Shown: positions 1 through 64,000 of the stretch, one piece after another | How positions within the stretch are numbered: the stretch's first letter is position 1 | Layout of the letters: every line of letters starts with the position of its first letter | DNA from: Squalus acanthias | Lineage: Eukaryota | DNA length: 64,000 bases | Direction: 5' to 3' | Assembly: GCA_030390025.1 (NCBI GenBank) | Contig: JASTWF010000070.1 | Span: 1,178,001 to 1,242,000 of the forward strand | Position numbers and translations under genes: made by a program | The notes under the pieces: model-generated | Seen by the model: only the letters and a program-made list of their open reading frames with translations | Databases searched by the model: none | Told to the model about the DNA's origin: nothing

Positions 1-1078
1 GTCGCAGCCGTTAAATTCAAATCAGGCTCCCAACTGCACTGTGAGAGCCTGATTTAAATGTTATAATGAGGTTTCTCGCCTGAGAGCTTAGATATGGCGG
101 CAGGAGCTTATGCAGTTGGTTCAGGTGTGGTTAGCTAATTTTTATATGTAAACCCTCCCCCCTCACCCTCTCCCGCCCATCTTATTCCCATCCATTCCCC
201 CAATAGTGTTCCCAGGTCCTATTGCGTTCAGGAATGAATTGTTGGGTCAATAAAATATTCTAAGAGCATTATATGTAGGTTACAGAGCACCAACAACAAC
301 GTGTTTTTATACAGCGCCTTTAACGTAGTAAAACGTCCCAAGGTGCTGCACAGGAGCGCTTAACAAACAACATTTGTCACCGATCCACTGAAGGAGATAT
401 TGGAAAAGGTGACCAAAAGCTGGCTCAGGGAGGTGGGTTATAAGGAGGGTCTTAAAGGTGAAGAGAGAGGCGGAGAGGTTTCGAGAAGGGCTCAGGACAG
501 ATTGGGATCCATCGAGTTTCGCTACCAACAGTTAAAATTTGAAAATCTTCAGAAATTTGCGGGGAATCGAACAGCTGGAGCACTTTAAGTGACAGGAGTG
601 TCATTCCGCCGCATTCACAGCTCCAGGATTGTCCTTTCGCTTTGGAGTCAAGGCCGGTACTTTGCTTAGCTGGGCGGGTCCGGTGCGGACGGTGGCCACG
701 GCGTGTCGCGACCCCACTGCTGGCTCCATCCCGCTGCTGAAAATGAACTCAGCTTAATGGGGCCTATTAAGTCCGATCAGCGCGTTACCCGGCCCAATGA
801 GATGGAGCGGGTCTGATGATGTCATTCATGACGCATATCAGCCAGGATCTTTAAAGGGACCATGGCCACATCACAGTTGAAGTTTAATCTTACAAAATGC
901 TGTCGTTGCACTAAGGGATATGGGTGCGAGACGACAGCGGGATCCTGACCTGCAGACAAAAAAAATCAAAATTCCCTCCCGACCCCCCACCGCTATCGCC
1001 CGCTATCACACTGGAAAATGTAGGCTGGGTCGGTACCGAGTTCTAAACGACTCCAACCTAATGTCTAGCTGCAATCTT

Positions 1079-2872
1079 AGGGGGGAATTTTCCTGGGGTT
1101 CAGCGGCGGGATCGGTAGCGGGTCAGGAGGGAAAATATTGTTTTACACTGTTTGGGATTCCGCTGTCAACCCGCCACCACGCGCCTTTACCAAATGTCGG
1201 GTCTGTCAGCGCTAAACAGACCCGACACGTGGCGGCGGGGGAGGCAATTCAGGTCATTATCACCTTGTTAACAGAGCAGTAACAAGAATTTTGAGCTCAC
1301 CTTTAGAACTTACCAGCTCGCCAACGGGCTCCACGCTGCTGGGGCATCACGTCTGTTAAGCTGGGCGGGAGTTGAATCGCCATTTCATTACTTGACATCT
1401 GGAAATGTGCTAGAAAAGCTCCCATCTCACAGCTGTTCACTTTCCAAACTCAAAAGCTGTTGCTTACTGCATTTGGAAGAGAGATTGAGCTTTAAGCAGT
1501 TTTCAAGTGTTTGGAGCAAACTCGTTCATAGTATGTCTAATTATTACGTACGCAAGCAGGGTTAATATGTAAGCTCGTGTCACTTCATTGCAACAACCTC
1601 TTTCACCCATGACAGATTCCTTCTCTCATCTCAAGTTCACCTGCTATCTAATCTATCAGCATGGGTAAGGTTTATACTCTCCCACCTTGGTCCTCATAAT
1701 CTGAGCACGATCAGCAGCAACATCAGCATCACCAGGCACACCTGCAGCACCAACAACAACACCAACCTTCTGCGCCATCACCTGATGCTGCACCGGACAG
1801 AGGGAATCAGCACCCAACCACATTGCTGTCCGGGGCTCCAGCGATGGCCTCACTGTGGCCAGATTTACTTCACTTGACGCTCCACACCTATATGGCTGCC
1901 ACATGATGCGCCAGGTTGGCACCACCCCAAACCAACAATGTAAAGCATCCCTACAATGCCCAAGCCATTCATTTTTCACTCATCAACATTGCAGGGGTGG
2001 GGGTACGATTATGTTTCAACATTCACCACAACTCACTAAGCCACTTTCAAAGGTGCACACCAATCTGTCGACGAATGGAAGAAGTGTAGAAAAAAATGGT
2101 TTCCATGTCTTATAACAGAAATTTCAAATGATAATTGGCTAAAACACACAATTGCCTATCCTTGTGTGTTGTTAGTTGGTATGATTGGACTAGGATGATG
2201 GTGAGTGTGAGGGGAGGCTAGTGATATGTGCATGTTAGAATGTAGATAGAGAGGGATGGCTTGAGGTGCAAGGTAAGTTGGTGTAAGTAAGGCTGTGCAG
2301 CAGTAGGACAGGGAAGACAGAGTCATGGGGATGTGATGAGTGGCACAGCAGGATGAGGTTGAGAGTGGCTTTGCATTGACATTTCGTGTTCTACTGAGAT
2401 AATTGCACGTTTGGCGCCACTGAAGTCTGGTCCTATTGAAGATATCCCTACTTCTGTCCTCCTGTGCAATGTGCAACCAGCCTGCGTTGGTCTCCTGGGG
2501 AGGTCTCATTGGAAGGGAAAAAAGCCTCCCTACGTGTTCTGAAGGGAGTCGTGGAAGAGCGTGGATGCAGCTGTGCACCTCTGTGAAATGCTTATCAATG
2601 TTTGCAGCACTTCAATGATGCAGAACAGGAAAAGCACAAATGTCAAAGTAAATTTGTGCATGGTCCCTTTAAGAAAACCGGCGAATGACGCAGCATGAAA
2701 TGACGTCATCAGGCCCGCTTCCTTCAATTGGCTGAGAAACTCGCAAGGCGGAATTAACAAGCCCAATCAGGGGCAAGTCATGTCGGAGGCCGAGATTGAG
2801 CCAGCAGCCAGCCCGCGACCCGCCAACGACCTCGCCCGCCATGGACCCGCCCAGATAGGGGAAATCGCGACC
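1079..2872 (-). mobile_element. Degenerate PIF/Harbinger-derived element with a Myb/SANT-like remnant
   Basis: ORF 2156..2578 contains AGWLHIAQEDRSRD...RTRLQWRQTCNYLSRT, a decayed version of the Harbinger Myb/SANT motif (WxxVA...RTxxQCRKKFNDL) seen intact at 42712. Ends are weakly inverted G-rich termini (GGGGGGAATTTTCC / GGGGGAAATCGCGACC) next to TTA/TAA. Boundaries are approximate. Confidence 0.45.
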
Positions 2873-3639
2873 TAAGTGTCTCCACAGGGAGTCTTTGACA
2901 CAGACCTACTATACTGTGTGGGAAATGTTCATCTTTTCCTCTTTTGCTGTCCCGCGTGTAGTTCCTAAACTATCCTCCAGTTCCACGTTCACAGCCCAGC
3001 CCAAAGACCCTGACCATACGTTCATTATCTGTGCTTTTCCGACCTGGATGATGTCCACTTTCAATACTTGATTGAGCAACGGAATCAGACTGAGTTTTAG
3101 CAATCTCTTTCGTAATCACTCCCACAATGATGCCTGGTGTTCTTTAATGAATGGCCTGTAATGGATCAATTTCGCTTTTGAAGTTAGGGCGCCAAAGTGA
3201 CACATGTGGCCTCAGCTCCGATCTACAGAAGCTTAAGGTTTGGAATCAAACAGCCACGTGATGTGTGATGTCAGAATAATCCTTATCCTTCAATTTAATA
3301 TATACTGGTGGACTCAAGAGATAGAGACATTAATAATCTTTATTTATCAGTACACTTATAGAAACTTAGCACCTCCAGTGCTATGAGAATGACCTCAATT
3401 GTACTCACAAGCACATCTATTTAATTATGCAAGGTAAGCACGGTGATCGTACGTCAGCACGTTCATAGTACGTGTGATTATTACGTACGCACGCAGGATT
3501 AATATGTAAACTCGTTGGTGCTCACGCATGCTACTCGCAACCCCGCCTACCCCCACCAGCCTTGCACATGCTCATTGACGACACTCTCTGTCCATTGTTC
3601 TCTTGACATTTCACATGTATGATTAACCATATTCAGAAT

Positions 3640-4880
3640 GCTCACTTGCTGATCTAGGAGCACAGGAACAGGAGTAGATCTACAGTGGATTACCTCACAC
3701 TCACCCACTTGGGGCGACATCTGTCATGTTTCACCCCAATCACAACCTGCACGTATCCCCTTCCAAATTGTTGCTCCCATCTACACAAGTTACTGTGCCT
3801 CCTAACTTAACACCACCTGCAAACTGGGATATACAACTCTCTATTCCTTCATCCAACTCATTGATAAATACGGTGGAAAGATTGAGCCCCCAGAACAGAT
3901 CCCTGGGGAACACCACTTGTCACATCCCGCCAATCTGTGTACCTACTCTTTATCCCGACTCTCTGTCTCCTACTTCCCATCCAAACTCCAACCCAAATCA
4001 AAAGGATCTCTCAATTCCATGTGGTCTCAACTTGTCCAATAATCTGTCATGTTTAACCTTATTGAATGCCTTCTGGGATTGCATATAGATAACATCCATA
4101 GACACTCCTTTCTCTATCTGATTAGTGACCTCCTCAAGAAATGTAACTGGATTACTCAGATATGATTTACCTTTAAGAAAGCCATTCTGGCCCCCTCTGA
4201 CCAGGTCATATTTGCTTAAATGTTCACTCACTCTATCCTTAATGACAGATTCTATTAACTTCCCCACAACTGATGTCAAACTGACAGGCCGGTACTGACC
4301 TGGCTTCTCTCTCGCACCCTACTTCAATAATCAAGTATCTGGAGCACAGTGTACAGGTTCTGGGCACCGCATCTCAGAAAGGATATACTGGAGGGAGTTC
4401 AGCGCAAAATCACCAGAATGTTACCAGGGATCCAAGGGTTAAATTACGAGGAGAGATTAGATAAACTAGTCTTGTATTCCCTGGAATAGGTAATGTTAAG
4501 GGGTGATTTGATTGAGGTTTTTAGGATATTGTGAGGGATTGATAGGCTAGATAGAGAGAAACTACTCCTCCGGTGGGGGGACGTCCAGAACAAGGAAGCA
4601 TAAACTTAAAATTTAGAAATCCAATCGGGAATTCAGGAGCAACCATTTATACCCAGAGATTGCTGAGAATGTGGAACTCACTACCATATGGAATAGTTGA
4701 GTCGAATAGTGTAGAAGCATTTAATGGGAAGCTCGATAAATACATGAGAGAGAAAGGAATAGAGGGATATATTGATGAAGTGAGGTGAAGAGGGGTTGGA
4801 GGAGGCTCGTGTGGAGCATAAACAGCGCCATAGACCAGTTGGGCTGAATAGTCTGTTTGTGCTGTACATTCCGTGTAATC
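3640..4880. mobile_element. Old CR1 LINE fragments: RT piece on - (~3640-4330) and 3' end on + (~4335-4880)
   Basis: ORF 3998..4279 (TSVVGKLIESVIKD...GFLKGKS) and ORF 4573..4788 (TQRLLRMWNSLP) are CR1 ORF2 motifs. The same fragments recur in the paralogous block at 57930-61860. Confidence 0.85.
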
Positions 4881-4945
4881 CACTCAATGACCCTTTAAGT
4901 GCTGAGTAAAGAAGGACCACTTGAAGCTCGTGGCAGCATTTCATG

Positions 4946-4951
4946 TTTATT
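4946..4951 (-). terminator. Polyadenylation signal AATAAA of IgL cluster 1
   Basis: TTTATT on + about 310 nt past the C-exon stop. Conserved in cluster 2 at 61930-61935. Confidence 0.65.
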
Positions 4952-5261
4952 AAGAGCTGTGTTACACAAGTTCCCAATCACAATATGATCAGAGACTAAA
5001 GGGAAATCTGTCCCCATTCTACTCACAACGAAAGTTTACACACAAGATATTGGGGACAGTTGTACAGAAAGTTGCATCTCACAAAGCTAGACAATCATTT
5101 CGTTCTCTTCTGATATTATTTAACATTCTGATTGTTTGCCAAAAACTGAAATTGCTACAGCGATTACATTGAAAAAAAAGGCGGATTGCACGCATCGAAT
5201 GATTTGTTTCATTACATTAAACACTAGCAAAAATCAAACTCCACTGCCAACTCGCACCGCC

Positions 5262-5590
5262 TCAGTCTGAACACGAGGAGGCGCTGATGGTCTTGAGAAG
5301 AGGCGAGCTCAGGGAGCCGTGGCTGACGCTGCAGGAATAGCTGGAGCCCTTGTTCCAGGCGGCGGCGGGGACTCTCAGGTAACTGCTCAGGCTGTAGGTT
5401 TGATCGCTGTCCGGGGACACGGCGCCTGTCGTCACCCCGCTGTCTGTCTCTTGGCCATCCACGCTCCAGCGGAGCCGCACCAAACCCGGCTTAAAGCGAC
5501 TGACCAGGCAGGACAGAGTGGCCGATCCCGAGCCGATTTCTTCCGAGGAGGGAGGAAGGAGAAGAACCGAGGGGCTTCGATCCTCGCTGC
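5262..5590 (-). CDS. Ig light chain constant exon, sigma-cart (type I/NS5) class, cluster 1
   Basis: Acceptor ...cacacag, then SEDRSPSVLLLPPSSEEIGSGSATLSCLVSRFKPGLVRLRWSVDG...YSLSSYLRVPAAAWNKGSSYSCSVSHGSLSSPLLKTISASSCSD*. It has the C1-set Cys/Trp and a near-terminal Cys for the H-L bond, and resembles shark type I light-chain C regions as I recall them. Confidence 0.93.
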
Positions 5591-8500
5591 CTGTGTGTGG
5601 GGAAAAGAAAATGCATTAGTTTAGGAATCCGTCAGCAGTGGGACGCTCTGATCTGAAATCAAAGATGCCAAAGAACCCGGAACAACATTCACTTTTAAAT
5701 AAATTACTGATTAATACAGGAGTTCCAATAAATTCTTAAATCTCTAATTCCTCTGCTCCTCTGCCAATTATTTTCCCTACATTGCAACAGTGACTTGGTT
5801 CAAAATTACTTCATTGGCTATAAAGCGCTTTGGGACGTCCTGACGTCTTGAAAGGAGCTGTAGAAATACAAATCTTCCTTTGTTTCTTTCTTTCTTGTAA
5901 AATAGCACAGAAAATGCAGAAATACAGACCGGGTCAGTCAGCATGTGTGAGGTGGAAAGATCAGTAACTGACCAGTTCAGGTGCAGGTTACACCCCCGGA
6001 ACCGCACTAACCTGTCTGTTCCCGTTACAGACACTGACTGACCCGCCGTGTATTCCCAGCATTTTGTATTTTTATTTGATTTCCTATAATTGCAGTTCTT
6101 TCCCTTTTTACTTCAATATAATAAAGCGTTTGATTGTCTTAAAATCCGTTGTGTTAACTTTAAAGTGTTGAAATCACAGAGCTGTGACCCGCTTTTCACC
6201 GAGAGTCCACATTATGTTTTGATATCTCAAACTGATGCAGCCCTTTCAAAGAGCCGCCACAGGCACGATGGGCCGAATGGCCTCCTTCTCTACTGAATTA
6301 TTCTATAAGACTCCGGAATTTTTTTTTACAATTCAAATTTTTTTTAGAATTGCTTGTTAGAAACTGATGGGCTTTAAATGTTGCGGGGATAATAATTGAG
6401 CCGGGTCTGTTACCGGGTATTGAAGAGCTCACTGAATAAAGAGAGGACATTGTACACGGGTTGGCAATTAATGTAGTGAATGTCTAACAATATTGTAAAT
6501 GCTTTTCATACAATTACACAGAATATACAGCACAGACACAGTTCATTCGGCCCAACCAGTCCATGCCGGTGTTTACGCTCCAGTCGAGCCTCCTCCCTTA
6601 CTTCCACATCTAACTCTATCAGCATAGCCCTCTAATATTTTCTGCCTCATGCGCTTATCTAGCCTCCCCTTAAATGCATCTATACTATTCGCATCAACCA
6701 CTCCCTGTTGTAGCGAGTTCCACATTCTCACCACACTCTGGGTAAAGAAGTTTCTCCAGAATTCCCTATTGATTTTCTTGGTGATTAGCTTTAATTGATG
6801 GTCTCTAGTTTTGCTCTTCCCCACAAGTGGAAACATTCTCTCTGTGTCTACTCTGTCAAAACCTTTCATCATTTTAAAAACCTCTATTCGGCCACCCCTC
6901 AGCCTTCTCTTTGATGAAGGGTTTTCACGTTTTAATATTTCGAGTAAAGGGGGAACAAGGATTGTAAAATATTCTCGCTACAGAGGCAAGTAAGTATTCC
7001 TCCCCGCGCGGATGAACTGATTTCTCTCTCGGGATCAGGTCAGTCTCGCTTGTCCCGGAGCGATCCGTTCAACACTGGGCGGTTGCGGGACCCGACAGAT
7101 CAACCCAGGAGAATCGGCGCTATCCCCCGGGGGGACACTGGACAGGGAGAGTCAGCAGACACAGCCTGCGGGAGGGGAGAGGGTCAGCAGCTAGAGAATG
7201 AGGTGGAGAGAAAGTTCCCTTCAACAAGCATCACCCAGTCTCACTCACACACATGGGGCTGGTCAGTAATTGTCACTGCGCCGCTCCATGGTAAAGCGGC
7301 GGTTCTGCTCTATAAACAGCGCGGAGATTGCAAATAATGACCTGAGATAGATTAAATATCGGAACAGGTAATTCAGAATAAAGCCGATCCCGTCAAACGA
7401 ATACAATCCCGACTAGTCCCGGTGTTGCTGGCGACAGGGAGTCGATCCAACCGGTTGTGTGCTGTGGCAGCGGGTCTCGGGAGGGTCCTCTCTCTCTCCC
7501 AGCTCAGAGTCGGACACCCGACGGCTGCGGTTAGGGGGACAATACGCCACAGGAATAAAACCAGCAGTAACATTGAAAGTTGCAAATGACGGTAAATGGG
7601 TTGGGATTCCCCCGGGGCTCGTCCACCGGCTCCGGGCAATCTATTTAAAATCGGACGGTGTCGACTCTGGACCATAGGAATAATTCCGCATACACAAAGA
7701 GAAGAAGTAAGGGACAGCATAGAATCATACAGCACAGAAGGAGGCCATTCGGCCCATCGTGCCTGTGCAGTCTCTTTGAAAGAGCTCTCCAATTAGTCCC
7801 ACTCCGCTGCTCTTTCCCTATAACCCTGCAATGTTCTCCCTTAAAGTCTCAGTGTAACACACTGACATATTCAGTGTCCACTGTCAGAACTTCACAGTGT
7901 TGCTCACAGCTTTCCTCTCTCTCTCTCTCTGTCTCTTGCTGCACCCGAATGATACCGGCGCTTAGAGGGTTAAATTACGAGGACGGGTTGCATAAACTTG
8001 CCTTGTATTCCTTTGAGTTTCGAAGATTCAGGGGTGAACTGATCGAGGTGTTTAAAATTCGAAAAAGGATTCGATCGGCTAAACAGAGAAACGATTTCCT
8101 CCGGTGGGGGAATCAAGAACCAGGGGAGTTCAATTAAAATTAGATCCCGTCCATTGAGGAGGGAGGCACTTTTTCACACAGACTCGAGTGGCTGAATGGC
8201 CTCCTCCTGTTCCTATGTCACTATTTTATCAATCAGTGCCACTCTAAGGACATTCAACCCATCGTGCCTCTGCCGGCTCTTTGAATAGAGCTCTCGAATT
8301 ATTCCCACTCGCCTGCTCTTTCCACACAGCCCTGCATTTATCCTTTTCAAGTATTTCTCCAATTCCCTTTTGAAAGTTACTATTCAATCTGCTCCCACCG
8401 CCCTTTCAGGCAGCGCATTCCAGATCACAGCAACTCGCTGCGTAAAAAGAACACTTCTCATCATCTCCCCCATTGAATGGGAGCAGGAAATGGTGTCAAA

Positions 8501-8696
8501 CCACATTTCAGCGCAGTATTATTCCCCGAGGCGCTTCAACAATTCTAATTCTGACCAGTTTAACATTTTTTGGTTATAAATAGATTTAACATCAAAATTC
8601 ACTGAATGGAGATTTCTCTGGCGCCCGGGAATGAAAGCGACTGTAAATTAATAATAATTGAAACAATGTGAATGATAGAATGAGAGAGTCACTTAC

Positions 8697-9050
8697 TCTT
8701 TACACTCAGGACGGTCCCCGGTCCGAAGATGAATCCCGACTCCCACACAGCACAGTAATAGACGGCGGAGTCACCGGGCACCAGGGTTCCGATGGTCAGA
8801 ATGTAACTGTTACCGGAGGCGTCTCTGGAAGGTTGAAAACGGTCTGTGAAGCCGGTGCCTCGATATATATCATCATCTGTATCATGCTCTAGCACCCAGA
8901 CCGGAGCTTCCCCGGGTCGCTGTCGGAACCAGTCCACATCCTCGCTGCTCACAGCCCCGTTCTCCATCGCACACTGTAACCGGGCGGTCTGACCCGCGGA
9001 GACAGGATCTGATATTGGGGACTGATTGAGGACGGGAGCCGCCAGGACAC
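8697..9050 (-). CDS. Germline-joined VJ exon of the sigma-cart Ig light chain, cluster 1
   Basis: Acceptor ttgaag| then GVLAAPVLNQSPISDPVSAGQTARLQC...WFRQRPGEAPVWVL...DSAVYYCAVWESGFIFGPGTVLSVK then |GTAAGT. V and J (FGPG) are contiguous and in frame with no RSS. Phase 1 at both ends splices in frame to C. Confidence 0.93.
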
Positions 9051-9202
9051 CTTCAATAAAAGAAAAAAAATAACACATTCAGAGACTTGGAGCAAATAGG
9101 ACGTTAATGCTTCAATAAACACGGAGACAAAACCTCCCGGTTCTCGGTATTGAACCGATTTAGTTGCGGATAAACCCGTGACTAAAACCATCCGTCTCTC
9201 AC

Positions 9203-9251
9203 CTGTTAAATGGATCATCAGACCGCACAGGAGATGCATCGCTGGAGCCAT
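9203..9251 (-). CDS. Leader exon of IgL cluster 1
   Basis: ATG...MAPAMHLLCGLMIHLT-G|GTGAGA, 49 nt, phase 1, followed by a 152-nt intron to the V exon. Confidence 0.85.
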
Positions 9252-9369
9252 TTCCTCCGGAGAAGCGTCAACAGCCACCGCTCAAAATTTCCGACTGAAC
9301 CGTGCGCTGTTCCTGTAAACTCCGGGACCCGGTCCGATTACAGTGTCTGCAAACCCGAGACTCCGGGTC

Positions 9370-9392
9370 TATTTATTACCCGGTATGCAAAT
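9370..9392 (-). promoter_or_regulatory. Ig light-chain promoter: octamer ATTTGCAT (9385-9392) and TATA-like TAATAAATA (9370-9378)
   Basis: Perfect octamer in the light-chain orientation, about 135 nt upstream of the ATG and just 5' of an AT-rich box. Confidence 0.85.
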
Positions 9393-10739
9393 GGCTGGGA
9401 GGGGCCTGGAAAAGGAAGGAGGCAGATTTTTAATTCGGGATTTTTATTTAAATCTATTTGTGTCTGACTAAATTATTACAATCTTAAACTTTTAATATAC
9501 AAATGTTTAAACGCTAATTAGAGTTCCTATTAAGAGAAGGTTCCAAGATTCCGAAGATTTTTGCGATAATGAATATTTAGTCTGTGTTCTAACCCAGAAA
9601 AATGACGGGCGGATTGTAGAGATACGAATCAGCTGATGCACTTCGGCCGGAATCGTTCTGATAACGCGCTGTTACTCTCCGATATACTGCATCAGATTTT
9701 AAAATAACCTTTTCCCCATAAATACATATTTCATTATAGACTGTCGTCCCTTTCTCTAAATCAGCAGCAAGACAACCCTGGATTTGTCAATCCCTTTAAA
9801 ATTGGCGTTTCAATTGAGAAATATGATTTGGGCTTCAGTCTGTAAATACATTTCTGATGAGAATATTCCTGAGGCGGAGTAAAGAGCGAATTAGATGAAT
9901 GAGAAAGAGGGGAAGAAAGCGGCATTTTACACCCTGCCCCGGATTAAAGAGAAGTTGTTCTATTATAGTCTGAGTCGCCCCATTTAAAACTCAGGAGGGC
10001 AAATAAAACTCGGCACAATATTAATAAAATAATAACTTGCCTTTAATTTAATGCGGGTCCGATTAACGCGCGCAGTTCCCGTTTTAAACCCTGTTCCAGT
10101 TGAATTATTAAGCGGCGGGGTCAGTTGTTTCTGGGGCTCTGTGATGTTGAACACTTCCGCTGTTTGGAGTCAATCCCTAACTCCCCACACTGAGTCTTGG
10201 TTCATGTTTTTAAAAGTCAGATTGAAACTGATTGGTGTCAGTTACTTGAGGGCGAAAGAAATGTTTTAAATTGTTAATAAATGGGTTGTCTCGAGATATT
10301 TGTCTCAAAGGAATAATATTTTTTGTTTAATAAATATCTGAATTGTGTATCTGTGAAGTTAGATATTTCCCTATTTCTTAGAAAAACACACAGATTGGGC
10401 GGAGGGATTCTCGCCCCCTGGAGTAGCCGGCACTGAATTCGGGCAGGGATTGGTTCTCACCTGGACAAGGGGCTTTTCGGTGAAGCCCAGGTGCTTGGTT
10501 CTGTTTCTGCGCTTGAACTGATCACTGATTCCGCTGGTCTGTTAGACTTATTAAAGGGGCTTTGGTGCTGTGACTGGAGCAGCTCTCTCAACCTTGCACA
10601 GAGACCAAGAGCTTTGTCACTGCTGCAACTGTCACGGCTGACTGGAGAACCAATCATTGCAGAGCACTGGCCACACAGCGCACCGCAGCTTGGGAAATGT
10701 AGTTTCACATAGAATGCAACAGTTATACATTCCATTCTG

Positions 10740-12820
10740 ATGCAAAAACACAAAAGGAAAAGCGGCCCAACCATGGCTAACAAAAGAAATTAAGGATAGT
10801 CTTAGATCTAAAGAGGCTCATATAAAGTTGCCTTAAAAAGTAGCAAGGCTGAGGATTGGGAGCATTTTAGAATTCAGCAAAAAAGGACCAAGAGCTTGAT
10901 TAAGGGGGGGGGGGGGGAAATAGAATATGAGAGTAAAATTGCAAGGAAAATAAAAGCGGACTGTAAAAGCTTCTAGAAAAATGTAAAAATAAAAAATATT
11001 AGTGAAGACAAATTTAGGTCCCTTACAGTCAGAAACGGGAGAATTTATAATGTATAACAAGGAAATGGAAAGCAATTAAACAAATACTTTGGTTCTGTCT
11101 TCACGGAAGAGGACACAAATAACTTCCCAGAAATGCTAGGGAAAGCAGTGTCTAGTCAGAAGGAGGAATTAAAGGAAGTTAGTATTCGTAAAATAATAGC
11201 GCTGGGGAAATTAATGGGACTGAAAGCCACAAATCCCAGGGCCTGATAATTTGCATCCCAGAGTACGAAAAGAAGTAGCCATGGAAATAGTGGATGCATT
11301 GTTTGTCATCTTCCAATATTCTATAGATTATGGAACACTTCCTGCAGAATGGAGGGTGGCAAATGTAACCCCACTATTTAAAAAGGATGGAGAGAAAAAA
11401 CAGGGAACTGCAGACTGGTTAGCCGAACATCAGTAGTAGGGAAAATGATAGAGTCCATTATAAAGGATGTGATAACAGGACACTTAGAAAATATCAATTG
11501 GATTGGACAAAGTCAACATGGATTTATGAAAGGGAAATCGTGTTTGACAAACCTACTGGAGTTTTTTGAGGATGTAACTGGTAGAATAGATTAGGGAGAA
11601 CCAGTGGATCTGGTGTATTTGAATTTTCAGAAGGCCTTTGATAAAGTCCCACATAAGAGCTAATGTGTGCAAAATTAAAGCACACAGGATTGGGGGTAAT
11701 ATACTGGCATGGATAGAAAATTGAATAACAGAGAGGAAACAGAGAGTAGGAATAAATTGATCTTTTTCGGGGTGGCAGGCGGTGACTAGTGGGATACCGC
11801 AGGGATCAGTGCTTGGGCCCCTGCTATTCACAATATATATCAATGATTTGGATCAGGGAACCAAATGTAATATTTCCAAGTTTGCTGACAACACGAAACT
11901 AGGTGGGATTGTGAGTTGTGAGGAGGATGCAAAGAGGCTTCAAGGCGAATTAGACAAGTTGAGTGAGTGGGCAAATACATGGCAGATGCAGGTAGATAAA
12001 TGTGAAGTTATCCGCTTCGGGAGGAAAAACAGAAAGGCAGAGTATTATTTAAATGGTGATAGATTGGGAAATGTTGATGTACAAGGGGACCTGGATGTCC
12101 TTGTACACCAGTCACTGAAAGCAAACATGCAGGTGCAGCAAGCAGTTAGAAAGGTAAATGGTATGTTGGCCTTCATTGCAAGAGAATTTGAGTAAAGGAG
12201 CAAGGATGTCTTACTACAGTTATACAGGGCCTTGGTGAGACCACGCCTGGAGTACTGTATGCAGTTTTCGTCTCCTTACCTAAGAAAGGATGTACTTGCC
12301 ATAGAGAGAGTGCAGCGAAGGTTCACCAGACTGATTCCTGGGATGGCAGGACTGTCGTATGAGGAGAGATTGGGTCGACTCGGCGTGTATTCACTCGAGT
12401 TTAGAAGAATGAGAGGGGATCTCATTGAAACGTATACAATTCTGACAGAACTAGACTGACTGGATGCAGGGAGGATGTTTGCCCTGGCTGGGGGGGAGGG
12501 GGGTCGGGAACGAGGGGTCACTGTCTCAAGGTACTGGGTAGGACATTTAGGACTGAATTGAGGAGAAATGTCTTCACTCCGAGGGTGATGAACCTGTGGA
12601 ATTCTCTACCACAGACAGCTGTGAAGGCCAAGTCACTGAATATACTTAAGAAGGAAATAGATAGATTTCTAGACACAAAAGGCATCAAAGGGTATGGGGT
12701 GAGAGCGGGAATATGGTATTGAGATGGAGGATCAGCCATGATCATGTTGAATGGCAGAGCAGGCTCGAGGGGCCAAATGGCCTACTCCTGCTCCTATGTT
12801 TCTATGTTCTTATGTTTCTA
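10740..12820 (+). mobile_element. 5'-truncated degenerate CR1 LINE (RT domain and 3' UTR)
   Basis: GIPQGSVLGPLLFTIYINDL, SKFADNTKL and VRPRLEYCMQF motifs with stops and frameshifts. Ends in (CTATGTTT/CTATGTTC)n. Confidence 0.92.
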
Positions 12821-12864
12821 TGGCCAATAGCCAAGTCAGCGCGTCTATTGACACCACTGTGTCA

Positions 12865-13800
12865 GATCTACCTCACCTCCACCTCTCTCGACCCATCCAC
12901 TGTCTCTAAATTGTCACATTGCGTGTCCGATATCCAGCACTGGATGAGCAAAAATTTACACCAACCAAATATTGGGAAGACCGAAGCCACTGTCTTTGGT
13001 GCCCGGCACAAATACCGCTCCCTCGCCATGGACTCCATCCCTCTCCCTGGCAGAACCAGACGGTTCACAACCTTGTTGTCATATCTGACCCTGAGATGAT
13101 CTTCGGAACACATAACGGCACCATAACTAATACTGCAGATTTCCACCTCTGTCACATCGCCAATCTGCGGCCTTGCCTCAGCTCATCTGCGGCTGAAACC
13201 CTCATCCGTGCCTTTGTGACCTCTAGACATGAATATTCCAAAGCACTCCTGGCCGGCCTCCCACATTCCAGCCTACTTAAACTTGAGGTCATCCAAAACT
13301 CGGCTGCCCGTGTCCTAATTCTAACCAATACCTGTTCAATGATCACCCTTGTGCTCGCTGAATTACATTGGCTCCCGTTTAGGCAACACCTCGATTTTAA
13401 ATGTCTCATCCTTGTTTTCAAATTCCTCCACTGCCTCACTATCCCTATCTCTGTAATTTCCTCCAGTCCCACAACCCTCCGAGATATCTGTGCTCCTCTA
13501 ATTCTGGCCTATTGGACATCCCCAATTATAATCTCTCAACCATTGCCGGCTGTGCTTTCAGCTGCCAGTGCCCTAAGCTCTGGAATTCCCTCCCTAAATC
13601 TCTCCACCTCCCTATCTCTGTCTCCTCCTCGAACACGCGCCTTAAAACCTACCTTTTTACACAGGTTTTGGTTATCTGTCCCAATATATCGTTAGTTCTT
13701 ACGTGGCTTGGAGTAATTTATTTTGTGAAAACGCTCTTCTAAAGCATCTTGCGACATTTACTACATTAAAAGCGCTATATAAATACCAGTTGATGTTGTT
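12865..13800 (+). mobile_element. L2/CR1-clade LINE 3' fragment
   Basis: ORF 12919..13695 contains AETLIRAFVTSRHEYSKALLAGLP...IQNSAARVL...LHWLP, with a (GTT)n tail. Confidence 0.8.
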
Positions 13801-13980
13801 GTTGGTGGTGGTGGTTGTTCGGGACTTAAGGCAGAACTCATACCAAGCAGCCTATTTTACAGCAAACAAACTCTATTTGCTCAGAAAACGGAGTCTATTT
13901 AAACAGCGCAAAACAGCAAACAGTCTACAGGGTCTATTTAAAAAGAGTCTGTACGAACTACAGCAAACAGAACTCATGAC

Positions 13981-14125
13981 NNNNNNNNNNNNNNNNNNNN
14001 NNNNNNNNNNNNNNNNNNNNNNNNNNNNNNNNNNNNNNNNNNNNNNNNNNNNNNNNNNNNNNNNNNNNNNNNNNNNNNNNNNNNNNNNNNNNNNNNNNNN
14101 NNNNNNNNNNNNNNNNNNNNNNNNN
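13981..14125. other. Assembly gap
   Basis: Run of N. Other gaps lie at 26585-26822, 34108-34274 and ~62836-62974. Confidence 0.99.
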
Positions 14126-14849
14126 ATGCGCAGGAAGTACAATGAGATATAGTTTACAAGTTTGCTTTGATATTGTGATTCACACATATCTAAAAACTTA
14201 ATCATGATTCTAGAAACAAAAATTGGGGAATAAGCATCATTCAATCAAGAATATTCACGACAACAAAATTTTCAATTAAATGCAAGCAATTGTTACACAC
14301 AAAACCATCATGAATTAATAGAAAGGTGTGTTTCGGCCATCAGTTAATGAATACTAACCATATCCATTGGATGTAAACCTCCCTTTACAACCGCCAGTGA
14401 TGCTAACTAACAAATTTCAGCAGAAAACATCTCTAGAAATTTCTCCTCAACTCCCTTAAACCATCAAGCAAGCTCCAGCAGAACATGGTTACCAACAATT
14501 CCAGTTATACTTAATATACTTTCGACATACTGCCATGTGTCATTAATGGATGTTTCTCAAATTGTGGAATAGAATAGATTTCGGCAACACTTTCTATTGC
14601 ACAAGGTGTAGATTGTCTTTAAACACACACGTACACATACTGATAGGCATTCATTTATTTTGGATTGCATTTTATTCACAAGAACAATTTTTAGAAAACT
14701 TCCCCCAGGTATCATCGGAGGGGTTCAGGCCTTCCCAAGTATGGCCAGGTCTTGGTCGGTTCAGTAGTGGATTTTCTGTCTTCAAATGGCCTGGTGGTTG
14801 ATATCTCTGTTTGGAGAGTGTGCAATTCAGCAGTTGCAGAATATAACTA

Positions 14850-15245
14850 CCTCTCCTGCTCGCCTCTGAGTCAGAAGGTAGGGGGTACAAGTCCCACTAC
14901 AGAGGCTTGAGCACATAATCCAGGCTAATAACCCAGTGCCTTTACTGAGGGAGCGCTGCACTGTCGGAGGTGACGCATTTCGGATGAGATGTTGAACCGA
15001 GGCCCCGTCTGCTCTCTCGGGTGGACGTAAAATATACTACGGCACTCTTTCGATGAAGAGCTGGGGTTCACCTGGTAAATATTTATCCCTCAACCAACAT
15101 CACTAAAACAGATTATCTGGAAACTATCACGTTGCTGTTTGTGGAAGCTTGCTGTGCGCAATATGGCTGCAGCGTGTCCTACATTACAACAGTGACTACA
15201 CTTTAAAAGTACTTCCTTGTCTCTAAGCGTTTTGGGACATCCTGA
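14850..15245 (+). mobile_element. tRNA-headed SINE, Deu-domain (SacSINE1-like) type
   Basis: Head CTCGCCTCTGAGTCAGAAGG...; core GCTTGCTGTGCGCAA...CCTACATTACAACAGTGACTACACTT. Further copies at ~16843-17860 (split by a CR1 piece), 27018-27583, 38380-38630 (-), 39315-39600, 40373-40610 and 52555-53010 (-). Confidence 0.7.
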
Positions 15246-15764
15246 AATCTGGACTGGGATTTGGACCCACAAACTTCCAAGTCAAGAGGCGAGAGTGCTA
15301 GCAACTGCACCACTGCTAAAAGCTGAACATGCAGTCGTTTACTTATCCTGCTTCAGTGTGAATCACGACTGTACTCTGGGGAAGAACACGGTTCCCCAAC
15401 CTTTTATTTCAGGAATATAACGGGCGTGAACAAAACCTCTCAAGAAATAAGCAAAATTAATATCCCGTTAATCAATCCGTCCCGTTTACTTAATTAGCCT
15501 AAGGTAAGTTGGTCAGAATGCACAGTACTCCGAATGGTGGGCCCTGGTTTTAATATACACTGAATGGAAACGCGCGACACAGCGCCCCTAGCGGCCAACA
15601 TAAATATCTACTAAAATCAACAAATTCTTTGAGGGACCTGATGGCCAATTAGGAGGTAGGATGTTTGGACACATATTTATCATATTCAGCATCTCGCTGG
15701 GATAAATTCTCTTCTCATTCCTAAAAATCATGTCATAATCTAATTACAAAATAACAGTTCATCA

Positions 15765-17560
15765 ATTCCAGTGATGAGGGACTTCAGTTACATGGATGGA
15801 CTGGAGAAGCTGGGCTTGTTCTCCTCGGAGCAGAGAAGGTTGAGAGGAGATTTGATAGACGTGTTCAAAATCGTGAGTGGTCTAGACAGAGTAGATATAG
15901 AGAAACTGTTCCCATTGTCAGAAGGGCCGAGAACCAGAGGACACGGATTTAAGATGATTGGCAAAAAACAGAGGCGACATGAGGAATAACCTCTTTACGC
16001 AGCGAGTGGTTAGGATCTGGAATGCACTGCCTGAAAGGGTGGTGGAGGCAGACACAATCGTGGCTTTCAAAGGGGAATTGGAAAAGTATCTGAAGGAAAG
16101 AAATTTGCAGGGCTCTGGGGAAAGGGTGCGGGGACTGGGATTAGCAGAAGTGCTCTTGTGGAGAGCTGGCACGGGCTCGACGGTCCGAATGGGCTCCTTC
16201 TGTGCTGTAACCATTCTATGATTCTATGATTTTAAACTTCTAGTGCATTGTTCTATTTAAGGAAAACTTTTTTAAATTTGCTTGCGGGAAATTTCCAACA
16301 AACTGGTCACTAACTTGCTACAGTGGCACCAGTCAAGGCAAAAAGTGCAGAAAAATGCGACACCAGAAAGCCCTCGTTGTTTAAAGTTAGTTGCATACCG
16401 CCATCCTACTGATACACAGGATTATCTTTAGAATACGCTAAGCGGTGTTTGAAAAAGCAATACATTCTACGTAAATCCTGGCGAGTGCACAGAGATAGGA
16501 AGATAGGAACAGGAGGAGGCCATTCAGCGCCTCGAGCCTGTTCCGCCATTCAATGAGATGCCGCTGACCTGTATCTTAACTCCATCTACCCGCCTTGGTT
16601 CCGTAACCCTTAATACCCTTACCCAAGAAAAATCTATCAATCTCAGTTTTCAAATTTTCAATTGACCCCCAACCTCAACGCTTTTGCGGGGAGAGAGTTC
16701 CAGATTTCCACTGCACTTTGTGTGAAGAAGTGCCTCCTGCCATCACCCCTGAACGGCCTGTCTCTAATTTTAAGGTTATGCCCCCTTGTTCTGGTCTCCC
16801 CCCACCAGAGGAAATATTTTCCCTCTATCTAAAGGAGAGACATCTGTGGCCGAGTTGGTAGCATCCTCGCCTCTGAGGCAGAAAGTGATGGGTTAAAGTT
16901 TCGCTCCAGAGACTTGAGCAGAAAAATGTAGGCTGACACTCCCAGTGCAGTATTGAGGGAGCGCTGCACTGTCAGAGCTGCCGTCTTTCAGATGAAGCAC
17001 TAAACTGTGAACAGTTTTGGTCTGTTATCTAAGGAAGGATATACTTACATTGGAGGCGATGCAACGAAGGTTCCCTAGATTGATTCCTGGGATGAGAGGG
17101 CTGTCCAATGATGAGAGATTGTATAGAATGAGCCTATACTCGCTGGAGTTTAGAAGAATGAGAGGTGATCCCATTGAAACATATAAGATTCTGAAGGAGA
17201 TTGACAGGGTACAAGCTAAGAGGTTGTTTCCCCTGGCTGGGGTGTCTAGAACGAGGGGGCATAGGCTTACGATAAGGGGTAGGCCATTTAAGCCTGAGAT
17301 GAGGAGGAATTTCTTCACTCAGAGGGTTGTGAATCTTTGGAATTCTCTGCCCCAGACGGCTGTGGAGGCTCAGTCTTTGAGTAAATTCAAGGCTGAGATC
17401 GATAGATTTTTGGACTCTAGAGGAATCACGGGATATGGAGATCGGGCGGTAAATTGGAGTTGATGTCGATGATCAGCCATGATCTTATTGAATGGAGGAG
17501 CAGGCTCGAGCGGTCGTATGGCCTACTGCTGCTCTTATTTCTTATTTCTTATGTTCTTAT
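15765..17560 (+). mobile_element. CR1 3'-end fragments: ~15765-16230 (+), 16495-16830 (-), 17010-17560 (+)
   Basis: LEKLGLFSSEQRRLRGDLI and FFTQRVVNLWNSLP motifs with (ATTCTATG)n-type tails. Similar short fragments at ~6515-6910, 23480-24535, 29510-29985, 30600-31900, 32920-33400, 34860-35990, 39900-40200, 40990-41825, 48345-48857, 51810-52320 and 63370-63860. Confidence 0.85.
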
Positions 17561-17899
17561 GAGGCCTTGTCTGCCCTCTCAGGTTGACGTAAATGATGCA
17601 ATTGCAATATATCAAGGAAACCCAGCGGAGTTTAGCCTGGAGTCCTGTCCAATATTTATCCCTCAACCAACATCACTAAAAAACAGATGATCTGGTCATT
17701 ATCACATTGGTCTTTGTTGGAGCTTGCTGTGTGCAAATAGGCTGCTGTGTTTCCTACACTACATCAGTGACCACACTTCAGAAAGTACTCCATTGGCTGT
17801 AAAGCGCTTTGGGACGTCCGGTGGTGGTGAAAGGCGCTATAGAAATGCAAGTCTGTCTATTTTCTATCAACTTTAATCATCTTAAGCTCCTTAGTTTGA

Positions 17900-19660
17900 G
17901 ATAGTTTAGGAGTTTGTTGAGAGTCTCTGTGGCTTTACATTGCAAGTTAAATTACTGTTTCCGCCTGCTGCGGATTCTTTCGTAAATCTGATGGATCCCA
18001 TTCGTGTTCTCGCCTCTTTCCCGCCTTCTTTTTTCATGACATTTTCAATGCAGCAAAATCCGCCGATATGTCGAGTCTGGTCACGCGGGCCGCCCCGAGC
18101 CTGGAATACATATTAAAACAGGGAAATATATGAATATTTGAATCGCGTTTACATGAGCTTACTCGTTCTCCATAAGACACGGGACTGGCTTACTGTTTAT
18201 AGGCAACAGTAGACGGATATTAATCATAAATAATCACAAGCTAGAAAACAAAAAGATAATTTTTAAAATGAAAGTGTCCATTCAGACAGCTGCACTGTTT
18301 GATTGGTTGACACGTCGAACCAATCAAATCAGCCGTTTCGTCATACGCCATCTGCCAGAAAAGGTGTTTCCAGGGTCAAGGGGCATAGTTCCGAACAATG
18401 GCCCCTGGTCATTGGTTTAAGAGAATGTAAACCGCTGCTATGGCGACCCTGCGCGCAAGCGAAGAGTCTGCGTGTACCTGGGACCTCAATGAAAAAGCTG
18501 TTTGCCAGTTAGGAGGGCCAAGCTCGCTGCTTAGTGGCGTAGACAGATAGCAACAGTTTCTCGTTATAGCCCACAGAAACATACAGATACAAAAACACAT
18601 GCACACAATTACATACACACAAACACATACACACATAAACTTACGCCTAGAAGGACAAGGGCAGCAGGCGCATGGAAACACCTCCAAGTTCCCCTCCAAG
18701 TTACACACCATCCTGACTTGGAAATATATCGACCGTTCCTTCATCGTTGCTGGGTCAAAATCCTGGAACTCCCTTCCTAACAGCACTGTGGGAATGCCTT
18801 CACCACAAGGGACTGCAGCGGGTCAAGAAGGCGGCTCACCACCACCTTCTCAAGGGCAACTAGGGATGGGCAATAAATGCCGGCCTTGCCAGCGACGCCC
18901 ACATCCCATGAATAAAGAGAAATACGCACACACACCCAGATACACACATATACACATAGACATACTCACACATACACACACACATACACACCTCGACACA
19001 TATACACACACACAGACGCACACACACACACACGCACAAATAAATACAGACTCACCCACGTATAAACACAGACATACACATGCACAGAAACGCAATCTTA
19101 AGTATTGTATATCGACTTAGCATGGAAGCCATTTAGCAACATAGTTTGAGTTATCTTCACATTTAGCCAGGAATGTCGTCGCATTTCTGCATCTCTATAA
19201 TAATTCCTGTGGCTAAAGTATTAAAAACAATCACCACACCGGGGTCGGCTGGGGGTACCTCGACTCCATGTAGAAACAATAAAAACGCTGTAAAATCTGG
19301 GTATCTGAAATACAAACAAAAACTGCTGGAATGACACTGTGGATGAGTGTCTATCGAAGGCATTATGCCCGAAACATTAACTGGTCATTTCTATCAGTAC
19401 ATGAATGTGCGGTTGATGGATTCGCTCTGTTTCCATTCGGAGCAATAATGGCGATTGGATGCAAATTAAGATGATGTAGACCGCGGTCTGCTCTCTGTTC
19501 ACGGGGCGAAACTTTCCTTTGAAGCTGAAACTGTACGCGAACAAAATATGAAACAAGCATTAATTATGATAAATCCTTGATCACGTGCCATAAATATTGA
19601 GAATAGAATTGTGGGATGGTCTTTCAATCAATCTTAAAAGAACGTGAAAAATATAAAAAT
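17900..19660 (-). pseudogene. Relic D: inverted decayed copy of the 3' half (cytoplasmic exons) of the type A VJ-C1 gene
   Basis: Reverse complement aligns by eye to 25130-28450. Examples are GGCGGCCCGCGTGACCAGACT...AAAAAAGAAGGCGGG against the terminal exon at 28254 (acceptor AG>GG here), intron blocks 19160-19480 against 26195-26540, and 19520-19660 against 25130-25265. Confidence 0.75.
18580..19090. repeat. (CA)-rich microsatellite tract with an embedded LINE 3' fragment (~18645-18915)
   Basis: Direct inspection. A related LINE tail occurs at 20577-20990. Confidence 0.8.
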
Positions 19661-20137
19661 TATACCATTAAAGGCGGAGTTGGGGTTGACCAGCTTTGAA
19701 ACATGTTTGAAAACTACCACACCGAGTGGTTGAGGCGAATAGCATAGATGCAATTAAGGGGAAGCTAGATAAAAACATGAGGGAGAAAGGAATAGAAGGA
19801 TATTCTGATGGGGTGAGATGAAGAGGGGAGAGAGGTGGCTGGTGTGGAGCATAAACACCGGCACGGACCAGGTGGGCCGAATGGCCTGTGTCTGTGCTGC
19901 ACATTCTGTGTAATTCTATGGAAGGCGCCTATGGAATCTATGTCAAGGGTTTCCATCTTCAGAAGAATGAAGCGATATGGAAACGGGGAGCTAAGAGAAA
20001 CTTACATCAATTTTAATTTTAGAATGAATTTCTGGTAGAACTGGTTTTGAGTTGAGCTGACCATTTAGTACCTTACTGAATTTCTGAACAGTGATGCGGA
20101 AATGCCTGACCACAACTGAAAAAGTAGCGAGTCTGAC

Positions 20138-20370
20138 CTTGAAGCAGAGAGGGGGCAGCTCGTTGGCAGCGAAGAGGCGCTTTGACTGTGACCGCGCCTG
20201 TTGCTCTGAATACCACAGATCTCGCTGCTCGGGCCGCTTGCGAGGAGTTGTGCAAAGTGCAGCGAGTTGCGGAAACGGCTGGCCGAGATTCTGACTTGAG
20301 CTGGAAAATAATGGCCGAGCTAGAAGCTCTCTGTGGTTTTTCTGTTTCTGCAGCTTAGCCGCTCAAACAC
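20138..20370 (-). pseudogene. Relic of a type B leader exon and promoter (ATG>AAG)
   Basis: GAAGAGGCGCTTTG matches GAAGAAGCTCATTG at the gene C start. The donor CAAG|GTCAGA is retained, and upstream sequence aligns to 50470-50640 and 38900-39030. Confidence 0.6.
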
Positions 20371-21346
20371 AGAAATTTCAAGCAGTGAGGCACCATGTTC
20401 AACCGCACACAGAAGACAGTTGTCACGCAGGGTAGATTTAACTGAACAGAGAGCAGACTCGAGTACATTGACCACATTTACAGCCTCCCCTTCCATGTGA
20501 CACCGCGTCCTGTTTATCTGCATTGCTTAGTGTTTGCACAGGAGTAATTGATCCTATTCTGAGCCTCAATATCATTCATTAAATATCCACTCCCTCCACC
20601 ACCGGCGCACCGTGGCTGCAGTGGGTACTATCTCCATACAGGCTGCACTGCAGCAACTCGCCAAGGCTTCTCCGACAGCACCTCCCAAACTCGCGACCTC
20701 CACCACATAGAAGGACAAGTAGAGCAGGCGCATGGGAACACCACCACCTCCAAGTTCCCCGCTCCAAGTCACACACACCATCCTGACTTTGACAAATACC
20801 GGCCGTTTCTTCATCGTCGCTGGGTCAAAATGCTAGAATTCCCTCCCGAACAGCACTGTGGGAGCACTTTCACCTCAAGGGACTGCAGCGGTTCAAGAAG
20901 GCGGCTCAACATCACCTTCTCAAGGGCAACTCGGGATTGACAATAAATGCCGGCCTTGCCAGCGACGCCCTCATCCCGTGAATGAATTAAATACAATTCT
21001 CAACTTTAACTGCCAAAATTAAAATTAAGAACAATGACAAGTGCACAGATCCATACCATAACCTTTCTGTCACCCTCTTCGAACTATAATCGAAAGCTCT
21101 TTATGGCAACACTGCAATTTGCATTAGACTGACCGCTGTGACGTACAGGCACTGCCCACATGTAAAGTACATGAGGCGTGGGATCCAACAGGATACTGCA
21201 TCTAAAGGCTTAGCGCGGAATAGTTTCCACCGTATCTGAAGGGGGTGTAACCAACTGTGTGTGCGCTCGAGTCACTCGGCGCCCACTCCGAATGCAGAAT
21301 GTTAAGAGCAAGCACGGGAATAACTGAGCGCAGTTCCGGCCTCAAG

Positions 21347-21401
21347 ATGTTCAAGGAAGCTGTTTCCCTGATCCTCATTGTCCACGTGTTCTGGCCTTAC
21401 G
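21347..21401 (+). CDS. Gene A leader exon
   Basis: MFKEAVSLILIVHVFWPY-G|GTGAGT, hydrophobic, phase 1. Confidence 0.75.
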
Positions 21402-22027
21402 GTGAGTGAGACACGGTTCCAAACTCCTAAATGGAATCAGCCAAAAACTGGAAACAATGGACTGTGTTTACTAAGTTGAAAATGTGACCGAGCTAACAGG
21501 TTTTGGCCTGATATTTTCGCCCCTCCCTATTTCTGTGACCTCCTCCAGCCCTGCAACCCTCCGAGATCTCTGCGCTCCTCCAATTCTGCCCTCTTGCGCA
21601 TCCCCATCGCTCCATCCTTGGTGGCGGTGCCATCAGCTGCCTGGGCCCTAAGCTCTGGAATTCCCTCCCCAACCCTCTCCGCCTCTCTCTCCTCCTTTAA
21701 GACGCTCCTTAGCACTTAGCTCTTTGACCAAGCTTTTGGTCACCTGTCCTAATATCTCTTTCTGTGGCTCGGTGTCAAATTTGTGTAAAGCGCCTGGGGT
21801 CGTTTAATTACGTTAAAGGCGCTGTATCAAAGAAAGTTGTTGTTGATAATGTTGTTTTACTTTCTGATCCTTCTATAAGGCGAAGTAAAGGCAAACTACA
21901 GAATGGATATAACAAGCAATAACTGAAGGCAATAATGATGCTGTTCTTAAATTACAGGCGAGGTGTTTCAACGCGGCTTCTTTCTATCGCTCAATAATCA
22001 GTTCTAATGTCACAATAATCCCTCTAG

Positions 22028-22359
22028 TTGCAGAATCCCAGCCCTTTCTGTCTCGGAGCCCCTTCACAGTGACAGCCGGAGTCGGCCAGTCGGTTAAATT
22101 GGAATGTCACCAGGTTCATGTATTGGATTTGTTGAACAGCTATTTCTGGTACAAGCAGCGTGTGGGTGAAGCCCCGAGACTAATCGATATCCCATCCTGC
22201 AATCGGACCGATTGCAAGTTTACTTCTAAAAGAGGACACACCAAATATATACTGATCCTGGACATCCGCCATTTACAGGTGGCTGACACCGGCTCCTATT
22301 ACTGTACTGCTAGGGGTGGCAATGCACCGCTACGAATGGATCCACACTGCTGTTTGGAG
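22028..22359 (+). pseudogene. Gene A single-exon V+J domain (frameshift near 22330)
   Basis: VAESQPFLSRSPFTVTAGVGQSVKLEC...WYKQRVGEAPRLI...DTGSYYCTARGGNAPL. The J-like strand NGSTLLFG|GTAAGA follows in a shifted frame. Confidence 0.85.
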
Positions 22360-22449
22360 GTAAGAGCGAAACCAAATTGAATTCAGATCATGCACAGCCA
22401 TATCATTCGGTGCAAACTAAGTATTAACTGTGTCCAAATCCCTGTCCAG

Positions 22450-22770
22450 ATATTTCCACACCCAAGACGGCTGTGCTGGTGTTTGCTCCGCCGGGGGAGC
22501 CGTATTTAAGGGACAACCTCCCCTTGGTGTGTTTGGTCACTGGCGTCTCCTCGAACCAGATTGCTATTTACTGGAACCTTACCGGACGGGTGATCGAGGG
22601 ACGGAGTGCTTCCGGTACACCTGACCCGGACGGTACCTACAGTATCAGAAGCCATGTGATGGTCTCGGGGGAAGCCTGGAGAAGCGGCGGGGTCTGCACC
22701 TGTGTTGTTGAGCTGGGTTGCAAGGACAAATCTTGGGCCAAGAGCGTGTCGCGCCCCAAAACAGTGGCAG
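22450..22770 (+). CDS. Gene A C1-set domain exon
   Basis: DISTPKTAVLVFAPP...LVCLVTG...IYWN...DGTYSIRSHVMV...WRSGGVCTCVV...KSVS. 321 nt, phase 1/1, after a 90-nt intron. Confidence 0.88.
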
Positions 22771-24808
22771 GTGAGTCGGTGATCTGTATAGCGAAGGTCA
22801 GAATTCAGCTTTAGCGTCAGTTGGAGTAGTTCACTCGCTCCGAAGCGCCTGAAGTCTGTAAATAAAGCAACACCACGGGATGAGCATGAATATCTATATA
22901 TCAGGAGAAATACTGCGATCAATCTGTTATAAAATACATTGAAATAAACTACGGTTACCCTCCGTCCCGGGTCCTGTAAATACTTTCACCGCTCTTGGCT
23001 GACTTTAGATTTCTGCGTGTCATTTTAGAATCATAGAATGATACAGCACAGGAGGAGGCCATTCGGCCTATCGTGCCTGTGCCGGCTCTTTGAAAGAGCT
23101 CTCCAATTAATCCCACTCCGCCCCTGCTCTTTCCCCATAGCCCTTGCAAAATTTTCCCCTTCAAGAATTTATCCGATTCCCTTTTGAAAGTTATTAGTGA
23201 ATCAGCTTCCATGCCCTTTCAGGCAGCGCATCCTGGAATGGATTGGAGTGAACGCGCTTTCTGACCTGAAACTGGTCAAGAGATGCGGTGAAATAGTTGG
23301 CTGAACGCGTCTGCTGGCATCAGACGCTCGCTCATTTCTACCCATTTATTTTCTCGTTTCCTATTTTAAAGACCCGAACCCCCCTTATCAATCCCCACAT
23401 TCCCCATGAAATATATTTTCTTTTAATCGGGTTATGAAGCTTCACTGAAATTGGGTATTCGTTCCAGTTTACCACTCATAAAAAATGGGGGTTGTATGAG
23501 CATAAATCTTTGAAGGTTGCAGAACAAGTCGAGAAGACTGTAAAAAACATATGGGATCCTTGGTTTTATTAATAGAGGAATAGAGTACAGAAGCAAGGAA
23601 GTTATGCTAAACCCTTATAAAACACTGGTTGGGCCACAGCTGGGGACAACACTTTAGGAAGTTTGTGAAATCTAAATTCTAACAGGACTAGACAGACCAG
23701 ATGCAGGAAGGATGTTCCCGATGGCGGGGGAGTCCAGAACCAGGGGTCACAGTCTAAGGGACAAGCCATTTAGGACTGAGATGAGGAGGAATTTCTTCAC
23801 CCAGAGAGTGGTGAACCTGTGGAATTGTCTACCACAGAAGGCACTTGAATCCAAATCATTAAATATATTCAAGAAGGAGTTAGATATATTTCTTAAGGCT
23901 GAAGAGATCAAGGGATATGAGGAGAAAGCAGGGACAGGATACTGAATTTGGATGATCAGCCATGATCTCATTAAATGACGGAGCAGGCTCGAGGGGCCGA
24001 ATGGCCGACTCCTGCTCCTATCTTCTTGGTTTCTAAGTCCTTGGAGAGTGTGCAGAGAAGATTTACCAGAATGGTACCAGGGATGAGGGACTTCAGTTGT
24101 GTGGATAGACTGGAGAAGCTGGGATTGTTCTCCATGAGCAGAGAAGGTGAAGAGGAAATTTAACAGCGGTTTCAATCATGAATCATGAAGGGTTCTGATA
24201 GAATAAATAATGAAAAACTATTCCCATTGGCAGAAGGGTCGCCAACCAGAGGACACAGATTTAAGGTGATTGTCAAAAGTACCAGAGGCGAGATGAGGAG
24301 ACATTTTTTTACGCAGCCAGTTGTTGTGATCTGGAATGTGGTGCCTGAAAGTGCGGTGGAAGCAGATTCAATAGCAACTTTCAAAAGGGAATTGGAAAAA
24401 TAATTGAAGGGATAACATTAACAGGGCAATGGGGAAAGAGAAGGGGAGTGGGACTAATTGGACAGCTCCACAAACGAACCGGCACAGCCACGATGGGTTG
24501 AATGGCCTCCTTCTGAGCTGTAAACATTCTATGATTCCGTTTTCAAATAGGATGTTTTGATTGTGCATTATTAAAATTATGGAGCAATACTGAGGGTGCC
24601 GTCTGTCAATTTGCCTCAGCCACCAAACTAGTGCAATTTATTCCATTATGAGCTTTCACTTGTCCAATATCCGTCGCATTGGCTGGTTTGTCCTTTCACA
24701 CCCCGGGTTTGATGGTCCTTCATTGTAACTGGTTCACGTTTCTCATCAGAGAATCCCAGAAAGTAATGAGTTGACCCAGCAGCATTTTCTAAGTGTTTCT
24801 CTCTGTAG

Positions 24809-24910
24809 GGTGGTGCATTCTGACCCTTCCCATTGCAATAAAGATTATGCTGATCCTGGTTCTGGTATTGATCTTCATTTCCATTTGGAATCATAAAAGC
24901 CGCAGATCAG
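24809..24910 (+). CDS. Gene A transmembrane exon
   Basis: ctctgtag|GWCILTLPIAIKIMLILVLVLIFISIWNHKSRRS|GTGAGA, 102 nt, phase 1/1. Confidence 0.8.
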
Positions 24911-25519
24911 GTGAGAATTTACATTTACCAGGAATATTTTAATAAATGTTTGTTTAATGCGATTCCCTTCACGGAGGTTTAAATACTAATTACAGTTAAT
25001 TGTTTCAGAAGAACGAGTCAAGAGACCCCACAAGGAAAGGTGAGTAACTGAACCATTTACAATGTTCATCAGTAACAGTCTCACTGTATTTAACACTGTG
25101 TCAAAACCAGTCAACACCTACTCCAATTTCAAAATTTTCCACGTTCTTTTGAGTTTGTTCAAAGTCCATTCCACAATTCTGTTCTTGATATTCATGGCAC
25201 GTGACGAAGGATTTAAAAGAAGTAATGCTTGTTTCATATTTTTGTTTGCATACAATTTTAGTTTAAGAGAGAGAAGGATAAGAGCCGGAAGAAATGAGCG
25301 ACACTCGGGTGAGTTGCATTGAAATGTTGGTGCCGATAGAATATCAATTGCAGGATATTTCAAAGATCAATAAGTTCATTTCCCGCCATCAAAATGACCT
25401 GCCATCGTGCTCCTGACTGCCGGACCTACAGAAAGATTAATTATTGGTTATTAATGCTGACAATTATGTATCAGATGGACAATAGACGCCAGACACCAGG
25501 GGTGGATCGCCCGTGTCTA

Positions 25520-25950
25520 TCCATTGGCTTATTGGTGAGCCATTTGCATAGTGGGGGACCATTGGCTTATTGCGGTACCCTTAGCTTATTTGGGGGTTCA
25601 TTGGCTTATTCAGATATCATTGGCATATTGGTGGACCATTGGCATAGTAGTGGACAGTTAGTGTATTGGGGTACCTTTGGCATATGGGGGTACCATTGGC
25701 ATATTGTTGGACCATTGGCATTTTGGAGCACCATTGGCTTATTGGTGAACCATTGGTGTAGTGGGGGACAGTTGGCATATTGAGGTGCCATTGCGTATTG
25801 GTGGGCCATTGGCATATTGGATGATCATTGGTTGATTGGGGTACCTTTGGCGTATTGGTGGACAATTGGCATCTTGGTGGAAAATTGGCATATTGTGGTA
25901 GCATTGGCCTATTGGTGGACCTTTGGCATATTAGGGGGCCATTGGCGCAT
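25520..25950. repeat. Degenerate ~20-bp minisatellite (CCATTGGCATATTGGTGG-like) in a gene A intron
   Basis: About 20 imperfect tandem units visible. Confidence 0.85.
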
Positions 25951-26822
25951 GCTGCCTCGATAATTAATTATAGATTAGCCAGAATTGAGAATGTTTAAAT
26001 TCATATTCTTAACTGTTGATACACAGGTGACACCCATCAAATGGAGGGGAAGCGGACACTTCAGGGTGCAATACATGTAAGTAAGTTCATTGAACCTGTT
26101 GCAATAATATACAGGAACTTGGTGATTTATGGTATGGGTGCAATGCGCCACATGCGGGATATTTCACACGGTTGGCATTGAGCAGGTCATAGCCCAGATC
26201 ATCTTAATTTGCAGCGAATCCCACTCGTTGCTCCAACTGAAAATAGAACATATCCCGCAGCCCTCTTCCCATCTGATAATAGAAAGGATAGGTTAATGTT
26301 CCGGGCACAATGCCTTCACCAGACTTTACTGCTGATTTTCAGCAGTTTCGGTTTCAATTTCAGAATTCCAGCTTTCTGCTATTTTCTATTATTTTTATCT
26401 CTACATTGAGTCCATGTCCACTCCCCTCACAATCCTCCCCACACCCCCGCCTCCCATCCGGCAGAGATACTGTTTTTAATATATTAGCTACAGTTATTAT
26501 TATGAAGATTCAGAAATAAGACGACACCCAGAATAGTTTCACAGATAAGTCAAAATATATTTCTATGGTAAGTCGTCGAAGAAGNNNNNNNNNNNNNNNN
26601 NNNNNNNNNNNNNNNNNNNNNNNNNNNNNNNNNNNNNNNNNNNNNNNNNNNNNNNNNNNNNNNNNNNNNNNNNNNNNNNNNNNNNNNNNNNNNNNNNNNN
26701 NNNNNNNNNNNNNNNNNNNNNNNNNNNNNNNNNNNNNNNNNNNNNNNNNNNNNNNNNNNNNNNNNNNNNNNNNNNNNNNNNNNNNNNNNNNNNNNNNNNN
26801 NNNNNNNNNNNNNNNNNNNNNN

Positions 26823-27755
26823 CGGGTGAGTGAGTGTGTGAGTGTGTGTCTGTGAGTGTGAGTGTGAGTGAGTTTGTGAGTGTGAGTGAGTGTGAGTGAG
26901 TGTGTGTACGTTTATGTGTGCGTGTGAGTGTAAGTGAATGTCTGAGAAGGTGAGTGAGAGGGTGAGTGTGTGATTATGTGCATGTGTGTGTTTGTGAGTG
27001 TGCATGTGTGGGATTGTCAGCCGTGGCTCAAGGGGTAGCACTCTCGCCTCTGAGTCAGAAGGTCATGGGTTCAAGTCGTACTCCCGAGACTTGAGCCCAT
27101 AATCCAGGCTGACACTCACAGTGCAGTACTGAGGGAGCGCTGCACTGTCGGAGGGGCGGTACTGAGGGAGCTCTGCACTGTCGGAGGTGCAGTACTGAGT
27201 GAGCGCCGCACTGTCGGAGGGGCAGTACTGAGGGACCGCCGCACTGTCGGAGGGGCCATCTTTCAGATGAGACGTTAAATCAACGCCACGTCTGCCCTCT
27301 CAGGTGGACTTAAAAGAACTCACGGCACTATCTCGAAGAAGAGCAAATGAGAGTTGTCCCTGGTGACCTGGGCCAATATTTGTCCCTCAACCAACAACAC
27401 AAAAAAATAGATTATCTGGGCATTATCACATGGCTGTTTGTGGAAGCTTGCTGTGCGCAGATTAGCAGCCGTGTTTCCTACATTACAACAGTAACTACAC
27501 TTCAAAATTACTTCATTGGCTGTAAAGCGCTTTGGGACGTCCTGAGGACGTGAAAGATACTGTAGAAATGCGAGTCTATCTTTTATGATGTGTGATTGAG
27601 TGTGTGTGTGATTCTGTCTGGGAGTGATTGATTGTAGGTGTGTGAGAGTGATTGAGTTTCTGTGTGTGTGATTCTGTCTTGGTGTGATTGATTGTATGTG
27701 TGTGAGTGTTTGAGTGTCTGTGTGTGTGTGATTATGTCTGAGTATGATTGATCAA
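26823..27755. repeat. (GT/GA)-rich microsatellite tracts flanking a SINE
   Basis: Direct inspection. Confidence 0.85.
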
Positions 27756-28253
27756 TGTAACCTTGCAAATGGCGCATGGCGAAACATGGCCGTCTGATTG
27801 GATTGTTTTGATGTGTCTATCCAATCAAACAGATAGAATCATCATCCCAGTTTTCTGATTAAATGTTGGTGATTTCTGGGTTAATCTGCTTTACGAGTTG
27901 TGTTCCTCTGTGTGTTAAAACATTAATTCAGACAGTTCTTGTGTGGACATATTAAGCCAAAGATTCTCAAATTTATTAAGAGGGTGTTGGAAGCAGATTC
28001 AATGCTAAATTTCAAAAGCGAATTGGATAAATAGTCGAAGGATACAAATGTGCAGTGCTGTGGGGAAAAGCAGGGGGAGCGGGACTAATCGGAGAGCTCT
28101 TTCAAAGAGCCGGCACAGGGACGATGGGCCGAATGGCCTCCTTCTGTGCTGCATCATTCTCTGATTCCATGAAACGCGACTGCAGGACGGGATAGTTTGA
28201 CCTGCCTTTAAATATCTTGAAATGTCAATGTTTAATATATTGTCCTGTCTCAG

Positions 28254-28340
28254 GGCGGCCCTCGAGACCAGACTCTTCACACCGTTCTGGAATTTGCTGC
28301 CTCGGAAAAGTCATCAAAAAAGAAGGCGGGTCGCGGATGA
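28254..28340 (+). CDS. Gene A terminal cytoplasmic exon (ITIM/ITSM-like TLHTVL, no Tyr)
   Basis: gtctcag|GGPRDQTLHTVLEFAASEKSSKKKAGRG*. A homolog is present in relic D. Confidence 0.55.
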   Translation, partial: GGPRDQTLHTVLEFAASEKSSKKKAGRG

Positions 28341-31300
28341 GAGCCCGGAGGGTTTCTATCGGATGGATGCGGGATGCGACAGGACTTACAAAAGAACCCA
28401 CAGCCTGCGGGAAAAAGAATGGAGCCACGGAGATTCCCGTCAAACATCTAAACTATCTGCCTGCACTCGCCAGAGTTTGCAAAGTCTCTTTCTGTTCAAT
28501 GTAAACGAACGTGCTTTGAGTATTGTAAAGATAATTCACTGCATTAGTGTAATTCAAGTGTGAGACAAACATTATGAGCAGGGACTTCTCGGTTTGGTGT
28601 TTCTCTGAACCTTTCCTGCTCATCCTGCAGCTCCAGTTAGTAACAAGATTTTTATTTGCAAATGCTTGTGTATAAATAAAATAAATTCTTCTTCGAATTT
28701 AACAATGCACGAGACGTTCCTAATGATCAATATTTCACTTATAATTAAATGTGATCGGTATGAAACTTCAATGACTATTGAGATGACAATATCGGTCCTG
28801 AATTGAGATACTATTAGTGGCGATAGTCTCTGTCTGAGAAGCGAGAGGCTTAATCATTTACAAACAAAGAACACAACAGGAGAGAATCGCGGGCAGAGAT
28901 GTGGGGATTTGTGCCTGGTTCCATTTTACCTTTGGGGTAGTGTGTTTTGCTGTGTGTAGTAATGTTAAAACTACATGTCAGAGACAGATGGTGAGTGTAG
29001 CGTGGCTTGGGAGGAATGGGTGACTTTGGACCTGTGGTTTCCTAAAGCTCTCCACCACTGCAGCTTTGCTCACGTCAGATCTGGGTGTGTTGTAGACTCG
29101 TGGATAGGGATGGATTGCCATGACAACCCCATTATCATTGATGGTGGAAGCTGAACTCGGTGGACCTAGGCCTTTTCTAGTCGAGCAATTCCTGTGTTAA
29201 AGATCCCAGGTATGCACAGTATTGGGCGAGAATATTCAACCAGAGACAGGATTGCACCGTAGGTGATTATATTGATTTATCCATCAGAGTCAGATCAGTC
29301 TAAGTATTCCCCTTCTGATTAGTTTGGAATCAGCATGTACAACCGAATGAGATTCAGAAGCAGCAAAAACTGTTCCTGGCAAAGACCCTTTAAAATCCAT
29401 CTCCCAGAAACTGTCCAATAAATCACATGAGGATTTGAATAATTTCCTAACAACCGTGTTCTTCTTAATGTCAGTTTATACTGTAGGGTTCTATAAAGCA
29501 GATCTAAGTTCACCAGGATGATACCGGGTCAAAGAGGGTTACATTTTCAGGACAGGTTGCATAGAGTAGGCTTGTATTATTTTGAGTTTCGAAGATTAAG
29601 GGTGATCTAATTGAGATGTTTAAGATGATTAAAGGATTCGATAGGGTAGATAGAGAGAAACGATTTCCTCTGGTGGGGAGAGTCCAGAACAAGGGGACGG
29701 AACCTTAACATTAGAGCCAGGCCGTTCAGGGGTGATGTCAGAAAGCACTTCTTCACACAAAGGGTGGTGGAAATCTAGAACTCTCTCATCCAAAAAGTTG
29801 TTGAGTCTGAGGGTCAATTGAAAATATCAAAGCTCAGATTGATAGATTTTTGTTCGGTAAGGTTATTAAGGGTTACGGAACCAAGGCGGGTAAATGGAGT
29901 TAAGATACAGATCAGCCGTGATCTTCTAATTGAATGGTGGATCAGGCTCCAGAGGCTGAATGGCCTCCTCCTGTTCCAATGTTCCTGTCGCCAGTAGGAT
30001 AATTAGTTCGGAATACTAAAAGGCAAATTGAAGACTAATTTTTGGAGGTTCATCACACAAAGAGTGATCAGCACATGGAATGGTGCTCTGGGTGGGGTGG
30101 TGTGAATGAAAACCCCTGGAGTCATTTCGGAATCAGTTTGGCTGCCCTGATGGGCCAGAAGGTCAGAACCTTTCTGGATTCCTGAGCTACGTTTGGTAGA
30201 ATGGCCTTTTTCACCTGCAGTGACCTTGTGACAAGTGTCTCCAAATACGCTTTGCAATATCTGCGCAGAATATTTTGACAGCAGAATATTGTTAATTTCG
30301 GCATGTTTCTATCCCCTCAGTACATGATTTACAAGAGATTCTCGATGTGATCAGAGCCTAATAACCATCTCAATTATCCATTAATCATCACACCAACGGC
30401 CTCATACCCAGCTTTTATATGTGTATGAAATCGAAGGTGTACCCGAAATATACCACAGCATCTCGGCGAAACAGCCTTTGAATTTTACTCTTGTATTTGA
30501 CAGATTTCCGAATGTGAAGAGCGAATTGTGCTACCGCTGCGAATTATTAACATCGCCAGCAAACCGCTTTCAGTCACAGCCGAAGGGTTCTGCTTCACAA
30601 AGTTACAAAGTGTTCACAGCACAGAAACAGGCCATTCGGCCCCACTGGTCCCTGCCGGGGTTTCTGCTCCACACGGGCCGCCTCCCACCCCCTTTCATCT
30701 CACCCCATCAGCATATCCTTCTATTCCTTTCTCCCTCATGTGTTTACCCAGCTTCCCCTTAAATGCATCTATGCCATTCGCCTCAACCACTCCCTGTGGA
30801 AACGAGTTCCACATTCTCACCACTCTCTGGGTAAAGAAGTTTCTGCTGAATTCCTTATTGGATTTATTTGTGACTATCTTATATTTATGGTCACTTCACA
30901 AGTCAAAACAACTTCTCTTCCTATCAAACCCTTTCATAATCTTAAAGGCCTCTATCAGGTCACCCCTCAGCCTTCTCTTTTTAAGAGAAAAGAGCCCCAG
31001 CCTGTTCAATCTTTCCTGATGTGTATAACCTCTCAGTTCTGTTTCATCCTTGTACATCTTTTTTTGCACCTTCTCCAGTGCCTCTATATCCTTTTTATAA
31101 TATGGAGACCAGAACTGTGCACAGTGCTCCAAGTGTGGTCTAACCAAGGTTCAATACAAGTTCAACACAACTTCGCTGCTTTTCAATTCTATTCCTCTAG
31201 AAATGAACCCCAATGCTTTGGTTTGCTTGTTTTAATGGCCATGTTAACCTGTGTCACTACTTTTATTGGTTTGTGTATCTGCACCCCATATACTCTACCA

Positions 31301-32826
31301 CAGTTGAAAACGTATTTTCAAAGAACTAACAGACACTAACAGTGGGTAAAAGCAACAATAAATTTGCTGACGAAATCACTTAACTGCATTATTAAAAAAG
31401 AGCAGATGGATTGAAATTAATCTACTTTCGATCTTAAATGTGACAGAGTTCACTCCCAGGAAAGAGCCAGTGAAATTCGGGGTCCACTTGCATTAGAACA
31501 TTAGAAATACGAGCAGGAGTAGGCCATTTGGCCCTTCGAGCCTGCTCCGCCTTTGAATAAGATCATGGCTGATCTTCTACCTCATCTCCACTTTCCTGTA
31601 CTATTCCCATATCCCTTGAGACCCCTACTGTCCAAAAATCTATCGATCTCTGTCTTGAATATAATCAAAGACTGAACCTCCACAGCCCTCTGGGGTAGAG
31701 AATTCCAAAGATTCACCACCCTCTGAGTGAAGAAATTTCTCCTCACCTCAGTCCTAAATGGCCGACCCATTATTCTGAGACTGTGACCCCTTGTTCTGGA
31801 CTCCCTAGCCAGGGGAAACATGCTACCTGCATCTACACTGTCAAACCCTGTAAGAATTTTGTATGTTTCAATGAGATCACCTCTCATTCTTCTAAACTCC
31901 AGCTTTAATATCAATGCAGCCTAAATCCCGAGGCAGTGACTGAGCTGCCCAGTCGTCCTGAGCCTTACTTTTGAACCGCATATATTTGCTCTATAAATGT
32001 GCATTGTAAATCGGCGGTAGAGATACATTGAGCGCATCTGGACTGAACGATCAAAGGGCTGGAATCACAGACATAATGCTGGGGTTTGAAAACCTGTTTT
32101 ATAGCGTTTTATAAAACGTTATATTACTGATGCATTGTAAAGATTATTTGAATTATATCGTGCTCACATACAAAGACGCGAAATGAATCTAAAAACGCCA
32201 ATACAGGAAAAGAGAAACATGTCGAGATTGAACCGAAACTGCAGGCGATGTGTCATCTTAAGAATAGCAGACGATGCGTAAGAGAGAATTTAAATATGTT
32301 TAGAATTTCCGCTTTGGGACGAGATTTCCAATTTGCAAAATGCGCTTGAAATTGCGTCGTTTCTGTTCGGCGTTAAGACTCTCCAGTAGGCGATACGTCG
32401 GTTCTGCATTGGTCAGTCTGTCTTCCGAGTGAGGATTAATTATTGATAATTATGCATCAAGTCGGTAAGAGAACGTGAGATCGCCGCAGTGAGACGTCAA
32501 TGAAGATAGCAATTGAACACTTTAGCTTCACGCCAGTGCTTCCAATAGTCGAATTTCTGCGGTGCTTTGGGACTTGAACCCGGCGTATCAAAGTCTCTCG
32601 GAAGGGTTTACACCTCAGGGCTCTGCTGCGCCGGTTGGACTTCTGAATGAGATTGACAATTTCCTGTCAATGGACCCCAAAAGCACGTGGAAGCGGCACA
32701 CAATTGAGGAACAGGAGGCTTGAATTGTTACTGAGCAGCGTGTCTTACTGATCCCACAATGAGAGCAAAGCAGAGGGAACTTTCCACAACACGTCATATC
32801 CGGCAGGAGCTCGCTTTCCTTTCCCG

Positions 32827-32871
32827 TCAGAGGGTCGGGACCGCATTAAACGCCAGGTGGGCGAAAAGAGT
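32827..32871 (-). CDS. Gene B terminal exon TLFAHLAFNAVPTL* (ITIM-like, Tyr>Phe)
   Basis: Acceptor tctcatag, phase 0. Homologous to gene C exon 40910-40957. Confidence 0.65.
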   Translation of the reverse strand, partial: TLFAHLAFNAVPTL

Positions 32872-33805
32872 CTATGAGAGAAAACAGAAACCATTATAAT
32901 GGCCCACATCATCATCATAGGAACAGAAGGACAGGAGGAGGCTGTTCAGCCCCTCGAGCCTGTTCGGCCATTCAATGAGATCCTGCCTGATCTGTATCTT
33001 AACTCCATCTACCCGCCTTGGTTGCCTAACACTTAACACCCTTACCCAACAAGAATCGATCAAAAATCTCTCAGTTTTGGAATTTCCAATTGACCCCCAG
33101 CCTCGACAGATTTTTGGGTAGAGAGTTCCAGATTTCCACTACCCTTTGTGCGAAGAAGTGCTTCCTGACATCACCCCTGAATGGCCTGGCTCTAATTTTA
33201 AGATGAATGCCCCCTTGTTCTGGACTCCCCCCAACAGAGGAAATAGTTTCTCTCTATCTACACCATCGAATCTTTAATCATCTTAAACACCACAATTAGA
33301 TCAACCCTTAATATTATGTAACCGAGGGAATACAAGCCCGAGTCTGGGCAACATGTCCACATAATTTAACCATTTTAGCCCCGGGTATCACTCTGGTGAA
33401 CCACCATTCTGCAATTTAAAATATCCAGATCTATATTTTTTTATCTACGTCCGCAGTTTTACATTAAAGGAAATCAATGCTATCCTGTAGTGCTCACTAT
33501 GCAAAGTTTTATAGACTCATTAACTATGAATCTTAAACATTAGGTTAAAATCAGTGCAAGGTATCGACGTATGTTGAGCAAAAACAATTCTTTTCAGATC
33601 TACCGCCTTGTCTTGTGCACGTGGTCTCGAATCGGTCAATTTCTGATCGCTGTTCGTGTTGCCTGATATAAAGAGAATCTTAAGCTCAGTCTAAATGCGC
33701 ACATTTCACACTGAACCGACCCACTAACATGTAATGAGTCAATGACACAATAAATGGATTGATTGGGAGCGCCGTGGTCTTGGAGCGTCTCCCGACAACC
33801 GCTAC

Positions 33806-33922
33806 CTGACCGCCGGTTCCTGCAGCTCCTTCCCGCGGCGACAATAACCATCAGCAGAAGCAGAAGCGCCGCCGCCGAAGTCCCGTAAAGCAGTAATCTG
33901 CAGTTGGTTTGTAGCGGTGACT
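33806..33922 (-). CDS. Gene B transmembrane exon
   Basis: ESPLQTNCRLLLYGTSAAALLLLLMVIVAAGRSCRNRRS, 117 nt, phase 1/1. Confidence 0.8.
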
Positions 33923-36304
33923 CTGAAGAAAGAAAAAAACAACCTTTTATTAAAAAATAACCCGTAACCCGAGCCTTCTGGTTCTCGCAGAAGATTCAAG
34001 GAGGCCCAACACCACCTTCTCAACCACTAGGGATGGACAATCAATGCCAGACATACCAGCGTCGCCTACATCACGAGAACCAATTAAAAATGTTGCTGAA
34101 AATCATTNNNNNNNNNNNNNNNNNNNNNNNNNNNNNNNNNNNNNNNNNNNNNNNNNNNNNNNNNNNNNNNNNNNNNNNNNNNNNNNNNNNNNNNNNNNNN
34201 NNNNNNNNNNNNNNNNNNNNNNNNNNNNNNNNNNNNNNNNNNNNNNNNNNNNNNNNNNNNNNNNNNNNNNNNNNGCGAAGGGTGGGGCACAGAAGGAAAC
34301 TATGAGGCCCTCCATGTTTGTGCCGGCTCTTTGGTAGATGGATCCAAAACTAATCCCATTACCCGGCTCTCCCTCCATATTCCTGTATCAATCCAAAACA
34401 AACTCCAAAGCCCACTCTGTCCCCTGGAATGCACCACTTCCAACCCTTCGCCAATCCGAGGAATACTCATTTACCCTATCTCCTTCTTTCTTGTCTGTCA
34501 TCTAACTTTCCATCCATGCTGCCACATCTCTTTCACACCATACGTCTATATTGTTTCCCAACAGCCCTCTTGTGCGACATCTTATGAAACGCCTTCTGGA
34601 AATCCATACACCTTACATCCACTGCAATCCCTTTACCTATCCAATCGGTCACTTCTACAAAAGCTCTATTAAATGTGTTAAACACGACACCACTTTCACA
34701 AATCGGTGCTGATTGTCATTAACTAGACCAGCCATTTAGAAATGCTCACCAATTTCAGTTCAAATTTCGGATTCTAAGCGTTTGTCCGCAACACATCTGG
34801 TCTATGGGAGCCCAAGTGACACCTTTCTCCTCTCTTAGATGAAACGTTAGATAGAAACCGTTTGGGTAGGAAGAATAAGGAGGCCACATACTCCTTGGAA
34901 AATAAGTGTCTAAACGGAGTAGAGGAGCAGTGGAATCTGGAGGTACAGATACCAAAATCACTAAAAGTAGTGACGCAGGTTAATAAGGTCATAAAAAAGC
35001 AAACCAGAACTGGGGTTCATATCTAGAGGGATAGAATTGAAAAGCAGAGAAGTTATGTTAAATTTCTGTAGAGCCTTGGTTGGAGCAGACCTGGAATACG
35101 GTGAACATTTCTGGGCTTTATGTTATAAAGAGGATAGAGAGACAATGGAGAAGATACAAAAAGATTTACAAGGATGATACCAGAATTGAGACGTTATGCC
35201 TATCAGGAAAGATTGAACAAGCTGGGATCTTTTCTCTACAAAAGTGAAGACTGTGAGGTGACCTGATAGAGGACTTTAGATTATGAAAAGGTTTACATAG
35301 GATTACATAGGATATACGGCACAGAAACAGGCCATTCGGCCCAACAAGTCCATGCCGGCGTTTATGCTCCACTCGAGCCTCCTCCCGTATTTCCTCATCT
35401 AAATCGATCAGCGTAACGCTCTATTCCCTTCTCACTCATATGCTTGTCCAGCCTCCCCTTTAAACGCATCTATACTATTCGATTCAACCACCCCCTGTGG
35501 TAGCGAGTTCCATATTCTCACCACTCTTTGGGAAAATAAGTTTCTCCTGAATTCTCCTGAATTCCCTGCTGAATTTCTTGGTGACTATTTTATATTGGTG
35601 TCCTCTAGTTATGCTCTTCTCCACAAGTGGAAACATTCTCTCTCTATCTACTCTATCAAAACCTTTGACAGGGTAGACTTGGAGAAGGTGTTTCCACTTG
35701 TGGGGGTTGAGGGACCAAATAGTCACTATTAAAGCCAATTGGGAATTCAGGAGAAACTTCTTTACCCAGAGAGTGGTGAGAATGTGGAACTCGCTACCAC
35801 AGGGAGTGTCTGAATCGAATAGTATAGATGCATTTAAGGGGATGTTAGATAAACACATGAGGGAGAAACGAATAGATGGATATTGATGGGTTTATAATGA
35901 AGTGTGATGGGAGGGGACTCGTGAGGAGCATAAACACCGGCACGGACCTGTTGGGCCGAATGGCCTGTCTCTGTGCTGTACATACTGTGTAATACAGATA
36001 CCTACATACAGGCATCGAGAGAGAAAGTGATAAACTAGAAATTGCTGTTATATTTTCCAATTTTACCCATGGACAGCTCAGACAGCTACCTTCTCTCCCC
36101 CCATATACGTATGGCCGAGCTAGACAGATGGACTTTATAATTCAGATAGCTCAACACTGCAACATTGAGAGAGGTAAATGATTGGGCAATTCTACATGGA
36201 CACGCAGAAAGGGAGAGACTTTGAATGTATAAAGTGATATTGCTAACAATTAACTCTTACATCAGCATGGAAGATATTAGTGAAGGGTCACTGCCACTAA
36301 TTAC

Positions 36305-36607
36305 CTCTCTCAGATGAGACACTTTCACTGATCAGATCCCCAGTGGAGTCGATTGGAACGGCGCAAGTACAGACAGCGCCGCATCTCCAAATTACCGCCG
36401 AGACGCTCTTGTGACTCATGACAGTGTAGGTCCCGTCCGGGTCTATTGCCCCGGAATCGCTCCGTCCCTCGGTAACCTGTCCGGAAACATTCCAGCGAAT
36501 GGGAAGGGAATCGGGAGACAGGCTTTTCACCAAACACATCAATGGCACCCTTTCCAGCGAGGGAATTTCATCCGGCGGCGGAGCGAAGAGAAAGATTTCA
36601 GGAGACC
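36305..36607 (-). CDS. Gene B C1-set exon
   Basis: GSPEIFLFAPPPDEIPSLERVPLMCLVKSLSPDSLPIRWNVSG...DGTYTVMSH...WRCGAVCTCAV...SVSSER, open frame. Confidence 0.88.
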
Positions 36608-36699
36608 CTGGCGAGTTTGGGAGGTTAAGATACCATTACTATTCGACATAAATTCGTCGTTATTTTTGATGAAATGAGTAAAACAATCGCAATTCTTAC

Positions 36700-38151
36700 C
36701 TGCAATGAGCAATGTCGAGCCGATTCCGAATATCAAGGGCATTTCGCTAGATTTCTTAGCTGCGCAGTAATACACACCCGAATCATTTCTCTGGACATCT
36801 TTCACAATCAGAGAGTAAATACTGGATTCATAGAAACATAGAAACATAGGAAATAGGTGCAGGAGTAGACCATTCGGTCCTTCGAGCCTGCACCGCCATT
36901 CAATGCGTTCATGGCTGAACATGCTACCTCAGTACCCCATTCCTGCTTTCTCGCCATACCCCTTGATCGCCCTAGTTGTGAGTGTTATATCTAACTCCCT
37001 TTTGAATATATTTAGCGAACTGGCCTCAACAACCTTCTGTGGAAGAGAATTCCATAGATTCACCACTCTCTGGGTGAAGAAGTTCCTCCTCAGCTCAGTC
37101 TTAAATGGCTTCCCCTTAATCCTTAGACTGTGACCCCTGGTTCTAGTTTTCCCTAACATTGGGAATATTCTGCCCGCATCTAATTTGTCTAAACCAGTCA
37201 GGATTTTAAATGTCTCTATAAGATCCCCCCTCATTCTTCTGAACTCCAGAGGATACAAGTTCAGTTGACCCAATCCTTCTTGATATGTCAGTCCGGCCAT
37301 CCCAGGAAACAATCTAGTGAACCTTCGCTGCACTCCCTCAATAGCAAGAATGTCCTTCCTTAAGTTAGGAGACCAAAACTGCGCACAATACTCCAGGTGT
37401 GGCCTCACCAAGGCCCTGTACAACTGCAGCATCACCTCCCTACTCCTGTACTCAAATCCCCTTACTATGAAGGCCATCATTCCGTTTGCTTTCTTGACTG
37501 CCTGCTGCACTTGCATTCACACCTTCATTGACTGATGTACCATGACGCCCAGGTCTCGTTGCACCTCCCCTTTCCCTAATCTGCCACCACTCAGGTAATA
37601 GTCCGCCTCTCTATTTTTACCACCAAAGTGGATAACCTCACATTTATCCACATTGTACTTCATCTGCCATACATTTGCCCATTCACCCAACCTGTCCAAG
37701 TCACTCTGTAGCCTCCTAGCATCCTCCTCATTGTTCACACTGCCTCCCAATTTAGTGTCATCCGCAAATTTGGAGATATTACATTTAATCCCTTCGTCCA
37801 AATCATTAATATATAATGTAAACAGCTGGGGTCCCAGCACCGAACCCTGCGGTACCCCGCTGGTCACTGCCTGCCATTCTGTAAAGTACCCATTTACTCC
37901 TACTCTTTGTTTCCTGTGTGCCAACCAGTTCTCAATCCATTCGTCGTTAACTTGTCCGGCAAATCTTCCTTCAGGAAGCATGTACTTCCACACGGTGTAA
38001 ACCAGCTGTAGATGCTCTCGGTGCTGCCGCTTATACCAGTGCACAGCTTCTACTGCTAACCAACCCGTGTGACAATCCACCTTAAAGATACTTCCAACGG
38101 AGACAGTCTGAACCGGAGGATTCTGGCGGAGAACTTCCTGACAGACAATAA
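36700..38151 (-). pseudogene. Gene B V+J exon split by CR1
   Basis: VIVCQEVLRQNPPVQTVSVGSIFKVDC...VHWYKRQHREHLQLVY...EGRFAGQVNDE [CR1] SSIYSLIVKDVQRNDSGVYYCAAKKSSEMPLIFGIGSTLLIA|GTAAGA. Confidence 0.88.
36830..37938 (-). mobile_element. Young 5'-truncated CR1 LINE (1.1 kb) with a 4-bp TSD (GAAT)
   Basis: RT C-terminal half, 3' UTR and (CTATGTTT)n tail. ATTC at 36826-36829 and 37939-37942. Very similar to the CR1 at 58397-61098. Confidence 0.9.
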
Positions 38152-40909
38152 CTGAGGGAAGAACGTATTCACAAGAGGGTCTGTTACACGGCAGAAATAA
38201 ACACCGCTTCCTAAAAAGAAACGGGTACAGCAGTAAACTGTGAATAGAACCATCCGATCATTAATGATCATGGATCCTAATATCTAAACGAGTCAAATGA
38301 CGGGGGTTAAAATTGAACCAATAACAGGAGAAAGAATGAAAGGAAGCAGGGAAGGAAGAAAGAAAGAAAGACAAAAAGAAAGATGCTTTACAGCCAATGA
38401 AGTATTGTTTGAAGTGTAGTCACAGTTGGAATGTAGGAAACGCAGCAGCCAAATTGCGCACAGCAAGCTCCCACAAACAGCAATATGATAATGACCAGAC
38501 CATCTGTGATGTTGATTGAGGGATATAATATTGGCCCCAGGACACCGGGCAGATCTCCCCAGCTCTCCGTCCAATAGTGGCCGTGGGATCTTTTACCTCC
38601 ACCTGAGAGGGCAGACGGGGCAGACGATAGATGGAAAATATTGACATTTGGTCTAATTTCATTCGCCTGAGATAATCCAGTCCTACAACATGACACGAAT
38701 ATTAGAGAATACAGCGCGAAATCTTCTACAAGGCTGACTAGCTCAATGATATAGCGCCGGAATTCCGCCATGTATTAGAAGCACATAAGACTGTCCTGGA
38801 AAGAGATGGAACAGCGCGCAGGGAGTTAAGAAGCTCATTGTCTGCGACCGAGGCGCTTGATGTGAGCTGCACGCTGAACACTTTGCTGGGATATCTTTGC
38901 GCTGGGCCCGGCTCACAAGAGATGTGAAAGGCACAGCTCCGGAAATTGCGTGCTTGCGTTTTAAAAATAGCGGGCCTGGAAAATACAGCGCAATGTCAAG
39001 GCTCGCTGCGGGTTTCCTGTTGACACATTGAACGCCCACGCACAGGTCTGCCTGCAAAGGGCAATGCATTCCAGCTCGTGTTAAACAGGCGTGAAAGGCG
39101 GCGAGCAGTGCAGGCTGATAAACTGTGAACTGAAGGCAGGCAGTGCTGAATTACAATCATCGGACTGGTTGTGTCATTCGTGTGGGCGCGAGGACATGAT
39201 CCTATTTCGAATGTTGCTTTTTATTGGTCCAGAACCCATTCATTCATACACCCTTACTTGTATCAACAAAAATAGACCAGATTGAAGAAAGGTGCAATCA
39301 TCTGCTTTTTTACCAGCCGCGGCTCAGTGGGCAGCACTCTCGCCTCCGGGTCAGAAGGTCGTGGGTTCAGAGTCCCACTCCAGAGACTTGAGCACAATAT
39401 TTATACCTCAGTCAACTTCAATAAAAGAGATGTCCTGATCATTATCACATTGCTATTTGTGGGAGCTTGCTGTGCAAAAAATGGCCGGCGTATTCACTGC
39501 ATTACAACAGTGACGACATTTCAAAAGTACCTCATTGGCTAAAAAGCGCTTTGGGACCTCCTGAGGTGGTGAAAGGCGCTATAGAAATGCAAGTTCTTCT
39601 TTACCTCTTTCCCCAGGTTTTGCTCTGGCGTGTTATTAACCAAACGTCGCCGCCGGGTGAGCATCATTTATGGGCACTGAGTGCGATTTTGGCCGCGCTC
39701 CTGTTCTTATTTACACGCTCAGCCTCCTGGTTCCTGGATTCTGCGCCCCTCTCATCGCCGCTGCACCATCAGGCGCAATTCACATCTCGATTGCATTCAA
39801 TGTCCCATGAAAGAATTAAAAAAAAGATGGATTTAAGAAACGTCCCGATCTGCACATTCCCGAGGTTACCTGGATAATTCCGGAAATTAAGAAATGTGGA
39901 TTGTAGACTGCTTTTTTGGGGTGGAAAGTTCCAGAGTTCCACCACCATTTGTGTTAAGAAGTGCTTCCTGACATCACCCCTGAACGGCCTGGCTCTAAAT
40001 TTAATTTGTTACCCCCTTGTTCTGGACTCCCCCCCACCAGAGAAAATATTTGCTCTCTCCCCACCCTATCAACTCCTTGAAGCATCTGAAACTCATCAAT
40101 TAAATCAACCCTTAATCTTCGATATTGAAGTAGATTCAAGTCTGGTCTATGTAAACTGTCCTCACAATTTAAACTTTTTAGATCCTGTATAATTATCTGG
40201 TTAATTCTCATATGAGCTGAAGTTGGAGGCCTGGTCGCATTGTACAATGGAAATTGCTCCACCTCTGAGTTGCAAGTATATTTCCCTTCTGTAACTAAAC
40301 GGAACTATCTGTGCGTTGGATAACATTTACCAAAATATATTTTACAACATTTCCATTGCTACAACAAGTAAAGGAAGACGTGCATTTATATAGCACCGCA
40401 CAGGACCTCGGGGCTCCCGAAGCGCTTTACAACCAATGAAGTACTTTTGAAGTGTAGTCACTGTTGCAATGTAGGGAGACGCGGCCGCCAATTTACGCAC
40501 AGCAAGATCCCACAAACAAACACTTCAGCAAAAAGTGCTTCATTGGCAGTAAAGCGCTTTGGGACGTCCTGATGTCGTGAAAGGCGCTGCAGAAATGCAA
40601 TTCTCTCTTCTAACAGTTAAGCAGAACATGAATCTTTCGATAATTGTCCCTTTAGCAACTGTTATTATCTTTTTTTTTAATCCGGTTCTCTGCTGTGGTG
40701 TCTCCCGATATGATAAAGAACACATTCTAAATCTGCATGAGATTATAAAGAAAAGATAATTGCTTTATTAAAACGGTAATAAAGTTGTTTAAAAATCATT
40801 AAGCATATCTGCAGACAGAGTACAATCACACTGGGAGCTAATGGATAATTACCGCCCAGTAATTTGAATAGTCACTGAACACAGGCTGTTATTGATGATG
40901 CGGTGATTC

Positions 40910-40957
40910 TCATGACGATGTGTAATCCGCACCAAACGCCAGGCGCGCTTACAGAAT
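40910..40957 (-). pseudogene. Gene C terminal exon, ITIM I-L-[Y>stop]-A-R-L
   Basis: ctcacag|ATT CTG TAA GCG CGC CTG GCG TTT..., which aligns to gene B ACT CTT TTC GCC CAC CTG GCG TTT. Confidence 0.65.
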
Positions 40958-42711
40958 CTGTGAGGGAGCAATATGAGAATACAATTCACAGAATCATAGA
41001 ATCATAGAATGGTTACAGCACGGAAGAAGGCCATTCAGCCAGGCGAACCCGTGCCGACTCTCAGCTGGTCCCACTCCCCCGCCCTTTCACCGTAGCCCTG
41101 CAATTCTTTTTTCTTCAGATACTTATCCAACTCCCCTTTGAAAGATAAGATTGAGTCTGCCTCCACCACCCTCTCAGGCAGCGCATTCCAGCTCCGAACC
41201 ACTCGCTGCGTAAAAAAGTTTATTCTTACGTCGCCTTTGGTTCTTTTGCCAATCACCTTAAATCTGTGTCCTCTGATTCTCGACCCTTCCGCCAATGGGA
41301 TCAGTTTCTCTCTATCTACTCTGTCTGTACCCCTCATGATTTTGAGCACCTCTATCAAATCTCCTCTCAACCTTCTCTGCTCCAAGGAGAACAACCCCAG
41401 CTTCTCTAGTCTATCCACATAACTGAAGTCCTTCATTCCTGGAACCATTAATTTCCACACTTTTGTACTCTATACCTCTATTTATGAAGCCCAGGAGCCT
41501 TTTTAACTGCTTTCTCAACACGCCCTGCCACCTTCAACGATTTGTGCACATTTACCCCAAGGTTTCTCTGTTCCTGCACCCACTTTAGGATTGTACCCTT
41601 AGTTTATATGTCCTCTCCTCATTCTTTCTACAAAAATCTTTCATTTCGCACTTTTCTGCGTTAAATTTAATCTGCCACGTGTCCGCCCATTCCACCAGCC
41701 TGTTTATGTCCTCTTGAAGTCTATCACTCTCCTCCTCACTGTTCACTATACTTCCAAGTTTTGTATAATTTGCAAATTTTGAAATTGTGCCTTGTACACC
41801 CACTTCCAAGTCATTAATATATGTCTTCACCCTCCTGCTCAACTTTATTCTGAGTCAGTATAAGTTTTAATCAAAATGGGAACAACAGGTCTCCCGCCTG
41901 AGTGTCTTTAGATTAATTTAAGAACAGGAAACACGAATTTAAGAAAAGTTTATGCAGTTCCCCTTTTGAATATAATTTCAATTTTACTGATTACAGTGTA
42001 AGAATTAATTCAGAAAGATCAGTAATGGGCACCACCCTCCCTATCTCTCTAACCTCCTCCAGCCCTACAACTATCCGAGATCTCCGCGCTCCTCCAGTTC
42101 TGGCCTCTTGCGCATCGACCGATTTTAATCACTCCACTATTGGCGGCCTAGCCTTTAGCTGCCTGGGCCCTAAGCTCTAAAATTCCCTCTCGGCCTCTCT
42201 CTCCTCCTTTAAGACGCTCCTTAAAACCGACGTCTTAGACCAAGCTTTTAGTAACCAGTCCTAAAAACTCCTTATGTGGCTCGCTGTCATATATTCTCTA
42301 ATTAACGCTCCTGTGAATCGCCTTGGGACATTAAAGGCGCTGTATAGATACAAGGGGGTAGAAATTAGGTCGCGCCCCATTTGGGGCGCAAATATCGTCC
42401 GCGCGCAAATATTAGCGCCTGGCGCTAATTATCGGCACTGACAGGAAACTTCACTTTTACCGCCCCGGGAGGTGAGTGGAGCGCTAAATTAGGCGCTGCA
42501 CACCTCTCTTAAGGCGCAAAGGCCGAGCAGTGAGGCGCTACCTCAGCGCACGAGCGCAGCGCAGCTGCTGCCAGTTAGCGAGGGAACACAGACACACTGG
42601 CGCCGGACACTTCTTAAAGCGGGGGGGGCCACTTGCTCCCCAGCCACACCCTGCTCATTGCAGCCTTGAATCTCAGCCTGGAGAGACCTGTAATCCATTT
42701 TGCTGCCAAGC

Positions 42712-44678
42712 ATGGAGAGGGTGAGAGAACGCGCTCATCGCTTCACCGAGCGGGCCTTGGATGCTCTGGTTGACGCAGTGGAGCGCAGACGATGCATGCT
42801 GTTCCCGGAGAGTGGCAGGAGGCCTTTGCCACGCGAGTTCAGAAGAGTGTGGAGGGAGGTGGCTCAGAGCGTCTCCTCCAGGAGCATGGTGCCCAGGACC
42901 CATGTCCAGTGCCGCAAAAAGTTCAACGACCTCACTCGGGTCGTCAGGGTGAGTGGCTTTTTCTCAATACCTCTCCATCCCTCCATCTCAACCTCACTCT
43001 ATGGCCAGAGGGTCTTAAAACCCCAATGCACAACACTCATGCAACACCTATGGCCCTTTCATCAAACACACACACACATTCCACACTTTGCATACAGTAA
43101 GGGCTATTCACCTATGAGAGGCACATCAGGCAAGACCATGGCTGCATACAGTAAGGGCTATTCACCTATGGGAGGCACATCAGGCAAGACCATGGCTGCA
43201 TATTGTAAGGGCTATTCACCTATGGGAGGCACATCAGGCAAGACCATGGCTGTATATTGACTCAGATGCTGTCCCTTTTCTTGCAGGCTAAGCTGGCTCA
43301 TAATCGGAGACAGCAGCAACGGACGGGTGGAGGGCGGCTTCAGCTGCAACCCCTCAGCGATCTGGAGGAGCGCGTCCACAGGATTGTGGCAAGCCGGGTG
43401 ATCGGTCCCGTCACCACTGGAGACGCCGACCCCGTTGTGGACAGCAATGGTAAGGTCATCACCTTTTTGTCCTCTGTCCTTCCACTTGTCCCTCACAATA
43501 CCAGCCTTTGACACTTTCAATCCAACTTGCTAACTCGCTGCACTTATTCCTCCCTTACTGCCACCCTGTACTCACGCTAAAGCCACTCTTGTAACTCCCT
43601 GCTTTCAGATGGTGATTCACCAGCTGAGGAGATGGTCCCTGAAGCTGCCACTGGGAGTGATGCTGCAGCTGAGGAGGAAGAGGAAGCCGGAGCATCAGTG
43701 CCACCCTCTCCCGAGGAAGCCCATGGCCACACTGGGAACACGCCTTCCCCGGAGGGGAGCAGGGGGGAAGGGGCTGATGATGGTGAAGTTCCAGGACCCA
43801 GCGGGCTGCAGCAACGCCATTGGGGGGGGGAGGGAAGAACGGGGGAGCAGGGGGGAAGGGGCTGATGATGGTGAAGTTCCAGGACCCAGCGGGCTGCAGC
43901 AACGCCATGGGGGGGGGGGAGGGAAGAACGGGAGCCTTCTCCCCAGAGGGAGAGTATGCCAGACACTCCTAATGCAATGGACGCAGAGGAGGAGCGGCTG
44001 ATTGCAGAAATGAACAGCCAGGCGGTGGGCATGCACACTGAGCTCATGGGTGCAGTGGGAAGGGTGCCCGAATGCATTGAGGCACTGGCAAGGAGTGTGG
44101 AGCACTTCGCTGTAGCACAGGCGGATGCCACACTAAAGCTTACTGCTGCAATTCAGTCACTGGCTGCCAGGAACCCATCTGAGCCTGCTCTCATGCAGAC
44201 TCAGATTGAGGCCACGCGAGCACTGACTGCTGCCATCCTCGATGGTTCGTGCACATGTCCCCGGGGCTGTCACCGCGCCGCAGCAGGCCAGCAATCTGTT
44301 CTCCGGCAAATTGCTCCGGATGCTGAAGTGCTGCCCCGTGGGAGTGCCAGTGTGTCGGGCGAGCAGGGAGTTGCTGTCCTCTCTCACGATGACAGCATTC
44401 CTGCTGCCAACACTGTCACTTCTCCACTGCACTTGCCACCGCCTGTAGGACAGACTGCTGCCGCCCATGCAGAGTTGGTGCAGTCTGCAGCCGGGCCCTC
44501 CAGGCCCAGAAGTGGTCGAGGCCGTCCTTCAGGGGCATCTGCAGTGTCAGGGTCTGACAAGCAGCAGCCTTCCACCAGCCTTGCTGCAGCCACTGAGGTC
44601 CCATTACGGAGGAGCAGTAGGGTTAGAAGGGGGGAAGTGCGCAAGGGAAGGAGATCACCCTCGAAGGGCAAAAAGTAG
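42712..44678 (+). CDS. Harbinger Myb/SANT-like DNA-binding protein (3 exons: 42712-42948, 43287-43449, 43609-44678)
   Basis: RFTERALDALVDAV...WREVAQSVS...RTHVQCRKKFNDL|AKLAHNRRQQQRTGGG with GT-AG introns. Exon 3 has a local frame break inside a ~90-bp G-run duplication (43755-43935). Confidence 0.75.
43090..43257 (+). repeat. 3 x 54-bp tandem repeat in intron 1 of the Harbinger Myb gene
   Basis: GCATACAGTAAGGGCTATTCACCTATG...GGCAAGACCATGGCT, three near-identical copies. Confidence 0.9.
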
Positions 44679-44972
44679 GAGGTGTGCCAAAATGCTGGTC
44701 ATTTTTTTATTAAAGGCCGAGGTTCATGGCCCAACTTTTGTTTAGTGTTTTGGACATTATCTCCAGGTTGTGAGAACCAGTTATGTTATTGACTGTTTTT
44801 TTGTGTTTATTTCTATGAGTTTGTCATGAGGAATTGACACACACAGAGTTTGTACAATAAATAAGTTTCTGTATTCAAAATATACATGGCTGGTGGTTGG
44901 AATTATTGGTGCCTTGGCCGGCTTAGGGGTTGCGTGCTGGGTTGATTCGTGTTTGTAGCACTGGCAGGGGCC

Positions 44973-46133
44973 CTAGAAGCGGCTTGCTATTAGTCGTTGA
45001 CGGACGGCCCTTGCAGTTTGACCATTGTGGGCCGCCCTCCTGCCTTGGTGCTGCTGCTGATCATCGTCCTCGGCCTGTTCCTCCTCTTCCTCCTCCTCCT
45101 CTTGTGGTGCTGCAAGGCCTGGTGGCATTGGCTGCGTCCTGAGGATTGCCATGTTGTGCAACATGCAGCACACCACTACGAATTTGGAAACTTGCTCAGG
45201 CGAGTACTGCAGGGCTCCTCCGGAATGGTCCAGACAGCGGAATCGTTGTTTGAGCACGCCGATTGTGCGCTCAATAATGTTCCTCGTTGCTTGTTGGCTT
45301 TCCTGGTACCGCAGCTCAGCAGGGGTGTTTGGCGCACGGAGCGGTGTCATCAGCCAGGTGCTCAATGCGTACCCCTTGTCCCCCAGAAGCCAACCAACTG
45401 GCTGATGCGGTGCCTCGAAAATTTCTGCCACAGTACTCTGGCGCAGGATGAAAGCATCGTGGCAGCTGCCCGGAGAGTGGGCATTGACAGCGAGAATCAC
45501 CTGTCTGTGGTCACAGACCAACTGCACATTCAAGGAATGGAACCCCATTCTGTTCCGGAACTCCTCTGCATTCTCTCGCGGAGCACGCAAAGCCACATGC
45601 GTGCAGTCAATGGCGCCCTGCACCATGGGGAAGCCCGCTACCCTCGCAAAGCCCATAGCACGGTCATGCTGCTTGTCTGGGGTCATAGGGAAGGAGATGA
45701 AGTCTCGTCTCCTTGTGAAGAGGGCATTGGTGACCTGCCGGATGCAGCGATGCACCGCAAACTGGGAGATATTGGCGAGGTCCCCAACAGCAGCTTGGAA
45801 TGAGCCAGTGGCGTAGAAGTTCAAAGCCACTGTGACCTTCACTGCCACCGACAGAGACGTCCTGGACCTCAGCTGAGGCTGCAGATCTGGCTGCAGCAGG
45901 TGGCAGAGCTCAGTGACCACCTCCTTGCTGAATCGCAGCCTTCGCAAACACAGCTCCTCGGACATGTGGATGTAGGAGAGCTGTTCACGATATACCCTGG
46001 GAGGGTAAGCTCTCCTGTACATGCGCCTGATGGCCCTCCTCCGTCTGGCCATCATTGCCACTCTCTGTCTGCGTCTCACTCTCCTCCGATTGAGCTGGAG
46101 CAGGACGACGCCCCCAATCATTGCAGCCCCCAT
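44973..46133 (-). CDS. Harbinger (HARBI1-like) DDE transposase, 386 aa, intact
   Basis: ALNFYATGSFQ, GAIDCTHV, GSCHDAFIL, LLGDKGY, TRNIIERTIGVLKQRFRCL and CCMLHN motifs. Confidence 0.93.
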   Translation of the reverse strand: MGAAMIGGVVLLQLNRRRVRRRQRVAMMARRRRAIRRMYRRAYPPRVYREQLSYIHMSEELCLRRLRFSKEVVTELCHLLQPDLQPQLRSRTSLSVAVKVTVALNFYATGSFQAAVGDLANISQFAVHRCIRQVTNALFTRRRDFISFPMTPDKQHDRAMGFARVAGFPMVQGAIDCTHVALRAPRENAEEFRNRMGFHSLNVQLVCDHRQVILAVNAHSPGSCHDAFILRQSTVAEIFEAPHQPVGWLLGDKGYALSTWLMTPLRAPNTPAELRYQESQQATRNIIERTIGVLKQRFRCLDHSGGALQYSPEQVSKFVVVCCMLHNMAILRTQPMPPGLAAPQEEEEEEEEQAEDDDQQQHQGRRAAHNGQTARAVRQRLIASRF

Positions 46134-47093
46134 ATTCTCTTTGCCAGAAAAGTAATGAGGTACAGCAACGAAAGTAGCAGCAAAGTTAGGATGAACTAGG
46201 CAAAACTACCTCACAAAGCGTTGAGTCAATGTAGAAGTCTCTCTCTCTCTCTCTCCGAATCTCTCTCTCTCTCTCAGAACGAGTGGTGCATAAATGTCGA
46301 CCACAGAAAAAGACAGGAAGAGGCCCCCTTTAAATAGCGCCCCCCCCAGCCCCACACCGATTGATAACGTTCCAGTCTTCCGGTCGTTGGAAGCGCCAGG
46401 CGGTAAGGCAGTGGGCGCCACTCAATTTCCGCTCCGGGGCGCCCCAAGGGCGTTGCACCACGGAATGACGTCACAATCTGCGCGCGCAGGTGGTCGCAGC
46501 GGTAAGTTTTAGCGCCGCCGCACAATCTCAAGTTAAGTTCTCGAGCGGCGCAAACAGCGCTGCGCCCGGGCGTTAGCGCCTTAACGCCCCATTAGCGCCC
46601 ATTTAAGGCGCTAACGGGAGGCGCAACCAACTGAATTTTTACCCCAAGTTGTTCTAAGCAATTCATTGCATGCGAATCGCTTTGGGTCGTTTCCGAGAGA
46701 GGCACAACACGCTGTATTAATGCGAATCTCTCCTTAAAGTAACCACCAACGGACATGTCCATGAATATCAATGAAACGCCTGATACCAGTATAGAATCTT
46801 ACAGCACAGAAGGGGGGCATTCGGCCCGTCCTGCCTGTGCCGGCTCGGTGAAAGCGCTACCCAATTAGTCCCACTCCTCCTGCTCTCTAATGAAAATAAC
46901 ATCTCTGAGATTCTTCACACCTACCTCGTTTTCTGGGTTCTTGATTCTTTAATCTGGACCTTGGTCAGTTGTGACTAGACTCTCTGATTTAAGGAGATGA
47001 TTAGAGATAAATATGCAAACTTACACACCAAAAGGACCCTTTCAGAAAAACGACAAAAGACTCAACTTATGTTTAGCTTCGGACAGGCAGTAC

Positions 47094-47210
47094 CTGGTTT
47101 GCGGGTCTTGCAGCGCCGTCTCGCCGCGACAATGACCATCCCCAGCACAAGAAGGGCCGCCGCCATACGGGCGTAAAACGCGATGCGGCAGGTCGTGCTC
47201 CGGAGGGACA
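47094..47210 (-). CDS. Gene C transmembrane exon (Arg in TM)
   Basis: VSLRSTTCRIAFYARMAAALLVLGMVIVAARRRCKTRKP, 117 nt, phase 1/1, colinear with the gene B TM exon. Confidence 0.8.
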
Positions 47211-49111
47211 CTGAACAACAAAGAATTAACTCTAATGAAATGAATGAAACACAAACTAATAACTTACCTTCAGTGACATTCTGAAACCTCGCCTACTGGG
47301 ATTTGAAGACGTTTTTGCCAGAATCGTTAAACACAAGATGATGTCCTGTTCCCTATATCACTGCAAGTCGTTCCTGTTGTTGAGATCTCTGCGCTCCTCC
47401 AATTCTGGCCTCTTGCACATCCCCCGATTTCCATTTTCCCTCCATTGGCGGCCGTGCCTTCAGCTGCCTGGGCCCCGAGCTCTGGATATTCCCTCCCTAA
47501 ACCTCTCCGCCTCTCTCTCCTCCTTCAAGACGCTTCTTAAAAACTCCCTCTTTGTCCCAGCTTTTGGTCACCTGTCCTAATATCTCCTTATGTGGCTCGG
47601 TGATAAATTGTGTCTGATAATCGCTCCTGTGAAGCGCCTTGGGACGTTTTACTACGTTAAATGCGCTGTATAAATGCAGGTTCTTGTTGTTGAATTATGT
47701 ATAGGCTTAAAGGTTGTTAAGTGCTCACTCGCATATTTATCCATTTTTAAAATGTGCACTTACTTTAGTGCTAGACTTTATGTAGAATTTAGACAGAGAC
47801 ATGGAGGGGGCACAAAAGGGATGCAGCAAGTTGATATTAGGGGTGAAAGACCTTAATTAGGAAGAGACGCGGTTGGGGATACTGTTAGAACAGAGAAGGT
47901 TAAGAGGAAATCTAATAGAGGTGTTCAGTTTTACCAGGGATTTGGTAAAGTGGATAAGGAAAGACATTTTCACTGGTCCGTGAGTCGGCAAGAGCATAAA
48001 TGTAAGATCATTACAAAAAGGAATGAAGATGTTAGCAGTCGTTAATGCAGTCGGTTGGTGGGTCAGAGAAGGTGATATTAGGAATAGTCGTGGGAGCAAT
48101 TTTGAAGAAGGATGTCATTTAATCTTTGAAAAAGAAAAAAAAAGTATGAAGAATGGGTAGGGCAATGGGACGAAGAGGAACCACCTTCAGAGAGAGGGTA
48201 CAGGGCGATGGGTGAAAGGGAAAAATAAGCTAAGCGATTGAGATTAAGGGGCGAACTCTTCCAGACAGCAATCACAGGCACGATGCGTCGAATGACCCTC
48301 CTCCTGTACTGGAAAAGTCTGAATCTGGATAGGGGCATGTCGTCAAAACCTAAGGTAGGATATACTTGCCAGAGAGGAAGAGCAACGAAGGTTCACCAGA
48401 CTGGTTCCTTGGATTGTCCTATGAGGAGAGATTGAGTGGACTAGGCCTATATTCTCTCGAGTTTAGATGAATGAGAGGTGATTTCATTGAACCATACAAA
48501 ATTCTTACAGGATAGAAGCAGGGAGGATGTTTCCCCTGGCTGGGGAGTCTAGAACCAGGGGTCACAGTCTCAGAATAAGGAGTCGGCCATTTATGACTGA
48601 GATGAGGAGAAATTTCTTCACTCAGAGGGTGATGAAGCGTTGGAATTTTCTGCACCAGAGGGCTGTGGAGGCTCAGTCGTTGAGTATATTCAAGACAGAG
48701 ATCGATAGATTTTTGGATATTAAGGGAATCAATGGACATGGGGATAGTGCAGGAAAGTGGAGATGAGGTAGAAGATCAGCCATGATCTTATTAAATGGCG
48801 GAGCAGGCTCGAATGACCAAATGCCTTACTCCTGCTCCTATTTCTTATGTTCTTATGAAGCAGGTGAGATGTGCAGCGACTGATGGCGAGATAGTCAGGC
48901 AAGAAACATGGAGAAATAAATGCAGCAAATGGCCAGCAAAGGAAAAGAGATGTTAAAGTTTCCGTTAGAGCGCTCTAGTCTGGAGTTGCTTGCAACATTG
49001 GCAAATTTGTAAAATGTTACTGAAGAGGGACAAAGTGTAGTTTAGGATATAAAGCAACAGTTCTGATGCAGCAGTTTAACACTATCATTAACTCGTCTCA
49101 ACTCCAGTTAC

Positions 49112-49411
49112 CTCTCTCAGACGAGACACTTTTACTGATCAGATCCCCAGCCGAGTTGATTGGAATGGCGCAGTACAGACTGCGCCGCTGCTCCAAGTTT
49201 CCGCCGAGACGCTGATGTGGCTTCTCGTAGCTCCCGTCCGGGTCCACCGTCCCGGAATCGCTGCGTCCCTCGGTAACCCGGCCCGAAACATTACAGCGGA
49301 CGGGAAGGGAATCGGGAGACGCGCCTCTCACCAAACACATCAAGGGCACCCGTTCCGACCAGGAAATTTCATTTGGCGGTGGAGTTAAGAGAAATATATC
49401 CGGAGGACCCG
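49112..49411 (-). pseudogene. Gene C C1 exon with compensating 5-nt and 1-nt deletions
   Basis: Aligns to gene B C1. The segment between DGSY and CAIP reads in a shifted frame, and the core Trp is changed to Cys. Confidence 0.8.
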
Positions 49412-49513
49412 CTAAATTCGGAAAATAAAACGAAGGCCGAATTAACAGTTAAACAAGACGCGTTTTAATTGATGTATAAATGCAAAATTGAGTGAAATAG
49501 TTGTGAAGATTAC

Positions 49514-49849
49514 CTGTAATCACTAGCTTGGAGCCATTTCAGAATATTAAGGACTTAGTGTGGTTTGGCGAGGCACAGTAAAACAGCCCAGAATCATTTC
49601 TCTGGACATTTGCAATGACCAGAGTATAATTACCAGATTTATTACATATCTCGGCGGAAAATCTTCCCGCTGGCCTTACGAATTGGCCCACTTTGTAAAC
49701 GAGCTTTAATTCCCCTCGGTGCCATTGTCTGTACCAGGACACAACGAGACGCGCCATCCTCCCCGTCTGGCATTGCAGTTTAACAAGGCTCCCGACAGCA
49801 AGCGTCTGAACCGGCGGAGACTGGGACAAAACCAACTGAGACACAACAA
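49514..49849 (-). pseudogene. Gene C V+J exon
   Basis: VVVSQLVLSQSPPVQTLAVGSLVKLQC...WYRQWHRGELKLVY...DSGLFYCASPNHTKSLIF*NGSKLVIT|GTAATC, 336 nt. Confidence 0.88.
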
Positions 49850-50749
49850 CTGAGAAGGAGACAAAAAATATTAACAACAGGTTATGGGCCCGAAGCCAAC
49901 CTCCGGCGGGCCTACCTTGATACCGACTAATCAAAAAAATCCATCTTCAGGCGCTTGTCGGCTTCAAAGTTGCGCTGTTGTTATTGGTTGAAATTTCCAC
50001 TTTGCTGAATATCTTAGTTGCTTTTTTAAAGTTAAAGTTGAATGTGAAATTACACATTGAATCTTACAGCACAGAAGGAGGCCATGCGGCCCATCGTGCT
50101 AGTGCCGGCTCTTTGAAAGTGTTCTCCAATTAGTCCCATTCCCCCCTGCTCTTTCCCCATAGCCCTGCAACTTCTTTTTTCCTTTTCAAGTATTTATCCA
50201 ATTCCCTTTTGAAAGTTACTATTGAATCTGCTTCCACCGCCCTTTCAGGCAGCGCATTACAGATCACAACAACTCACTGTGTAATCCACTTCTCATTATT
50301 GATTCTGTCAAAACACTTCTCCTCATTGACTCTATCCAAAACTTTCCCCGCTCTCTTAAAACATCGAAGGATATCTCACCTTGGAAGAGATGGCACAGCG
50401 TGCAGAGGCCGAAGAAGCTCATTGCCGGTGACCCAATCGGTTAAACTCTGGGCCACGGACCGGCAGCTCGCTGAGAAATGGCTCTCGGTAGATCGGTGCG
50501 AGGGAGGTGTGAAATGCAGAGCGAATTGCGGAAATCATGCGCTGTGTTTATTAATAAATGTACGATTGGACTGGAAAGCGGTGCCGAGGCAGAAAGCTTT
50601 CTGCGGGTTTCCTGTTTATACATGTCAAGTGCTCACACACAGACACACAAACGCAGACAGCATCTGTTTTGCAAAAAGCCCCTCGTTTCAACTCATATTA
50701 GTTAGACCACATTTGCAGCACTGTGCATAGTTCTGCTCTCCGTATTGTA

Positions 50750-51810
50750 AGAACATAAGTACATAAGAAATAGGAGCAGGAGTTGGCCATTCGGCCCCTC
50801 GAGCCTGCTCCGCCATTCAATAAGATCATGGCTGATCTTCTACCTCATCTTCACTTTCCTGCACTATCCCCATATCCCTTAATTCCCTTAATATTCAAAA
50901 ATCTATCGCTCTCTGTCTTGAATATACTCAACGACTGATCCTCCACAACCCTCTGGGGTAGAGAATTCGAAAGATTTACCACCCTCTGAGTGAAGAAATG
51001 TCTACTCATTTCAGTCCTAAATGGCCGACCCCTTATTCTGAGACTGTGACCCCTGGTTCTAGACTCCCCAGCAAGGGGAAATATCCTCCCTGCTTCTACC
51101 CTGTCAAGTCCTGTAAGAATTCTGCATGTTTCAATGAGATCACCTCTCATTCTTGTAATCTCTAGAGAATATAGGCCTAGTCTAATCAATGTTTCCTCAT
51201 AGGACAATCCCCCATCCCAGGAATCAGTCTGGTGAACCTTCATTGCACACCCTCTATGGCAAGTATATCCTTCCTTAGGTAAGGAGACCAAAACTGTACA
51301 CAATACTCCAGGTGTGGTCTCACCAGGGCCCTATATATTTGGAGTAAGGCTTCTTTACTCTTATACTCAAATCCTCTTGTAATAAAGGCCAATATACCAT
51401 TTGCTTTCCTCATTGCTTGCTGTACCTGCATGTTAACTTTCAGCGATTTGTGTACAATGACACCCAGGTCACTCTGATCATCAATTTTTCCCAATCTCTC
51501 ACCATTTAAAAAATACGATGCTTTTCTAGTTTTCCTACCAAAGTGGATAACTTCACATTTCTCCACATTATATTCCATTTGCCATGTTCTTGCCCACTCA
51601 CTTAGCCTGTCTATATCCCCTTGAAGACTCTTTGTATCCTCCTCACAACTTACATTTCCACCCAGCTTTGTATCATCAACAAACTTGGATATATTGCATT
51701 TGGTCCCCTCGTCCAAATCATTGTTGTAGATTGTGAATAGCTGAGGCCCAAGCACTGATCCTTGTGGTACCCCACTAGTTGCAGCCTGCCAACCCTAAAA
51801 TGACCCGTTT
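50750..51810 (-). mobile_element. CR1 LINE RT/3' fragment
   Basis: ORFs 51240..51755 and 50851..51303. Confidence 0.9.
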
Positions 51811-54229
51811 TATTATAAAAAGGATATAGAGGCCCTGGAGAAGGTGCAAATAAGATTCACAAGGATAATACTGGAACTGAGAGTTTATAACTATCAGGAA
51901 AGATTGAACAGGCTGGAACTTTTTTCTCTAGCAAAGTGAAGGCTGAGGGGTGACCTGATAGAGGTCTTTAAGATTATGAAGTGGTTCAATAGGGCAAAAG
52001 TGGAGAAGATATTTCCTCTTGTGGGGGAGACCGAAACTAAAGGTCCTAAATATAAGATAGTCACTAATAAATCCAATAGGGAATTCAGGAGAAACTTCTT
52101 TACCAAAGAGAGTTGAGAATGTGGAACTCGCTACCACAGAGAGTGGTTGAGGCGAAGACACAGATGCATTTAAGGGCAAGTTAGATAAATACATGAGGGA
52201 GAAAGGGAAAGAAGTATATGGAGATAGAGTGAGCTGAAGTAGGATGGGTGGCGGCTCGTGAGGAGCATAAACACCGACACGGACCAGTTGGGCCAAATTA
52301 CCTGTTTCTCTGCTGTGAGCTCTATATATTAATACCCAAATGAAAGGCTACACACAGTTCTAAGCTTTCAAGGTGTCGGGGTTAGGGCAGCCTCTTTGCT
52401 TTGTGCAGTGTCCATGATACTGTTCTGAATGTGAAACTGAGCCCTTAGGCAGGTGGCAGAGTAAGGGGAGCACCAGATCTCCCTTCTTTAATGGCTGGCA
52501 AACTGGGCATGTTTGTCATGATTGGATGTAACGATGGACGCCCTGTTTAACGAAAGAAAGACTTGCACTGATACAGCGCCTTTCATGACCCCAGGACGTC
52601 TCAAAACTCTTTACAGCCAATGAAGTACCGTCTGCCTTATAGCCACTGTTGTAATGAAGGGAACGTGGCAGCCAATTTGAGCACAGCAAGCTCCCACAAG
52701 CAGTAATTTGTTAATGACCAGCGATCCTGTAATTTAGTGATGTTGGTTGAGGGATAAATATTAGCCTCAGGACACCGGGGAGAACTTCCGTGCTCTTCTT
52801 CGAAATAGTGGCATGTGATTATTTACGCGAGAGGGCAGACGGGGCCTCGGTTTAACGTCTCATCCAAAAGACTGCACCTTCGACAGTGCAGCGCTCTCTC
52901 AGTACTGCACCGGGGGTCTCAACCTAGATTATGTGCTGAAGTCTCTGGAGTGGGACATGAACCCACGACCTACTGATAGAGACCAGAATGCTACAAACTG
53001 AGCCTCAGCTGCCCCTGTTTAGCTCTCCAGGTGCCCTCACCACAAGAGGGCAGACCATCGTGTCAGGCAAGAGGTGGCAGCCAATTTCAGTGCCATGTAC
53101 AATAGATGCAGGATCTGGGAGCAGGAGGAATATTTGACGGAAGCTGCCATGATGAGACTATGCTAACATGTCGTTGTAATTTATAATTCCAAGTAGGACT
53201 CAGGCAATGAGACTGGGATCATTAGCAGTTTAATAGTACTTCAGCGACAAAGAGTTTCCAAACATGGGCCTACATACTAACAAAGAGGCTTCCCATCGGG
53301 GCACCAAGAGATGATCATACCATGCACTTAGCCACGATGCTCTGTCAAAAACCTCCTTGCATATAGCTCTTCATGGAATAGGAATCTCACAGCCCCTCAG
53401 GCACCCCACATTTATGATTGGTGCAGAATTTTTTTTATTCATTCGTGGGATGTGCGCATCACTGGAAAAGTCAGCATTTATTGGCCATCCCTAATTGTAT
53501 TTGATACGATGGTGGTGAGCCGCCTTTTTGAACCACTGCTGTCCACGTGGTTTGGTACAACTGAGTGGCTTGCTAGGCCATTTCAGAGGTCAGTTAAGGA
53601 GTAAGATATAGGCCAGACCGGGTAAGGGCAGCAGATTTCCTTCCCTAAAGGACATTAGTGTACCAGATGGGTTTTTACGACAATCCGGTAGTTTCGTTGT
53701 CATCATTATTGAACCGTTTAATGCCTTGATTCCTCATTGATCATTACTTGTTGGTCTCTTGGTGTTACAAAAAACTTACATGGTCGGTGCTAATACCTAG
53801 TCTACGAGGGCCTTCTCTCGGTGACTTTATTTGCTGTGTCCAAATGAGACCCAGCAGACAGCAGCTTCACACAACACACGGGGCCTCGGGGGAGAAGAAT
53901 TAAGTTCTTGACTTTCTAGTTGCGTCCGATTACCACGGGGTGGCGCTGCTTCTTGTTCCTCAGGATGTAACTTCCAATGTGATTAAAGGGATCTAAGTGG
54001 AAACAGAAACATTCAGCAGGTCAGGCATCTTTGGAGAGAGAAATAGAGTTAACGATTCAGGCCAATCACCTTTCATCAGAACTGTGATCCATTATTGTCT
54101 AACGGTACTCACAGCGGTCTGCACAGAGCGGGAACAAAATGGAGTGTACTTAAACAGAGTGTTTTATTTGGGAATTTGGAAAGAGTGGGAATTCGGAGAA
54201 GAGGGGGAAGGAGTTGCTGCTTTCTGCCT

Positions 54230-56400
54230 ACTCGACTTGTAGTGCTTTGTGTAACAGGTAAATATTTAATTTCAGTACCCATAACTTAATCTAGATCAAG
54301 TAAGTTGTCAAGAAACTACACTGTGAACTAAGTTACCGAATTACATATGTAATTAAATTTAATTAATTAAAACAAGGTCATATAGGGATGGCAGTGCAGG
54401 TGGTGTGCCGCAACTGCAGCATCTGGAAGTTTGTGGAGAGTATTGGGATCCCGGACAATCACGTTTGCAGTAAGTGCCTGCATGTTGAGGAAAGTCAGCA
54501 CAGAGCTTTTTGAGCTGGAGTCTGAGGTTCAGACAATGCGGGGCATCAGGGATGGGGAGAGTTACCTGGACACTTTGATCCAGGAGGCAGTCGCAACCCT
54601 TAGGATAGGTAGTGGTACAGGGCTGGTTGGTGGTCAGGGACAGGAGGGTCTGACTGCAACTCAGGCAGGTAAGTGGACCCCAGGTGCAGTGCTGGAGGAG
54701 CCTCAGCCTTTGCCCTTCTCCAACAGGTATGAGGTTCTTGCTGCCTGTGTGGATGAGGGAAAAGTCTGCAGGTTGGATGAGCAAGCTGAACATGGCACCA
54801 TGGTGCAGGGGGCCTGTCGAGTCGGGGGGAGTGAAAGGGAATGTAGTTGTGGTAGGGGACAATATAGTCAGAGGGATAAAAACTGTTCTCTGCAGCAGCG
54901 ACCGAGGGTTCTGCACTTTGCAGGGTTAAAGACATCTCCTCGTGGCCGGAGGAGAACTTGGAGTGGGAGGGAGAAGATCCAGTTGTCGCGGTCCAAATAG
55001 GAAGCACAGGCATAGGTAGAACGAGCAATGAGGTTCTGCTGAGGGTATTTGAGGAGCTAGGATCCAAATAAAAAAGCAGAACCTCAAAGGTAATAATCTC
55101 TGGATTGTTACCTGAGCCACGTGTAAATTGGCATAGGGACAAACAGATCAGAGGTTTAAAAGCGTGGCTCAAAGAGTGGTGTGGGAGGAAGGAGTTTCAG
55201 TTCATGGGGCACTGGCAGCTGTACTGGGGAAAGACGGAGCTGTTCCGTTGGGACGGGCTCCACTTAAACCAGGCTGGGACATGGCGAACCGAATAAGTAG
55301 GGCATTAGACAGGGATTTAAAATAATGAAGGGGTGGGGGATGGGCGGTTTCAGGAAAGAGTAAATTTAAAAGCAGCGAGAGAAATGTCAAGGCTCTGGAG
55401 CAGAGTAGAGTTTTGTTTAAAAATAAGCAGAGTGGGTCAGCAAGGGAGAAAGAGAGTAACAAAGGTAATAAGGCATCACTGACTAAGGTGACATCAGGGA
55501 AAATAGAAATAAGTCAAATCTAATGGCACCATATCTGAATGAGTGAAGCATTCACGACAAAATAGATGAATTAATAGCGCAGATAGAAATTACTAAGTTT
55601 GATCTAATAGCCATTAAGGAGGCATGCTTCCAATGTGGCCAAGGTTGGGAACTAAATATTCCAAGATACTTAACTTTTAGAAGAGATAGGCAAAATGGAA
55701 AAGGAGGAGGGGTAGCCTTGATCATAAAGGATGGGATAAAGACAGTAGAGAGAAAGGATCTTAGCTCCGAAAATCAACAAGTAGAATCAGGTTGGGTGGA
55801 GCTAAGAAACAACAAGGATCAGAAACCATTGGTGGGAGTTGTTTATAGGCCCCCAAACAGTAGCTGTAATGTAGGGCAAAGTATAAATCAGGAAATTAGA
55901 GTTGCATGTAACAAGGGTAATACAGTAATCATGGGGGACTTTCATCTAACTATAGATTGGGCAAACCAAATTTGCCGTAATAGTGTGGAGGAAGATTTTA
56001 TGGAATGTATGCAAGATAGTTTTCTAGATCAGTATGTTGAGGACCCAACGAGGGAACAGGCTATTTTAGATCTATTGTTGTACAATTAGAAAGTCTTAAT
56101 TAATAACCTTGTAGAAAAGGGGCCTTTAGGGAAGAGTGACCATAATATGAGAGAAATTTATATTGAGGTTGAAAGTGATTTAGTTAAATCCGAAACTAGG
56201 GTCTTAATTCTAAACAAAGCAAACTATGTAGGTATGTGGAGCGAGTTGGCTAAGGTAGATTGGGAAAATATATTGAAAGATATGACGGTAGAGAAGCAAT
56301 GGCTATCATTTAAAAAATTAATACATGAATTTACAACAAATATATATTCCTTTAAGGCACAAAACCCCCACAGGAAATGTGGTCCAACTGTGGCTAACAA
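54230..56400 (+). mobile_element. Degenerate CR1 5' portion: ORF1 (Zn-finger/leucine zipper and SGNH esterase) plus the APE endonuclease start of ORF2
   Basis: CRNC...CSKC, VVVGDNIVRG, DGLHLN, VGVVYRPPNS and IMGDFH motifs, with many frameshifts. Confidence 0.85.
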
Positions 56401-56404
56401 GAGA

Positions 56405-57490
56405 AGAGGCGGAGAGGTTTAGGGAGGGAATTCCAGAGCTTAGGGCTCAGGAAAATGAAGGCACGGTCGCCAATGGTTGAGCGATTATAATCAGGGATGC
56501 TCAAGAGGGCAAAATTAGAGGAGCACAGAGATCTCGGCGGGTTGTGGGGCTGGAGGAGATTACACATAAAGGGAGGGGTGAGGCTATGGAGGGATTTGAT
56601 AACAAGAATGAGAATTTTGAAATCGAGGCATTGCTTAACCGGGAGCCAAGGTCAGCGTGCACAGGGATGATGGGCGAATGGGAATTGGTGCGAGTTAGTA
56701 CACGGGCAGCCGAGTTTTGGATGGCCTCAAGGTTATGTAGGGTAGAAGGTGGGAGGCCGCCCAGGAGCGCATTGGAATAGTCCAGTCTAGAGGTAACAAA
56801 GGCATGGATGAAGCTTTCAGCAATGGATGTTCTGAGGCAAGGGCAGAGAAGGATGATGTTACGGATATGGAAATAGACGGTCTTAGTTATGCCACGGATA
56901 TGTGGCTGCAAACTTGTTTCAGGGTCAAATATGACACCAAGGTTGCAACCAGTGTGGTTCAGCCTCAAACAGATGCTAGGGAGAGGGATGGAGTCAGTGG
57001 CTTGGTAATGGAATTTGTGGCTGGGACCGAAGCAGTATCTTCGCTCTTCACAATATTTAATTGGAGAATATTTCTGCTCATCCAGAACTGGATGTCAGGA
57101 CAAGCAGTCTGACAACTTAGAGACTGTGGAGGGGTAAAGAGAAGTGGTGGTGAGGTAGAGCTGGGTGTCGCCAGCGTGCATGTGGAAACTAACGCTGTGT
57201 TTTCGGATGATGTCGCCAAGGGGCAGCATGTGGATAAGAAATAGGAGGGGGCCTAGGATAGATGCTTGGGGGGCAGCAGAGGTAACGATGCAGGAGCAGG
57301 AAGAGAAGCCATTGCAGTTGATTCCCTCGCAATGATTAGTTAGATAAGAATGGAACCAGGTGAGTGCATTCCTACCCAGCTGGACGGCGGTGGAGAGTCG
57401 TTGGAGGATGATGGAGTGGTTAATCGTGTCAAAGGTTGCAGACAAGTCAAGAAGGACGAGGATGGATAGTTTACCTTTGTCACAGTCAGC
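56405..57490 (-). mobile_element. L2/CR1-clade LINE fragment
   Basis: SATFDTINHSI, PQASILGPLLF, AGDTQLY and TSRLDYSNALL motifs. Confidence 0.85.
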
Positions 57491-58396
57491 TACTGAAGAT
57501 TAAGGTTTGGAAACCAAACAGCCACGTGACGTGTAGTATCAGTATAATCCTTATCCTTCAGTTTAATATAGGCTGGTGGTCTCAAGAGATAGAGAAAGTA
57601 ATAATCTTTATTGATCAATATACTTCTAGAAACTTAGCACATTCAGTGCCATGAGAATGACCACAACTGGACTCACCACCACAGCTATTTAATTATGCAA
57701 GGTAAGCGTGGTGTCATTACGTCAGAACGTTCCTAGTATGTGCGATTATTACGTAAGCACGCAGGGTTAAAATGCAAGAGCGTTCGTCGTCACGCAGGCT
57801 ACTCTCCCCCCTCCCACCTCCCCCACTTCACCCACCCCCATCCCTTGCACATGCTCATTGGCGACACTCTCTGTCCAGTGTTCTCTGGACATTTCACATG
57901 CATGATTAACCATATTCAGAATCCTCACTTGCTGAACTTGGAGCACAGGAACAGGAGTAGATCCACAGTGGATTACCTCACACGTCCCCACATTGAGCGA
58001 CATCTGTCAGATTTCAGTCCACTCACAACCTGTATATCTCCGCTTGTAAAGTCCTGCTCCCATCCACACAAGTTACTGTGCCTTCTTACATTACGCCTCC
58101 TGAAAACTTGGATATATATCTCTCTATTCCTTCATCCAAGTCATTAATAAATATGGTGGAAAGATTGAGGCCCCAGAATGGATGCCTGGGGAACACCACT
58201 TGTAACATCCTGCCAATCTGAGTACCTCCTCTTTAACCCCAATATCTGTCTCCTACCTCCCAACTAATTTCCAACCCAAATCAAAAGGCTACCCCCAATT
58301 CCATGCACAATCATTTTTGCCCATAATCTGTTGTATGGAACTTTATTGAATGCCTTGTGGGGGTCCATATAGGTAACATCCATAGACACTTCTTTC

Positions 58397-61098
58397 TGGT
58401 TAAAAAGGAGATTAATGCAATAGCTAGGAAGGACATTAGCTTGGAGGATGTGGAATCAATATGGGTTGAGCTGCAGAACACCAAAGGGCAGAAAACGTTA
58501 GTGGGGGTTGTGTACAGACCTCCAAATAGTAGTATTGAGGTGGGGGAGGGTATGAAACAGGAAATCAGAGGTGCATGCAAAAAAGGCGCAGCAGTTATCA
58601 TGGGTGACTTTAATATGCATATAGATTGGGCTACTCAAACTGGAAGCAATACGGTGGAGGAGGATTTCCTGGATTGTTTAAGGGATGGTTTCCTAAACCA
58701 ATATTTTGAGGAACCAACTAGAGGGGAGGACATCCTGGACTGGCTGTTGTGTAATGAGGAAGGACTAATCAGCAATCTTGTTGTGCGAGGCCCCTTGGGG
58801 AAGAGTGACCATAGTATGGTGGAGTTCTACATTAGGATGGAGAAGGAAACAGGTAATTCAGAGACCATGGTCCAGAACTTAAATAAGGGCAACTTTGAGG
58901 GTATGAGGCGTGAATTGGCGAGGTTAGATTGGCAAGCGATATTTAACGGGTTATCAGTGGAAGGGCAATGGCGGACATTTAGAGATCGCATGGATGAACT
59001 ACAGCAATTGTACATCCCTGTCTGGCGCAAAAAATAAAAAAGGGAAGGTGGCTCAACCATGGCTAACAAGGGAAATCAGGGATAGTATTAAAAGCAAGGA
59101 AGTGGCATACAAATTGGCCAGAAGTAGCAGCAAACCCGGGGACTGGGAGAACTTTAAAACTCAGCAGAGGAGGACGAAGGGTTTGATTAGGGCAGGGAAA
59201 ATAAAATATGAAAGGAAGCTTGCGGAGAACATTAAAACGGACTGCAAAAGCTTCTATAAATATGTAAAAAGAAAGAGGTTAGTAAAAACAAACGTAGGTC
59301 CCCTGCAGTCAGAAACAGGGGAAGTCATAATGGGGAACAAAGAAATGGCAGATCAATTGAACAAGTACTTTGGTTCGGTGTTTACTGTGGAGGACACAAA
59401 CAACCTTCCGGAAATAAAAGAGATCAAAGGATCTGGTAAGAGGGAGGAGCTGAGGGAAATCCTTATCAGTCGGGAAAAGGTGTTGGGGAAATTGATGGAA
59501 CTGAAGGCTGATAAATCCCCAGGGCCTGATGGTCTGCATCCCAGAGTACTTAAGGAGGTGGCCTTGGAAATAGTGGATGCATTGACGATCATTTTCCAAC
59601 ATTCCTTAGACTCTGGATCAGTTCCGATGGAGTGGAGGGTGGCCAATGTAACCCCTCTTTTTAAAAAAGGAGGGAGGGAGAAAGCAGGGAATTATAGACC
59701 GGTCAGCCTGACATCGGTGGTGGGTAAAATGATGGAATCAATTATTAAAGATGTCATAACAGACCATTTGGAAAGTGGCGACATGATAGGTCCAAGTCAG
59801 CATGGATTTGTGAAAGGGAAATCATGCTTGACAAATCTTCTGGAATTTTTTGAGGATGTTTCCAATAGGGTGGACGGGGGGGAACCAGTAGATGTGGTGT
59901 ATTTGGACTTTCAGAAGGCCTTCGACAAGGTCCCACACAAGAGATTGGTGTGCAAAGTTAAAGCACATGGGATTGGGGGTAATGTGTTGACGTGGATTGA
60001 GAACTGGTTGGCACACAGGAAACAAAGAGTAGGAGTAAATGGGTACTTTTCAGAATGGCAGGCAGTGACCAGCGGGGTACCGCAGGGTTCGGTGCTGGGG
60101 CCCCAACTGTTTACATTATATATTAATGATTTGGACGAAGGGATTAATTGTAATATCTCCAAATTTGCGGATGACACTAAATTGGAAGGCAGTGTGAACA
60201 ATGAGGAGGATGCGAGGAGGCTACAGAGTGACTTGGACAGGTTGGGTGAATGGGCAAATGTATGGCAGATGAAGTACAATGTGGATAAATGTGAGGTTAT
60301 CCACTTTGGTGGTAAAAATTTGGAGGCAGACTATTACCTGAATGGTGGCAGATTAGGGAAAGGGGAGGTGCAACGAGACCTGGGCGTCATGGTACATCAG
60401 TCACTGAAGGTGGGAAGGCAAGTGCAGCAGGCAGTCAAGAAAGCAAATGGCATGATGGCCTTCATAGCAAGGGGATTTGAGTACAGGAGTAGGGAGGTGA
60501 TGCTACAGTTGTACAGGGCCTTGGTGAGGCCACACCTGGAGTATTGTGTGCAGTTTTGGTCTCCTATCTTGCGGAAGGAGATTCTTGCTTTTGAGGGAGT
60601 GCAACGAAGGTTCACTAGATTGATTCCTGGGATGGCCAGACTGACATATCAAGAAAGATTGGATCAACTGAACTTGTATCCTCTGGAGTTCAGAAGAATG
60701 AGGGGGGATCTTATAGAGACGTTTAAAATCCTGACTGGTTTAGACAAATTAGATGCGGGCAGAATGTTTCCAATGTTAGGGAAAACTAAAACCAGGGGTC
60801 ACAGTCTAAGGATAAAGGGGAAGCCATTTAAGACTGAGATGAGGAGGAACTTCTTCACCCAGAGAGTGGTGAATCTGTGGAATTCTCTACCACAGAAGGT
60901 TGTTGAGGCCAGTTCGCTAAATATATTCAAAAGGGAGTTAGATATAATACTCACAACTAGGGGGATCAAGGGGTATGGCGAGAAAGCAGGAATGGGGTAC
61001 TGAGGTAGCATGTTCAGCCATGAACGCATTAAATGGCGGTGCAGGCTCGAAGGACCGAACGGTCTACTCCTGCACCTATTTTCTATGTTTCTATGTTT
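58397..61098 (+). mobile_element. Young 5'-truncated CR1 LINE (APE part, RT and 3' UTR); ORF2 broken only by +1 A near 59030
   Basis: ORFs 58357..59037 and 58994..61003 with (CTATGTTT)n tail. The empty site is preserved in the paralog at ~4112. Confidence 0.95.
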
Positions 61099-62234
61099 TC
61101 TATCTGATTAGTGACCTAATTAAGATAATCAACTAGATTAGTCAGACATGAGTTAACCTTGAACAAAGCCATGCTGGCCGCTCTGATCAGGCCATATTTG
61201 CTTAAGTGATCAGTTAATCTATCCTTAATGACAGATTCTATTAAATACCCCACAACTGACGTTAAACTGACAGGCCGGTAGTGACTTGGCTTCTCTCTCC
61301 CACTCTACTTAAATAATCCAGTATCTGGAGCACTGTGTAGAGGTTCTGCGCACCGCATCTCAGAAAGGATATACTGGAGAGAGTTCAGCGCAGATTCACC
61401 AGAATGTTACCAGGGATCCAAGGGTTAAATTATGAAAAGTGATTACATAAACTAGGCTTGGATTCCCTGGAATAAAGAATATTAAGGGGTGATTTGATTG
61501 AGGTTTTTAGGATTTTGAAAGGAATTAACAGGGTAGACAAAGCGAAACTACTCCTCTGGTGGGGTCGTCCAGAACAACGGCGCAAAACCTTAAAATTAAG
61601 AAATCCAATCGGAAATTCAGGAGAAACCTTTTATACCCAGAGAGTGGTGAGAATGTGGAACTCGCTAGCAAATGGAATAGTTGAGGCGAATAGCAGAGAA
61701 GTATTTAAGGGGAAGCTCGATAAGTACATGAGGTAGAAAGGAATAGAAGGATATGTTGATGGAGTGAGATGAATAGGGGTGGGAAGAGGCTCGTGTGGAG
61801 CATAAACACCGGCACAGACTGATTGGTCTGAATGGCCTGTTTGTGCTGTACATTCTATGTAATCCACTCAATGTCCCTTTAAGTGCTGAGTAAAGACGAA
61901 CCACTTTAAGCTCGTGGCAGCATTTCATGTTTATTAAGAGCTGTGTTACACAAGTTCCCAATCACAATATGATCACAGACTAAAGGGAAATCTGGCCCTT
62001 ATCTACACACAGCGAAAGTTTACACACAAGATATTGGGGACATTTGTACAGAAAGTTCCATCTCACAATCATTTCGCTCTCTTCTGATATTATTAAACAT
62101 TCAGATTGTTTGCCAACAACTAAAATTGCTACTGCGATTACATTGCAAGAAAGGTTGATTGCACACATCGAATGATCTGTTGCATTACATTAAACACTAG
62201 CAAAAATCAAACTTCACTGTCAACTTGCACCGCC

Positions 62235-62563
62235 TCAATCGGAACACGAGGAGGCGCTGATGGTCTTGAGAAGAGGCGTGCTCAGGGATCCGTGGCTGAC
62301 GCTGCAGGAATAGCTGGAACCCTTGTTCCAGGCGGCGGCGGGGACTCTCAGGTAACTGCTCAGGCTGTAGGTTAGATCGCTGTCCGGGGACACGGCGCCT
62401 GTCGTCACCCCGCTGTCTGTCTCTTGGCCATCCACACTCCAGCGGAGCCGCACAAAGCCCGGCTTAAAGCGACTCAACAGGCAGGACAGAGTGGCCGATC
62501 CCGAGCCGATTTCTTCCGAGGATGGAGGGAGGAGAAGAACCGAGGGGCTTCGATCCTCGCTGC
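62235..62563 (-). CDS. Ig light chain constant exon, sigma-cart class, cluster 2
   Basis: Same 329-nt exon and acceptor as cluster 1, open frame, few substitutions (CLLSRFKPGFV, SDLTY, LSTP). Confidence 0.93.
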
Positions 62564-64000
62564 CTGTGTGTGGGGTGAGAGAAAATTCATTAGTTTATGG
62601 AATCCGTCAGCAGTGGGACGCTCTGATCTGAAATCAAAAACGCCAATGAACCCACCGAACAACATTCACTTTAAAATAAATTACTGATTAATACAGGAGT
62701 TCCAATAAATTCTGAAATCTCTAATTCCTCTGCTCCTCTGCCAATTCTTGTCCCTACATTACAACAGTGACTTGGTTCAAAAGTATTACATTGGCTGTAA
62801 AGCGCTTTGGGACGTCGTGAAGTCGTGAAAGGAGCNNNNNNNNNNNNNNNNNNNNNNNNNNNNNNNNNNNNNNNNNNNNNNNNNNNNNNNNNNNNNNNNN
62901 NNNNNNNNNNNNNNNNNNNNNNNNNNNNNNNNNNNNNNNNNNNNNNNNNNNNNNNNNNNNNNNNNNNNNNNNNNCAACAGAAAATGCTGGCAATACAGAC
63001 CGGGTCAGTCAGCATGTGAGAGGCGGAAAAATCAGTAAGTGACCAGTTCAGGTGCAGGTTGCAACCCCGGAACCGCACTAACCTGTCTGTTCCCGTTACA
63101 GACTCTGACCGAACGGCCGTGTATTCCCAGCATTGTCTGTTTTTATTTGATTTTCTATAATTGCAGTTTATTTCCCTTTTTACTTGAATATAATAAAGCG
63201 TTTGATTGTCTTAAAATGCGGTCAGTGTTAATTTTAATGTGGTGAATTCACGGAGCTGTGACCCGCTTTTCAGCGAGAGTCCACATATGTTCTGAAATCT
63301 CAAACTGATGCAGCCGCCACAGGCACGATGCGCTAAGTGACCTGCTTCTGTGCTGCATCATTCTATAGGATTGAATCTGCTTCCACCGCCCTTTCAGGCG
63401 GCGCGTTCCAGATCACAACAACTCGCTGCGTGAAAAAATCACCTCCCGTAGCCTCTGATTCTTTTGCCAATTATCTGAAATCTGTGTCCTCTGGTTACCG
63501 ACCCTCCAGCCACTGGAAACAGTTTCTAAATATTTACTCTATCAACACAATTCAGGATTTTGAACACCTCTATTAAATTTCCCCTTAACCTTCTCTGCTT
63601 TAAGGAGAACAATCCCAGCTTTTCTAGACTCGCCACATAACTGAAGTCCCTAATCCCTGGTACCATTCCAGTAAATCTCCTCTGCACCGTCTTCAAGGAC
63701 TTGACACCCTCCTAAAGTGTTTTATCAAAACCTATTTATATTTTACATTAATTCATAACTTCAAAGTATTTATCCAACTCCCTTTTGAAAGTTACTATTG
63801 AATCTGCTCCCATCGCCCTTTCAGGCAGCGCATTCCAGATCACATCAACTCGCTGCGTAAAAAGAACACTTCTCCTCATCTCCCCTATTGAATGGGAGCA
63901 GGAAATGGTGTCAAACTTCATTTCAGCGCAGTATTATTTCCCGAGGCGCTTCAACAATTCCAATTCTAATCAGTTTCAAAAAATTTGGGTACAAATAGAT

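Follow-up and report, generated by a model that had tools for sequence, protein, structure and literature searches.

The window, i.e., the whole stretch of 64,000 nucleotides of Squalus acanthias DNA that was analysed, holds three VJ-C1-TM genes (A, B and C), all of which are broken, together with one germline-joined immunoglobulin (Ig) light-chain gene, possibly of the sigma-2 isotype. The exons are collected in Table 1. The motifs that the earlier note quoted for the three chains are all in place: WYKQRVGEAPRL at 22147 and GWCIL at 24808 in gene A, on the forward strand; WYKRQHREHLQL within the ORF 37517-38257 and TNCRL at 33908 in gene B; and WYRQWHRGELKL at 49736 and TTCRI at 47196 in gene C, both on the reverse strand. 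The VJ exon of gene A measures 332 nt (333 nt in each of the remaining 19 of 20 mapped loci) and has a 1-base deletion that shifts the frame before the G strand; moreover, LHTVL stands where the paralogs have the ITIM-like LYASL, and the ITIM tyrosine is thereby lost. The VJ exon of gene B is interrupted by a 1.1-kb LINE fragment at ~36830-37938, with a 4-base direct repeat on both sides, an insertion also present in a paralog at C3553:1332284, and its tail reads LFAHL where paralogs have LYAHL (ITIM Tyr to Phe). Gene C carries two stops in its tail.

Table 1. Exons of genes A, B and C and of the light-chain gene, in window positions
Feature	Position	Strand	Remarks
Light-chain gene, germline-joined	5262..9285	-	Member of the repeated unit, in head-to-head orientation to gene A
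Light-chain C exon	~5265-5600	-	Pfam C1-set; ends approximate
Light-chain VJ exon	~8692-9048	-	Pfam V-set; ends approximate
Gene A leader exon	21347..21401	+	55 nt from ATG to GT donor; identical length in 20/20 mapped A loci
Gene A single VJ exon	22028..22359	+	Pfam V-set; Pro at W+9, extra C'-D Cys pair
Gene A C1 exon	22450..22770	+	Pfam C1-set, E 1e-9; AG/GT sites
Gene A stalk-Cys + TM exon	24809..24910	+	Lys in TM in window copy
Gene A tail exons	25009-25039, 25262-25308, 26027-26076	+	AG/GT sites; tblastn with horn-shark tail
Gene A last exon	28254..28340	+	Start approximate; gene end ~28340
Gene B tail exons	33604-33662, 32827-32871	-	
Gene B stalk-Cys + TM exon	33806..33922	-	Uncharged TM
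Gene B C1 exon	36305..36607	-	Pfam C1-set, E 3.7e-8
Gene B VJ exon	36700..38151	-	Leu at W+9, FGxG; split by LINE fragment
Gene B leader exon	38796..38838	-	Donor GA instead of GT
Gene C ITIM exon	40907-40957	-	Tyr codon changed to stop; gene C extends to 40907
Gene C tail exon	46925-46983	-	TAA stop common to 4 copies
Gene C stalk-Cys + TM exon	47094..47210	-	Arg near outer end of helix
Gene C C1 exon	49112..49411	-	5-base and 1-base deletions (pairwise alignment to open copy L092)
Gene C VJ exon	49514..49849	-	B subtype, Leu at W+9; TGA in FGNG motif
Gene C leader exon	50380..50422	-	

The V exons were recognised by Pfam as V-set and the C exons as C1-set above cut-off, with two exceptions: the C1 exon of gene C, which is frameshifted, and, of the split B exon, the 5' half. 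Framework positions were counted from the C-strand Trp (W+n). The residues named in the earlier note are present: Pro in A and Leu in B and C at the interface position W+9, Y/F-Y-C in the F strand (YYC/FYC), a J-like strand, which reads FGxG in B and C and LxNG, lacking the first Gly, in most A orthologs, and a Cys directly before the TM. In the Squalus genome, Pro occupies W+9 in 15/15 distinct open A copies and Leu in 14/14 open B copies, so the asymmetry is not due to chance. Across species, Pro is found in 15/22 A rows and 0/25 B rows, being replaced in seven A rows, five of these by Leu. Among the outgroup rows, Pro occurs in 3/3 light-chain and Leu in 4/4 IgH rows, and Pro at this position is not diagnostic, since an unrelated fish V-array outgroup row also carries it. 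Tyr is found at W+1 in both chains, and W+3 in B is Arg rather than the canonical Gln in 11/14 of the Squalus copies. The stalk Cys was detected in 16/22 A and 23/25 B rows; the remaining models lack a TM segment at this place, and every model that extends to the membrane has the Cys. Furthermore, six checked V interface positions are invariant in 15 A copies and the loops vary (pN 0.133 vs exon pS 0.039), with no excess of replacement changes in the B loops (pN 0.096, pS 0.115). A and B have nearly identical C1 contact faces, identity between the chains amounting to 47% in C1 and 29% in V. Inspection around the V exons of A, B and C revealed no 12/23 RSS, and each VJ is a single exon, which bears out the earlier description of the chains as germline-encoded.

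The relationships were analysed in a joined V+C1 tree of 41 rows, used in place of separate V and C1 trees, from each of which 18 rows were dropped and which left the deep forks undecided. It can be observed that A forms one clade from chimaera to alligator (97/96) and that A and B together form one clade (96/97), the monophyly of B itself being weak (55/50). The 35 non-rearranging rows stand apart from the six Ig/TCR outgroup rows (100/98), a thinly sampled outgroup. As judged from the sequences, A and B represent sister lineages that predate the split between sharks and bony fish. Chain C, which had been proposed as a type separate from B, lies inside the B clade in the separate trees and, by its exons, is a B subtype with a TM Arg and a short tail. 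The automatic database names, which make A and B Ig chains, are ruled out by the joined tree. The best PDB matches of the V domains of both A and B are light chains or V-alpha; these matches for B, along with its placement as sister to A, rule it out as a VH or V-beta ortholog. Therefore, the suggested contrast between a VL-like A and a VH/V-beta-like B is retained for the W+9 residue and abandoned for the chains as a whole. Only generic Ig clusters were among the ESM Atlas matches. In 11 species, ranging from sharks to turtles, A and B proteins are found on equally long records, taken as a proxy for a shared chromosome, and named records come from sturgeons, paddlefish, lungfish, a caecilian, Xenopus, turtles, alligator and a lizard; the searches in horn shark gave nine A clusters against two B clusters.

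The Squalus genome carries approximately 20 side-by-side pairs of an A gene with a B or C gene, all germline-joined. On contig C3553, which contains the window, a convergent B or C V exon is the next element for 18 of the 20 scorable A genes, and remnants of a B TM and tail face the other two; this strict 1:1 pairing was established in the Squalus acanthias genome. Decay tends to be correlated within pairs: across 21 cassettes, A and its partner were both intact in nine, both damaged in eight and discordant in four (Fisher p 0.009, becoming 0.057 without three near-duplicate cassettes), for which a shared control element could be the source. Between the decay of A and the state of the light-chain V exon next to it, no association was seen (p 0.58, 20 cassettes). 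Linkage to the MHC on the array contigs was set aside, as none of 49 MHC class I matches fell on C24, C3553 or C185. Next to the copy on C24 lie JTB, a LINGO-type gene and a HlyIII/PAQR exon (the PAQR match being under its cut-off), neighbours of CD1 in human 1q21-22. Regarding expression, one study's run that is guessed to be RNA, bulk and at a depth of 2-5, yielded B- and C-type contigs with splicing as well as a V contig of A type; of the sequencing runs with matches, four small-share runs of one study, none is on record as RNA. When runs were mapped to the whole A gene, no A splice joint was listed, repeats having swamped the mapping; uncovered parts are uninformative. A literature search, with most subscription papers outside its scope, found no paper on the Squalus array or its chain pairing.

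The earlier note proposed modelling A with B, and the A:B part was carried out with ESMFold2 on an intact horn-shark pair, A P0007 (residues 20-242) and B P0031 (residues 17-240). The pair scored 0.64 against 0.08 for the best control and thus passed, the runs sharing at least 81% of contacts with a partner pLDDT of at least 76. The same mark was reached by 51/78 solved and 2/108 mismatched microbial pairs, and by 39/65 solved and 2/126 mismatched eukaryotic pairs, in a calibration set without antibodies and close relatives of a partner. The predicted interface is Fv-type and includes Y60, Q62, P68, Y110, L120 and C239 of A and Y54, M62, L64, Y105, F118 and C237 of B; the stalk Cys-Cys pair is absent from the 25 best-placed pairs listed. 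It should be noted that the pass may reflect the similarity of the pair to Fab and TCR dimers of solved structure. Single-chain AlphaFold2 models gave a pLDDT of 34.9 for A with 14 sequences, which was not used, and 67.3 for B, the matches of the latter being Ig chains only.

By sequence, both chains consist of a leader, one VJ exon, one C1 exon, a stalk Cys, a TM and an ITIM-like tail. We regard it as probable, though with some reserve, that A and B/C are germline-fixed VJ-C1-TM chains forming a likely disulphide-linked, TCR-shaped heterodimer that is probably inhibitory, the window copies being broken versions. In such a receptor the V domains would pair through their GFCC' faces, with Tyr, Gln, Pro, Tyr and Leu of A against Tyr, Leu/Met, Tyr and Phe of B in the model, C1 would pack against C1, and the two stalk cysteines would meet. 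The joined loops would bind a varying ligand, and the two tails would recruit SHP-type phosphatases. The C subtype, with its TM Arg and a tail cut before the ITIM, might instead serve as an activating receptor via an FcR-gamma or zeta-type adaptor. The A/B heterodimer put forward at the outset is thus likely, in view of the gene pairing, the Pro/Leu asymmetry, the stalk Cys, the A:B model and the co-decay; homodimers may be formed as well. The notion of TCR-like signalling fails, because the tails are ITIM-like and no conserved TM charge, as used for CD3 docking, occurs in 22 A and 25 B rows.

Rather than pairing with each other, A and B might each function chiefly as disulphide-linked homodimers of the CD8 alpha-alpha or UrIg2 kind; shared regulation would then keep the two genes together, and any heterodimer would be incidental. 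We hold this to be doubtful. The near-symmetric C1 faces leave no observed bar to homodimers, both chains have the same stalk Cys and an ITIM-like motif of their own, UrIg2 offers a homodimer precedent (PMC12227049), and the chicken PRARP chains are reported to form homodimers too. Type-specific residues at the predicted V-V interface (W+9, W+11 and the G strand), the 1:1 cassettes, and the decay of A with its partner and not with the light-chain gene speak against it. It is improbable that A and B are monomeric or act on different cells, whether as inhibitory receptors in their own right or, in trans, as receptor and linked ligand. Immune gene clusters often contain such receptor-ligand pairs. 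Upstream of one A and one B copy, the sequences match over a short local stretch only, and the Ig-type octamer that precedes 8/16 A copies has no perfect counterpart before any of 20 B/C copies (two C loci having fewer than 120 bases upstream); however, both chains have a stalk Cys that is unpaired and invariant, and GFCC' and C1 faces that are hydrophobic and conserved, which fits dimers lying side by side, and transcripts of both types occur in one sample, the run guessed to be RNA. That B/C is a heavy-chain surrogate whose partner is the light chain of the same repeat instead of A is most improbable. Nearly every repeat does include light-chain genes, Leu at W+9 in B is VH-like, and Pro and a C-terminal Cys are found in the light chain, but B/C status does not track light-chain V status (p 1.0), 48 light-chain V exons stand against 23 of B/C on the contig, the B C1 resembles the A C1, and Ig/TCR rows fall outside the A+B clade.

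Returning to the A/B heterodimer, a bolder version can be offered tentatively, as an idea that we think unlikely to hold. The pair would be a surviving pre-RAG obligate Fv-type heterodimer, independent of Ig and TCR, with its Pro/Leu asymmetry dating from the jawed-vertebrate ancestor; it would have been amplified with light-chain genes to approximately 20 cis-matched pairs with diversified loops, and C would be an activating version whose TM Arg docks a zeta/FcR-gamma adaptor like TCR alpha.

The closest known system is chicken PRARP1/2, of which the A/B family would be a candidate relative. Fu et al. 2019 (J Immunol 202:1992) reportedly described PRARP1/PRARP2 as a non-rearranging VJ gene pair with a TM and an ITIM/ITSM-like tail, whose chains are said to occur at the cell surface as monomers and as disulphide-linked homo- and heterodimers. 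Ohta et al. 2019 are said to have described VJC1 genes in Xenopus and reptiles. PRARP/VJC1 genes are reported to have a V-C1 form in fish, amphibians and reptiles, and a link to the CD1 region is likewise reported. By these features, Squalus A/B is also a non-rearranging VJ gene pair of V-C1 form with a TM and ITIM-like motifs, and the range of the A/B family over bony fish, amphibians and reptiles fits that of PRARP/VJC1. In contrast, the Squalus pair is amplified approximately 20-fold with light-chain genes between, keeps a full C1, diversifies its A loops and includes a short-tailed TM-Arg subtype. No PRARP-labelled or bird sequence was among the 120 of 233 matches listed, nor among the best 150 matches. 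PRARP has been listed among the VJ genes of the MHC (PMC10751288).

The layout of leader, VJ, C1, stalk Cys and TM, the Tyr at W+1 of both chains, and the predicted Fv-type V-V and C1-C1 pairing, resemble TCR alpha/beta and gamma/delta. Unlike these, A/B has neither RSS nor split V and J, carries long ITIM-like tails, and lacks a conserved TM Arg/Lys for CD3, only the C subtype having a TM Arg and short tail; moreover, A and B are sisters and not orthologs of alpha and beta. CD8 alpha/beta forms homo- and heterodimers via stalk cysteines and has neither C1 nor ITIM. Teleost NITRs are not known to act as two-chain receptors. Germline V domains with J-like strands are common to A/B, CD8 and NITRs, whereas only the A/B chains have a C1 domain. 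NITRs comprise a multigene set, inhibitory and activating (PMC7916673), and UrIg/UrIg2 are non-rearranging VJ-C1 molecules, reported only from elasmobranchs, in MHC-paralogous or antigen-receptor regions, disulphide-linked as homodimers, with three to eleven C1 domains and V-V contact via the A and G strands (PMC12227049). The A/B family differs from UrIg/UrIg2 in having one C1 exon per gene, two chain types and a range that extends to tetrapods.

The origin of two-chain antigen receptors ahead of V(D)J recombination is still debated, and UrIg and UrIg2, at present the best candidates for a precursor, are homodimers without Fv-type V pairing (PMC12227049). The surprise is capped, since a heterodimer is already reported from chicken should the family prove to be PRARP. 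With a germline V-C1 pair that has a predicted Fv interface and extends from chimaeras to crocodilians, heterodimer asymmetry without rearrangement would become testable, and many intact shark copies are available to clone. Furthermore, the family would add to sharks an NK-type paired receptor system that is mislabelled as Ig chains in databases.

Two light-chain genes in the window enclose three genes with the layout leader, VJ, C1, stalk-Cys/TM and tail, termed A, B and C. The motifs quoted for them in the earlier note, which had proposed that A and B chains form a TCR-like, disulphide-linked, germline-encoded two-chain receptor, were all located in the sequence, and the observation is real. 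It should be noted that all three window copies are broken. Gene A is disrupted by a 1-base deletion, either a true lesion or an assembly error. Gene B has a defective leader donor and an inserted LINE, and gene C carries a stop together with deletions in C1. None of the three retains both the ITIM tyrosine and the frame leading to it, and the ITIM loss in A also occurs in a paralog of 98% identity. The Ig-type octamer lying 230 bases upstream of the gene A start has no mismatch in 8 of the 16 copies checked and one or two in the others, on a background of 11 in 200 kb. Both light-chain genes are germline-joined, each with an upstream octamer. The last intron of gene C harbors a Harbinger-type DNA transposon with two coding frames, one an open 410-aa DDE_Tnp_4 transposase and the other of Myb/SANT type.

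Positions of the features in the window (L numbers denote extracted genomic loci)
Feature	Position	Strand	Basis
Gene A	21347 to ~28340	+	exon mapping
Gene B	38838 to 32827	-	exon mapping
Gene C	50422 to 40907	-	exon mapping
C TM-Arg/TAA-stop signature	47094-47210 and 46925-46983; L092, L094, L123, L093		copy comparison
TM Lys of gene A	24809-24910		
Ig-type octamer ATTTGCAT	21117-21124		
Light-chain genes	5262-9400 and 62235-62594		
Harbinger-type transposon	42694-46205		

The contig carrying the window, C3553, belongs to a 3.7-Gb genome. Own-genome searches, in which the best 150 candidates were scored per search and array counts are lower bounds, detected on it at least 21 A, at least 17 B, at least 6 C and at least 48 light-chain V exons, most of the last matching along the whole VJ exon. 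A second contig, C24, yielded one A + C pair. For 18 of the 20 A genes having downstream DNA, the next element is the V exon of a B or C gene in opposite orientation; in the remaining two, B TM and tail remnants occupy the partner's place. A genes are open through the TM in 14 of 22 examined and through the ITIM exon in 11 of 22; among the 17 B genes on C3553, 9 are open, and ectodomain plus TM are open in 2 of 7 C genes. The state of 21 such tail-to-tail cassettes was scored by hand from exon mapping. In 9 of them A and its partner were both intact and in 8 both were damaged, the other 4 being discordant (p 0.009), so that the two tend to share their state; this tendency is only suggestive, because p rises to 0.057 once 3 near-duplicate cassettes are removed and the cassettes are related by duplication. 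No association emerged between the state of A and that of the light-chain V exon lying head to head with it (p 0.58; only the V exon was scored). Array orientation reverses at C3553:366773-389504. Near-identical pairs occur among the cassettes flanking this region (99.6% identity across 5 kb), and the C24 cassette shares 99.3% identity with that at C3553:148111, hence a fraction of the array may consist of haplotype duplicates. In L130 (C3553:479000-488999), a B remnant and a light-chain gene flank a decayed C1 exon of the A/B family. An open 1290-aa LTR-retroelement polyprotein frame (L100:1651-5520) lies some 30 kb away from the C24 cassette. That cassette is flanked by JTB, a LINGO-type gene and a weak PAQR match, a set of neighbors that in human marks the 1q21-22 region near CD1.

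Pairing of A with B is the best-supported mechanism and is considered rather probable. Pro at the ninth residue after the C-strand Trp occurs in 15 of 22 A rows and 0 of 25 B rows, the latter having Leu (19/25) or Met (3/25), where A and B rows represent two related clades and are not independent trials. In the G strand, FGxG is kept in B and LxNG for the most part in A; most A rows also have an additional pair of cysteines between strands C' and D. The stalk Cys is found in 16 of 22 A rows and 23 of 25 B rows, absent only in gene models without a TM segment there. All 15 own-genome A copies have identical residues at the six V interface positions checked. Among own-genome copies, replacement exceeds silent change in the A loops (pN 0.133; exon pS 0.039), with no such excess in the B loops. 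The earlier likening of B and C to VH/V-beta is valid at single positions only, since the V domains of both A and B, by sequence and fold, match light chains and V-alpha best. The C1 contact faces of A and B are nearly identical. In the C1 exons of all three gene types the F strand carries a CxC motif, with an additional Cys two residues ahead of the canonical one that is invariant across 22/22 elasmobranch rows.

One intact horn-shark A:B pair was modelled with ESMFold2, alignments not used, and scored 0.64 against 0.08 for the best control, with at least 81% of contacts shared and partner pLDDT of at least 76. The mark applied is reached by 51/78 solved and 2/108 mismatched pairs in the microbial calibration, and by 39/65 and 2/126 in the eukaryotic one; the calibration covers no antibodies. 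The predicted interface comprises the Fv face and C1-C1. Both stalk cysteines appear in the contact lists, Cys-Cys being absent among the best 25 pairs. Since Fab and TCR dimers have been solved many times, the pass indicates likeness, not binding. The score, obtained for A:B only, does not rank the predicted heterodimer over A:A or B:B, the comparison suggested in the earlier note. Homodimers are the main rival and are considered less likely; the chicken PRARP study reportedly observed both homo- and heterodimers.

The closest named relatives of the window genes were exclusively sharks and rays among the matches listed, where at least 17 A-type and at least 17 B-type elasmobranch proteins are auto-named Ig chains or uncharacterised. 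Profile matches listed included sturgeons, paddlefish, lungfish, a caecilian, Xenopus, turtles, alligator, a lizard and a chimaera. A V+C1 tree built on 41 chosen rows recovers A as a single clade across jawed vertebrates (97/96) and likewise A+B (96/97); the branch with B on one side is weak (55/50), and the 35 non-rearranging rows all separate from the 6 Ig/TCR rows. These clades place the A/B divergence before the separation of sharks and bony fish. A and B are nearer to each other than to VL, VH or TCR beta rows, and C is a subtype of B. A third non-rearranging V-C1-TM group (protein rows P0090, P0116, P0136, P0142, P0169), with members from coelacanth, lungfish, sturgeon and gar, adjoins A+B. 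In 11 species, A and B proteins lie on equal-length records, which serves as a linkage proxy rather than a gene map.

The tails of A and B terminate in YxxL motifs (LYASL, LYAHL) and neither TM has a conserved charge, from which inhibition is the likely output. The A/B receptor is neither a TCR nor an Ig. Four C copies share an Arg in the TM and a TAA stop located upstream of the ITIM exon, just one being otherwise intact. The C24 copy of C has neither and retains the ITIM, and its V exon has the same translation as that of L092. A charged TM with a short tail in some copies and an ITIM in others is typical of paired activating/inhibitory receptor systems, and the TM-Arg copies may bind an adaptor. 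A TM Lys is present in 4 of 20 mapped A copies (window A, L066, L073, L074); the ITIM is gone from three of the four, through a Tyr substitution in two and a tail frameshift in one, and these three have other damage or no intact partner.

Transcript data comprised four bulk runs from one study (depth 2 to 5), one of them guessed to be RNA. In that run, C-type contigs connect the leader with V and V with C1 across a GT-AG intron, a B-type contig joins V to C1, and an A-type V contig is also present; bulk transcripts of the three types in one run do not equal expression in one cell.

The literature search found no paper on the C3553 A-B/C array among those available in full, and the portion of PMC12227049 available, in which UrIg2 is a homodimer with non-Fv pairing, holds no passage on the A/B family. 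The closest known system is the chicken PRARP pair together with the VJC1 genes, as cited in the available part of PMC10751288. The A/B receptor would combine an ectodomain working like that of the TCR with a tail that, unlike the TCR, is inhibitory. The A/B family probably represents the PRARP branch of cartilaginous fish, in amplified and diversified form.
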